A stretch of DNA of 42,898 nt from positions 1 through 42,898 of the forward strand of contig DAOVMD010000001.1 of the NCBI GenBank assembly GCA_030630935.1, read 5' to 3'. Both the position numbers and the translations under genes were made by a program. The DNA is from Candidatus Mcinerneyibacteriota bacterium. Its GTDB lineage: Bacteria > AUK180 > JAQVHJ01. The notes under the pieces are model-generated. The model was given only the letters and a program-made list of their open reading frames with translations. It searched no databases and had not been told where the DNA came from. Below, piece by piece: positions 1 through 42,898 of this stretch; positions within the stretch are counted from its first letter, which is position 1, and each line of letters starts with the position of its first letter.

Positions 1-238
1 CAAAGGAACGAATATATTTATCCCAGTTTTTTTCATCTTGATAATAGTAGACTTTCTCGTTTTTTTCAATAATTTTCTTCAAATTACTTAATTTATTTCT
101 CATAATGTCCAAGTCAAAAGGAACATTATATTCGTTTCTATAATTATCAGAAAATATTAGAATATAAAAACCTAAATACACCATTGAAAATATAATTAAA
201 ACTACATATAGGGCATTTTTTAATTTAATCTTATTCAT
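1..238 (-). CDS. Partial CDS: the N-terminal 79 codons, with the gene continuing past the left window edge. Hypothetical protein with an N-terminal membrane anchor.
   Basis: My own minus-strand translation from the ATG at 238-236 gives MNKIKLKNALYVVLIIFSMVYLGFYILIFSDNYRNEYNVPFDLDIMRNKLSNLKKIIEKNEKVYYYQDEKNWDKYIRSF. That is 79 codons without a stop in very AT-rich DNA, with a hydrophobic stretch near residues 9-28. It is absent from the ORF track because it is edge-truncated. The AAGGA sits very close to the ATG, so the start is uncertain. No family recognised. Confidence 0.45.
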   Translation of the reverse strand, partial: MNKIKLKNALYVVLIIFSMVYLGFYILIFSDNYRNEYNVPFDLDIMRNKLSNLKKIIEKNEKVYYYQDEKNWDKYIRSF

Positions 239-454
239 ATCCTTAATTATTAGATTTTAACTTTCAAAAGAACCTTCAATAAGGTAAAATCTACGTGAGT
301 AATGGGATAAATCAATTGTTATAATGGTTTACCCCACTTAACCAACTGGGTTAAGTTAATAACTCTTAAAAAGGTTATATTATGATAACAAAAAATTCAA
401 CAGAAGTCAAGAAGAAAAAAAGTGTTAGTAGTGTGTATGAACTGTCCAAAAAAT

Positions 455-757
455 TTTGAATAGAGCCGACCTATGAGATGCTGACGGTAATAGCTGGCCT
501 TAAAATGCTCAACAGATTCGTAAACAAGGTTAATTTCTACAGGTTAAGGGAATTTATTCCTAATATAGTATAAATAACCCAATTAAGGGGGATTAAAATC
601 GGGACTAAAGTTCACTTCTGTTAAATTTGTTAACTTTATAGAGAACTAAGAGCAGATACCAGAAAAGAATTGTTTCCAAAGCAAAGTAGAGACGCATCGA
701 AGATCTAGCGAAGCGTCAAAGGCTTTCGACCTGACAGTAAGAGTTTAACCCCCCCAA
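455..757. other. GC-elevated, ORF-free, hairpin-rich island inside a 720-bp divergent intergenic region. Candidate structured non-coding RNA of unknown class.
   Basis: No ORF of 60 aa or more on any frame between 239 and 958, and all frames I translated are stop-riddled. By eye the composition is clearly richer in G+C than the flanks. Local helices include GACGC-A-TCG...CGA-A-GCGTC (691-717), GGAA-TTTA-TTCC (549-560), and GAAT/GAGC (about 460-468) pairing with GCTC/ATTC (about 508-520). A CTTAACC/GGTTAAG hairpin lies just upstream at 337-355. The island ends in a C7A7 tract (749-762). Strand and exact ends are undetermined. Confidence 0.3.
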
Positions 758-892
758 AAAAATTAATAAGGTTTCCACATCTTTTCACTTTTAAAACTCA
801 ATTAATAAAAGATATTACAATATTTATATAGTTTTAGGTAGAATTTTTAGGGGAACTTCCAAAAGAAAAATCATAGTATCACTTTTATTTAC

Positions 893-921
893 TTGAAAAA
901 TCTGTAAAGATTTGTTATAAT
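893..921 (+). promoter_or_regulatory. Sigma70-type promoter candidate for the 959-1651 gene
   Basis: TTGAAA (893-898), 17-nt spacer, TATAAT (916-921), about 37 nt upstream of the ATG at 959. A GAGGAAGGA Shine-Dalgarno-like element lies between. AT-rich background raises the false-positive risk. Confidence 0.45.
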
Positions 922-958
922 CTATTTTATTAATATAAAGAGGAAGGAACTTTTTAAA

Positions 959-1651
959 ATGAAATTATCAATTGTTATACCTGTTTATAATGAAGAAGAA
1001 ACTGTTGAAGCCGTTATTGATAAGATATCGTCCATTGATAACCTTGGTCTTGAAATCGAAATAGTCGTGATTGACGACGCGTCTGTCGACAATAGTTTAA
1101 ATATTCTAAAAAGGCTTGCTGAGAGACATGACAAGGTTAAGGTTATTGCTCATGCCGTAAATTTTGGGAAAACAGCTGCATTAAACACAGGGTTCAAAGA
1201 TGCGTCAGGAGATATTATAATTATTCAAGATGCAGACTTGGAATATAACCCTGAAGACTACAAATCTCTTATCCAGCCAATCCTTGATGGAAAAACAAAT
1301 GTTGTTTATGGTTCAAGATTCCTTAACCCAAATTTAAAAATGCCATTCTGGTTCAAAGTCGGAAATAAGTTCTTAACTTTCATAACAAATATTCTCTTTG
1401 GATTACACCTAACTGATATGGAAACATGTTATAAGGTTTTTAAAGCACCTGTTTTAGAGGGAATTGAAATAAAATCTAAGGGGTTTGGTTTTGAACCCGA
1501 ATTTACAGCTAAGATTGCAAAAAATAAACATAAGATATTAGAAATACCAATTAGCTATAATAGAAGAGATTATTCAGAAGGGAAAAAGATTATAGTATTT
1601 GATGGAATTGTAGCATTTTTTTCAATCGTTTGGTATAGATTTTTTAATTAA
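959..1651 (+). CDS. GT2 glycosyltransferase, polyprenol-phosphate sugar synthase type (DPM1/ArnC/GtrB-like catalytic domain)
   Basis: 230 aa. N-terminal LSIVIPVYNEEE, then VIDDASVDNS and QDADLEYNPED (DxD region), then DMETCYKVF. This short soluble GT-A architecture is typical of dolichyl/undecaprenyl-phosphate hexose synthases. Confidence 0.8.
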   Translation: MKLSIVIPVYNEEETVEAVIDKISSIDNLGLEIEIVVIDDASVDNSLNILKRLAERHDKVKVIAHAVNFGKTAALNTGFKDASGDIIIIQDADLEYNPEDYKSLIQPILDGKTNVVYGSRFLNPNLKMPFWFKVGNKFLTFITNILFGLHLTDMETCYKVFKAPVLEGIEIKSKGFGFEPEFTAKIAKNKHKILEIPISYNRRDYSEGKKIIVFDGIVAFFSIVWYRFFN

Positions 1652-1806
1652 TCTTTCTTTTTAAAATATCTGTACTTATATATCGTAATCCTAATTTATC
1701 GCTTTCTGAAATACTTAATGAACGCGAAGTTATAGTACCATAAATATAGCAAGTAAAAATAAGAAATCAAAGATTAAGTTAGGCGGAAATTTTATTAATA
1801 TTTTTA

Positions 1807-2121
1807 TTAATAGAATTGCTCCTGGGATTTTAGAACCCCAATAAACCAATTAACAAGATTCTCATATCTTGTTTTTTGGGATCAATTTAATATACTATTT
1901 TGATAAACAGTTCTATAGTCAGAAATTGATATCTTTTTATTTAAATAGCCGTTTTCGATACAAAAATCAAAAATCTTTGTTCCTTTATACAGTTAAAATA
2001 ACATGAAATGAGGATAATTTGTCCCAAGCCTGGCATTAAAGATAACAGTATTTAATTCATCTTTAATTTTTTCCAGCCAATTCTTTTCTTCAAAAGGAAT
2101 TAACATTTCTACAATATTCAT
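1807..2121 (-). pseudogene. Candidate decayed gene of unknown family: 105 codons in one frame, interrupted by two in-frame stops
   Basis: My translation from the ATG at 2121-2119 gives MNIVEMLIPFEEKNWLEKIKDELNTVIFNARLGTNYPHFMLF*LYKGTKIFDFCIENGYLNKKISISDYRTVYQNSILN*SQKTRYENLVNWFIGVLKSQEQFY*. Open runs of 42, 36 and 24 codons fall consecutively in the same frame. That is unlikely by chance where stops are expected about every 12 codons. No family recognised. Confidence 0.3.
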
Positions 2122-2272
2122 AGGGTGTTTCCATTAAAAAATAAATTTTCATATTTTGGCTTTAACCTTTCTAATCATATTTTTTCTTATTTATAGGGTA
2201 TCTTGATTAAAGATATCCATTGTCTATTAAAGATCTGGAAATAAATCCTGCTATCAATTCATTTCCACACAT

Positions 2273-2962
2273 TTAATACCACCCAAATCTAACTTTTATT
2301 AGAACCCACAGTGCAACGAATCCGCCCTTCCAATTTATTTTTTTACCATCAGCATTTTTCCTGGGATTATATGTAATTGGTACCTCATATATTTTTAAAC
2401 CATTTTTCAATATCTTTGCTGTAATTTCCGATTCTATATCGAAACGGTTACTTTTTAATTTCAGTTTTTCTAAAACTTCACTTGTCAAGACTTTATAACA
2501 AGTCTCCATATCTGATATCCTTCCTCTGAACAGTATATTCGTAACCAGCACCAGAAACTTATTCCCCAGATAAAACAGCAGAGCCCCCTAATTTTTATTC
2601 CCTTTATGGAACCGATTCCCATAAACCACCTTTTTATTCTCTTCTAAAATTGGTATTAATAGATTCTTAATATCTTCTGGATTCAGTTCCAGGTCCGCGT
2701 CCTGAATCAATAAAATATCTCCGGATGCTTTTGAATAACCTTCTCGAACTGCTGCGCCCTTACCGCGATTCCTTTTAAATAACGATATTTTAATATTTGA
2801 TTCTGGGAATTTCCTGACAACACCTGCTGTTCCATCAGTTGAACCATCGTCTACAACAGTTATTTCTTTCTCGATAGGAAGTTGAAGAGATTAAACCATT
2901 TCAACAATTTGTTTAATTGTTTTAATTTCATTATAAACTGGAATTATTATAGATAGCTTAAT
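2273..2962 (-). pseudogene. Inactivated paralog of the 959-1651 GT2 polyprenol-phosphate sugar synthase, with a lost ATG and two in-frame stops
   Basis: The track ORF 2273-2551 covers only the C-terminal 92 aa (NILFRGRISDMETCYKVL...TAKILKN...GKKI). It aligns with NILFGLHLTDMETCYKVF...TAKIAKN...GKKI of the intact gene. Reading the same frame upstream gives IKLSIIIPVYNEIKTIKQIVEMV*SLQLPIEKEITVVDDGSTDGTAGVV...GDILLIQDADLELNPEDIKNLLIPILEENKKVVYGNRFHKGNKN*GALLFYLGNKFLVLVTNILF. Total length is 690 nt, the same as the intact paralog. The start position is ATT (2962-2960), with TAA at 2893-2891 and TAG at 2590-2588. Confidence 0.8.
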
Positions 2963-2977
2963 ATTTTTTTTAATAAC

Positions 2978-4459
2978 TCATTCATAATTTTCTAATGTTT
3001 TAATCTTAAATTTTCCTTTCTCAAAATATTCTTTACCATATACAGATTCTTCAATATTTATTAAATTAATTTTGTTAATATTGCGCCCCACATTAAGTCC
3101 CATTTCTATTGCATGATCTTGATTATTATAACGGAACAATCCGTTTCTACCGATAACAATTAAGTTTTTGATATTACTTAAATATTCTTTGATGACCTTT
3201 AAGTTCTCTAAATAATTTAATTTATAAATTGGATATGCATCTTTTTCTTTATGAATAAAATAATTCATCACTTCTTTATATTCTATATATTTTAATCGCT
3301 CTAAATGTGGATATACTAAGTGAAATAGTTTATCTTTATCCATATTCCAAATATTATCATGATCGTCACAAAAGAATTCTACAACTAAAGATGTCTTTTG
3401 GGGGGGAGATAAAGAAGAACTAAAATTCTTCGGCTCCATAATCCTACCAAACGGAATTTCTTTATTTGGAAAATAAATCCATTGATCATCAAATATTCGA
3501 GGTTTATCTAATAAAATAATTAAAGAAATATGTGATCTGAATTTTAGGCACTTAAATGCATTGAGTACGGATTGAGGAGGAGGGGGTTCTAATTTTGACA
3601 AGAGTATTGTAATTGGAATTGAAGAAATTACATCTCCATTTATATTTACTTCAAAATGTTTCTTTCCATTAAACAGAATTTTATATATTTTGCAATGATT
3701 ATGATAAATAACCTCGGGAAATGTATTAAATTCAATTTCTCCTCTGTTGCTTTTGAGTATCATCTTTTTCATATATTCATATAACATACTAGAACCAAAT
3801 CTGGGATAATAAAAATAATCGATTAGGGTTTTAGTATTGTTTTTATTTAAAAAGAGATTTTTTAATATTTCGATAATCGATAATTTTTTAATTCTTTGTT
3901 GTGCCCAATCTGCAGATATATGCTTCGGAGATATTCCCCATATTTTCTCAGAATAATTTATCATATTTAAATTTGACAAAGTTTTCCCAAATTCAGAAAT
4001 AAAAAATTCTTCTAGAGAATTTACCTTTTTCTCTCTAGTTAATCTCTTGATTCTTTCATAAATATATTCCAGAATAATTCTACCACTTTTTAAAAATCCA
4101 ATGTTTTTTAATACATTTCCAAGCTTAATAGGATAAAAATAATATTTTCTATCTATATAAAATCGAGTTATTCTCTTAACAGTCAATAATTCATCACCTA
4201 ATAAGTCTTTAACAAAATTTAATATTTCTTTATTCTTTGTAAAAAATCGATGTGGTCCGATATCAGTCTTAAACTCACCATATTCTAAGGTTTTAGATAA
4301 ACCTCCAACATTTGATTCTTTCTCAATTATAAAGACTTTCTTAGATTGATCTTCTAATGTTTTACATGCAGCAGATAAACCTGAAGGTCCAGCTCCTATA
4401 ATTATAACTTTTTTGTCGGGGTTATTCACTTTTAGTTTTATTGTTCTCCAATATCTCAT
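2978..4459 (-). CDS. FAD/NAD(P)-binding oxidoreductase (amine-oxidase/protoporphyrinogen-oxidase-like fold; UDP-galactopyranose-mutase-like is possible)
   Basis: 493 aa. N-terminal Rossmann dinucleotide motif KVIIIGAGPSGLSAA followed by IIEKESNVGG and GPHRFF. The gene sits in a glycan locus. The substrate cannot be inferred from sequence alone. Confidence 0.75.
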   Translation of the reverse strand: MRYWRTIKLKVNNPDKKVIIIGAGPSGLSAACKTLEDQSKKVFIIEKESNVGGLSKTLEYGEFKTDIGPHRFFTKNKEILNFVKDLLGDELLTVKRITRFYIDRKYYFYPIKLGNVLKNIGFLKSGRIILEYIYERIKRLTREKKVNSLEEFFISEFGKTLSNLNMINYSEKIWGISPKHISADWAQQRIKKLSIIEILKNLFLNKNNTKTLIDYFYYPRFGSSMLYEYMKKMILKSNRGEIEFNTFPEVIYHNHCKIYKILFNGKKHFEVNINGDVISSIPITILLSKLEPPPPQSVLNAFKCLKFRSHISLIILLDKPRIFDDQWIYFPNKEIPFGRIMEPKNFSSSLSPPQKTSLVVEFFCDDHDNIWNMDKDKLFHLVYPHLERLKYIEYKEVMNYFIHKEKDAYPIYKLNYLENLKVIKEYLSNIKNLIVIGRNGLFRYNNQDHAIEMGLNVGRNINKINLINIEESVYGKEYFEKGKFKIKTLENYE

Positions 4460-5639
4460 TTTCTAACAATGTTTGATAAATAATTTCAGCGATAATTTGG
4501 TTCCCTTGTTTATTAGTATGAGTATCATCAATAAACAATGTTTTATTTGAATAAATAAATCTTGGGTCTTTATTTATATCTACAAACATAATTTCTTTAT
4601 TATTTAATTTTTCTTTTATTTTCCCAAAATAAGAAGAATATAAATATTTCGCATTTGAATAATAAATTGACCAATCTTTATCCTGGGTTATTTTTATTTC
4701 CAATTTAGATGGGGTTTCTTTCATAACTACCGTTGGTTGTAAAAAAACAATATATTTAAAACTAAATGAGGATGATATTTTTTTCATCTTATAACAATTG
4801 TTTACAAAATATTGGATAATAGTTTCAGCTTTTTTATCTATGTTTTCTTTCGAATACTTTAGATCCATCTCTTTTTCTCTTTGAATTAATTTTTTATTCT
4901 TGAGCTTTATTGATACCTGTCTAAAGATATTGCTTTTGTTTAATAGATTAATAAAACCAAGAATAATATTTTGAAATATTTTTTGATCATTACTTATAAA
5001 TCTTTCAAGAGAATCATCAAGCTCATTATAAAGAGGTGATAAGCCTTGGTAGTTCTCAGTTATAATCCCCCAATTAATATCATTCCAACCCGTTAAAGAA
5101 ATAACAATATCCGGATTATAATCAATCATTTCATGTATTAGCAAAGCAAGTTCTTGCGAAGAGGTATATCCTGGAATTCCACAATTCAGAACCTCAATTA
5201 TGTTGTCTTTTTTTCCAAGCTCTTTAACAATGGTAGTAGAATCATCTTCCCATCCTAAATTAAACATTGATGAGCCTCCTAAAAATATAATTCTAATTTT
5301 ACCCGGGGGTTTAATTTTTGAAAACTCTTCTCCGCGAAACCCCTTTGAATTAATTTTGTATTTTGTTACTCCAGCGATTTTTTCTGTTGAATATCCTTTA
5401 TAAAAAACCAGGGGTTGACTTTGGAGAATGTATTCTCCATAACCTCCATATAATAAATTACCATTGAGTGAAACCATTGCAAATTGTTGTATATTTAAAT
5501 CTTTTATTGGAAATTTTCCAATGACATAATCAATAATCGTAAAAAAGATTAAGATTAAAAGTATTGTCGCTATCTTAAATATAGTTTGTTTAATCTTCAT
5601 AATATAAAGTATATCACAAATTAAAAAAAAAGTCAACAC
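4422..5639 (-). CDS. Membrane-anchored SGNH/GDSL-family hydrolase or acyl-esterase-like protein
   Basis: N-terminal TM helix (IFKIATILLILIFFTIIDYVIG). SGNH blocks are IIFLGGSSMFN (I), NCGIPGYTSSQ (II), LTGWNDI (III) and DDTHTN (V). The track start at 5639 is a GTG. The ATG at 5600 (MKIKQ...) is a more likely start. Confidence 0.75.
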   Translation of the reverse strand: MLTFFLICDILYIMKIKQTIFKIATILLILIFFTIIDYVIGKFPIKDLNIQQFAMVSLNGNLLYGGYGEYILQSQPLVFYKGYSTEKIAGVTKYKINSKGFRGEEFSKIKPPGKIRIIFLGGSSMFNLGWEDDSTTIVKELGKKDNIIEVLNCGIPGYTSSQELALLIHEMIDYNPDIVISLTGWNDINWGIITENYQGLSPLYNELDDSLERFISNDQKIFQNIILGFINLLNKSNIFRQVSIKLKNKKLIQREKEMDLKYSKENIDKKAETIIQYFVNNCYKMKKISSSFSFKYIVFLQPTVVMKETPSKLEIKITQDKDWSIYYSNAKYLYSSYFGKIKEKLNNKEIMFVDINKDPRFIYSNKTLFIDDTHTNKQGNQIIAEIIYQTLLENEILENNKTKSE

Positions 5640-5643
5640 ACTA

Positions 5644-7248
5644 CTAGGAATCTTTCTTTCTTAAATATACCTTATATTCCCCGATTGATTTAACACAAAA
5701 ATATTTATGTTTAATGTAAAAATTTAATTGCTTACAATTTCTTATTAATTTTCGAGAATTATATCCATCAAATTTTTCTTCTTCCAGCCAAATGATTAGT
5801 TTTACATTGTTTTTTTCAAGACTTTCTATTATCCTAAGTTGCTTCTCTGTAGTTGGTCTTAAAACCACGTCAATTAATGAATCATAATATGTTGGATTTC
5901 TCCGATTTGTCATGAAATATAATGGAGGAGCACCCCAGGGAACAACAAAAATGTAATCTTCTTCATTTGTATTTGTTAAAATTGTATCCACTAAATCTTG
6001 TGTAATTTTATAGCTCTTTTTTTCTGATGTATAATATTTTGAATGTTGGGATCTTACTATATATATTGGCTTAATTAAAAACTCTAAATCGATTAATGTT
6101 TGTAACACTCCTGTGATACTTATAAGCATAAGAATTGAAATCAACACTCCTTTAATTAATCTAATCGGTTTTTCTTTCTTTTCTAAAAGAATTATCAAAA
6201 AAGCCTGAAAATAAAAAACCGTATTAACTCTAAGGATGTGGTAATAATCAGAGCGACCAAATATCCTTGGTAACATTAAGATTCCCCAAATAATAAACAG
6301 TATAAGAAAGTGTTTTTTGGGTTTTTCTTTTAATAGTAATGACAATGTTAAAACTCCAAAAAACGTAGATATTAAAGGAAATAGATATGTAATTAACATA
6401 AATAGGTAATGTAATAAATGCCTGAGATATTCTGTTGAATTATGATGAAAGGTATGACTTAATAAATATTCCATATGAATTGTTGCTGAATCCATATATG
6501 GCAAACTTGAAACATTGAGGTGTTTTACCGATTCAATTAATGTCTCATTTAAAAATTTACTGAAATAATTTCCCAGATAAAGAAATTCAATAAATAAAAT
6601 TAAAATCATCGGCACAAGAAAAACAATTGTTATTTTAAGTATTCGTGAAAACATTTGTTTTTTATCGTTATAAATATATATCATATATATATATGAGGCA
6701 ATAAAAAATGGTACTATATCATAGAAACTAAAACACATAGAGAAACCGATAAAGATTGAAAAAAGAATTAGATATTTAGTTGTTTGTTGTTTTGAATATT
6801 GAAATAAAAAATAAATAGATACAATTATACAAAGTAAGTGCATTTCTATAAATCCCATCAAACAAAAAATGGAAGATATCCAGGCAGAAAACAGTGAATT
6901 TTTTGAGATATTATTCACCAAAACAAATATTAATACTCCTGCAACTATATATGAAAACCATTCTAAGACTAAAAGCGAAAAGCCATTACCTTGAAATATT
7001 TTCAATATTAATGCTGGAAGTAAAACTTCTCCAGGGGGAAAAAGCAGCCAATAATCAATATATGGCTTTTCGCCAAGTAATATTCTAAATGCATTGTTAA
7101 CATACTCTGCATCATCACCAAAGGGGATATAAAGGCAGACCTGTTTGAATCTTAATAAACTAAATAAGACGAAGAGAAATAAGACTATCAAATGTGGTGA
7201 TATTTTATTTATTGATCTAAACAAATTTTCAAATTCTTTGTTATTCAT
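5644..7248 (-). CDS. GT-C fold glycosyltransferase (ArnT/PMT_2-like, polyprenol-phosphate-sugar dependent)
   Basis: 534 aa and highly polytopic. The first-loop acidic motif FGDDAEYVNNAFRILLGEKPYIDYWLLFPPG matches the D[DE]xxY...G..PY.D....PPG signature of ArnT/PMT_2-type enzymes. A C-terminal soluble domain of about 130 aa is present. Confidence 0.7.
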   Translation of the reverse strand: MNNKEFENLFRSINKISPHLIVLFLFVLFSLLRFKQVCLYIPFGDDAEYVNNAFRILLGEKPYIDYWLLFPPGEVLLPALILKIFQGNGFSLLVLEWFSYIVAGVLIFVLVNNISKNSLFSAWISSIFCLMGFIEMHLLCIIVSIYFLFQYSKQQTTKYLILFSIFIGFSMCFSFYDIVPFFIASYIYMIYIYNDKKQMFSRILKITIVFLVPMILILFIEFLYLGNYFSKFLNETLIESVKHLNVSSLPYMDSATIHMEYLLSHTFHHNSTEYLRHLLHYLFMLITYLFPLISTFFGVLTLSLLLKEKPKKHFLILFIIWGILMLPRIFGRSDYYHILRVNTVFYFQAFLIILLEKKEKPIRLIKGVLISILMLISITGVLQTLIDLEFLIKPIYIVRSQHSKYYTSEKKSYKITQDLVDTILTNTNEEDYIFVVPWGAPPLYFMTNRRNPTYYDSLIDVVLRPTTEKQLRIIESLEKNNVKLIIWLEEEKFDGYNSRKLIRNCKQLNFYIKHKYFCVKSIGEYKVYLRKKDS

Positions 7249-7254
7249 TTCTTA

Positions 7255-7283
7255 ATTATACAGAAATTTAAAAAAAATGTCAA
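7255..7283 (-). promoter_or_regulatory. Consensus sigma70 promoter abutting the start codon of the 5644-7248 gene; implies a leaderless mRNA
   Basis: Minus strand reads TTGACA (7283-7278), 17-nt spacer, TATAAT (7260-7255). Only 6 nt (TAAGAA) separate it from the ATG at 7248, with no Shine-Dalgarno sequence. Confidence 0.5.
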
Positions 7284-7368
7284 CTAGTATTTGGATTTAA
7301 TTTTGCAAATTTTTTAAAAATATATTATAATAAAGTCTTATTTATCTTATATATATTAAAAATTTTCA

Positions 7369-7397
7369 TTGCATTTTTTATTAGAATATTATATAAT
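7369..7397 (+). promoter_or_regulatory. Sigma70-type promoter candidate for the amidotransferase operon
   Basis: TTGCAT (7369-7374), 17-nt spacer, TATAAT (7392-7397). An AAAGGAG Shine-Dalgarno sequence (7402-7408) and the ATG at 7415 follow. A second equally good match lies upstream: TTGCAA (7303-7308), 17 nt, TATAAT (7326-7331). Confidence 0.45.
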
Positions 7398-7414
7398 CAA
7401 CAAAGGAGATTTTA

Positions 7415-8605
7415 ATGATAAATCTAACTGCTGGAGCCAATTTTTCTTTTGATAATATGAAAAGATGCTCAAAATGCATCCTTCCAGAAACATACCCAAA
7501 GATTACTTTCAATGAAAATGGGGTTTGCAACTATTGCATCAATCATACTCCAATAACTTCAAAAGGTGAGGAAGCTCTGCTTAAGGTTCTGGATAAATAT
7601 CGGAAAAATGATGGTTCATATGAATGTATTGTTCCCATTAGTGGAGGAAGAGACAGTTCCTTTGTTCTTTATTATTTGGTAAAAAAAATTAAGATAAAGG
7701 TCTTAGCTTTAACTGTTGATCATGGGTTTTTGCTCCCTTTAGCATTTAAAAATATCGAAAACATTACTAAATCTCTCAACCTTGATCATCAATTTATTAA
7801 AATACCAGAAAAAAAAATTCTTACTTCAAAAAATAATACAAAAATAAAATTTCGGGGGTGGGTAAAGAAGCCATCTATTAACACAATTATTCCTGTAATA
7901 AATGCTGGTGACAAAACCATGAATCACCTTATGGCTAAGTTTGCTTATAAGCGCGATATCCATGTAATTTTCGGTGGAAACATTGTTGGAACAACTGAAT
8001 TTGAGCATGATTATTTTAAGTTAGGATACATGGGTATTTTTCCGAATTATAAATGGAAATTTTCTTTTACCGAGAAATTAAATATTAACTTACATTATTT
8101 TTTGGAATTTATTAAAAATCCTTATAATTTTCACTATTCAATTTTTATAGAATATTTTTTAGGTGCATTAGTCTTTTTTTATGAAGATTTAATAAAACCT
8201 CCGAGTGTAGATTTTATTGGATTTTGGGATTATATCTATTGGAATGAAAAGAATATTATAAATACCATCACAGAAGAACTTAATTGGCAAAAAGCTTCCG
8301 ATACAACAACAACCTGGAGAATTGACGATGCTGCATATCCATTAATTAATTATTTATATTTAACTATTGTTGGATTTACTGAACACGATGAATTGTATAG
8401 TAAAATGATTCGGGAGGGGCAAATCGATAGAGAAACGGCACTGAAAAAGTGTTTATGTGACCATAAGCCTCGTCTTGATATAATAGAAGACAATTTAAAA
8501 TTTTTTAACATTAACAAAAAAGATTTAGATCATTCTTTAGAAATATACCGGAATAAATTTCTTCAAGAATTATTAAAAAACAATTCAAAGAATATATCTA
8601 AATGA
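7415..8605 (+). CDS. N-acetyl sugar amidotransferase (PP-loop ATP pyrophosphatase; WbuX/LfnA/PseA-like)
   Basis: 396 aa. N-terminal Cys4 ribbon CSKCILPETYP...NGVCNYC followed by the PP-loop SGGRDSS. This arrangement is characteristic of the LPS/nonulosonate acetamidino-forming amidotransferase family. Confidence 0.8.
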   Translation: MINLTAGANFSFDNMKRCSKCILPETYPKITFNENGVCNYCINHTPITSKGEEALLKVLDKYRKNDGSYECIVPISGGRDSSFVLYYLVKKIKIKVLALTVDHGFLLPLAFKNIENITKSLNLDHQFIKIPEKKILTSKNNTKIKFRGWVKKPSINTIIPVINAGDKTMNHLMAKFAYKRDIHVIFGGNIVGTTEFEHDYFKLGYMGIFPNYKWKFSFTEKLNINLHYFLEFIKNPYNFHYSIFIEYFLGALVFFYEDLIKPPSVDFIGFWDYIYWNEKNIINTITEELNWQKASDTTTTWRIDDAAYPLINYLYLTIVGFTEHDELYSKMIREGQIDRETALKKCLCDHKPRLDIIEDNLKFFNINKKDLDHSLEIYRNKFLQELLKNNSKNISK

Positions 8606-9717
8606 AAAAAACAATAAAAATAAGAATATTTAAAATAAGCCTTATTATTATTTTTGTATTATTATTTCTTATTTGTTCAGAATTCATACTTAGAAAATTT
8701 TCTCCTTTACCTATATTTTCTCCTTATCTTGATTATCCTCCATATAAAATAATCTCATTTAAATCAAACTTAAATGGCATTACATCACCAACAACATTTT
8801 CCACGAATAAGTGGGGATTTCGTGGAATAGATCCCCCAAAAGATTGGGATAATTATCATACAATTATAACCATTGGGGGAAGCACAACGCAATGTTTATT
8901 TCTCGATGATTCAAAAGCATGGCCCTTTATTCTTGAAAAAGAATTAACTGAAAAGAAAAATTCAAAGTTTTGGGTTGGAAACGCTGGCATTGATGGTCAC
9001 TCATCAACAGGACATTTATTTGTAATGAAAGAAGTAATTTTAAAAATTAAGCCCAAAACCGTGATTATGCTTGTGGGAACAAATGATCTTGCATGTTCTT
9101 TGACTGGTGAGATTTATAAACCGGAAAAGATCTTTTTAAAAAAACTAAATAAAAAAGGAATCTGTTACTTTCTTTTTTCCAATTTAAAAATATTACAAAT
9201 TTTAAATCTTTGGAAAGAAATTGTTTTTAATCGCAATGTGGTTATTAGTAAAGAAGTTGATTGGAATTTTATTCCTAAAAAACTTGAAACAGAAACCCTC
9301 CTACCTGAAGATTTAAGAAAGATTTTACCTTCTTTAAAAACTTTTCGATTAAATATAGAAGATATTATCCAATTATCTAAAGAAAATAACATTCGCATTA
9401 TTTTCCTTACTCAGCCCTCTGTTTATTCTGACAATAAGTTTTGGTTAAATAAAGAAACCCCTATTTTTTGGATTCCAAAACAAAAATACCATATTTCAGG
9501 AAATACAAAATTTAAACTATTAACTATTTTTAATAATGAATTAATTAAAATATGCAAAGAAAACAATGTTGAGCATTTTGATTTAGCATCAAATATTCCT
9601 CACAATTTTGAATATTTTTATGATGATGTTCATTTCAATGATAAAGGATCAATTTTAGTTGGAAAAGAAGTTGCAAATTATATGATTAAAACAATGGAGA
9701 AAACAGATACAAAATAA
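8602..9717 (+). CDS. Membrane-anchored SGNH/GDSL-family hydrolase-like protein
   Basis: N-terminal TM helix (IFKISLIIIFVLLFLICSEFIL). Blocks are ITIGGSTTQ (I), GNAGIDGHSS (II), LVGTNDL (III) and DDVHFNDKG (V). It overlaps the upstream gene by 4 nt (ATGA). Confidence 0.75.
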   Translation: MKKTIKIRIFKISLIIIFVLLFLICSEFILRKFSPLPIFSPYLDYPPYKIISFKSNLNGITSPTTFSTNKWGFRGIDPPKDWDNYHTIITIGGSTTQCLFLDDSKAWPFILEKELTEKKNSKFWVGNAGIDGHSSTGHLFVMKEVILKIKPKTVIMLVGTNDLACSLTGEIYKPEKIFLKKLNKKGICYFLFSNLKILQILNLWKEIVFNRNVVISKEVDWNFIPKKLETETLLPEDLRKILPSLKTFRLNIEDIIQLSKENNIRIIFLTQPSVYSDNKFWLNKETPIFWIPKQKYHISGNTKFKLLTIFNNELIKICKENNVEHFDLASNIPHNFEYFYDDVHFNDKGSILVGKEVANYMIKTMEKTDTK

Positions 9718-9734
9718 TTCCTTTAATATTGCTA

Positions 9735-9762
9735 TTGACTTTTTTTACAAATATGCTATAAT
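9735..9762 (+). promoter_or_regulatory. Sigma70-type promoter candidate with extended -10
   Basis: TTGACT (9735-9740), 16-nt spacer ending in TGC, TATAAT (9757-9762). It lies upstream of the 9800/9824 start. Confidence 0.5.
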
Positions 9763-9799
9763 GTTTATATGCATAGAAATATATTTTTTTTAATTTTTT

Positions 9800-11767
9800 T
9801 TGGTAAATCGGAAAATTAAACTTATGTTATTAATTTTTTTTATATTCTTCTTCGCAATCGTTTTCCCAGGATATATATTTTATCTTAAGATAAAGCAACA
9901 TCTTAATTTCGAAGAAAGTTACTCTACTGTTTTATTCTTTTCTATTAATCTTGGTTTATTTATAAACGTAATATTATTTCTTATCTTATCAGTTACTAAA
10001 ATAAAGCTAAATGTTTTATATTTTTTATATCCTATTTTATTTATCTCTTTACTTGGATTTCATCTGAAAAAGATTAAGGCTCATATAGAAAATTTAAAGA
10101 TTAAAAAAGAAGAATGGTTTCTTCTTTTAATTCTTTTATTATCTTTCATTATCTTATTATTTAAAAAAGGTGAAATACCTATAGATATAAATTATCTTGT
10201 CCCTGTTTCAAGAAGCTTGGACGAAGGCTATCTTGTAAATAAACAGTTTGTCTTTACATCTGAAATTTTCGATCCAAGGTTTTCATTCAATCCTTATTGT
10301 TATATAATACTATTAATTAAATTATTTTCAAATTACTCCTTAATTTATATCTGGAGAAACATACCTTTTATTTGGGTTTTTTGTTCTTTAATTTCTTTAT
10401 ATTCTTTTTCAAATATTTACTTTAACAACCAAAAAGTTGGATTATATGTAATTTTAATTTTTTTTCTGCATTTCGGTGGCGTTTTTTTTAATATGATTGG
10501 TTTCACAACTTTTAGTAAACCTCTGCCTGTTCATTTATATGTTTATATTCCATTTCTATGGCTTATTGTCATGAAGTTTTTCAAAAATAATAATTTTATT
10601 TTATATCTTGTTTTATTCACCGCTTTTACTAATCTAATTTCATATAATCCGTTTTATTTAATTCTTGCCCTTTTTTCATTATTCCCTCTTTTTGTATATG
10701 AAACGATATATCGTCCCCAAGACACAATAAAAAAGACACACAAAATTTTATTTATATTTTTATTATGTTTTCCATTCTTAATTTTTAAGCTCATTATTTT
10801 TTCCAGTTCAAATCCAGGATTTTATGATCTGGTTTTTGTAAACACTTCATATTCTTTTAGAAATGTAATTATTTTCTTAAGTAAAAACGCATATATATTA
10901 AATCCCTATTATTTATTTAGAGTTGATTATAGTTTAAATTCGTATAGTTATTTTGCTTATCCAATTTCATCTATTATTGCTCTTTTTATAACACCATTTT
11001 TTTTCTTTTCAAAAGAATGGAAAAAGATTGAAATACGTCTATTGTTATTATGTATATTTTTTATCATCTTTATCGCTGAGAATCCCATTTTGTTTCCACT
11101 TCTTTCGAAATTTATTTCCCTAATTTATGCCCAGGCAATTGGAATTATAATACCCCATTTTATAATCACAGGATATGCTTGTTACTTAATCTTTAATTAT
11201 ATAGGTAAAAAATTTAAAAAATCAAAGAATATTATTCTATTATTATCCCTGCTAGTAATATTCCTTTGGTCTTTTAATCACATAAAAAATAATTATCATG
11301 TTCTAAAAAATGATTTTGTCAATAGAGAAAAATTATATGAACTACCTGAACCAATAAATTATATTAAATCAATGGGAATAGAAAATAAAATGTTTTTTTC
11401 AGATCCAACGTTAAATGATTTTATCTGCAGCTTCTCTAATAATTTTGTTTTTTATGTATATTCAACTGACAGCAATCCAAACGATCCTTTCTCAGTAGAA
11501 AGAGAGAATAAATTTAATGCAATCATAAAAGAGAATAATATTGATATAATCAAAAGTTTCTTTTTTATCAACAATATAGACTTCCTAGTAATTACGAAAA
11601 ATTATCCATCAAAAGAAAAATTAAACTTGATAAATTTAGAACAAATTTATTTTTGCAAAAAAGAATATAATATGTTTCCTCTTTATTTAAAGATAAAAGA
11701 AAATGATCTCTTTCCAATAGAATGGGAAGATGAAAATTATATTATGTTTAAAATATCTCAGAATTAA
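9800..11767 (+). CDS. Large polytopic membrane protein with a C-terminal extracytoplasmic domain (GT-C-like architecture, function unknown)
   Basis: 655 aa with more than 12 predicted hydrophobic segments. The C-terminal soluble part (...IDFLVITKNYPSKEK...ENYIMFKISQN) aligns by eye with the C-terminus of the 18416-20428 protein (...IDYLVLEKENSY...DGYLVFKIIY). The track start is TTG at 9800; ATG at 9824 is an alternative. Confidence 0.65.
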   Translation: MVNRKIKLMLLIFFIFFFAIVFPGYIFYLKIKQHLNFEESYSTVLFFSINLGLFINVILFLILSVTKIKLNVLYFLYPILFISLLGFHLKKIKAHIENLKIKKEEWFLLLILLLSFIILLFKKGEIPIDINYLVPVSRSLDEGYLVNKQFVFTSEIFDPRFSFNPYCYIILLIKLFSNYSLIYIWRNIPFIWVFCSLISLYSFSNIYFNNQKVGLYVILIFFLHFGGVFFNMIGFTTFSKPLPVHLYVYIPFLWLIVMKFFKNNNFILYLVLFTAFTNLISYNPFYLILALFSLFPLFVYETIYRPQDTIKKTHKILFIFLLCFPFLIFKLIIFSSSNPGFYDLVFVNTSYSFRNVIIFLSKNAYILNPYYLFRVDYSLNSYSYFAYPISSIIALFITPFFFFSKEWKKIEIRLLLLCIFFIIFIAENPILFPLLSKFISLIYAQAIGIIIPHFIITGYACYLIFNYIGKKFKKSKNIILLLSLLVIFLWSFNHIKNNYHVLKNDFVNREKLYELPEPINYIKSMGIENKMFFSDPTLNDFICSFSNNFVFYVYSTDSNPNDPFSVERENKFNAIIKENNIDIIKSFFFINNIDFLVITKNYPSKEKLNLINLEQIYFCKKEYNMFPLYLKIKENDLFPIEWEDENYIMFKISQN

Positions 11768-11860
11768 ATTATTCATATTTGTTTTAACGTTTCCAGAAAT
11801 TTTTACAATAGAAAAGTTATAATATTCTAAAGATATAAGCTCCTTATAAATTATTCTTCG

Positions 11861-12130
11861 TCAAAATAACCTCTCTATGTACTTTCTGTTTAATTTTTTT
11901 ATAACTTCCAAACTAAAGTAATTAAAAGTTTTGGGGTGTAACCCATGTCCGTGCATTTGCAAGTCAATGATATTCTTTTCTGTTATTACTAAGTCAAAAT
12001 GTTCCTTTTTTCTATAGGATAATGTTAATATTTTGATGTTTATGATTTAAGATTGACCCAGAACCACTCAATACAGTCGAGTATCTGGACGCAGGAATTG
12101 GGGTTATTGGCAATATTAAAGGAGACTATT
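11861..12130 (-). pseudogene. Remnant of a fourth SGNH hydrolase gene; the C-terminal fragment is intact in frame and upstream parts are degraded
   Basis: Minus-strand frame ending at TGA (11863-11861) reads ...LSYRKKEHFDLVITEKNIIDLQMHGHGLHPKTFNYFSLEVIKKLNRKYIERLF*. It shares EHFDL plus the block V H-x-x-x-x-G/helix pattern with the C-terminus of the 8602-9717 SGNH protein (NNVEHFDLASN...DDVHFNDKGSILVGKEVANYM). There is no start codon and an upstream stop lies at 12049-12047. A weak block II-like stretch (FNIANNPNSCVQIL) appears on the minus strand near 12060-12120. Confidence 0.4.
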
Positions 12131-12314
12131 TTTTTCTATCGTTTGTTTCTTCGTGTATTTGTTGTATTGATATTCATTTTTTATATTTATTTTTATCTTT
12201 ATTAATGCTATTGCTGACCTCTAACTACAGAGGTAAATTATACCATTTTAAAGAATTATTCAGCAACCCAAAAGTTAACATTTTGATATTTTAACATCAA
12301 GTAATATTTTTTTC

Positions 12315-12342
12315 TTGACAAACCACCTAAATATGATATAAT
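12315..12342 (+). promoter_or_regulatory. Near-perfect sigma70 promoter with extended -10 for the 12365-20428 operon
   Basis: TTGACA (12315-12320), 16-nt spacer ending in TGA, TATAAT (12337-12342). AAGGA (12354-12358) and the ATG at 12365 follow. Confidence 0.6.
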
Positions 12343-12364
12343 ATTTATTCAATAAGGATTACTT

Positions 12365-15300
12365 ATGAATAATTTTATATATAATTTAAATCATATAAAA
12401 CGATTTTCTCTTTACTTCCTGGTGTTTATGCTTCCTTTAATCTTTTCACCTGTGAATTTCTTAGTATTTGAGATTCCCAAGATCCTGTTTATCTCATTTA
12501 TGGCATTGGTCTTTGCTATAATCTCCTTTATTGAACTCTGGTCTAAAACCGAGACTGAACAATCAAAACTCCTTAATCATTATATTTTAATATTTATCAT
12601 CATATCCTTAATATTAGTTGGATATGGTCTCGTGTTTAATAACTCTGGAAACATTCGTTTCTTAGAATTAACTACCCCTGTTCTTTTTCTCTTTGTGATA
12701 TTTACATCCATCACAGACTCTGTCAGATTTACAATGCTAAAAGTAGGGTTATTCTCTCTATTGATTGTCTCTATCTACGGTATACTACAAAGCCAAGGAA
12801 TTGATCTTGATATCTGGGCAGGAAATATTGGGAAGAAAACTGTATTCTCAACCATTGGAAATCCAAACACTGCTGCAGAGTTCTCCTTCCTGCTCTTTCC
12901 GGTTATTGCTTATTTCTTCCTATCCTCAACTCGAAAGGGAGTAAAGTTCTGGTACGCTTTACTGGGAATCGTTTCTTTACTTTTCAGTTTCATCTGCCAA
13001 TCCAAAGGAGCTATACTTTCTTTTATCATTGCTTCATTTATTATTGTTTTTTTTATGATAAAGTCTAAAAAAAAGAAAATAGCCGTTTCTCTTGTTATTA
13101 CCGGTTTAATTACCATTGGCATATTCTTTTCAAGTTTTATCTTTTTAAGGGATACAAGTGCAGGGAATTTTATCTCTCAATATTTTCCAAACAAACTTCC
13201 GTTTCAAAACCGAATTGCGGTGTTTACTAATACTCTAAAAACCATCCGGAATAATTCAATACTGGGCGTTGGACCTGGAAATTTCCAGTATTACTATACA
13301 TCTGAATTTTTAAACAACGAGTACATTGTAAATAAGCCCCTGGATCCACATGCGGTTCTGGTTAAAAGAGCCCATAATGAATTCTTGCATATCTCTACCG
13401 AATTTGGAATATTGGGATTGGGATTCTTGGTTCTATTCTGGATATTGACATTCAAAGGAGGACTCATACTTTGTAGAAAAAACATTTGGTATTATTTTGT
13501 TCTTTGGGCAGTTGTTTTTATTTTCCTCGAAAGTTTTATTAATTTCCCCCTACAAAATCCAACTGTCCTAATTTACTTTATTTTGATTCTTTCTTTTATT
13601 TTCAAAAAGTTTAATTTCCCCAAAAAATTACCACACAAATATACTCCTATATTAATTTCTATTTCTGGAATTATTCTTCTGGGAATATGTATTTTATCTA
13701 TAAAAACATTCATTTCTGATACTTATCTTCTTAAATCCAATCAGCTTATCTCTAACGGAGATCTGGTCCGAGCAAGAGTGTATTTAAAGAAATCAATAAA
13801 AGCAGACCCAAAGAATTTCATTGCCAGAACTAACCTTGGTGTGGTGGAATACAACCTGAAAAACTATTCAGAAGCTGAAAAAATCCTGCTTAAAAGTAAA
13901 AGGGGAATTATTGATTTCAACCTTTTCTTTAATTTGGGAATGCTTTATCAAAATACCGGTGATTTAAATAACGCTTCTGTAAATTTACAAAAAGCTTTAT
14001 CTTTGAATCCATATCATGAAGACCTGAAATTCAAGTTAATTAATATATATTTATTCAGATTTCAACTTAAAAGAGCCTTTGAAATAATTACAAGATTCAA
14101 GCTCTCTCCTCATACCTCAGAACAATTCATGACATTTGGTTTTTTACATAAACTAAACGGAAACTTTTGGCAAGCACAATGTGATTTTAAGCAAGCCTTT
14201 AATGATTCAAGATTTCAAATAATAATTTTAAAAAATGCACCCATACCAAGAGATTTTTACCAAGATTATTCTTTATTCAATAAAACTTCCAACCCTCTCT
14301 TAGAAATTGGTATATTATATTACTTACAACAACCAAAAAAACAAATCCTGTTTAAAATTGACCAATATTTAAAGGTTATTGACCAGGAAGAAGTTAAAAA
14401 TTATATATTGGGTATTAAAGCGGAACTAAATAATGATTTTATCTCCGCAGTTAAATATTACAAAAAAAACCGCGGTAAAAACCTTAACCTTGATTTAGCT
14501 AGAGTTTATTTAAAACAAGGAAACCTTGATAATTTCCTTATTTCTATCAAAGATGTATTTAATCAATTTCAACTTCATGATAATGTAGATGAATATTCTC
14601 TACCGTTCTTCAATGAAGATATTAATGTTTTAGAATTATACCGAAAGTTCTTTAGTGGTTCAAGTTTAAAAGATCTTATTAAATCGTATAAAATCTGTTC
14701 TCTTTCTTCTTCTTCATCGTCCTTATTTCTTTATTTTCCAGTTTATTTTAATTTCATAAACGATCAATTCGATGAACTTTATCGTGAATTGAAAAGAGAT
14801 GAATTATTATACAAACATTCATTACATCAAGTAAATGAAAATTATTTAGCAATTTTACCAATTTTTGCTCCCGCTTATCTTAAATTTGAAGAGCTTCCAA
14901 AAGAAAACCACCTATTTTTTGAGTTTTTTCTGTTTACAGAGTTAGAAAATAATTTGATTTTAAATGATGAGGGCTTAATTCCCGTATTCCGAAATTATTT
15001 ATCTTCAAAATATGACATTTCAATCAACAATATCCCATTAAAAATTAAAGATCTAGAAATTTATTTAATTAAATTGTCATGTTTGGATATTGATGAACAT
15101 AAAATTGATTTAGCTTTTTTCTACTTATTAAAAGGAAAACATTCCAAGTGTATACAAATTCTTGAAACGTTAAAGAAAAAAGACTCTAAAAGATATCAGT
15201 TATTAAAAATTTTAACACATTTTCATTTAACAAACGATGAAATAGATGTTGAACTCTTTTACTCTTCAGATGAAATGAAAGAGTTTGGTAATCAAAATGA

Positions 15301-15415
15301 TTTCCCTTTAAATATCTATGAAATTTATGCAAAAATTCTTACAACTCCATATTTACAATTAAAAAATAAGGATAAAACCTTTGAAGCCAACTTTAACAAA
15401 TATTCTCAAATGTAA
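12365..15415 (+). CDS. Wzy_C-domain (O-antigen ligase/polymerase or O-oligosaccharyltransferase-like) membrane protein fused to TPR repeats and a long uncharacterised C-terminal region
   Basis: 1016 aa. The N-terminal polytopic region of about 440 aa carries the Wzy_C signature RAHNEFLHISTEFGILGLGFLVLF. TPR-like repeats lie around residues 460-620 (e.g. GMLYQNTGDLNNASVNLQKALSLNPYHED). The remaining 400 aa or so match nothing I recognise. Confidence 0.75.
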   Translation: MNNFIYNLNHIKRFSLYFLVFMLPLIFSPVNFLVFEIPKILFISFMALVFAIISFIELWSKTETEQSKLLNHYILIFIIISLILVGYGLVFNNSGNIRFLELTTPVLFLFVIFTSITDSVRFTMLKVGLFSLLIVSIYGILQSQGIDLDIWAGNIGKKTVFSTIGNPNTAAEFSFLLFPVIAYFFLSSTRKGVKFWYALLGIVSLLFSFICQSKGAILSFIIASFIIVFFMIKSKKKKIAVSLVITGLITIGIFFSSFIFLRDTSAGNFISQYFPNKLPFQNRIAVFTNTLKTIRNNSILGVGPGNFQYYYTSEFLNNEYIVNKPLDPHAVLVKRAHNEFLHISTEFGILGLGFLVLFWILTFKGGLILCRKNIWYYFVLWAVVFIFLESFINFPLQNPTVLIYFILILSFIFKKFNFPKKLPHKYTPILISISGIILLGICILSIKTFISDTYLLKSNQLISNGDLVRARVYLKKSIKADPKNFIARTNLGVVEYNLKNYSEAEKILLKSKRGIIDFNLFFNLGMLYQNTGDLNNASVNLQKALSLNPYHEDLKFKLINIYLFRFQLKRAFEIITRFKLSPHTSEQFMTFGFLHKLNGNFWQAQCDFKQAFNDSRFQIIILKNAPIPRDFYQDYSLFNKTSNPLLEIGILYYLQQPKKQILFKIDQYLKVIDQEEVKNYILGIKAELNNDFISAVKYYKKNRGKNLNLDLARVYLKQGNLDNFLISIKDVFNQFQLHDNVDEYSLPFFNEDINVLELYRKFFSGSSLKDLIKSYKICSLSSSSSSLFLYFPVYFNFINDQFDELYRELKRDELLYKHSLHQVNENYLAILPIFAPAYLKFEELPKENHLFFEFFLFTELENNLILNDEGLIPVFRNYLSSKYDISINNIPLKIKDLEIYLIKLSCLDIDEHKIDLAFFYLLKGKHSKCIQILETLKKKDSKRYQLLKILTHFHLTNDEIDVELFYSSDEMKEFGNQNDFPLNIYEIYAKILTTPYLQLKNKDKTFEANFNKYSQM

Positions 15416-16799
15416 TACATGCGGATCATATAAGCTTTCAGAAGAAAAACGTTTTCTAATTTGTAATAATTGTGGGAATAAATACAAGATTATAAATGAA
15501 AATACAATTAAATCCATTAAAGATGAATCAAAAAAGTATTACTTTGATGATATTGATATTTCTGATTTCTCCCAAGAACATAACACTCCCTTCTTCCTAT
15601 TCTCTGAGAAAATAATAAATAAAAACTACACCAAGTTAAAAACAATTCTCTCCGAATTAAAAATTGATCATCAAATTTATTATTCTTTGAAAACAAATTT
15701 TAATAACTTTCTTCTTGAAATAATTAATAAGAAGTTTAATTATGCTTCAGCAGCCTCAATTCTTGAGTTATCAGCTGCAATGAAAGCAGGATTCAAAGGT
15801 TCAGACATAAGCTATGACGGACCTGTTATGCGAAGATACGAGGTTGAATATGCAATTGAAAACGGTGTTAAATTATTTAATATTGACTCAATTGAATCTG
15901 CTGTTATTTTAAATGAAACTGCTGTTAAATTGAATAAAAAACTTAAAATTTCGCTAAGGTTAAATTTTAACTTCGGCAGCAAATTTTTCAGACTAATTCA
16001 TGTTTTTAATGAGCGGTTTGGTTTTTCTTATATTTATTTTAATTATTTTATGAAGAAATTTAAAACTTTTAAAAATTTGAATATAATAGGACTAGGGTTT
16101 CATTTAGGGTCTCAGATATCAAATGTTGAAATTTATTTGAAGGCTTTTAAAAAGTTAATTAAATTAATATATGAAATTGATAAAAAGTACCGAATAAGTA
16201 TTTCTCATATAAATATCGGTGGCGGATTTCCAGCATTAAATATTAAAAAGAATACTTTTTTTAAACTTGGTTTAAGATATTTAAAAATCTCTAATAAATC
16301 AAATAATAATAGAAACATGCTTATCCGGAAGTTATTAAACGGTATATCTATAATCCTTAAAAAGAAAAACCTTCCCATTAAAATCTTTCTTCAGCCTGGA
16401 AGAAGTATTGTTGGAGATGCAGGAATCCTGATAACAAAAATTTATTCGATAAAAAAAGAGTGGGTTTTTCTCGATGCAAGCAATAATTTTCTTCCCGAAA
16501 CTTTCTTAACTGTTAACCGGGATATAATTAATATCTCAAAACTTGGGGCAAGAAAAGATTTCAAATATTCCTTTGCAGGAAGAACACTCTGTGCAGATAT
16601 TTTTAATATAAACGTAAACCATCCCCGTGCAGATATTGGTGATATAATAGTTATAAACTCATCGGGTGCTTACAGTTTATCAAGAGCAAATAATTTTACA
16701 ACACTAACTCCACCAATCTGGTTAATTACAGAAAGTGGTCAAATAAACTGTGTCTCATCCGGAGAAGAGGTAGAAGATGTCATCAGGCGATTTAAATGA
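15381..16799 (+). CDS. PLP-dependent decarboxylase of the Orn/Lys/Arg/DAP (fold-type III, group IV) family with an N-terminal Trm112-like zinc ribbon
   Basis: 472 aa. Ribbon CNTCGSYKL...LICNNCGNKYKI, then TPFFLFSEKII, PLP-lysine motif YYSLKTNFN, and the motifs FHLGSQ, NIGGGFP, QPGRSIVG, GRTLCADIF and SSGAYS. The track start is TTG, overlapping the upstream gene by 35 nt. Confidence 0.8.
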   Translation: MKPTLTNILKCNTCGSYKLSEEKRFLICNNCGNKYKIINENTIKSIKDESKKYYFDDIDISDFSQEHNTPFFLFSEKIINKNYTKLKTILSELKIDHQIYYSLKTNFNNFLLEIINKKFNYASAASILELSAAMKAGFKGSDISYDGPVMRRYEVEYAIENGVKLFNIDSIESAVILNETAVKLNKKLKISLRLNFNFGSKFFRLIHVFNERFGFSYIYFNYFMKKFKTFKNLNIIGLGFHLGSQISNVEIYLKAFKKLIKLIYEIDKKYRISISHINIGGGFPALNIKKNTFFKLGLRYLKISNKSNNNRNMLIRKLLNGISIILKKKNLPIKIFLQPGRSIVGDAGILITKIYSIKKEWVFLDASNNFLPETFLTVNRDIINISKLGARKDFKYSFAGRTLCADIFNINVNHPRADIGDIIVINSSGAYSLSRANNFTTLTPPIWLITESGQINCVSSGEEVEDVIRRFK

Positions 16800-17571
16800 A
16801 GGATTTGAGTTTTGGGATAAGGTAGGGAAATCATTTATTGACTATTCCACTGCTCCTACAACAAAGTATTATTTTGATGAAGAAATTACCGCAATAAAGA
16901 AACACTTTGAATTATCTCCTGAAAAAACTTTTTTAAAATTAGACCTATGGAATGAAGCAATTAATACTAATATTCTATTTGAAGTAGCAAAATCGGGGAT
17001 TGAATGTTTTGGACTCGATATATCTGAAGGTATTGTTCAGCGTGCCTATAATAAATCCCGTTTTGAGGGAGTAGATATAAACTTTGTAATTGGAGATATT
17101 TTTAATCTTCCATTTAAGAAAAATTCTTTTGATTATTTATATACAATGGGAACAATTGAACATTCAAAAAACATGGAATCGATTGTTTCTCAAATCTATC
17201 AAGTACTCAAGCCCGGTGGGAAAGCAATTATAGGATTACCAAATAGGCTGGATCCTTTTTTCCGCCCGCTATTAAAAAATATAATGGAGCTCTTTAATAT
17301 ATATTCGTTTGGATTAGAAAAGTCATTAGATGTTGCAGAATTAAGAAATCTGTTTTTTAAGAATAAATTCAGAATTTTAAATTCCGGAAGCATGTTGTTT
17401 CTTCCCGGAATATTACGAATAATAGATCTTTTCTTTTTTAAATATTTTAGGTTTCTAACAAAAGTTACGGAAATACTATATAAGCCTTTTCAATTTTTAA
17501 AAAGAAAAATCCCATTTCTTAGACTTTCCGGTTATTTAATTTATATTGTAGTGGAGAAGAAGCAATGGTAA
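16777..17571 (+). CDS. Class I SAM-dependent methyltransferase
   Basis: 264 aa. Methyltransf_11-like pattern: ECFGLDISEGIVQRA (motif I/post-I region), FDYLYTMGTIEH, LKPGGKAIIGLPN. It overlaps the upstream gene by 23 nt. Confidence 0.7.
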   Translation: MSSGDLNEGFEFWDKVGKSFIDYSTAPTTKYYFDEEITAIKKHFELSPEKTFLKLDLWNEAINTNILFEVAKSGIECFGLDISEGIVQRAYNKSRFEGVDINFVIGDIFNLPFKKNSFDYLYTMGTIEHSKNMESIVSQIYQVLKPGGKAIIGLPNRLDPFFRPLLKNIMELFNIYSFGLEKSLDVAELRNLFFKNKFRILNSGSMLFLPGILRIIDLFFFKYFRFLTKVTEILYKPFQFLKRKIPFLRLSGYLIYIVVEKKQW

Positions 17572-18419
17572 TTCAAGAAAATATTGACTTTTGGAATGAA
17601 GCTGTAAGTCGCAATAAAGAAATATCCGTTATTGGATTCAATGCCCTTGATAACTACCCCATGGCTGAAGATCATGGAGAACTTAGAGAAGCTAAACATT
17701 TCTTCAAACCAATCTCCGGGGGAAAAAAACTTGACATCAGCTGTGGATATAGTAGATTTCTTTTTGAATATGCTGAGAAAGGATTGGAATGTCAAGGTTT
17801 TGATTTCTCTCCTGAAATGATAAAAATAGGAAAAATTTCTGCAGAATCTAAAAAATTAAAAATTGCTTTTTATGAAAATACTATTGACAACTTTAATCTT
17901 CCAAATATTAAATTCTATTATATCTGGTGCCACGATGCAACAATGTATCTTTCCCGTTATGAAATATCTAAATTATTCAATTTAATAAACCGGTATTTGA
18001 AAAAGGATGGAATCGCTTTTGTTGAGTTTCGAAATAAATTTTATGTTTTTGCTCTCTTTACAGAATTATCCAAATTTTTTCTGAAAACTATTTATCCTGG
18101 ATTTCGACATGCGTATTCTATATTAGATGCAAAAGCTTTTTCAAAAAATGCTAATTTGATAATTAAGGATATTTATGCAATAAGCTCAATTCTCTTTCCT
18201 CTTTATATACCTAAAAACTCTTTTGGTGGGTTAAAATTTTCAACAAAAGGAATGCCCGATGAAATAAAAACAAAATTTATTCCATTGTTTCCCGTTTTCA
18301 TTATAAAGTTATTCCAATTTTTATTTTTTTCTTCTTTAAAAAAAATATCTAAAGCCGGCTTTATATTCCCTGCTTATATTTCAAAAGAATTTATTTTTAA
18401 TTCTGGAAAAGAAAAATGA
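17565..18419 (+). CDS. Class I SAM-dependent methyltransferase (second copy, divergent)
   Basis: 284 aa. KKLDISCGYSRFLFEYAEKGLECQGFDFSPEMI (motif I and the acidic post-I residue), then LKKDGIAFVEF. It overlaps the upstream gene by 7 nt. Confidence 0.7.
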   Translation: MVIQENIDFWNEAVSRNKEISVIGFNALDNYPMAEDHGELREAKHFFKPISGGKKLDISCGYSRFLFEYAEKGLECQGFDFSPEMIKIGKISAESKKLKIAFYENTIDNFNLPNIKFYYIWCHDATMYLSRYEISKLFNLINRYLKKDGIAFVEFRNKFYVFALFTELSKFFLKTIYPGFRHAYSILDAKAFSKNANLIIKDIYAISSILFPLYIPKNSFGGLKFSTKGMPDEIKTKFIPLFPVFIIKLFQFLFFSSLKKISKAGFIFPAYISKEFIFNSGKEK

Positions 18420-20428
18420 CTTTTCATAAAAAGAATATTGGTTTAATGTTTGACTTTATTTACCTTTTCTCCGGAATTTTTATCTTACTGGCTCTCATTA
18501 TAAAAGTTACGTTTAATCCTCTCATTTCAGCTTTTGCAATTTTTTATTTTTTCCTCTTGATGCCTGGATATTCCCTAGTTAAGATTTTTAAAATAAACAT
18601 TTCATATCCTCATGAATATTTCAATCTTTCCTTTGTGATAGGATTGGCTGTTTTCTCAGTTTTCAGTACATTTTTTCTCGTTACTGAAATAACTTTTACA
18701 AAAGCGATCGTTCTTCTTACAATTTTTTCTATCTCCATATTTATATTTTACAAAATAAAAAGCAGGGAGGGGTTCTCATATAAAAAAAATTATGAACAGA
18801 ACTTTTTAAATTTATTCCTTATTACATTAATGGCAATATTCTGGATATTAATTATTATTTTTAAAGCTCCCGGAACGATGGATAGTTTGACTACAACTTC
18901 TTATATTTCTAAACTTGCTAATAGCACTAGAATAATCTTAATAGATGGATTCTATTCAAATAGACCCTATGATATAATCTGGTTTAACCCATGGGTTGTA
19001 TTCAATGCAATTGCTGCTAAAATCTCTAAGGTTGAATATATTTCATTATTTTCTGTTTTTCCTATACTTTTAATGCCGTTAACTGTTTTTAGTTTTTTTT
19101 ATTTTACCGAAAAGGTTTCTGGAAGTTCAAAAATTGCTTCTATTTCAGTAATTATTTTTCTCCTATTTCACGGTTTAAATGAGGGTTTATGGATATGGAG
19201 AACAAGTTCTTACCCAATGATACTCACTAATTTTATTATTATTCCCACACTTTTAGGAATATTGTTTTCAAAAAAAAATAAAAACATTATGCTTTGGGTG
19301 GCAGGTTTAATTATTTTTCTAATATGTGCAATTCACCTTATTTCTTTTTTCAATATAATTGTTATTCTCTTTAGCATATTAATTATAAATTTAATTTTCA
19401 ATAGTAAGAAAAGTCCTAATAATTCAAAATCATTTTTCATCGTTATAGTTATTGGATTGGTTTTATCAACTATATTGATTTTTTTATTACAACGTTATAA
19501 TCAACACATAGGTCTTTCAAATCAATTTCATCATGTTAAATATGGAATTTTAGAAATATCAACCAATGCTTTCATTGTAGAACCATTAAAATTATTCGTT
19601 CCTCATTATCATGTAAAACCTTGTTTTTCAACCAGGTACTTTTACTGGTTCTGCACAATTTCAGTATTCCTTTTAATTCCTTATTTTAAAAAATCAAATT
19701 CTGCAAAATATTCCTTAACCATTACTTTCGCTGCTTTGTTCATAATGTTAAACCCAATAATAACAGGTATATTAAGTAATATTACTAGTTATGCTGCAAT
19801 TGGTAGAATTAACCAAATTATTCCTTATGAGTTTATTTTAGGAATTGTTATTGTTTTTTATCTTAATTCATTTATTAATCATAAAAATAAACGAGTTTTC
19901 CTGGAAAAAATCATTGTCTTGTTAATTTTCCTAACACTTTTCTTCGGATCACTATTCGTAAATAAAAGATTAGTCAGGTTTTTCCAATCTGAAAAGTCAA
20001 CAAGCTCCTCAATCTGGAAGATGGATTACGTTATTAATGGCTGCCTTCCTCTATATCTCCATAATCCTAAGGCTTATTACCCCGTACTAAAGTTTTTAAG
20101 AAATATTAAGGAACAATCTATAATTGCTGCTGAGCCGGAACTCTCTCTATTTATCTCATCATATACAAAACATTTCGTTTTCCTAACTGTTCCAAACCAA
20201 AGTCCAATTGGAGCGTATGATCAAATTGATAGAATGGAGGCATATCAATCTCTCAAATCTAAGAATAGTAACTCGGATATAATAAAAAAGATTCTTGTGG
20301 AATATGAGATAGATTATTTGGTTCTTGAAAAAGAGAATTCTTATCTAATAAATAAGTTTGAAAACATCAATTATTTAAAAATCATTTATAATCAAGACGG
20401 ATATCTTGTTTTTAAAATTATTTATTAA
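18416..20428 (+). CDS. Large polytopic membrane protein with a C-terminal extracytoplasmic domain; paralog of 9800-11767 (GT-C-like architecture, function unknown)
   Basis: 670 aa with many hydrophobic segments. The C-terminal domain is alignable with that of the 9800-11767 product. It has a 4-nt ATGA overlap with the upstream methyltransferase gene. Confidence 0.65.
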   Translation: MTFHKKNIGLMFDFIYLFSGIFILLALIIKVTFNPLISAFAIFYFFLLMPGYSLVKIFKINISYPHEYFNLSFVIGLAVFSVFSTFFLVTEITFTKAIVLLTIFSISIFIFYKIKSREGFSYKKNYEQNFLNLFLITLMAIFWILIIIFKAPGTMDSLTTTSYISKLANSTRIILIDGFYSNRPYDIIWFNPWVVFNAIAAKISKVEYISLFSVFPILLMPLTVFSFFYFTEKVSGSSKIASISVIIFLLFHGLNEGLWIWRTSSYPMILTNFIIIPTLLGILFSKKNKNIMLWVAGLIIFLICAIHLISFFNIIVILFSILIINLIFNSKKSPNNSKSFFIVIVIGLVLSTILIFLLQRYNQHIGLSNQFHHVKYGILEISTNAFIVEPLKLFVPHYHVKPCFSTRYFYWFCTISVFLLIPYFKKSNSAKYSLTITFAALFIMLNPIITGILSNITSYAAIGRINQIIPYEFILGIVIVFYLNSFINHKNKRVFLEKIIVLLIFLTLFFGSLFVNKRLVRFFQSEKSTSSSIWKMDYVINGCLPLYLHNPKAYYPVLKFLRNIKEQSIIAAEPELSLFISSYTKHFVFLTVPNQSPIGAYDQIDRMEAYQSLKSKNSNSDIIKKILVEYEIDYLVLEKENSYLINKFENINYLKIIYNQDGYLVFKIIY

Positions 20429-21389
20429 TATTTGGAATGATTACTTCTTTAATTAAACCTATTAGACTTTTATATCCTGAAAGCGAATAATGACTTTCAT
20501 CAATGAAATCATCTTTATCCTTAATGTGTTGGTTCGCTCTGATCACAGAAATCTCTTTTTCTTTGCCGATTTGAACAACAATGTCATTGTAAGCTAGAAC
20601 ATTAAAACGCCAATTGTCCTCTGGAATTATTGCATGAGGATTAATCGCTCTGGTTAATAATATTATTTTTATTCTTTCTTCCGAACAAATTTTTATCATC
20701 TCGTTATAGTTTGCTTCGAATTCTGTTTTTGAAACGCGTGGAATTTTCTTCAAATTACTTTTCTTTCTTATAATTGAATAAAAGTAATGATAAGTTCTAC
20801 TATTTAATAAAAATCTTTTCATAACAATATTTATCTTTGACGTTTTTTTTATTATTTCGGAATCAGTATAGCTTTTTACAGGAACAGCATCATTCCAACC
20901 AAAATTAATTATCACTATATCCGGATGATGTTTAATAACCTGCTTCAACAAAATAAGACCCTGAGTTGATGAATAACCATAAATGCCTAAATTATAAACT
21001 TCATATTCATGTCTACTTTTATTTTTATTCAATGATTCTTCTAATAGTTCCGGATACGAATATTTTAGGTTACCAAGGGTGTTTGAATCACCAATGCAAA
21101 ATATTCTAAGCTTTCCCTTTTTCTTTTCTTCTGGGAATTCTCTTGTATGAAAGCCATAAGAATTAAAAGCAGGTGAATTAGGATTACCTCTCCATAAGAG
21201 ATTTTCATCTTCTGTAAAATGACCATCATTATACATATGATGTAATCTCCAGTCGTCTTCAATTACTAATGCCTTTTCCATTGTCTTCACACCAAAAAAT
21301 GCAAAAGTATATTCGAGGATGAAAAACAATACTATAGGAATGGAAATAGCAAATATTATTTTTGCTAAAAGATTTTTCTTTATTTTCAT
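20418..21389 (-). CDS. Membrane-anchored SGNH/GDSL-family hydrolase-like protein
   Basis: 323 aa. N-terminal TM helix (IIFAISIPIVLFFILEYTFAFF). Canonical blocks FCIGDSNTLG (I), NLGIYGYSS (II), NFGWNDA (III) and DESHYS (V). Its 3' end overlaps the convergent 18416-20428 gene by 11 nt. Confidence 0.8.
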   Translation of the reverse strand: MKIKKNLLAKIIFAISIPIVLFFILEYTFAFFGVKTMEKALVIEDDWRLHHMYNDGHFTEDENLLWRGNPNSPAFNSYGFHTREFPEEKKKGKLRIFCIGDSNTLGNLKYSYPELLEESLNKNKSRHEYEVYNLGIYGYSSTQGLILLKQVIKHHPDIVIINFGWNDAVPVKSYTDSEIIKKTSKINIVMKRFLLNSRTYHYFYSIIRKKSNLKKIPRVSKTEFEANYNEMIKICSEERIKIILLTRAINPHAIIPEDNWRFNVLAYNDIVVQIGKEKEISVIRANQHIKDKDDFIDESHYSLSGYKSLIGLIKEVIIPNINK

Positions 21390-22483
21390 TACAACTTCAA
21401 CGTCATTATAATTTTTTCTAATGACTTTTCCATTTTAAATTGTTTTACTATTTTGCTTGCTGAATCAGACAACTGATTTGTTTTCCCTTTATTATTTAAT
21501 AAGCTTTCGAGTTTTCTTGAAAGGGTTTCAGCATTGCCATATTTAAAAAACAAAATATCCTTACCATCCTTAAAATATTTCACCAGTTCCTGAATTGGTG
21601 TTGCAATTATCGCACACTCATTTGCTGCGGCTTCAAGAATAACAAAAGGAAAGCCTTCATAAAAGGAAGATAGTATGAATATATCTGCATGTGAAAATAA
21701 TTTTGCAGGATTTTCAACAAAACCAGGAAATTCTATAAATCCTTCTTCTATTAATTCACCCGCAAGTTCAATAAACTTCTTTTTATCAGGGCCATCTCCG
21801 GCAATAATTAATTTAAAATTAACAACTTCCTTTTTTCGTAATATCTTTATCGCTTCTATTAAAACAGAAAAACCTTTCTTCTCATCTTCAAACCTACCAG
21901 CAGAAATAAGAATTGTTTTTTCACTCGACTGCTGTGGTCCCTTATAAATCAATTCTTCTGAAATACCCGGATTAAACATAACAAGCTTATCTTTTGGAAT
22001 GTCTTTTAATTCATCAAAGATTTCATCAGAAATACAAAATACTCTTTCAAATAAAGAGAATGTTTTTATATCCAATTTTTTATATAGTTTCTTTTTTCTA
22101 CGTAAGTTCGATGTCATAAAGGGAGATTCATATACATCAAATCGAAACGCATATAACTTAAGTTCTGGTTTTCTTTTCTTAAGGGCTCCACCTATTCTAT
22201 TTGCAAAGGAGTCAAAACAAAAAACTTTTTCTATTCGTCTTTCTTCAATTATCCTGTTTATCTCTTTTAATTGAAATTTTAAAAACAAACGACTAAATCT
22301 TTGTGTCGTGATTCCGATTCCTTTCTTTTCGAGGATCTTTGTAATAATAGAATTTTCCCTGACTAAAAAATGTTGTTCTGTATTCAGTTCTATAAATTTA
22401 TCAACTAATGCAAACAGCATGCGTTCCTGTCCACCAAAAACCTCACCATACCTTTGCGCTATGTCAATGTATAGAATACTCAT
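21389..22483 (-). CDS. GT4-family (GT-B fold) glycosyltransferase
   Basis: 364 aa. C-terminal domain with IIAGDGPDK and the E-x7-E region EGFPFVILEAAANECAIIATP. Confidence 0.8.
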   Translation of the reverse strand: MSILYIDIAQRYGEVFGGQERMLFALVDKFIELNTEQHFLVRENSIITKILEKKGIGITTQRFSRLFLKFQLKEINRIIEERRIEKVFCFDSFANRIGGALKKRKPELKLYAFRFDVYESPFMTSNLRRKKKLYKKLDIKTFSLFERVFCISDEIFDELKDIPKDKLVMFNPGISEELIYKGPQQSSEKTILISAGRFEDEKKGFSVLIEAIKILRKKEVVNFKLIIAGDGPDKKKFIELAGELIEEGFIEFPGFVENPAKLFSHADIFILSSFYEGFPFVILEAAANECAIIATPIQELVKYFKDGKDILFFKYGNAETLSRKLESLLNNKGKTNQLSDSASKIVKQFKMEKSLEKIIMTLKL

Positions 22484-22486
22484 AAT

Positions 22487-23854
22487 TTATCCATTTAAAA
22501 ATGCTGCAAGTTTTCGTTTTAAAATTCTAAAAAAGTCTGCCGGGTGATAAATTAACTTAAAAAAAGTATGTAGTTTCTTTATTACTGCCTTGGTTCGATT
22601 ATAATTTGCTACTTGATTGTGGTCTGGGCTGCAAGCCGGATTATTAATCCAAGTTTTTAGTGGTTTTAATAAAACTTTCGGAGAAAATTGCTGATTAACA
22701 AAATCCTTGCATTTAGAAGAAAGCTTTTTATACTCTTCTCTATTCAACTTAGAAGCAGTAAGAATATTTTCCACAAAACGTTCAGTATCACCAATAGGGC
22801 TTACAAGCCCAAGTCCTTGTTTATTTACAATCTCTGTTATTTCCGAGCCTTTTGTAGAAAGAATCGGAAGTCCTAATCTTAACATCTCTATAATACGATA
22901 GCGAGCTCCAATTAAGGTTTCATAACTATTATTGTCAATGTTAATTCCGAAGTTACAAGCTAAAACATACTTCTCAACCTCATCTGTTTTAACCCAACCA
23001 ATAATTTTGAAATTATCTTTAAAACTTGATTGGTTAATCAAAGTTATCAACTTTTCTTGCTTTTGAGTCTTTTGACCAAAAATATTACCTCCAATTGAAA
23101 GAAACTTGATTTTTGGATTTTTTATCATTGCTCTTTCGAGAACTTTAAAAAGAAAATCTACATCTGTCCAATAGTTAAATCCTCCCATCCAAAATATTAC
23201 AAAATCATCCGGTTTAAATAAATCCAGGTTTTCTCTCCTGAAAACAGGTTTTATATAATCGAGGACTGGTTCAGGGATTATTTCAATAAACTCATATCCG
23301 CTATTTAATTTATTTAATCTTCCAATCCCACCTAATTCTCCGATCAATTCAAATTTCTGGGGTCGGGATACTACGGAAAATTTATCCGCCCTCTGCAAAA
23401 TTGCCTTTTCAATTTTCCAAAATTTAGAAGTAAGGTCTGGGATATTTTCTTTATACGCCTTTAACTGCCCTTCCATCATCATTGATCCATTTAAATCTAC
23501 CCAAACCGGAACATCTATCCCTAAGGTTGCTGCATAAAATGAGGGAAATGAATTAATCCCTAAAATTACATCAGGATTAAAGTCTCTTGCAATTTTCCTG
23601 ACCATTTCATGTTTTCTAAAATGAATCTTATTTAAAGAATAATACTTAAATCCGAATTCTTCCGTATAGAATTTATCTATGATTTCCCCATTTTCGATCA
23701 TGGGAAATTCTCTGATTGCAATTAAACATATTTCAAAATCATGCTTTAAATAATTGACAAAAATACCGGTCCTAATTTCGGGACAGGTTAATCTATCCGG
23801 ATTCTCTTCTGGTAAGGGAGATGTTCCAAATATTAATATTCGTTTTTTACCCAT
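22487..23854 (-). CDS. GT-B-like glycosyltransferase, copy 2 of a tandem paralog pair
   Basis: 455 aa. Shares ADKFSVVSRPQKFELIGEL, GGFNYWTDVDFL, NPKIKFLSIGG and GINIDNNSYETLIGARYRIIEMLRLGLPILST (GT4-like E...E region) with the adjacent 23847-25211 product. Confidence 0.65.
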   Translation of the reverse strand: MGKKRILIFGTSPLPEENPDRLTCPEIRTGIFVNYLKHDFEICLIAIREFPMIENGEIIDKFYTEEFGFKYYSLNKIHFRKHEMVRKIARDFNPDVILGINSFPSFYAATLGIDVPVWVDLNGSMMMEGQLKAYKENIPDLTSKFWKIEKAILQRADKFSVVSRPQKFELIGELGGIGRLNKLNSGYEFIEIIPEPVLDYIKPVFRRENLDLFKPDDFVIFWMGGFNYWTDVDFLFKVLERAMIKNPKIKFLSIGGNIFGQKTQKQEKLITLINQSSFKDNFKIIGWVKTDEVEKYVLACNFGINIDNNSYETLIGARYRIIEMLRLGLPILSTKGSEITEIVNKQGLGLVSPIGDTERFVENILTASKLNREEYKKLSSKCKDFVNQQFSPKVLLKPLKTWINNPACSPDHNQVANYNRTKAVIKKLHTFFKLIYHPADFFRILKRKLAAFLNG

Positions 23855-25211
23855 CTAAAAATGCCTTGAATCTTCGATTTAATACTTTTTTAAATTGCCT
23901 TGGGTTACTTATTTCCTTAATCAGGTTCAATAATTTCTGAGAACGAGTAATCCGCTTTAAATACTTTCTTTTATATATATTGTCCGGACTGGGTTGGGGA
24001 TCTTGAACCCAACTTAAAAACTCTTTTAGCACCATCTTCGATTTCCAGTGTTTAACTGCATAATCTCGACCTTTCGCACCCATAGATTTTAATTGCTGAA
24101 TAGGTGTGTTCGAGAGTTCCAGAATTCGATTTCTGAAACTATCTTGATCCCCGATACTAATCGTGAACCCAAGATTATATTCCTTAATTATTTGAGAAAT
24201 CGACGTTCCTAAGGTTGTTAATACCGGTAATCCAGCCTTCATCATATCATTAAGTCGATTTCTTCCCCCCGTAAGAGTCTCATAACTATATGAGTCAATA
24301 TTTATTCCGATATCACTCTCAAAATAGTAATTCGGAACATTTGTTGTCTCCACCCAACCAGGAAAGATGAAATTTTTCCTTAACATAGAATTATTAACTA
24401 ATTGTTTAAACTTATTAAAGGTCTGGTTATTATGCCCGGGAATCGCTCCTCCCAGGGATACAAATTTAATTTTCGGATTTACTTCCATTGCAGAACTTAA
24501 TCCCTTATATAGAAAATCAATATCAGTCCAGTAATTATACCCACCAGTCCAAAGAACAACAAAATCTTCTTCTGCTACCAATTTTTTTCTTAATACCTGT
24601 TTGTTATGTTTATATTCTCCGGAAATAATCGGATTCTGAATAACACTCACAAAATCATAGAATATATTCAAGTGACTTACTCTATTAATAGATGCAAGTT
24701 CACCGATTAATTCAAATTTCTGGGGAAGAGATACTACTGAAAACTTATCCGCTTTAGTGGTAATTGTATATTCAATTTCCAAGAACTGCCAGACGTAATA
24801 ATCATCTTTCTCTGCCGCAGCTTTGAGTTGAAATTCACAAACTAAAGAACCATTTAGGTCTGCCCAGAAAGGAATTTTTAAATCTAATAATGTTGCATAA
24901 TAAGAAGGGATTGAATTAACCCCAATCAAAACCTCTGGCTTAAATCCTCTTACGAGTTTCTTTAAATAATCAATATCGCTGAATTTATTATCATCAATAG
25001 AATAATAGATAAGGTTTTCAAATTTGTGTTTAATCTCCGAGGATTGATCTGGAGTATAGGAATCCTTGAATCGCATTCCTAAGAGTAAAACTTCTCCGAT
25101 TTTTTGTAACTCCTCAACAAAAGCTGCGGTTCTAATAGAACCGGCATAAAGTCTTTTTGGGTTTTCGAAAGGCAATGGGGCATTCCCAATTACCAAAAAT
25201 CTTTTACTCAA
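23847..25211 (-). CDS. GT-B-like glycosyltransferase, copy 1 of a tandem paralog pair
   Basis: 454 aa. ADKFSVVSLPQKFELIGEL, GGYNYWTDIDFL, NPKIKFVSLGG, GINIDSYSYETLTGGRNRLNDMMKAGLPVLTT. The basic amphipathic C-terminal tail (KKVLNRRFKAFLDG) mirrors that of its neighbour (FRILKRKLAAFLNG). Confidence 0.65.
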   Translation of the reverse strand: MSKRFLVIGNAPLPFENPKRLYAGSIRTAAFVEELQKIGEVLLLGMRFKDSYTPDQSSEIKHKFENLIYYSIDDNKFSDIDYLKKLVRGFKPEVLIGVNSIPSYYATLLDLKIPFWADLNGSLVCEFQLKAAAEKDDYYVWQFLEIEYTITTKADKFSVVSLPQKFELIGELASINRVSHLNIFYDFVSVIQNPIISGEYKHNKQVLRKKLVAEEDFVVLWTGGYNYWTDIDFLYKGLSSAMEVNPKIKFVSLGGAIPGHNNQTFNKFKQLVNNSMLRKNFIFPGWVETTNVPNYYFESDIGINIDSYSYETLTGGRNRLNDMMKAGLPVLTTLGTSISQIIKEYNLGFTISIGDQDSFRNRILELSNTPIQQLKSMGAKGRDYAVKHWKSKMVLKEFLSWVQDPQPSPDNIYKRKYLKRITRSQKLLNLIKEISNPRQFKKVLNRRFKAFLDG

Positions 25212-25218
25212 AACAAAT

Positions 25219-26091
25219 CTACCTCATTATTTTTTTAATAACCCACTTAACAATATATGGAATTAAATTTAAATAAGCAAGAATTAACGGAATGTAGTTA
25301 CTTCTCGGACAATTAATAAACCACCATTTGATCTCAAACTTTAATGCTTTGAATAAGATATGAGTTATAGTAAAATTTTTCCAAACAAACCTTAAGCGAT
25401 TACGATGATATGTATTTAGATATCTAAAACTATTAGAGCCCAGAGTGGTTGCTTCATGATGATAAATCACACAATCTGGTTTATAAATAACTTTCTGGCC
25501 TGATAATCTTGACCTGTAACAAAGATCTGTTTCTTCGTAGTAGCCCGGGAAAAAATCTCTATCGAAGTATCCTAACGTTTCAATAACTCTTCGCTTTATC
25601 GCAAAGGCCGCGCCGGTAACGTAATCTACTTCTTTCGTTTTATTGTATTGCCCTCTATCTATTTCTTTATACCCGATATGATTTGTTAGTCCATTCGGGT
25701 GAATTATTCCGCCGGTGTGCTGAAGAGTTTTTGTTCCTGGGAAATAAATCTTGCAGCCAATTATTCCTACTTCCTCACTAAAGCCACTGTTGATATTTTT
25801 AATAAGATTTTTATCAACTATAATATCCTGGTTTAATATTAATACGATGCTCGCTGATGTTCTTTTTATTCCAAAATTCATTCCACCAGAGAATCCAAGA
25901 TTCTTTTTTAGTTTAATTGTGTTAAATTCCGGAAAATCTTGCTTGATTAATCTATAAGTCGAGTCCTTGCTGTTGTTATCAATTAAAAGAACTTCCTCAT
26001 CACCTGTTAAGGCGTCCCTCAGAGAAGATAAACAATCTTGATAAAATCTCTCTCCATTATAAAACAGAATTATTATTGAAATCTTTTTCAT
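25219..26091 (-). CDS. GT2-family glycosyltransferase (WbbL/rhamnosyltransferase-like)
   Basis: 290 aa. ISIIILFYNGERF, LIDNNSKDST, NLGFSGGMNFGI, ILNQDIIV, GAAFAIKR. Confidence 0.8.
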   Translation of the reverse strand: MKKISIIILFYNGERFYQDCLSSLRDALTGDEEVLLIDNNSKDSTYRLIKQDFPEFNTIKLKKNLGFSGGMNFGIKRTSASIVLILNQDIIVDKNLIKNINSGFSEEVGIIGCKIYFPGTKTLQHTGGIIHPNGLTNHIGYKEIDRGQYNKTKEVDYVTGAAFAIKRRVIETLGYFDRDFFPGYYEETDLCYRSRLSGQKVIYKPDCVIYHHEATTLGSNSFRYLNTYHRNRLRFVWKNFTITHILFKALKFEIKWWFINCPRSNYIPLILAYLNLIPYIVKWVIKKIMR

Positions 26092-27028
26092 ATTTATCTA
26101 AACTATAATCCTTAATTATCTTTTCCATACTGATTTTATGTTTAATCCTCTTACGTTTCAGCGCGATCTCATTCAACATCTCAAAAGCAAGATTTAGACC
26201 TATTAAAATGTTTTTATCTTTTAATACTCGACCTTTTTCGTAAAGATAAGTCAGGTATATAAAATGTTTCTTAATCAGCTTATCAGAATCCAGGTGAGAC
26301 CATGTACATAATAATCGATTCCTTAAATTCACAATGAATCGGCGGGTAAATTTATAATATTTTTTTACTGTCTTGGACTTTTTATGCATTACTTTTACAC
26401 TCGGGTCATATATAATTTTCCAGCCGAGTTTTAACGCTTTTAAAGAAAGATCAACGTCTTCCCAAAAATAAGGAGAGAACATTTCATCAAACATTCCTAA
26501 CTTCAATATTTTTTGGCGATCATAAACTGCACATGCTGCAACAGCATGCGGAATAAAAGTTGGTTCTTTAATTTTAAATTCTAATCCCTTTTCGTTAGGC
26601 ATTTTGATACTGAGGTCTCCATTAGAAAAACTTATTACAGTAAACCCTTCTTCCTCACATTTTTCCCCCGGCAATTTTATTGACGGAACAACAGCAAATA
26701 TTTGTTTGTTAAAGTGCTGAAGCAAATTATTAATGAATGCTTCCTTTATAACAACATCATTGTTTATTAATAAAACATAGTCACCGGAAGCTGTCTCAAT
26801 TCCAATATTACATGCTTTCGAAAAACCTGAATTTATTTTTAATTTTAAAACTCGTATTTCATTTTTAAAATTTTCCTTCAAATATTTGACACTATCATCA
26901 GTTGATGAATCATCCACAATGATAACCTCGTAGCTTTCTACACTCTGAAGTTCTGATAATAAAAGAGGCAACGTTTTTTCAAAGAGTTTTTTACCATTAA
27001 AATTGGGAATAATTACTGAAAGTTGCAT
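26057..27028 (-). CDS. GT2-family glycosyltransferase
   Basis: 323 aa. LSVIIPNFNG, IVDDSSTDDS, NSGFSKACNIGI, LINNDVV, FWEDVDLSLK. Confidence 0.8.
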   Translation of the reverse strand: MQLSVIIPNFNGKKLFEKTLPLLLSELQSVESYEVIIVDDSSTDDSVKYLKENFKNEIRVLKLKINSGFSKACNIGIETASGDYVLLINNDVVIKEAFINNLLQHFNKQIFAVVPSIKLPGEKCEEEGFTVISFSNGDLSIKMPNEKGLEFKIKEPTFIPHAVAACAVYDRQKILKLGMFDEMFSPYFWEDVDLSLKALKLGWKIIYDPSVKVMHKKSKTVKKYYKFTRRFIVNLRNRLLCTWSHLDSDKLIKKHFIYLTYLYEKGRVLKDKNILIGLNLAFEMLNEIALKRKRIKHKISMEKIIKDYSLDKYEKDFNNNSVL

Positions 27029-27357
27029 TATTTGTCCTTTAAAAATTTCTTAAATTTTTGATATAATTTATAAGACTTGGTCTTCGATATCTTTTCAAGA
27101 CGATTCTTATATAAGAGCATGTGGTGTTCTAATTTTTTATTTTCTTTCTTTTGTAACTTTAGTTCTTTCACTAAATCATCAAGGTCATTTTCAAGCATTG
27201 AAAATATATCTAAATATTGATTAAACAGCTCCTTATCTTCAAAAATATTAATTTTAAAACTCTCTTGGAATTCAAACAATCCCTTTTTGTTCTCTTCTAT
27301 AAAAAAAAATATTTCCTTTTTCTGTAATTCTTTGATCTTTTCTCTTATATTTTTCAT
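27028..27357 (-). CDS. Small coiled-coil protein, translationally coupled between wzt and the first GT2 gene
   Basis: 109 aa, rich in Lys, Glu and Leu with heptad-like stretches (DLDDLVKELKLQKKENKKLEHHMLLYKNRLEKISK). It has a 4-nt overlap with wzt upstream and a 1-nt overlap with the GT2 gene downstream. No TM segment and no recognisable catalytic motif. Confidence 0.55.
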   Translation of the reverse strand: MKNIREKIKELQKKEIFFFIEENKKGLFEFQESFKINIFEDKELFNQYLDIFSMLENDLDDLVKELKLQKKENKKLEHHMLLYKNRLEKISKTKSYKLYQKFKKFLKDK

Positions 27358-28967
27358 ATATGAATTTCAAATTTATTTTTAAGAAGGGTTTTTATTTTAT
27401 TTTCAAGGGAATTTAATTTTGTTAATTTTCTCTTCTCAATATTTGTTATTAGTTCTTCCTGCTTTATACCTGAAATACTTAAGAAAAGTTTCTCAAATAT
27501 AGTCTCCTGATTCAGGTTATTCTCTTCTATTTTAAAAGGAATTTCATTATGTGAAAAGATTATAACCTTTTGATACATTCCTTTTGAAGAAAGAGATGTT
27601 GAATAACCCGCTTTGTTGATAACGGAATTAAGCTTCCGAAACAAAATGGACCTTTCAAAAATATCATATGTAACATTAATAATAATTGAGTATAATAACC
27701 ATTCATAAATTGAAAGAATATAAAATTCTCTGTAATTAATATTATTTTTCTTCAAGAAGTTTATTATGTTGGAATCATCGTTAAACTCAAGTTCTGATTT
27801 TGATTTAATAATTTTATCTTGAATGGAATAGTTTTCTTCACAAAACTTATACGAAAAAAGTTCTGCTTCAACTCTTTTTTTACTTGGAGTTAGGTAACTT
27901 AAAATTCCTAAAGTTTTTGGTGTTTCAAAAAATTGCATAAGAAAAGATTTTGTTTTTTCAATTTCCAAAAATGGAATAATATTAAAACCTATTGATATAT
28001 CAAAATAGTTTAAAAAAGGAAGGGCCTCCGGAGTAAATTTTAAATCCATTGTCTTCATTCCTGGATTCATTATAAAATGTTCATATTTTTTTAAGAAAAA
28101 TTCTGGACTATATGAATCTAAACTTAAATATAATAATTTTGGATTGGATAACCCTAAAAATTCAATCATTCTATACAGCATATCCATCTTGGTAAAAACT
28201 TCAAAATGAAATTCTTCTTTGAAAGTTGGTTTAACCTCTTCAATTTTTTCTTCTTTCTCTTCAATTTTTTCTTCACTTTTATCTTCTTTCAAAGCAATGG
28301 GAGATAATTTCCCCTCTGCCATATTGTAAACCTTATTAGATAAGCGGGTTAATAACCCCAGATTATGAGAAACAATTATTATCGTTTTGCCTTCTTCCTG
28401 GAAATCTCTTAACCTTTGAAGACACTTAGCCTGGAAACCAACATCACCAACTGCTAATATTTCATCAATGAGCAGAATATCAAAATCCGCGTGAATCGCA
28501 ATTGAGAAACCAAGCCTGAGATACATCCCCGAGGAGAAGGTTTTAACTTTCGTATCGATAAAACCTCCAATGTCCGCAAACTTAACTATTGAATCGTATT
28601 TCTTCTCTATCTCATCTTTTTTAAAGCCAAGAAGCAGGGCATTAAGGTAAATGTTTTCTCTACCGGTAAGTTCCGGATGAAAGCCTGCGCCTAATTCGAG
28701 TATTGAAGAGACCTTACCTTGAATGTCAACTATTCCAGAAGTTGGGTATAGTGTTCCACTTAATATTTTTAATAATGTTGTCTTCCCAGAACCATTAGGA
28801 CCGGTAATCCCGATGGTTTTTCCTTTCTCAATATTCATGTTTATCCCTTTTAATGCAGAAAACCTGGTCTTTTTGCCACCGGAAAAGATAAGGCCAATCA
28901 GGCTGGCTGTCTCGTGATAAATATCAAATTCTTTAACTAGGTTTTTTATTTCTACTGCGTTTTCCAT
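27354..28967 (-). CDS. wzt: Polysaccharide ABC exporter ATP-binding protein (Wzt/TagH-like) with a non-canonical C-terminal extension of about 300 aa
   Basis: 537 aa. Walker A GPNGSGKTT, signature FSSGMYLRLGFS, Walker B ILLIDEILAVGD, H-loop IIIVSHN, all within the first 230 aa or so. An EEKIEEKEEKIEE linker follows, then about 290 aa that I cannot place in a family. Confidence 0.8.
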   Translation of the reverse strand: MENAVEIKNLVKEFDIYHETASLIGLIFSGGKKTRFSALKGINMNIEKGKTIGITGPNGSGKTTLLKILSGTLYPTSGIVDIQGKVSSILELGAGFHPELTGRENIYLNALLLGFKKDEIEKKYDSIVKFADIGGFIDTKVKTFSSGMYLRLGFSIAIHADFDILLIDEILAVGDVGFQAKCLQRLRDFQEEGKTIIIVSHNLGLLTRLSNKVYNMAEGKLSPIALKEDKSEEKIEEKEEKIEEVKPTFKEEFHFEVFTKMDMLYRMIEFLGLSNPKLLYLSLDSYSPEFFLKKYEHFIMNPGMKTMDLKFTPEALPFLNYFDISIGFNIIPFLEIEKTKSFLMQFFETPKTLGILSYLTPSKKRVEAELFSYKFCEENYSIQDKIIKSKSELEFNDDSNIINFLKKNNINYREFYILSIYEWLLYSIIINVTYDIFERSILFRKLNSVINKAGYSTSLSSKGMYQKVIIFSHNEIPFKIEENNLNQETIFEKLFLSISGIKQEELITNIEKRKLTKLNSLENKIKTLLKNKFEIHI

Positions 28968-28969
28968 AA

Positions 28970-29779
28970 CTATATTAAATCCATTATTTTTTTCTTCATT
29001 GAATTATGAATAATCTGAGCAAAGATAAAGATTCCAATTGAAAATACAAAGGAATATATCTCTGCGTACGAAGGTATAATTCTACCATAGAATACGAGGT
29101 CCTGTAAATATGTAATGATTCCAAAAAGCGGGTTAAGTTTCAATAGATAAAACAACATCGGCATTTTTGAATGCATCGCCCCATAGACCAGTTTTACAGG
29201 ATATATTATAGGTGTAATATAAAACAAAGCAAGTAATGCAACTTCCACAATATATTTAATATCTCTAAACCTGACATTTAAACTTGAAAAAAGTAATGAT
29301 ATCCCTGTTGTTTGAATAAAGAAGATAAAATACACAATTGGAACCATTAATATCGTCCACCTTATCTGAACCCCTAAAATCAAATAAATCACTAACAAAA
29401 CGATAAAGTCTATCATCAACAGGTAAAAATTTGATAAAGAGATCGAGATTGGTAAAATCTGTATAGGGAGTTTAACTTTCTTCAAAACATTGGCCTGGTC
29501 CACAAAAGCATTTGTTGAAGTCGCTAATGTTCCTGAAAAATAAATCCAGGGGAACAATCCGGTTAACAGGTAAGCTGTATATGATATCCCCTCAACCGAA
29601 AATTTTGCAAAGAAATAAGAAAAGATTATCTTAAAAATTATAGCCATGATCACAGGGACAAGAATTGACCATAGAAAACCTAAGACTGTACTCTTATACT
29701 TTATCTTCAGTTCTTTAACCGCGAGATTAAAGAGTAGTGACCTGTAACTTGTGATAACCTGGAAAAAATCTTTAAACAT
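28970..29779 (-). CDS. wzm: Polysaccharide ABC-2 type exporter permease (Wzm/TagG-like)
   Basis: 269 aa. N-terminal YRSLLFNLAVKELKIKYKSTVLGFLWSILVP is the classic ABC-2 permease opening. About 6 hydrophobic segments. Located directly upstream of wzt. Confidence 0.8.
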   Translation of the reverse strand: MFKDFFQVITSYRSLLFNLAVKELKIKYKSTVLGFLWSILVPVIMAIIFKIIFSYFFAKFSVEGISYTAYLLTGLFPWIYFSGTLATSTNAFVDQANVLKKVKLPIQILPISISLSNFYLLMIDFIVLLVIYLILGVQIRWTILMVPIVYFIFFIQTTGISLLFSSLNVRFRDIKYIVEVALLALFYITPIIYPVKLVYGAMHSKMPMLFYLLKLNPLFGIITYLQDLVFYGRIIPSYAEIYSFVFSIGIFIFAQIIHNSMKKKIMDLI

Positions 29780-29850
29780 AAAAATCCTTATATCTTAATG
29801 CTAATTATATCATAAAAGAGAAAATTTATCAAGGTTAGACATTGCTTAAG

Positions 29851-30186
29851 CTATTTTTTATTTTTTACTAAATCCGCAGTCCATGAGATTAAATATATCA
29901 ATACTAAATAAAACATTATGGTAATTATAAAACCAAATAAGTTTTTTGGTGCAGCTCCGATTCCAAATTCGAAAAAGTATAATTTAAACCAAGCCCCAAG
30001 AATAATAGCAGGAAAAGAAAAGAAAAACATGATAATAATAAAACAAAAATCGTTTATAAACGACATGGTTCCGAGCTGTTTTTCAATAAGAATATCCAAT
30101 ACTGCGAAAGAGGGTAGACCAAAAATGAAAAGAAGCAATATGATAAATAATTTCTTTCTATTATTTGTAAATTTAAATAGTTTCAT
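29851..30186 (-). CDS. Small integral membrane protein (about 3 TM segments), function unknown
   Basis: 111 aa. Hydrophobic segments at about residues 12-34, 41-67 and 83-102. Same strand and operon position between the radical SAM gene and wzm. The antisense ORF 29918-30235 is the alternative reading and looks less protein-like. Confidence 0.5.
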   Translation of the reverse strand: MKLFKFTNNRKKLFIILLLFIFGLPSFAVLDILIEKQLGTMSFINDFCFIIIMFFFSFPAIILGAWFKLYFFEFGIGAAPKNLFGFIITIMFYLVLIYLISWTADLVKNKK

Positions 30187-30240
30187 AAAAAGTTATTTGA
30201 TATTTAATTTTCTCAACTATTATTTTCTTGCTTAGATTTT

Positions 30241-31791
30241 TCATTTCACATTAACATACCCGATTTTTCTAAATAATTCAGAAATGTTCTCTTTAACTAT
30301 TTCTTTCTTATAATATAAATCCGGGAAAAGAATATTCTTAAGCTCAACTCCAGTAAATATTTTTTCAGGAAGTTTTTTCGAATTATTCCAGCTCGTAACC
30401 GGATAGATCCTATTTTTATCCAGGAAAAATTTTAAGTTTGGAAAGGAACCTTTAATCTTTAAAATATTATTACCAGTCTTTAATCTTAAAGGAATCTGCG
30501 AATAAGCAAACTTTTTCAACTCATTAATTCCTGAAGCATCATAAAGAACCAATAAAAAAAAGATATCTATACTCTCAGAATTTCCCTTCTTATAATTAAT
30601 AAAGATTGAATCATCAGATATTTTAATATCATAAAACTTAGAAAGTTTCTCATCAAGTCCTTTCGGTTGAAACATTGACCTTTGTTTTATTTCCTGATTT
30701 AAATAATCCATCCCTTTAAATTCATTAAATTGATGATCAATCAGGTTACAGTTTTTACATTGCCAGGGAACTTCGCCTGTTTTAAATAGTTTTCTAAGTC
30801 TATTATAGGTTTCTCCATTCCAAATATTCTCTAATGAATCTAATGCAAGGTTCCCCATCCTGATAGGCACAGGATGACAACAAGAGAGAATATCTCCTTT
30901 AATATCGATCCATGTTTTATACCATAAATACGGACAACTTCTAAACTTTGGTTTGGTTGGTTCGATTTTATCGGTCTCCCGAACTTTTGTTCCGGAAGCA
31001 ACTTCATTTTTCGCCACTGACACTGCTTCATCAATAACAAATAGCCCGGGTAATAAAACCTTTAAATGCATTTTAGTCGAAAGCTGCTTAACTTTATTAT
31101 GCCACTCATTATATTCTTCTTTATGTTTGAACATTGATTCATAATTTAGGTCATCATTAAATATCACAAGGTGCGACGCTTCAAAGTATTGTATTCCCTT
31201 TGAACCCAAATCTTTTAAAATTTCTAAAAACTCAGTATAATTTGAATGCATTATAACAAAGTCAATTACTATCTTTAATTTACTTCTCTTCTCTTTGGTT
31301 TTCTTAATTAATTTCAAAATATTTTCATATATCTTTTTAAATTCTGCTCCTGCTCTGATACTGTTATATATGTTTTCGGAAAAGCCATCGAGAGATATAT
31401 GAATCTCTGAAAAATGTTCTGAAATAAACTCGACATTATTATCTGTTAATGTTGTCCCATTTGTATATGACGAAATCCTTGTTTTTGAATCTGAAAAAAC
31501 TTCCTTTAACCTGTTCCAGCCTGAATATAAAAAGGGTTCACCGGAAACAGATAACTCTAATTGTTCAATTTTGTTAATTATTGGAATTAATTTCTCTTCA
31601 AAATAATCATTGTCAAACTCTACAAAATCAATCTTTTTCCCAAACCGGTAACAGATTTTGCATTCCAGGTTACAGCGGTTTGTGTTTTCCCAAACCACAA
31701 CTCTTGGTAACCGTGTAGATTTAGGGATAAGGTATTTTCTTCTTAGCTTCTCGTTTACTCTACGATAAATATGTTTTATTAATCTAAACAC
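30241..31791 (-). CDS. Radical SAM enzyme with a SPASM/twitch-like auxiliary Cys cluster and an extra C-terminal domain of about 170 aa
   Basis: 516 aa. CX3CX2C motif NRCNLECKICY, SAM-binding-like VSGEPFL, and a downstream Cys cluster RSCPYLWYKTWIDIKGDILSCCHP...WQCKNCN. The region after residue 350 or so is not recognised. Confidence 0.8.
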   Translation of the reverse strand: MFRLIKHIYRRVNEKLRRKYLIPKSTRLPRVVVWENTNRCNLECKICYRFGKKIDFVEFDNDYFEEKLIPIINKIEQLELSVSGEPFLYSGWNRLKEVFSDSKTRISSYTNGTTLTDNNVEFISEHFSEIHISLDGFSENIYNSIRAGAEFKKIYENILKLIKKTKEKRSKLKIVIDFVIMHSNYTEFLEILKDLGSKGIQYFEASHLVIFNDDLNYESMFKHKEEYNEWHNKVKQLSTKMHLKVLLPGLFVIDEAVSVAKNEVASGTKVRETDKIEPTKPKFRSCPYLWYKTWIDIKGDILSCCHPVPIRMGNLALDSLENIWNGETYNRLRKLFKTGEVPWQCKNCNLIDHQFNEFKGMDYLNQEIKQRSMFQPKGLDEKLSKFYDIKISDDSIFINYKKGNSESIDIFFLLVLYDASGINELKKFAYSQIPLRLKTGNNILKIKGSFPNLKFFLDKNRIYPVTSWNNSKKLPEKIFTGVELKNILFPDLYYKKEIVKENISELFRKIGYVNVK

Positions 31792-31812
31792 AGAGGTTGT
31801 CCTGGATTGAAA

Positions 31813-32520
31813 TTAAATTTTTAATTTTTCAAGGTATGAAAGAAGCCCGTCCCTTTTTAATTTCCTTTTAAAATATTCCACATCAATAAAGTTTTGGTAG
31901 GATTTGAATAAACGGTGAGCCCAATCATATTCTTCGGGATATTCCTTTTTATCAAAAATATTAATCCTGTCAACTATTAAATCTTCAATTCCAATTAATA
32001 AAACTTCCTTGTCGCCATATATCATTTTATTTAAGTATTTTTTATCCCCATTAAAATGACCTGAATGCGGCTCAACTGCAATTTTTTTATCAAGTGAATA
32101 ATAATACTTTCCTCTCTTATAAAACTTTTTCTTCCGTAGGAATTTAATTAATTTATCTAAGACATCCTCTTCCAGATAAAAATCAATGGCACCGGTTGGA
32201 TATTGTGCTCCTGAATAATATTCCAGTGCACTTCCTCCAACAATAATTGGTGGATTTTCAGTATAAATTTTAAATAAATAAGACGAAAAATAAAAACGCT
32301 TCTGAAAGATATCTTTATATGTTAATAATTGCTGAAACTCTTCTTCGTCTCTATCAAAACACTCTGTATTTAAGTGATGTATATAGTTTGAGAAAAATAT
32401 TTTCCCCGTCTTTAATTCTAAATACGGAAAAGCATTCTCGTCACGAAGGCTATTAAAATTTCCTTCTTTGGTTTCAAAATTCTTTTCCAGTTCATCAATA
32501 TTCAAAAACCTCATATCCAC
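31813..32520 (-). CDS. Hypothetical protein; possible minimal nucleotidyltransferase (Pol-beta superfamily) fold
   Basis: 235 aa. IVGGSALEYYSGAQYPTGAIDFYLEED fits the hG[GS]-x(9-13)-D-h-D/E-h NTase pattern. The later LIGIEDLIVDRINIFDKKEYPEEYDW resembles the C-terminal helix region of small NTase/DUF6036-type proteins. The start lies 3 nt after the mutS2 stop. Confidence 0.5.
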   Translation of the reverse strand: MDMRFLNIDELEKNFETKEGNFNSLRDENAFPYLELKTGKIFFSNYIHHLNTECFDRDEEEFQQLLTYKDIFQKRFYFSSYLFKIYTENPPIIVGGSALEYYSGAQYPTGAIDFYLEEDVLDKLIKFLRKKKFYKRGKYYYSLDKKIAVEPHSGHFNGDKKYLNKMIYGDKEVLLIGIEDLIVDRINIFDKKEYPEEYDWAHRLFKSYQNFIDVEYFKRKLKRDGLLSYLEKLKI

Positions 32521-32523
32521 CTC

Positions 32524-34890
32524 TTATTTATCGAGAATAACAACAGTGGTTCCAGGACCACCCGAGCTATATACTGCGTCACGATAGCTTTTAACCAGGG
32601 AGTTCTCACTTAAGAATTCACGCACACCTCTTTTTAACCGCCCGGAACCGATGCCATGGGTAATATATACTTCTCGAATATTATTTAAAAATGCGTCATT
32701 AATAAAGATGTCAACTTCTGAAACTGCGTCTTCAACGATTAACCCGAAAATTTCAAGTTTTAAACTTTTAAATTCCCTTTTATTTGAAACCTTAATTTCT
32801 GTTGTAGATTCTTCAGGCAAAGTTGCTCTCAACTCAATAATATTTTTAAACCTCTCTTGAATATTAATATTACCAATTTGACACTTGAGAATCTCCTTCT
32901 CAAAATTTAATTCTACAATCTTAGCCCAATCACTAAACCCTTGAATCTTTACCCAAAGCCCTTCTTTTAAATCATTAATTTTAAAACTGGATTTTTTTAT
33001 ACTTTCCGACTCAAAAGTTCTTTTCTCCTGATTTATTGCTTTACTATGCGTTTCAATTGTTTTCTTGGCTTCTTTAATAACTTCTTTGGATGCATTCTTT
33101 TCTTTCACCTGCTTAACAATCTTTTCAAAATCTTTTCTGAATTGATTAAGTAATTTTTCGGATTTTTTTATTGTATCCTCGTAAATTTCTCTTTCTTTAG
33201 ATAATAACTCTTCCAATCTCTTTTCGTATTTATCTTTGACTTCAAACGCTTTAACTTTCTCTAATTTTGTTAAACGCCGGTCTTCTTCTATTAAAATACT
33301 TGAGTTCTGGATATCTCGAAGAAGCTTATCTAACTTTAAAGATGAATCAGAAAGAAATCCTTTTGCTGAGTTAAGGACTTCAGTCGGTAATCTCAAACGC
33401 TCGGCAATTGATAATGCATAACTTGAACCGGGAATACCAAGAATTATCCGGAAAGTAGGTTTCAGTGTCCTTAAGTCAAACTCCATTGATGCATTCATGC
33501 AATTATCTGAATTGTGAGCGAAAATTTTTATTGAGTTCAAGTGAGTTGTTGTGAAAACGGTTGTTTTTTTCTTCTCCAAAAACGTCAGAATCCCGCAACC
33601 GAGCGCACCACCTTCTGAAGGGTCAGTACCAGCTCCTAATTCATCTAATAAAACAAGTGAATCTTTTGTACATTTATTAAGCGTGTTTTTAATAACTTCA
33701 AGATGTCCTGAAAATGTTGAAAGGCTCTGCTCAATACTCTGCTCATCACCAATGTCTGCAAATATTTTCTTAAATATTGGGAGCTGGGTTCCTATCTCAG
33801 CCGGAACAAACATCCCAGCCTGAAAAAGAATTTGAATTAAACCTATCAACTTCAAAGTGATTGTCTTACCACCTGTATTAGGACCGGTTATTACTAAAAT
33901 CCTGGTATTCTCGGTGTTCTTAATCGAAACTGGAATTACTGTTTTCTCAGGCTGCTCAATTAATAAAGGATGACGACCATCTATAATCTTTAAAATATTG
34001 TTGCTTAATCTTGGTCTATTTAATTTCCTCTTTAAAGAATATCTGCCCTTTGCAAGTAAAAAATCAAAGTAAGTTAAGGTTTTATAATTTTTTCTAATAT
34101 CATTAATATGTTCCCGGATTTTATCTGATAATAAAATTAAAATTTTCTTAACCTCTTCCTTCTCATTATTTTTTAGTTCAACTATCCTGTTATCAAGCTC
34201 AACTATTTTCTCCGGTTCAATATAAACAGTTTGCTTTGATGAAGAAAAGCCATGGATGATTCCCTTAATCTTGTTCTTGTACTCAACTCGAAGAGGAATT
34301 ACAAAACGGTTATCTTTAATTGTAAAATAATTATCCATTAACATTTTTTGTAAATCATCGTCTGCTACAATCTTCTCAATCTCACGTTTGACTTTTCTTT
34401 GAATCTCGTTTAATGTCTTCCTAATCTTTGAGAGTTCCGGGGATGCAGAATCCTTAACCATTACATTCTTTATATCTATTACCCTCTCAATTTTACTCTC
34501 GAGATCTTTAAGATTCACAATCTTTAGATAATATTCTTTAATGTTGGGAAGATCGTTTATAACTTTCGAAATCCTTTTCTTAATACTCCTGGAAAGCTGT
34601 AGATTAAAATAAATACTCAATACTTCTTCAGGCTTTAAAAAACTATTTTCAGGAACTATCTTTTTTAAAATATCCTCATTGTCCTTAAGACCTGATAAAG
34701 AGAGATCGGGTATATGATTTATTAAAGTTATTATTTCATCCAGTTCATCTAATAAAAGTAATATCCGTTCCTGGTCGGTAAACCAGCGTAGATTTTGACA
34801 ATAATTCTCTCCGCCAGGTGTTTCGGCATAATTAGATAATATATTCTTCACTTCTTTAAAATCAAGAAGTTCCTCAATAGTTCTTAACAA
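32524..34890 (-). CDS. mutS2: Endonuclease MutS2 (MutS-family ATPase with C-terminal Smr domain)
   Basis: 788 aa. Walker A ITGPNTGGKT, LLDELGAGTDPSEG, long coiled-coil region, and a C-terminal Smr domain ending YITHGIGSGRLKRGVREFL. Confidence 0.9.
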   Translation of the reverse strand: MLRTIEELLDFKEVKNILSNYAETPGGENYCQNLRWFTDQERILLLLDELDEIITLINHIPDLSLSGLKDNEDILKKIVPENSFLKPEEVLSIYFNLQLSRSIKKRISKVINDLPNIKEYYLKIVNLKDLESKIERVIDIKNVMVKDSASPELSKIRKTLNEIQRKVKREIEKIVADDDLQKMLMDNYFTIKDNRFVIPLRVEYKNKIKGIIHGFSSSKQTVYIEPEKIVELDNRIVELKNNEKEEVKKILILLSDKIREHINDIRKNYKTLTYFDFLLAKGRYSLKRKLNRPRLSNNILKIIDGRHPLLIEQPEKTVIPVSIKNTENTRILVITGPNTGGKTITLKLIGLIQILFQAGMFVPAEIGTQLPIFKKIFADIGDEQSIEQSLSTFSGHLEVIKNTLNKCTKDSLVLLDELGAGTDPSEGGALGCGILTFLEKKKTTVFTTTHLNSIKIFAHNSDNCMNASMEFDLRTLKPTFRIILGIPGSSYALSIAERLRLPTEVLNSAKGFLSDSSLKLDKLLRDIQNSSILIEEDRRLTKLEKVKAFEVKDKYEKRLEELLSKEREIYEDTIKKSEKLLNQFRKDFEKIVKQVKEKNASKEVIKEAKKTIETHSKAINQEKRTFESESIKKSSFKINDLKEGLWVKIQGFSDWAKIVELNFEKEILKCQIGNINIQERFKNIIELRATLPEESTTEIKVSNKREFKSLKLEIFGLIVEDAVSEVDIFINDAFLNNIREVYITHGIGSGRLKRGVREFLSENSLVKSYRDAVYSSGGPGTTVVILDK

Positions 34891-34892
34891 AA

Positions 34893-35732
34893 TTACCTCG
34901 TTTTCTTTTTCTTCTCTTCCTTAATTATATCTTGAACCTTTTTAATCTTTTCTTTGATAATATCTTCCTTGTAGCTTTTCTCTAATAAAGTATTATAATT
35001 TTCAAGGGCTTCCTTATAAAACTTCAGCTCTTCTAAAGTTTGAGCATGCCAGTATAGAACCTTAAGATAATACTTCGATTCAGGGTATTTTCTTAAAAAA
35101 CCTTCAAAGATATCTTTAGCTGATTTAAAATCAGATTTCTGATAAAAGATTAAACCTTTCTTGAATAAGATATATTCCTTATCCTTATACTCCGGAAACT
35201 CTTTCTGTAATATTCCCAATTCATAAATTGCTTTTTCATATTTCTTAAGAAAAACATAACAGTCTATTATCCTCAAATGTATCTTTGGAAATTCGTTCTT
35301 CATTGATTTATATTTAAATAATCTTTCGTATTCAATAATTGCCAGGTATTTCTGATCAAACTTCTTATTATATATCTCCGAAATTTCAAACTGAGCTTGA
35401 AAAGAATATTCAGAGTCCGGGTAATATGAAACTGCTTTTTGATAGGCAATAACTGCTTCATGATATCTGTTCAGATTATAATTATAAATATTACCTATTT
35501 CAAATTGTGCAAAAGGCGCATGCTTGGATTTGGAGTTTTTATCGAGAAGTTTTAAGTAAGTAATAATTGCAGTTTCGTAGTTTTTTTCTTTATAATAATT
35601 ATGTGCTTCCCTGAGAAGTTTTTCTTCTGCTCTCTCACAACCTAAGATGAAAAAGCATAAAAAAATTGTTAGAAATAAATTTAAAAATTTTTTACTTTTC
35701 AGTATTCTCTTCTTTGTTAGTATCTTCTCCAT
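34893..35732 (-). CDS. TPR-repeat lipoprotein, BamD/YfiO- or CpoB-like
   Basis: 279 aa. Signal peptide with lipobox FILGC. Repeated TPR units carry the YP(D/E)S.Y pattern (AVSYYPDSEYSFQAQFEISEIY, FLRKYPESKYYLKVLY). The annotated start overlaps the gyrA 3' end by 41 nt, so the true start is uncertain. Confidence 0.6.
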   Translation of the reverse strand: MEKILTKKRILKSKKFLNLFLTIFLCFFILGCERAEEKLLREAHNYYKEKNYETAIITYLKLLDKNSKSKHAPFAQFEIGNIYNYNLNRYHEAVIAYQKAVSYYPDSEYSFQAQFEISEIYNKKFDQKYLAIIEYERLFKYKSMKNEFPKIHLRIIDCYVFLKKYEKAIYELGILQKEFPEYKDKEYILFKKGLIFYQKSDFKSAKDIFEGFLRKYPESKYYLKVLYWHAQTLEELKFYKEALENYNTLLEKSYKEDIIKEKIKKVQDIIKEEKKKKTR

Positions 35733-38229
35733 TTATATCAGCTTCTCCATTCTCTTCTTTACTATCGTCTTCTCCACTTGCAGCTGCTTCACCAATCTCT
35801 TCTTCTTTCTTTGAAACAACTCTCGCAACAGAAACAACGTTATCACTATCTCTTAAGTTCATTAACCTCACTCCCATTGTATTCCTGCCGATCGTTCTTA
35901 TGTTCATAACAGAAACCCTGATTACTGTCCCGGTTTTTGTAATAATTACAACTTCGTCATCATCAAGAACTTTCTTTACTCCTACTACTTTTCCGTTTCT
36001 TCCTTCAGTTTTAATGTTTATTACTCCCTGACCACCGCGGTTTTGAATCCTGTACTCGGCTAATTTTGTTCTCTTGCCATAACCATTCTCTGTAACTGTT
36101 AGAAGAGTTGATTTATCATCGACTATCTCCATTCCAACTACCATGTCTTTATCTGAAAGTCTAATCCCGCGTACTCCCCTGGTTACTCTACCCATCTCAC
36201 GGGCATCGCTTTCTTTGAACCGGATTGCTTTACCGGCAGTTGTGGCGATCAGAATGTAGTCATCCGGTTCGGTAATTAATGCTGATACCAAATTGTCATT
36301 GTCGTCAAGCTTAATTGCATTTATCCCGCCTACTCGAGGATGTGAATATGATATTAAGTTTGTCTTTTTTACCGTACCTTTTTCTGTTACCATCATTATT
36401 GAATGACTCTCATCAAATTCTTTAACAGGTAGGAAGGCTCTTATTTTTTCTTCACTTGAAACGTTTAATAAATTGACCACTGCCCGACCCCTTGACCGTC
36501 GACCGGCCGGGGGAATATCATAGACCTTTAACCAATAACATCTTCCCTTATTAGTGAAGAAGAGTAGATAATTATGCGTAGAAGCAATAAAGAGGTGTTC
36601 AACAAAATCCTCTTCTTTTACATCCATTCCATACACTCCTATCCCTCCTCGACCTTGACGTTTATATGCGTGAACTGGCTGACGTTTAATATATCCTTCA
36701 TGGGAAATTGTAATAATCATGTCCTCATCAGCAATTAAGTCCTCAATATTAATATCATCTTCCGCAGGAATAATTTCGGTTAATCTCTCGTCACCATATT
36801 TCTCTTTAATCTCTAAAAGCTCATCCTTAACAATCATAAAGACTTTTCTTTCACTTCCTAAAATATTCTTTAATTTTGTGATATCTTTTATTTTCTCAAT
36901 GTACTCATCATCAATCTCTTTTCTTTCAAGTCCGGTTAATCTGTGAAGCCGCATATCAAGAATTGCTGTCGCTTGAAGTTCTGACAACTTGAAGTTGGTA
37001 ATAAGCCCGGCTTTGGCTTCATGTTTATCTTTTGCGCCGCGAATCAACTTTATAATCCTATCAATATTATCAAGTGCAATTTTTAAGCCTTCTAAAATGT
37101 GGGCTCGGGCTTCTGCTTTATTTAATAAAAATTGAGTTCTTCTTGTAATAACTATTTTACGGTGTTTAATATATTCACTGAGAATCTGTTCTAAAGTTAA
37201 TAATTTGGGCTGGTTATTCACAATTGCAATTAAAATAATTCCAAAAGTAACCTGAAGTTGTGTATGTTTAAATAATTGATTTAAAATAATCTTTGGTATT
37301 GAACCTTTCTTTAATTCAATAACAATTCGCATCCCATCACGATCTGATTCATCTCTTAAATCTGTAATGTCAACCACTCGTTTTGATATGACTAAAGCAG
37401 CAATTTGTTCTAAAACTCTGGATTTATTAACCTGGTAAGGGATTTCTGTAATAACAATCTTATCCTTACCCTTATCTTTTCTTTCTATAACTGCTCTTGC
37501 ACGTAATTGTAATTTTCCTTTACCCGTTGTATATGCTTGTCTAATCCCTGCAGTTCCAAGTATTAAACCTGCAGTTGGAAAATCTGGACCACTAATATAC
37601 TGCATTAGATCCAATGACGTTAATTTGGGATTTTCTATCTTTGCAATTGTAGCATCAATAAGTTCCCTCAAATTATGCGGTGGAATATTAGTTGCCATTC
37701 CGACTGCGATTCCACTTGAACCATTTAAAAGAAGGTTTGGTATTCCGGCCGGAAGAACAATTGGCTCAGATGTTGTCTCATCAAAGTTTGTACTGAAATC
37801 TATCGTATCCTTGTCTATATCTTTCATCAGCTCAACTGCAATCTTAGACATTTTTACTTCTGTATAACGATATGCTGCGGCAGAATCTCCATCAACTGAT
37901 CCAAAGTTTCCCTGGCCAATTGCAAGAGGGTACCGTAATGAAAAGGTCTGTACTAACCTGACAAGAGTATCATAAACTGCACCGTCACCATGAGGGTGGT
38001 ACTTTTTAATAACTTCTCCAACAACTCCTGCTGATTTTGAGAATCTTTTATTTGGTAAAAGCCCTTCCCTGAACATAGCTATTAGAATTCGACGGTGAAC
38101 CGGCTTCAACCCATCACGGACATCAGGAAGAGCACGCCCTATAATAACACTCATTGCATAATCAATATAGGACTTTTCCATCTCCTCTTCTATATTAACA
38201 TTAACAATCTTCTCACCTTTTGTATACAT
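35692..38229 (-). CDS. gyrA: DNA gyrase subunit A
   Basis: 845 aa. RDGLKPVHRRILI, QRDR-type HPHGDGAVYDTLVR, catalytic-Tyr region AAAYRYTEVKM, C-terminal beta-pinwheel repeats and an acidic tail (GEDDSKEENGEADINGEDTNKEENTEK). GGAGGA Shine-Dalgarno sequence upstream. Confidence 0.97.
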   Translation of the reverse strand: MYTKGEKIVNVNIEEEMEKSYIDYAMSVIIGRALPDVRDGLKPVHRRILIAMFREGLLPNKRFSKSAGVVGEVIKKYHPHGDGAVYDTLVRLVQTFSLRYPLAIGQGNFGSVDGDSAAAYRYTEVKMSKIAVELMKDIDKDTIDFSTNFDETTSEPIVLPAGIPNLLLNGSSGIAVGMATNIPPHNLRELIDATIAKIENPKLTSLDLMQYISGPDFPTAGLILGTAGIRQAYTTGKGKLQLRARAVIERKDKGKDKIVITEIPYQVNKSRVLEQIAALVISKRVVDITDLRDESDRDGMRIVIELKKGSIPKIILNQLFKHTQLQVTFGIILIAIVNNQPKLLTLEQILSEYIKHRKIVITRRTQFLLNKAEARAHILEGLKIALDNIDRIIKLIRGAKDKHEAKAGLITNFKLSELQATAILDMRLHRLTGLERKEIDDEYIEKIKDITKLKNILGSERKVFMIVKDELLEIKEKYGDERLTEIIPAEDDINIEDLIADEDMIITISHEGYIKRQPVHAYKRQGRGGIGVYGMDVKEEDFVEHLFIASTHNYLLFFTNKGRCYWLKVYDIPPAGRRSRGRAVVNLLNVSSEEKIRAFLPVKEFDESHSIMMVTEKGTVKKTNLISYSHPRVGGINAIKLDDNDNLVSALITEPDDYILIATTAGKAIRFKESDAREMGRVTRGVRGIRLSDKDMVVGMEIVDDKSTLLTVTENGYGKRTKLAEYRIQNRGGQGVINIKTEGRNGKVVGVKKVLDDDEVVIITKTGTVIRVSVMNIRTIGRNTMGVRLMNLRDSDNVVSVARVVSKKEEEIGEAAASGEDDSKEENGEADINGEDTNKEENTEK

Positions 38230-38255
38230 TTTTATTAATCCTCCGGATTAGCTAT

Positions 38256-40679
<2,424 letters not shown>

Positions 40680-41156
40680 CTATTCTTTCTTTTTCCGCTG
40701 AATATAATAAAATTTTAACATCTTTCTCGCTGTTCCTTGAAATTTTAAATCATATTTCTGAATCGTTTCTTCTATTAAACGCTCTTCCGTTTTCGTTAAC
40801 TTAATCACTTTCGTCTTCTCAGGAAGAATTGATTCGTATGTAAAACTCTTTATATTACCCTGTTTGAACTCAATATCAGTTATTATATCTTCACCAAAAT
40901 TCTTGTTTATCTGTTCAATTAAACCCAAGCGGTTGAATCTGAGCTCTGTCACCCATTGAAATGTAGACCCTAATACCAATAACTTACCTGAATCAAAATA
41001 TATTGGCTTGGTCTTATCCGCAATTCTGGCGGGAACTAATTTATTCCAATTTGTAAATATTTGAAATGATATAAAATATTCTTTTCCTAAATATCTTGAT
41101 AATGCTAAATTTATTCCGGAAGTGAAACTTTTTATCTTTGAATCGAAACTTCTCAT
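40680..41156 (-). CDS. dciA: DUF721-domain protein (DciA-like replicative helicase operator candidate)
   Basis: 158 aa. IFTNWNKLVPARIADKTKPIYFDSGKLLVLGSTFQWVTELRFNRLGLIEQINKNFGEDIITDIEFKQG follows the DUF721 pattern (W..ivg..la..t.p..l..g.L.v.v.s..w..eL......i...in). It has a 4-nt ATGA overlap with dnaN and lies between dnaN and gyrB. Confidence 0.65.
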   Translation of the reverse strand: MRSFDSKIKSFTSGINLALSRYLGKEYFISFQIFTNWNKLVPARIADKTKPIYFDSGKLLVLGSTFQWVTELRFNRLGLIEQINKNFGEDIITDIEFKQGNIKSFTYESILPEKTKVIKLTKTEERLIEETIQKYDLKFQGTARKMLKFYYIQRKKKE

Positions 41157-42265
41157 AAACGCATAGGCATCAAAACAAATTTATACTTACCTTCATCAGG
41201 GTTCGGCATGAATACAATTGGTGAAGTTGAATTTATAACCTTTAAAAGAACTGTTTCTGTCTCTATATTTTTTAAAATATCTGTAATATATCTGGAATTA
41301 AATAACAGGTTCAGCTCATCACCTTTATATTCCAAACTTAAAACTTCTTTACCTTCTCCAACCTCAGGGGTAATTGTGTTTACTATTAATTCATCATCCT
41401 GAAATTCGTACTTGATAGAATTACGCTTCGAATCGGCCATTAATGCTACTCGCTGTGTGGCATCAAATAAAGAAGATGTATTAATAATAATATCTAAATC
41501 AAAGGATTCCGGTATGACACTCTTATAGTTCGGATATTCTCCAGTGATTAAGCGGGATATTAATGTGCTGTTCTCTAATGTAAATAAAATTTGATTATCT
41601 TTAGTAGTAAGATTTATCTGAACAACCTTATCTTCACTGTCTTCAAGTAGATCTTTTAAATTACTGAATGTCTTATAAGGTACTATCATACTCTTTTCTA
41701 AATCTATTTTTAACTTCTCGTTGCTTTGTGCAAATGATAGACGGTGACCATCTGTTGATACAAAAGTTAAATAACCACCTTCTGAACAAAGATAAATACC
41801 CATTAAAGTAAACCTGGTCTCATCTGTAGAAACAGAGAAAATCGTCTTCGCAATCATCTTCTTCATCTCACCCTGTGGAATCTCAATGTTCTTCTCAATA
41901 TCATAATTGGGGGTTTGAGGAAATTCATCCTTTAACTGACCATTTAATTTATAAGTGAGGTTACCACCTTTAATTTGAACATTCTTCGTGTCAACCTGTG
42001 TAAACTCAATCTCGTCAACAGGAATATTCTTCGAGATATCATAAAGCTTTTTAGCAGGTAAAGCAATTGAACCCTCTTCAATTATGTCTGCAGGAATCTC
42101 TTTTATTAGTGTTATCTCAAGATCTGTAGTCGTAATCTTTAGCTTGTTGTCGTAAGCTTCAAGTAAAGCGTTAAACAAAATACTAATTGTGCTTTTCTGT
42201 AAAATTACTCCACTCAACTGATGCATGGCTTTGGAAAAGATTTCCTTGTCAACAGTAAACTTCAT
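41153..42265 (-). CDS. dnaN: DNA polymerase III beta sliding clamp
   Basis: 370 aa. Typical length, STDGHRLSF motif, C-terminal FVLMPMRL ending, and position next to the DnaA-box cluster. AGGATAGGAG Shine-Dalgarno sequence upstream. Confidence 0.93.
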   Translation of the reverse strand: MKFTVDKEIFSKAMHQLSGVILQKSTISILFNALLEAYDNKLKITTTDLEITLIKEIPADIIEEGSIALPAKKLYDISKNIPVDEIEFTQVDTKNVQIKGGNLTYKLNGQLKDEFPQTPNYDIEKNIEIPQGEMKKMIAKTIFSVSTDETRFTLMGIYLCSEGGYLTFVSTDGHRLSFAQSNEKLKIDLEKSMIVPYKTFSNLKDLLEDSEDKVVQINLTTKDNQILFTLENSTLISRLITGEYPNYKSVIPESFDLDIIINTSSLFDATQRVALMADSKRNSIKYEFQDDELIVNTITPEVGEGKEVLSLEYKGDELNLLFNSRYITDILKNIETETVLLKVINSTSPIVFMPNPDEGKYKFVLMPMRL

Positions 42266-42319
42266 AAATGCTCCTATCCTTTATTTATTATATTAGTTAA
42301 TAATATTAATAAGTTATAT

Positions 42320-42348
42320 ATTATAACATAAAAATGCAAAAAATTCAA
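42320..42348 (-). promoter_or_regulatory. Sigma70-type promoter candidate for dnaN (extended -10)
   Basis: Minus strand reads TTGAAT (42348-42343), 17-nt spacer ending in TGT, TATAAT (42325-42320). It lies about 55 nt upstream of the dnaN ATG. The very AT-rich context lowers specificity. Confidence 0.35.
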
Positions 42349-42440
42349 TAAAAAAATTATTTTTTTATAATTTATTTTTCCTTTTTTTTCTTTATATTCT
42401 TTTAATGTTTTTAAATTTATTAATAATAATAATATACTGC

Positions 42441-42449
42441 TGTGGATAA
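42441..42449 (-). promoter_or_regulatory. DnaA box (perfect TTATCCACA on the minus strand)
   Basis: TGTGGATAA read on the plus strand. It is preceded by TAT(TAA)4TAT at 42418-42435. Confidence 0.75.
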
Positions 42450-42492
42450 TAGGGATATGTATATAAATTGCCCAATAATCCGATAATTATAC

Positions 42493-42501
42493 TGTGGATA
42501 A
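42493..42501 (-). promoter_or_regulatory. DnaA box (perfect)
   Basis: TGTGGATAA on the plus strand. First of a closely spaced pair, 12 nt centre to centre with the next box. Confidence 0.75.
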
Positions 42502-42504
42502 TAC

Positions 42505-42513
42505 TGTGGATAA
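42505..42513 (-). promoter_or_regulatory. DnaA box (perfect)
   Basis: TGTGGATAA on the plus strand. Second of the tandem pair. Confidence 0.75.
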
Positions 42514-42607
42514 AAAAATAATAACTTAGAGGTTATTAAACTTTTTTTCGTTGTTCACATTATTGAAAATATACTAACATCTTTTCAATAACTTATCAAC
42601 AAGGGGT

Positions 42608-42616
42608 TGTGGATAA
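42608..42616 (-). promoter_or_regulatory. DnaA box (perfect)
   Basis: TGTGGATAA on the plus strand, flanked by the 8/9 inverted box TTATCAACA (42593-42601). Confidence 0.75.
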
Positions 42617-42747
42617 ATTCTTGTCCATATTCGTTATTTTTTACATGCTTTTCTTATTTTTACATGAATAGAGATTGTGAAATTTTTAGAAAACCGAGGG
42701 CAGAGAATAGAGTTATATGAGCTTTCGAAATTTTTAATTTCAATATT

Positions 42748-42859
42748 TGTCCTGTAAGGACAATTGATAATAGCCCAGCAACTCATTGCTGGGTAGAGAT
42801 CTCCCAAAACACACACTGTGCCGTAGGGACAGCTGTAGACGCAACTCCATTGCATCTGC
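42748..42859. other. Cluster of four consecutive stem-loops in a GC-elevated segment next to oriC. Candidate structured RNA, REP-like element or protein-binding palindromes.
   Basis: TGTCC-TGTAA-GGACA (42748-42762). CCCAGCAA-CTCA-TTGCTGGG (42774-42793). CTGTGCC-GTA-GGGACAG with one mismatch (42816-42832). GTAGACGCAA-CTCCA-TTGCATCTGC with one mismatch and one G-U pair (42835-42859). GAGATCTC palindrome at 42796-42803. The first and third elements are 12/15-identical copies of TGTSCYGTARGGACA. Confidence 0.4.
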
Positions 42860-42898
42860 AGAAAACAGATATTAGAGAGCAGAAAGCAGAATTATGAG

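Follow-up and report, generated by a model that had tools for sequence, protein, structure and literature searches.

The DNA analyzed here, hereafter the window, comprises 42,898 nucleotides, and its family content identifies a locus for a glycan exported by an ABC transporter (Wzm/Wzt; Table 1). Judged from these genes, the region belongs to a surface-glycan locus of the O-antigen, capsule or teichoic type that depends on an ABC transporter. The source is an uncultured low-GC bacterium, and the window lies near oriC. The PLP-dependent decarboxylase and the methyltransferases, which share an operon with MP_C, are tailoring enzymes, and the same block is kept in L027 (L-numbers denote the metagenomic loci used for comparison). 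A flippase of the GtrA, MATE or EamA type was not identified in the window, and a 111-aa protein with three TM segments (29851-30186) had no family match.

Table 1. Genes, predicted promoters and other features of the window.
Coordinates	Strand	Feature	Evidence
959..1651	+	GT2 polyprenyl-phosphate-sugar synthase, presumed donor maker for the GT-C enzymes	NCBIfam
2270..2975	-	Pseudogene of a second polyprenyl-phosphate-sugar synthase (GT2)	tblastn with GT2 959-1651
2978..4459	-	FAD-dependent oxidoreductase, PRK07208 type, UDP-galactopyranose mutase-like	NCBIfam NF005548, E 1e-121
4422..5639	-	SGNH_A, signal-anchored SGNH hydrolase, block I GGSS	Lipase_GDSL, E 3e-6
5644..7248	-	MP_A, GT-C-fold glycosyltransferase, 534 aa	Weak Pfam PMT_2, AlphaFold, Foldseek
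7255..7283	-	Sigma-70 consensus promoter, 12/12, directly upstream of MP_A	Promoter scan
7415..8605	+	WbuX-type N-acetyl-sugar amidotransferase	TIGR03573, E 2e-44
8602..9717	+	SGNH_B, signal-anchored SGNH hydrolase, block I GGST	Lipase_GDSL_2, E 1e-10
9735..9762	+	Extended -10 promoter, 11/12, in the SGNH_B-MP_B gap	Promoter scan
9800..11767	+	MP_B, GT-C-fold glycosyltransferase, 655 aa	Paralogy to MP_C, hhalign
11768..12364		Non-coding spacer, 597 nt, holding the alleged SGNH remnant (11861-12130)	tblastn, Pfam, HMM, promoter scan
12315-12342	+	Promoter, 12/12, serving the next operon	Promoter scan
12365..15415	+	Wzy_C (O-antigen ligase/polymerase-like) membrane domain fused to TPR, 1016 aa	Wzy_C, E 2e-14; TPR families
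15381..18419	+	PLP-dependent decarboxylase, then two SAM methyltransferases	Profile matches
18416..20428	+	MP_C, GT-C-fold glycosyltransferase, 670 aa	AlphaFold, Foldseek, conservation, hhalign
20418..21389	-	SGNH_C, signal-anchored SGNH hydrolase, block I GDSN	Lipase_GDSL_2, E 5e-14
21389..27028	-	Three GT4 and two GT2, cytoplasmic, presumed backbone builders	Profile matches
27354..29779	-	Wzt (ABC ATPase, 537 aa) and Wzm (ABC-2 permease), glycan exporter	Profile matches

A preliminary description of this DNA had reported membrane-anchored SGNH hydrolases, two of them with GGS(S/T) in place of GDS in block I, each beside a large polytopic membrane protein that was GT-C-like and carried no AT3 or MBOAT signature. 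These observations hold. All three SGNH proteins match a Pfam GDSL lipase family and have a single N-terminal hydrophobic segment, and SGNH_A and SGNH_B carry the block I variants. Blocks II, III and V align intact in all three, and in SGNH_C the residues Ser102, Gly135/138, Asn166, Asp297 and His300 are invariant across its subfamily; as judged from these residues, the three enzymes are catalytically intact. The predicted topology places the enzyme domain outside the membrane, with one N-terminal helix as an anchor. By profile, their closest solved relatives are simple esterases, Iah1 and TesA among them, not PatB, OafB or AlgX. With no evident route for an acyl donor, the SGNH proteins more plausibly hydrolyse than transfer acyl groups; their most likely role is that of accessory O-acyl esterases in the periplasm, although they may be transacylases.

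Structural and profile analysis classified the polytopic proteins as GT-C, and none of the window ORFs of 100 aa or longer matched AT3 or MBOAT. A partner of either type could be encoded beyond the 43-kb window. The AlphaFold models of MP_A (pLDDT 88.8) and MP_C (pLDDT 88.2, pTM 0.91) gave significant Foldseek matches in the PDB to GT-C enzymes without exception: STT3, PglB, AftA, ALG3 and PimE for MP_A, and AglB (best, E 7e-8), then AftA, STT3, DPY19 and PglB for MP_C. MP_A, which has ~40 homologues (several with PF13231), contains the EL1 motif G44-D45-D46-x-E48-Y-x-N51-N52, in which D45 is invariant across 37 sequences, and a predicted periplasmic alpha/beta domain in its C-terminal part. 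MP_C also carries a C-terminal alpha/beta domain, and its near-invariant D156 pairs with the EL1 Asp of MP_A. MP_B was assigned to the GT-C fold because it is a paralogue of MP_C, as proposed earlier, but their likeness is not confined to the C-terminal domains, extending over the full length (25% identity over 658 aa, E 3e-12). The MP_B/C family, collected by an exhaustive HMMER search, is uncharacterised, and in a Pfam census it is covered only by DUF6077 and DUF6541. In hhalign it matches the MP_A family at 97% probability, C-terminal domains included, and this profile comparison places the three proteins in one GT-C branch.

The three gene pairs lie where they had been described, with gaps of 4 nt between MP_A and SGNH_A (probably translated from an ATG at 5600) and 82 nt between SGNH_B and MP_B, and an 11-nt overlap between the convergent MP_C and SGNH_C. 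The predicted promoter upstream of MP_A would drive MP_A, SGNH_A, the FAD oxidoreductase gene and the GT2 pseudogene, so that SGNH_A sits between MP_A and the FAD gene in one operon. The promoter predicted in the SGNH_B-MP_B gap suggests that MP_B is a separate transcription unit; its relative in L027 likewise has a consensus promoter, and no SGNH gene, ahead of it. On promoter and orientation evidence, co-transcription is therefore likely for the MP_A/SGNH_A pair only. The start of SGNH_B is overlapped by 4 nt by the end of the WbuX-type gene, and SGNH_C, convergent with MP_C, is the final gene of the minus-strand Wzm-Wzt-GT2-GT4 operon, an arrangement shared by an 81%-identical relative. Because SGNH_A belongs to the MP_A operon, SGNH_B is coupled to the amidotransferase and SGNH_C lies in the glycosyltransferase operon, all three SGNH genes would be expressed with glycan genes.

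The best NCBIfam matches of the GT2 at 959-1651 are AglJ, PgfS, ArnC, PpgS and dolichyl-phosphate hexose transferase, and its homologues recur in loci of the MP_B/C and MP_A families (L022, L024, L026, L027, L047, L110). The GT2 pseudogene is 47% identical to it over 229 aa (tblastn, E 5e-64) and is interrupted by in-frame stops at 2891-2893 (TAA) and 2588-2590 (TAG). The neighbouring FAD oxidoreductase is a recurrent partner of the MP_A family, adjoining homologues in L003, L005, L018, L019, L023 and L024.

Two further proposals of the preliminary description, a fourth, decayed copy of the gene pair and amplification by duplication within the locus, were not upheld. The region 11861-12130 gave no tblastn match with the three SGNH proteins, its stitched translation returned nothing from Pfam at E <= 1, and it scored E > 0.2 against the SGNH family HMM and E 1.5 in its best BLAST match; a decayed SGNH copy at this position is without statistical support, and the likeness is at the level of a motif (HGLHPK, compared with DGLHP in block V). 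Duplication of a pair within the locus is ruled out because every SGNH and every GT-C copy has foreign homologues closer than its paralogue in the window, and the paralogue distances are incongruent (the nearest SGNH pair is A/C, and the nearest GT-C pair is B/C).

The pairing is partly supported, and the dedicated partnership that had also been suggested only weakly. Within the locus, a post hoc permutation test on 22 genes (3 SGNH, 3 GT-C) gave p = 0.012 for each SGNH touching a GT-C, and p = 0.03 when the Wzy-like protein was included, raising the large membrane proteins to four. Among metagenomic relatives of the SGNH genes, large polytopic proteins are over-represented at the adjacent position (9/91, compared with 3/139 at least three genes away; Fisher p = 0.014), but an enrichment of GT-C alone is not significant (p = 0.27). 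Of the 91 immediate neighbours, ~5-10% are large polytopic proteins, mostly GT-C, and ~5% are demonstrable GT-C. Independent SGNH/GT-C adjacencies occur in L010, L047, L077, L086, L091 and L092, and the unrelated loci L010, L047, L077, L091 and L092 show tightly tandem or overlapping arrangements. Seen from the GT-C side, this SGNH family was found in 0/4 MP_B/C-family loci, a small informative sample that includes the locus of an MP_B relative at 54% identity, and in 0 of ~20 MP_A-family loci, and no SGNH/GT-C fusion occurs among 114 MP_B/C-family representatives. In line with the earlier inference of an uncharacterised partnership, no paper describing an SGNH/GT-C pairing was found. These distributions suggest that adjacency reflects a shared compartment and a presumably shared substrate, in an association that is loose and facultative and not an obligate two-gene module. 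As a counterpoint, the presence in a single locus of three pairs that are independent and anciently diverged might point to a closer functional link.

Taken jointly, the evidence is best read as an ABC-exported glycan with three GT-C decorators and SGNH proteins as loosely or facultatively associated accessory esterases, to which we give a probability of roughly 0.55. In the proposed order of steps, cytoplasmic GT2 and GT4 enzymes, going by their families, would assemble a backbone that would be exported through Wzm/Wzt and then be decorated by MP_A, MP_B and MP_C at the outer surface of the cytoplasmic membrane. The donors would be polyprenyl-phosphate sugars made by the ArnC/AglJ/PpgS-like GT2, possibly tailored by the FAD oxidoreductase, WbuX-type amidotransferase, PLP-dependent decarboxylase and methyltransferases, and the SGNH proteins may edit O-acyl groups on the same glycan or on the lipid-linked donor.

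Three-component periplasmic glycosylation is exemplified by GtrA/GtrB/GtrC (Shigella, Salmonella), ArnC/ArnE-F/ArnT, CsbB/GtcA/YfhO and the GT136 pentofuranose systems (PMC11127046). The presence of a synthase that would supply a polyprenyl-phosphate sugar therefore fits the window to this known scheme, as do transferases of the GT-C fold whose EL1 motif is acidic and whose C-terminal domain is periplasmic, a tie to an ABC-transporter-exported glycan and auxiliary tailoring enzymes; the logic of the locus is this scheme three times over. Unlike these systems, the window has no recognisable flippase and combines three GT-C enzymes whose families lack a functional Pfam model (DUF6077, DUF6541 or a weak PMT_2 match only). 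Each has a signal-anchored SGNH gene beside it, for which no description was found in these systems. The mycobacterial Rv3789 (GtrA-like)-DprE1/DprE2-AftA cassette combines a flippase and redox tailoring of a lipid-linked sugar with a GT-C, and the MP_A family follows the same logic in being recurrently found beside an FAD oxidoreductase and a GtrA-sized ~137-aa protein (L018, L019, L023, L005). In the window, however, the FAD enzyme is of the PRK07208/amine-oxidase/UDP-galactopyranose-mutase type, not DprE1, a small GtrA-sized protein is lacking, and SGNH_A lies between the GT-C and FAD genes.

In known systems for extracytoplasmic glycan O-acetylation, the acceptor-side enzymes are signal-anchored or periplasmic SGNH domains. 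PatA/PatB, OatA, OafA/OafB, AlgI/J/F/X, WssH/I and DltB/DltD resemble the window in having an outer-face SGNH-fold enzyme beside a large polytopic protein in a glycan locus, and, the window being only 43 kb of the genome, the SGNH proteins could be the transferase half of such a system, with AT3 or MBOAT encoded elsewhere and the GT-C irrelevant. This is improbable, since the polytopic neighbour here is a GT-C and not an acyl translocase, the profile-nearest solved relatives are simple esterases, and AT3 and MBOAT, adjacent or fused in known systems, do not appear in a list of the 25 most frequent families across 106 genes neighbouring related SGNH genes (~60 metagenomic loci). In the Arn pathway, the CE4 enzyme ArnD deformylates Und-P-Ara4FN ahead of ArnT; there and in mycobacterial PpgS/Rv3779 GalN transfer, an ArnC/PpgS-type lipid-linked sugar is de-acylated before GT-C transfer. 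By analogy, each SGNH and its GT-C neighbour could be committed partners in a two-enzyme module, perhaps in physical contact via the SGNH anchor helix, in which the GT-C requires the SGNH step, for example the removal of an acyl protecting group from the polyprenyl-phosphate-sugar donor or from a hydroxyl of the acceptor. Unlike ArnD, the putative deacylase would be an SGNH and not a CE4, with a predicted periplasmic and not a cytoplasmic orientation. The 3/3 adjacency despite ancient divergence and independent assembly, the tight pairs in unrelated loci, and a recent preprint arguing for a common dependence of GT-C enzymes on protein partners all favor such a module. In addition, a CE4 deacetylase gene adjoins the GT2 in MP_B/C-family loci that lack an SGNH (L026, L110), and SGNH-bearing loci (the window, L010, L047) show none, a complementarity of five loci in all. 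Such a module is nevertheless unlikely, given that promoters and orientation argue against co-transcription for two of the three pairs in the window, fusions were not found, and adjacency is missing in all loci sampled from the GT-C side and rare and nonsignificant for GT-C from the SGNH side.

It is also possible, if doubtful, that the SGNH proteins are envelope esterases or lipases of a general kind, with peptidoglycan, lipids or foreign polysaccharides as substrates, and lie by coincidence in a large, mosaic, GT-C-rich glycan locus. The modest, post hoc permutation value, the signs of decay and mosaicism (the GT2 pseudogene and the 597-nt spacer) and the very heterogeneous neighbours of the SGNH_C subfamily, among which ankyrin proteins, GH39, phosphodiesterases, GT4 and further SGNH proteins are each at least as frequent as PMT_2, would agree with this explanation. 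Against it stand the adjacency in all three cases, the embedding of SGNH_A in one operon between MP_A and its conserved FAD partner, and the coupling of SGNH_B, translationally, to a sugar amidotransferase and of SGNH_C to a glycosyltransferase operon.

The three large polytopic membrane proteins of the window, MP_A, MP_B and MP_C, were nearly silent in sequence searches, where MP_A gave a sub-threshold PMT_2 match and MP_B and MP_C gave none. Structure prediction and profile comparison, the check that the preliminary description had proposed for these proteins, assigned them to the GT-C class. AlphaFold models of MP_A (pLDDT 88.8, pTM 0.87) and MP_C (pLDDT 88.2, pTM 0.91) were compared with the PDB by Foldseek, and all significant matches were GT-C glycosyltransferases; the GT-C proteins found were AglB, STT3, PglB, AftA, DPY19, AftD, EmbB, ALG3/12, PimE and Pmt4, with AglB, STT3, PglB, AftA and DPY19 passing the cut-off of E < 1e-3 and ALG3 lying just above it. 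On these models MP_A and MP_C are GT-C fold glycosyltransferases in architecture, and MP_B is predicted to have the same fold through its paralogy to MP_C. This paralogy had been ascribed to the C-terminal domains; the two proteins are indeed paralogues, but the similarity is not confined to those domains, since it covers their full length (25% identity over 658 aa, E 3e-12).

The profile of the MP_A family aligns with that of the family formed by MP_B and MP_C (the MP_B/C family) with 97% probability (hhalign, E 4e-11, 455 columns), and therefore MP_B and MP_C consist of the same core plus about four extra N-terminal helices. In the same alignment, D156 of MP_C, a near-invariant residue shared by 90% or more of 60 sequences, is paired with the G-D45-D-x-E motif of MP_A; this motif is invariant, its D45 being unchanged across 37 sequences. 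The C-terminal alpha/beta domains also align. Judged by the secondary-structure elements of the models, this conserved acidic residue would lie in the first extracytoplasmic loop (EL1). A set of 5.8 billion proteins contained ~40 homologues of MP_A, several with PF13231, and one of MP_C; an exhaustive profile search retrieved 332 cluster representatives (clusters at 50% identity) for the MP_B/C family. A Pfam scan of 114 of these representatives found DUF6077 in 17, DUF6541 in 15, and DUF1616 or PTPS_related in a few, and a genome and metagenome scan for the MP_B/C family with the PHYHVK pattern returned no relatives. By Pfam, NCBIfam, a PDB sequence search and Foldseek, the membrane proteins are neither AT3 nor MBOAT, and the reported absence of such signatures holds for all ORFs of 100 aa or more in the window.

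These genes belong to a surface-glycan locus that occupies the first part of the window (~28% GC) and is followed by the origin-proximal genes MutS2, gyrA, gyrB, dciA and dnaN. The six ORFs on which the preliminary description was built, the membrane proteins and the adjoining SGNH proteins SGNH_A, SGNH_B and SGNH_C, are all present at the positions it reported. Also encoded in the locus are an FAD oxidoreductase, a WbuX amidotransferase, a PLP decarboxylase, two methyltransferases, a Wzy_C-TPR protein, three GT4 and two GT2 proteins, Wzt/Wzm and a radical-SAM/SPASM enzyme.

Features of the glycan locus, with positions in the window
Feature	Coordinates	Strand	Remark
GT2	959-1651		best NCBIfam matches below curated cut-offs
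GT2 pseudogene	2270-2975	-	full length; in-frame stops TAA 2891-2893 and TAG 2588-2590; directly downstream of FAD gene
FAD oxidoreductase	2978-4459		PRK07208 type
SGNH_A	4422-5639	-	
MP_A	5644-7248	-	followed 4 nt on by SGNH_A
Putative promoter	7283-7255	-	12/12; upstream of MP_A
SGNH_B	8602-9717	+	82 nt before MP_B
Putative promoter	9735-9762	+	11/12 with extended -10 (TG); within SGNH_B/MP_B gap
MP_B	9800-11767	+	
Spacer after MP_B	11768-12364		597 nt, non-coding, unusually long; only a 3'-end putative promoter identified
Putative promoter	12315-12342	+	12/12; upstream of Wzy-TPR gene
Wzy-TPR protein	12365-15415	+	1016 aa
Decarboxylase and two methyltransferases	15381-18419	+	decarboxylase LysA-like, PLP type, with N-terminal Trm112-like zinc ribbon
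MP_C	18416-20428	+	convergent with SGNH_C, 11-nt overlap
SGNH_C	20418-21389	-	
Soluble ORF	27028-27357	-	109 aa; inside glycan operon; no family match
Small membrane ORF	29851-30186	-	111 aa, ~3 TM segments; inside glycan operon; no family match

All three SGNH proteins match Pfam Lipase_GDSL or Lipase_GDSL_2, each has a single N-terminal hydrophobic segment, and all contain the SGNH/GDSL blocks with Ser (I), Gly (II), Asn (III) and Asp-x-x-His (V), which are invariant among the relatives of SGNH_C (the SGNH_C subfamily). In an alignment, block I reads GGSS, GGST and GDSN in SGNH_A, SGNH_B and SGNH_C, so the two GGS(S/T) variants noted earlier are confirmed. The N termini are Lys-rich ahead of the anchor, so the positive-inside rule predicts that the catalytic domains are outside; by profile, the closest solved structures are simple esterases. 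The decayed fourth SGNH gene that had been proposed at 11861-12130 is not supported: this stretch gave chance-level scores only (tblastn, Pfam, family HMM and BLAST).

The preliminary description viewed these genes as a recurring two-gene module, which may be a partnership of an SGNH enzyme and a GT-C-like protein. Within the locus, the arrangement favours such a partnership: a random gene order would bring every SGNH gene next to a GT-C gene with a probability of 0.012, or of 0.03 with the Wzy-like protein included as a fourth large membrane protein, both values coming from post hoc tests. The homologous loci compared with the window, numbered between L003 and L110, argue against it when approached from the GT-C side. 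None of the ~20 MP_A-family loci, which come from widely differing bacteria and archaea, and none of the four informative MP_B/C-family loci (L026, L027, L109 and L110) has an SGNH of the window family. The latter four include a 54%-identity MP_B relative that is preceded by a promoter and has no SGNH, and their recurrent neighbours are a GT2 synthase, methyltransferases, B12-radical-SAM enzymes, a CE4 deacetylase, Wzm/Wzt and an EamA-type small membrane protein. Fusions of SGNH and GT-C were likewise absent from 114 MP_B/C-family representatives and 39 MP_A homologues. L006, with an 81%-identical SGNH relative, keeps the arrangement of the window, and in L010 an SGNH gene has an MP_B/C-family GT-C on one side and a PMT_2 GT-C on the other.

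From the SGNH side, metagenomes were scanned with the SGNH_C subfamily; at least 292 relatives were found, and 80 loci were kept. Large polytopic proteins were encoded at 9 of 91 adjacent positions, 3 of 55 second positions and 3 of 139 positions three or more genes away. Polytopic proteins are enriched next to SGNH genes relative to positions three or more genes away (Fisher p = 0.014); the positional enrichment of GT-C proteins alone is not significant (p = 0.27). The nine adjacent proteins include two polytopic-ankyrin fusions, one MFS transporter and about five GT-C proteins, the last being PMT_2 proteins in L077, L086 and L092, a family-HMM match in L047 and an unclassified 706-aa protein, also in L047; L091 and L089, duplicates of L077 and L086, are not counted among them. 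Among 106 neighbours of the subfamily, ankyrin repeats were commonest (7), followed by GT4, further SGNH copies, phosphodiesterase and GH39 (5 each) and PMT_2 (4), and neither AT3 nor MBOAT was among the 25 commonest families listed. The ankyrin neighbours occur in L007, L043, L080 and others among L028-L107, and two of them consist of a 9-10-TM membrane domain fused to C-terminal ankyrin repeats.

Neither adjacency conserved across genomes nor co-transcription, co-phylogeny or fusion of the two partners, the marks of an obligate module, holds for the pairs as a set, and the evidence supports a facultative SGNH/GT-C association and no new obligate system. Amplification of a module by duplication within the locus, as originally proposed, also does not agree with the bit scores. 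The SGNH proteins score 43-59 bits among themselves and 73, 79 and 167 bits (SGNH_A, SGNH_B and SGNH_C) against their best foreign homologues, and MP_B and MP_C score 58 bits against each other and 151 and 187 bits against foreign homologues. The nearest SGNH pair is A with C, whereas the nearest GT-C pair is B with C. Because foreign homologues outscore the window paralogues and the pair groupings differ, the pairs did not arise by duplication of a module in this locus; they were either assembled separately or are very old. Several MP_B/C-family copies per locus are not unique to the window, since genes of this family occur as tandem paralogues in the metagenomic loci L108 (1-393) and L109 (950-2809).

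The three best matches to the sigma-70 consensus in 20 kb, which are putative promoters, all lie in intergenic gaps directly upstream of genes, and in L027 a similar consensus promoter precedes the MP_B relative. Taken with the overlaps and directions of the genes, they predict five units: MP_A, SGNH_A, the FAD gene and the GT2 pseudogene; WbuX and SGNH_B, which overlap by 4 nt; MP_B alone; Wzy-TPR, the decarboxylase, two methyltransferases and MP_C; and, on the other strand, Wzm, Wzt, GT2 and GT4 genes and SGNH_C. On this prediction only one of the three pairs, MP_A with SGNH_A, looks co-transcribed.

The locus matches the published three-component scheme, in which a lipid-sugar synthase, a flippase and a GT-C enzyme carry out periplasmic decoration of ABC-exported glycans (PMC11127046). 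It has a GT2 synthase: the best NCBIfam matches of the intact GT2 are AglJ, PgfS, ArnC and PpgS, with dolichyl-phosphate hexose transferase also found, and like all its closest families it is predicted to be of the polyprenyl-phosphate-sugar synthase type. A second copy of such a synthase, 47% identical to the first, is the pseudogene. The GT-C fold and a Wzm/Wzt exporter are found in the same locus, and transfer would be to the exported glycan. No family match to a flippase of the GtrA, MATE or EamA/ArnEF type was found in the window, related loci contain flippase-type genes (GtrA in L005, EamA in L110), and in the window only the small 3-TM protein at 29851-30186 is a candidate for the lipid-sugar flippase. 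By analogy with this scheme, and given an ArnC/AglJ/PpgS-like GT2 in the window and related loci, the donor of the GT-C enzymes would be a polyprenyl-phosphate-linked sugar. On the most likely reading, Wzm/Wzt would export a backbone assembled in the cytoplasm, the three GT-C enzymes would add side-chain sugars from polyprenyl-phosphate donors at the periplasmic face, and the signal-anchored SGNH enzymes would edit acyl esters of the same glycan or donor at that face. The window differs from PatAB, OafA, AlgIJFX and DltBD in that no AT3 (PF01757) or MBOAT (PF03062) protein is fused to or beside an SGNH. Since there is no acyl-translocating partner, the SGNH enzymes are more likely to hydrolyse than to transfer acyl groups.

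A CE4 polysaccharide deacetylase gene lies next to GT2 in L026 and L110, MP_B/C-family loci in which no SGNH was seen, and none is found in the SGNH-containing window, L010 and L047, a comparison of five loci only. In loci with GT2 and an MP_B/C-family protein, CE4 and SGNH may be functional substitutes. A bolder proposal, which we consider improbable, is that the signal-anchored SGNH enzymes are genuine, interchangeable GT-C partners. At the periplasmic face they would strip acyl groups from the polyprenyl-phosphate-sugar donor or expose the acceptor, replacing the cytoplasmic CE4 (ArnD-type) step of sister loci, and they would dock on the GT-C via the anchor helix; this would be an undescribed 'deprotect-and-transfer' unit recruited independently three times here.

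All components come from known superfamilies, and as a whole the locus follows the logic of the known three-component decoration pathway. The literature searched contained no description of SGNH beside GT-C without AT3 or MBOAT, no GT-C assignment of the DUF6077/DUF6541-like family and no mention of the recurring cassette in which an FAD oxidoreductase and a small protein accompany a GT-C. If the SGNH enzymes truly work with GT-C enzymes, an acyl-editing step would be added to three-component periplasmic decoration, a route that drives O-antigen and cell-wall-glycan diversity and is relevant to serotyping, phage receptors and glycoengineering. Even without the SGNH link, an uncharacterized family known to Pfam only as DUF6077 and DUF6541 is placed in the GT-C fold, and gene context ties the MP_B/C family to ArnC/PpgS-like lipid-sugar synthases, radical-SAM enzymes and methyltransferases. 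In practical terms this yields a testable annotation and no new principle.

Several gene neighbourhoods recur in the related loci. The MP_A family neighbours a PRK07208-type FAD oxidoreductase in the window and in L003, L005, L018, L019, L023 and L024, often with a GtrA-sized protein of ~137 aa between the two, and the logic of this cassette resembles that of the mycobacterial GtrA, DprE1, AftA cassette. Since the GT2 pseudogene directly follows the FAD gene, the ancestral cassette was probably GT-C, FAD and GT2, as in L024. The scatter of the MP_A family over distant bacterial and archaeal MAGs suggests horizontal transfer. The decarboxylase-methyltransferase block is kept, highly similar, in L027, a locus of a related genome (2289-5351; GCA_028696285.1), where it adjoins the MP_B relative. 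In the Wzy-TPR protein, a Wzy_C (O-antigen ligase/polymerase-like) membrane domain is fused to a long TPR region, and TPR repeats also occur in 11 of 54 long MP_B/C-family representatives.

Follow-up and report, generated by a model that had tools for sequence, protein, structure and literature searches.

LysA, the diaminopimelate decarboxylase (TIGR01048; structures 1TWI and 2YXX), is a fold-type-III PLP decarboxylase with a barrel and a C-terminal sheet domain, and in the T. maritima enzyme the distal end of diaminopimelate is bound by Arg285 (carboxylate) and Glu315 (amine) (PMC8277567). LysA-like decarboxylases are also recruited to polysaccharide and aminoglycoside tailoring, as illustrated by TIGR03099 and by BtrK, the Glu-ACP decarboxylase of butirosin. 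In microcin C maturation, MccD works with the PLP-decarboxylase domain at the N terminus of MccE (review PMC10491745), and this is the only characterized pairing that we found in which a methyltransferase-fold SAM enzyme and a LysA-like PLP decarboxylase share one substrate. The Arn system (ArnA/B/C/T) and the GtrB/CsbB, flippase, and GT-C (GtrC/YfhO) systems have a polyprenyl-phosphate GT2 and polytopic proteins beside tailoring enzymes, and Trm112-methyltransferase holoenzymes (Haloferax Trm112-Hvo_0019, 6F5Z) pair a Trm112p-type ribbon with a Methyltransf_11-type protein. The window analyzed here, a 42,898-nt stretch of a Candidatus Mcinerneyibacteriota bacterium assembly, has likenesses to each of these, and its relevant features are as follows.

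959 to 1651, plus strand: GT2 of 230 aa, polyprenyl-phosphate sugar synthase type, similar to AglJ, ArnC, PpgS, and PgfS
2978 to 4459, minus strand: 493-aa flavoprotein, UDP-galactopyranose mutase-like (PRK07208 family) by sequence similarity
9800 to 11767, plus strand: 655-aa polytopic paralog of the 670-aa membrane protein, by sequence comparison
12315 to 12342, plus strand: sigma-70-type consensus promoter (TTGACA, 16-nt spacer, upstream TG, TATAAT; 12/12 matches)
12365 to 15415, plus strand: 1016-aa polytopic Wzy_C (O-antigen ligase/polymerase) and TPR protein (Wzy_C 2.1e-14, TPR_19 1.5e-16)
15381 to 16799, plus strand: 472-aa fold-type-III PLP decarboxylase of a non-LysA clade, from motifs, profile matches, and tree
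16777 to 17571, plus strand: MT1, 264-aa class I methyltransferase-fold protein of the "DLWNE" family, from profiles and predicted fold
17565 to 18419, plus strand: MT2, 284-aa canonical class I SAM methyltransferase with motif LDISCG, from profiles and motif
18416 to 20428, plus strand: 670-aa membrane protein with ~13 transmembrane segments and a C-terminal soluble domain, from hydrophobic segments

The five plus-strand open reading frames between 12365 and 20428 are stacked such that each stop overlaps the next start, by 35, 23, 7, and 4 nt from 5' to 3', and the consensus promoter ends 22 nt 5' of the first gene, in agreement with the layout described in the earlier note. This is the sole 12/12 promoter match in 11700 to 21500; weaker promoter-like matches occur at chance frequency in this AT-rich DNA (66 found versus 57 ± 9 expected). 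The first gene of the unit codes for a WaaL/Wzy_C-type protein with ~15 hydrophobic segments and TPR repeats C-terminal of the Wzy_C domain. In addition to this protein, the window encodes an ABC-2 Wzm/Wzt pair and five glycosyltransferases (three GT1/GT4-type and two GT2), and no flippase for an Arn/Gtr-type route was identified in it.

The decarboxylase gene has a TTG start codon with AAGGA just upstream, and its product matches Orn_Arg_deC_N (1.6e-28) and Orn_DAP_Arg_deC (8.8e-5), as anticipated from its motifs. These are SLKTN (residue 102, including the PLP lysine, K104), HLGSQ (241), GGGFP (280), QPGR (338), CAD (404), and SGAY (428); the PLP-binding residues are retained, and the PLP lysine, HxGSQ, GGG, xPGR arginine, and GAY tyrosine are shared with LysA. 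The earlier note took all of these motifs as fold-type-III hallmarks, and SLKTN, HLGSQ, GGGFP, and SGAY are indeed so, but the C-x-D is not the catalytic CES motif. The QPGR listed among the hallmarks is a replacement of the usual EPGR, with Q338 substituting for the Glu responsible for protonation of the pyridine nitrogen of PLP. This position varies between E and Q across the clade, so Q338 is not a defining change, and the Cys of the CES position is absent from most clade members; together, the Gln and the missing Cys may change the type of reaction.

The top-scoring named model for this protein is lysA, and its best solved-structure match is the M. jannaschii DAPDC (1TWI, E 5e-35), but the TIGR01048 score of 210 bits is below the 297.9 cutoff. 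The NCBIfam runner-up is the D-ornithine/lysine decarboxylase DokD, also a good PDB match. TIGR03099 gives 122 bits, which is significant yet far under its cutoff of 478, and PDB entries 7RU7 and 2J66 match with E about 1e-25; that TIGR03099 is an "exosortase A system-associated" decarboxylase model shows that such enzymes are not unprecedented in polysaccharide loci, which qualifies the earlier view that the family is not a standard part of O-antigen or capsule clusters. Sequence comparison places LPExxF where LysA has IRPxxY and LNxxD or L-CAD in place of CES, both in the window protein and throughout its clade, and E373 occupies the position of the distal-carboxylate Arg of DAP decarboxylases. 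A ~20-residue insertion after GGGFP sets the clade apart, and a neighbor-joining tree splits it from LysA-like sequences. Judged from its sequence, with a subcutoff score, both the distal-carboxylate Arg and the distal-amine Glu lost, and a separate clade, the decarboxylase is not LysA, as had been suspected.

Residues 2 to 39 of the decarboxylase form a Trm112-like CxxC...CxxC zinc ribbon (CNTC at residue 11 and CNNC at 28), a further difference from LysA that was recognized previously; the isolated N terminus scores 25.4 bits against Trm112p, above the 22-bit cutoff. Of the N termini that were readable, only those of the window protein and of P0002 (L001), whose loci both carry MT2, have the ribbon, and the ribbon of the closest relative scores poorly against Trm112p. 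The adjacent Methyltransf_11-type gene recalls the Trm112 holoenzymes, and 6f5z, a Trm112 partner methyltransferase, is among the structural neighbors of MT1, but the window ribbon is fused to a decarboxylase rather than free-standing, and its interaction with a methyltransferase is putative.

MT1 and MT2 each match Methyltransf_11 and Methyltransf_25, and phosphoethanolamine N-methyltransferases are among the top PDB sequence matches for both, but they are not the twins they first appeared to be. MT2 is canonical, whereas MT1 has DLWNE (residues 56 to 60) where the glycine-rich SAM motif I would be, a substitution present in 119/119 checked members of its 120-member family. The class I methyltransferase fold of MT1 is confident (pLDDT 93, Foldseek E about 1e-16), and because its glycine-rich loop is lost throughout the checked family, SAM may bind in another pose. 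MT2 has a hydrophobic C-terminal segment (residues 238 to 256) with a borderline counterpart in MT1, which would suit action at the membrane.

The product of the last gene is polytopic as described, with ~13 hydrophobic segments, and belongs to an uncharacterized family in which Asp156 is nearly invariant and whose distant members match DUF6077 or DUF6541. Neither it nor its 655-aa paralog matches a GT-C family in family searches, a departure from the Arn and Gtr systems, and the earlier "GT-C-like" label is thus not backed by a family match; the 670-aa protein is possibly of this type.

The neighborhood was compared among metagenome assemblies of Dependentiae-like, CPR, proteobacterial, and acidobacterial members, and an MT1 ortholog lies immediately 3' of a clade decarboxylase or one gene away in about 16 of the 20 loci that could be assessed. 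It follows directly, with 32 to 88% identity, in the window and in L001/L007, L004, L006, L008, L009, L010, L012, L018, L019, L020, L021, L097, and L098; L005 and L016 have an SDR between the two genes, and in L026 and L028 the decarboxylase is followed by a related methyltransferase lacking DLWNE. The pair is thus kept across distant lineages and always in glycan-type loci, although of the decarboxylase-methyltransferase-methyltransferase-membrane protein unit originally proposed only the decarboxylase and MT1 form a widespread core; MT2, the ribbon, and the 670-aa protein are restricted to a small Dependentiae-like subgroup. Some clade decarboxylases lack MT1 (L011, L013, L022, and L023), and DLWNE methyltransferases occur without the decarboxylase in L014 and L015.

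In most lineages, an extended SDR that is absent from the window usually lies 5' of the pair, and in L020 it is fused to the decarboxylase as a single 776-aa protein. This SDR looks more like a thioester-reductase (R) domain than a nucleotide-sugar dehydratase, which does not fit a simple sugar pathway. The cassette adjoins GT2 and PMT_2 genes in L004, YfhO in L020, and DUF2304 and GT2 in L012, with PMT_2 and YfhO being large polytopic proteins as in the Arn and Gtr comparison; polytopic proteins of no known family also occur near the pair, and L008 to L010 contain GT4, Wzx, carbamoyltransferase, and acetyltransferase genes. Several other window genes have cassette-adjoining homologs, including the GT2 at 959 to 1651 (50% identity in L018, 51% in L006, 49% in L007, and 44% in L012), the flavoprotein (directly adjoining in L001/L007 and L098), and the 655-aa protein, whose ortholog (53% identity) directly adjoins decarboxylase-MT1-MT2 in L007. 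The cassette loci do not consistently contain an amino-acid ligase, a carrier protein, or a sugar aminotransferase, and, unlike in the TIGR03099 and BtrK comparison, neither an acyl-CoA ligase nor a carrier protein was found close to the cassette.

We favor, with a probability of roughly 45%, a reading in which the unit supplies the tailoring steps of a lipid-carrier surface-glycan modification route, with Arn or Gtr/CsbB-YfhO logic and a methylated amine substituent. The decarboxylase, descended from diaminopimelate decarboxylase with diaminopimelate binding lost, would strip the alpha-carboxyl from an amino-acid-like group, either already attached to a sugar donor or to be attached to one later, yielding an amine. 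MT1, translationally coupled 3' of it, would modify the product with SAM, most simply by N-methylation, MT2 would add further methylation in the Dependentiae-like subgroup, and the ribbon may serve to dock a methyltransferase, in the manner of Trm112 and its partners. The polyprenyl-phosphate GT2 would load the sugar onto the lipid carrier, and the 670-aa, 655-aa, and Wzy_C/TPR proteins would carry out its extracytoplasmic transfer or ligation. The amine-derived, possibly N-methylated substituent suggested at the outset is therefore plausible as to its lipid-carrier and extracytoplasmic route, given the GT2, PMT_2, YfhO, and polytopic neighbors, and conjectural as to N-methylation. Against this stand the SDR type and its absence from the window, the lack of a consistent source of the amino-acid group at the cassette loci, the unpaired MT1 and decarboxylase loci, the Q338 and CES-position changes with their possible effect on the reaction, and the merely possible GT-C membership of the membrane proteins; all loci, moreover, derive from metagenome assemblies.

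A two-step, microcin C-like aminopropylation, which is unlikely, would also account for such tight coupling between an enzyme that uses SAM and a decarboxylase related to LysA. SAM would give up its 3-amino-3-carboxypropyl group, which MT1 would place on an acceptor (a sugar, a phosphate, or a lipid-linked donor) and which the decarboxylase would convert to aminopropyl; in a variant, the decarboxylase would make decarboxy-SAM first. MT2 would then N-methylate the new amine. MccD (methyltransferase fold, 5FCD) with the MccE domain provides the precedent, and MT1 lacks the glycine-rich loop in which the methionine moiety of SAM normally sits. MccD is a significant MT1 neighbor (profile E 7.8e-7; Foldseek E 1.6e-14, 20% identity), but it comes only ~40th in the profile ranking and 27th in the structural one, after ordinary O- and N-methyltransferases, such that MT1 is no nearer to it than to dozens of these. 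The MccD/MccE target is a peptide-nucleotide rather than a glycan-pathway substrate, the SDR of the cassettes is extra and left without a role, MT2 is a further addition in the window, and we know of no aminopropylated bacterial surface glycan.

The conserved SDR would have a role if the cassette supplied an amino group, with an oxidoreductase (the SDR in most lineages) generating a keto or aldehyde group on the sugar or lipid-linked donor, the decarboxylase homolog aminating it by decarboxylation-dependent transamination from an amino acid, and MT1 N-methylating the new amine, a scheme that we regard as quite unlikely. The order of dehydrogenase, PLP enzyme, N-modifier, GT2, and GT-C is that of Arn and follows N,N-dimethylamino-sugar pathway logic. 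The conserved SDR-PLP enzyme-methyltransferase order, which mirrors ArnA-ArnB-formyltransferase, the SDR-decarboxylase fusion, and the adjoining GT2 and GT-C-type proteins favor it, as does the finding of no DegT-type aminotransferase among the annotated cassette neighbors. So do Q338 and the clade's missing CES/CxxxD Cys, the equivalent of ornithine decarboxylase Cys360, whose mutation diverts that enzyme to such transamination. However, the cassette PLP enzyme is a fold-type-III decarboxylase rather than a fold-type-I aminotransferase, and we know of no homolog of these decarboxylases whose physiological role is that of an aminotransferase; N-modification falls to a methyltransferase, the SDR looks like a thioester reductase rather than a sugar oxidase, the window has no adjacent SDR, the E/Q position varies within the clade, and the argument is one of gene order.

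It is improbable that the cassette instead makes a small molecule that stays free of the glycan (a methylated diamine, an amino alcohol, or a compatible solute, for example), with an incidental or regulatory location: E373 would fit substrates with basic side chains, like those of DokD, and thioester-reductase-like SDRs are typical of small-molecule metabolism, but the translational coupling with the Wzy_C protein 5' and the polytopic protein 3', the recurrent GT2, PMT_2, and YfhO adjacency in unrelated lineages, and the hydrophobic methyltransferase tails argue otherwise. A housekeeping LysA lying by chance in a glycan locus, as the lysA and DAPDC matches might suggest, is largely refuted and extremely improbable, given the score, the missing recognition residues, the separate clade with its insertion, the ribbon fusion, and the gene overlaps with the methyltransferase and Wzy_C genes in a context of glycan rather than lysine genes. 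Returning to the tailoring route, the decarboxylase-MT1 pair probably adds an amine-type decoration to a cell-surface glycan.

The decarboxylase of 472 aa and the methyltransferase-fold protein encoded directly downstream of it (MT1, 16777-17571) form a conserved tailoring cassette of glycan loci, and the loci that carry this cassette also appear to encode components of an extracytoplasmic modification route that uses a lipid carrier. The window is chromosomal, as dnaN, dciA, gyrB, gyrA, and a mutS2-type gene (MutS_V plus Smr domains) are located at one end; it has a G+C content of ∼29%, and the decarboxylase has an identical counterpart, the hypothetical protein KAU33_12400, on a 45.3-kb scaffold of a metagenome-assembled Candidatus Dependentiae genome (exact-protein match). 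The Rfam small RNA motif Acido-Lenti-1 matches 42748-42793 (minus strand), upstream of dnaN, at 37.8 bits versus a gathering score of 37; the genome is labelled Dependentiae. Judged by its predicted genes, the remainder of the window is mostly a surface-glycan locus, with the following components.

959-1651, plus strand: third GT2 gene, coding for a 230-aa glycosyltransferase
4422-5639, minus strand: GDSL/SGNH protein, one of three paralogs scattered in the locus
8602-9717, plus strand: GDSL/SGNH protein, second paralog
12365-20428, plus strand: five-gene unit coding for a Wzy_C plus TPR protein, the decarboxylase, MT1, a second methyltransferase (MT2, 17565-18419), and a 670-aa polytopic protein
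20418-21389, minus strand: GDSL/SGNH protein, third paralog
21389-27028: two GT2 and three GT1/GT4-type genes
Within the window: ABC-2 (Wzm/Wzt-type) exporter
Within the window: WbuX-type amidotransferase
Within the window: membrane protein with a weak PMT_2 match
Within the window: radical-SAM/SPASM protein

The three GDSL/SGNH hydrolase-like proteins may act on the glycan as esterases or O-acyl transferases, and the gene at 20418-21389 shares 11 nt with the 3' end of the 670-aa gene, which is on the other strand. A 92-aa ORF (2273-2551, minus strand) clusters with GT2 glycosyltransferases and is possibly a gene remnant. The earlier note described five plus-strand genes stacked with overlapping stops and starts behind a consensus promoter at 12315-12342, and both features hold: the ORFs overlap by 35, 23, 7, and 4 nt, and the promoter matches the consensus at 12 of 12 positions and has an extended -10 TG, with the weaker promoter-like matches in the region being at chance level. 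Within the unit, the plus strand has no terminator-like site. An unusually long non-coding gap of ∼600 nt (11768-12364) leads up to the promoter, with a comparatively high G+C content around 11930-12110; the gap gave no match to a tRNA or an Rfam family.

The sequence of the decarboxylase places it with the fold-type-III PLP decarboxylases (Orn/DAP/Arg), with matches to PF02784 (100 bits) and PF00278 (23.1 bits, versus a cutoff of 23) and with K104, H241, G280-282, R341, and Y431 invariant or nearly so in the alignment; the sole exception among the hallmark residues checked is Q338, where a Glu contacting the pyridine nitrogen is usual. The motifs on which this assignment was originally based are all present at the residues reported, and HMM searches recover both decarboxylase Pfam domains together with both methyltransferases. 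The best model for the window protein is TIGR01048 (lysA), at 210.1 bits versus a curated equivalog cutoff of 297.9, followed by DokD (149 bits), and TIGR03099 (exosortase-A-associated PLP decarboxylase) scores 121.9 bits, short of its cutoff of 478. The best solved structure is the diaminopimelate (DAP) decarboxylase (DAPDC, or LysA) of M. jannaschii.

In the T. maritima enzyme (TmDAPDC), the Arg of EPGR and Arg285 of the 'RPxxY' motif bind the distal carboxylate of DAP, and the distal amino group is bound by Glu315, the Glu of CES; the PLP pyridine nitrogen in DAPDC is kept protonated by the Glu of EPGR (PMC8277567). Alignment against LysA-like sequences, covering ∼25 relatives besides the window protein, shows that IRPxxY is replaced by LPExxF throughout the clade with the Glu invariant (E373 in the window protein, whose LPETFLT aligns with MRPAMYE of M. 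jannaschii DAPDC), whereas the LysA-like sequences retain RPxxY. Similarly, CESxD of LysA-like proteins is replaced by LNxxD in most of the clade and by L-CAD in the window protein (TL-CADIF), and the C-x-D that the earlier note listed as a hallmark is therefore not the canonical cysteine motif. GAYGxSMSSN is changed to GAYSxSRAN in the window protein and its relatives, which also have in common an insertion of ∼20 residues after GGGFP, and the EPGR Glu is Gln in the window protein and several relatives and Glu in others. In a neighbour-joining tree the decarboxylase clade is apart from the LysA-like sequences, and LysA function was rejected on score, active-site residues, and this separate clade. 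Cassette decarboxylases are nonetheless most like lysA and could be mistaken for it in annotation, yet they are without the residues needed.

Loci for comparison were gathered by exact-protein matches, a genome scan, and a metagenome scan, and were compared by ORF and BLAST/HMM analysis. The order decarboxylase-methyltransferase-methyltransferase-membrane protein, put forward in the earlier note as a single unit, is conserved in part: the decarboxylase-MT1 pair is found in distant lineages, but the order with MT2 is present only in a Dependentiae-like subgroup. In 14 loci the gene right after the decarboxylase is an MT1 ortholog, overlapping as a rule, and a more distant methyltransferase has this position in two further loci; two loci have a short-chain dehydrogenase/reductase (SDR) gene between the decarboxylase and MT1, and four are without MT1, of which two (L011 and L013) have B12-radical-SAM methylase-like genes instead. 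The assemblies are labelled Gammaproteobacteria, Proteobacteria, Daviesbacteria, Patescibacteria, Acidobacteria, and unclassified bacteria. The L011 and L013 decarboxylases are also paired with an aspartate-aminotransferase-like gene, and a metagenome contig (L057) has two distant decarboxylase homologs (4747-6787 and 9069-11218), with a methyltransferase gene after one and before the other and B12-binding radical-SAM genes nearby.

An SDR usually accompanies the decarboxylase-MT1 pair, and in most lineages it is an extended SDR encoded upstream of the decarboxylase. In locus L020 (3848-6178) the two are fused into a single 776-aa protein with Epimerase and Orn_Arg_deC_N domains, with a YfhO-type membrane protein upstream and a methyltransferase of the MT1 family downstream. 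The SDR is closest to thioester-reductase domains (MxaA, carboxylic acid reductase) and is similar to HpnA-type proteins in some loci; with thioester-reductase domains as the best matches, a role as a nucleotide-sugar dehydratase is unsupported. A short GT2 homologous to that at 959-1651 recurs beside the cassette in L006, L007, L012, and L018 (44-51% identity). The window GT2 is most like AglJ, PgfS, ArnC, and PpgS (NCBIfam), yet falls under each equivalog cutoff, and these best matches suggest a polyprenyl-phosphate sugar synthase type. Large polytopic proteins are also encoded near the cassette, including a PMT_2 protein in L004, the YfhO protein of L020, and families with 11 to 14 transmembrane (TM) segments in CPR loci, and further neighbours are GT4, Wzx, carbamoyltransferase, acetyltransferase, and DUF2304 genes.

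Decarboxylase, MT1, and MT2 genes occur in this full order in the window, L001/L007, L097, and L098. In L097 they are followed by a homolog of the 670-aa protein (37% identity), and an ortholog of a 655-aa protein of the window (9800-11767) adjoins the cassette in L007; in the window, this 655-aa protein and the 670-aa protein (18416-20428) are paralogs with ∼13 TM segments each and 25% identity, and flank the Wzy_C-decarboxylase-MT1-MT2 genes. A UDP-galactopyranose mutase-like flavoprotein is encoded next to the cassette in L007 and L098 and 11 kb off in the window (2978-4459), where 'amine oxidase' was rejected in favour of this assignment.

Among the N-termini compared, a zinc ribbon is confined to the Dependentiae-like subgroup. 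The Trm112-like character first proposed for it is borne out by the isolated residues 1-52, which score 25.4 bits versus a cutoff of 22 (PF03966) and only 20 bits within the full-length decarboxylase. The match begins at protein residue 2 and spans profile positions 1-39 of 40, the zinc-binding cysteines C11, C14, C28, and C31 are present, and the gene starts with TTG and has AAGGA upstream. Just two sequences with a readable N-terminus have the ribbon, both from MT2-carrying loci, with the decarboxylase N-termini of L097 and L098 being cut off by contig ends.

MT1 is predicted to have a Rossmann-like class I methyltransferase fold, with an AlphaFold2 model pLDDT of 93.4, >1000 methyltransferase matches by Foldseek (best E value 8e-17), and a match to Methyltransf_11 at 9e-18. 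The glycine-rich motif I (D/E-x-G-x-G-x-G) after strand 1 is absent and LKLDLWNEA is there instead, with LK-x-DLWNE-A replacing motif I in MT1 and all nine cassette orthologs; the downstream SAM-binding motifs are retained, and the acidic ribose/adenine-binding residues D81 and D107 are conserved. To our knowledge, no methyltransferase family with DLWNE in place of motif I has been described. A profile search finds >150 members, and DLWNE is present in 119 of 120 among the matches listed (P0050-P0169). The family extends beyond the cassette: L014 pairs a DLWNE protein with asparagine-synthase-like and Mur-ligase-like proteins, and L015 is a glycan locus with a DLWNE methyltransferase and no decarboxylase. 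One member has an extra domain fused to its N-terminus, acetyltransferase-like by eye only. As the MT1 model is an ordinary class I fold with mixed Foldseek neighbours (assorted O- and N-methyltransferases, a Trm112 partner methyltransferase, and phosphoethanolamine N-methyltransferases), sequence and fold cannot separate methyl from aminocarboxypropyl transfer.

By sequence, MT2 is a canonical class I SAM methyltransferase, matching Methyltransf_25 at 5e-13 from profile position 2, with motif I as LDISCG and a hydrophobic C-terminal segment. Between L098 and the window, MT1 and the decarboxylase are 88% and 81% identical and MT2 is 42% identical; this far greater divergence than that of its neighbours suggests that MT2 is evolving rapidly or was replaced by a paralog.

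The 670-aa protein, called GT-C-like in the earlier note, is indeed polytopic, with ∼13 hydrophobic segments, but matches no GT-C family profile or structure. Searches against Pfam, NCBIfam, and PDB sequences gave no match, GT-C chains in PDB do not match the family profile whether it is built from 4 or 56 sequences, and the deep (56-sequence) profile matches no solved structure; the AlphaFold2 model from a 3-sequence alignment (pLDDT 43.6) is too poor for a fold search. A word-indexed homolog search found one relative only; exhaustive searching with HMMER gave 332 representative sequences (E ≤ 0.001). Among 56 sampled members, DUF6077 is matched by 10 and DUF6541 by 9, distant members having no other family match, and some have TPR tails. 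D156 is nearly invariant in the 56 homologs, and hhalign from this residue onward gives a weak match to the PMT_2 region (42% probability) and a somewhat better one to a CPR-locus membrane family (81%). GT-C membership is an idea drawn from topology, the nearly invariant Asp156, and context.

In the mechanism that we prefer, with a probability of about 0.45, the decarboxylase would yield an amine, and a SAM-dependent modification, probably N-methylation, would follow; in the window, a second methylation would be added, as would complex formation, with the ribbon assembling the decarboxylase and a methyltransferase. The fusions of the decarboxylase, to an SDR and to the Trm112-like ribbon, point to enzymes that cooperate. 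A rival scheme by analogy is aminopropylation of the type for which MccD/MccE are the precedent (PMC10491745), but MT1 is not specifically related to MccD (5FCD), which is a mid-ranking match both by profile against PDB (E value 7.8e-7, rank ∼40) and by Foldseek (rank 27). A tblastn search of plasmids for MccE or cultured-organism relatives gave only LysA-like genes at ≤27% identity. A second analogy would be with the Arn pathway, the PLP enzyme adding an amino group to a carbonyl through decarboxylation-dependent transamination. The product could also be a free small molecule. A housekeeping LysA is essentially excluded. Going beyond the preferred decarboxylation and N-methylation, a bolder proposal, which we regard as unlikely, is that the LysA-derived enzyme and the DLWNE protein perform new surface-glycan chemistry, either SAM-derived aminopropylation or fold-type-III decarboxylation-driven amination with subsequent N-methylation; by either route, the envelope glycans of Dependentiae, CPR, and other uncultured bacteria would acquire a new kind of decoration, a cationic methylated amine, and in the window the ribbon would assemble a complex of the decarboxylase and a methyltransferase.

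Searches of the accessible literature and of curated family models revealed no described decarboxylase-methyltransferase pair in polysaccharide clusters, and the literature searched likewise gave no paper on DOKDC structure or on the exosortase-linked decarboxylase; the type of system is already known, and the novelty lies in its tailoring enzymes and in how they are paired. Targets for enzymology are a PLP enzyme derived from LysA whose substrate pocket has been rebuilt, a sizeable methyltransferase-fold family in which the glycine-rich SAM loop is swapped for DLWNE, and the natural fusions of the decarboxylase to an SDR and to a Trm112-like ribbon. Decorations of envelope glycans govern charge, antimicrobial-peptide resistance, phage adsorption, and recognition by hosts. 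In the cassette, bacteria would have a hitherto unrecognised route to such decoration, with especial relevance to obligate symbionts such as the Dependentiae and to the ultra-small CPR bacteria.
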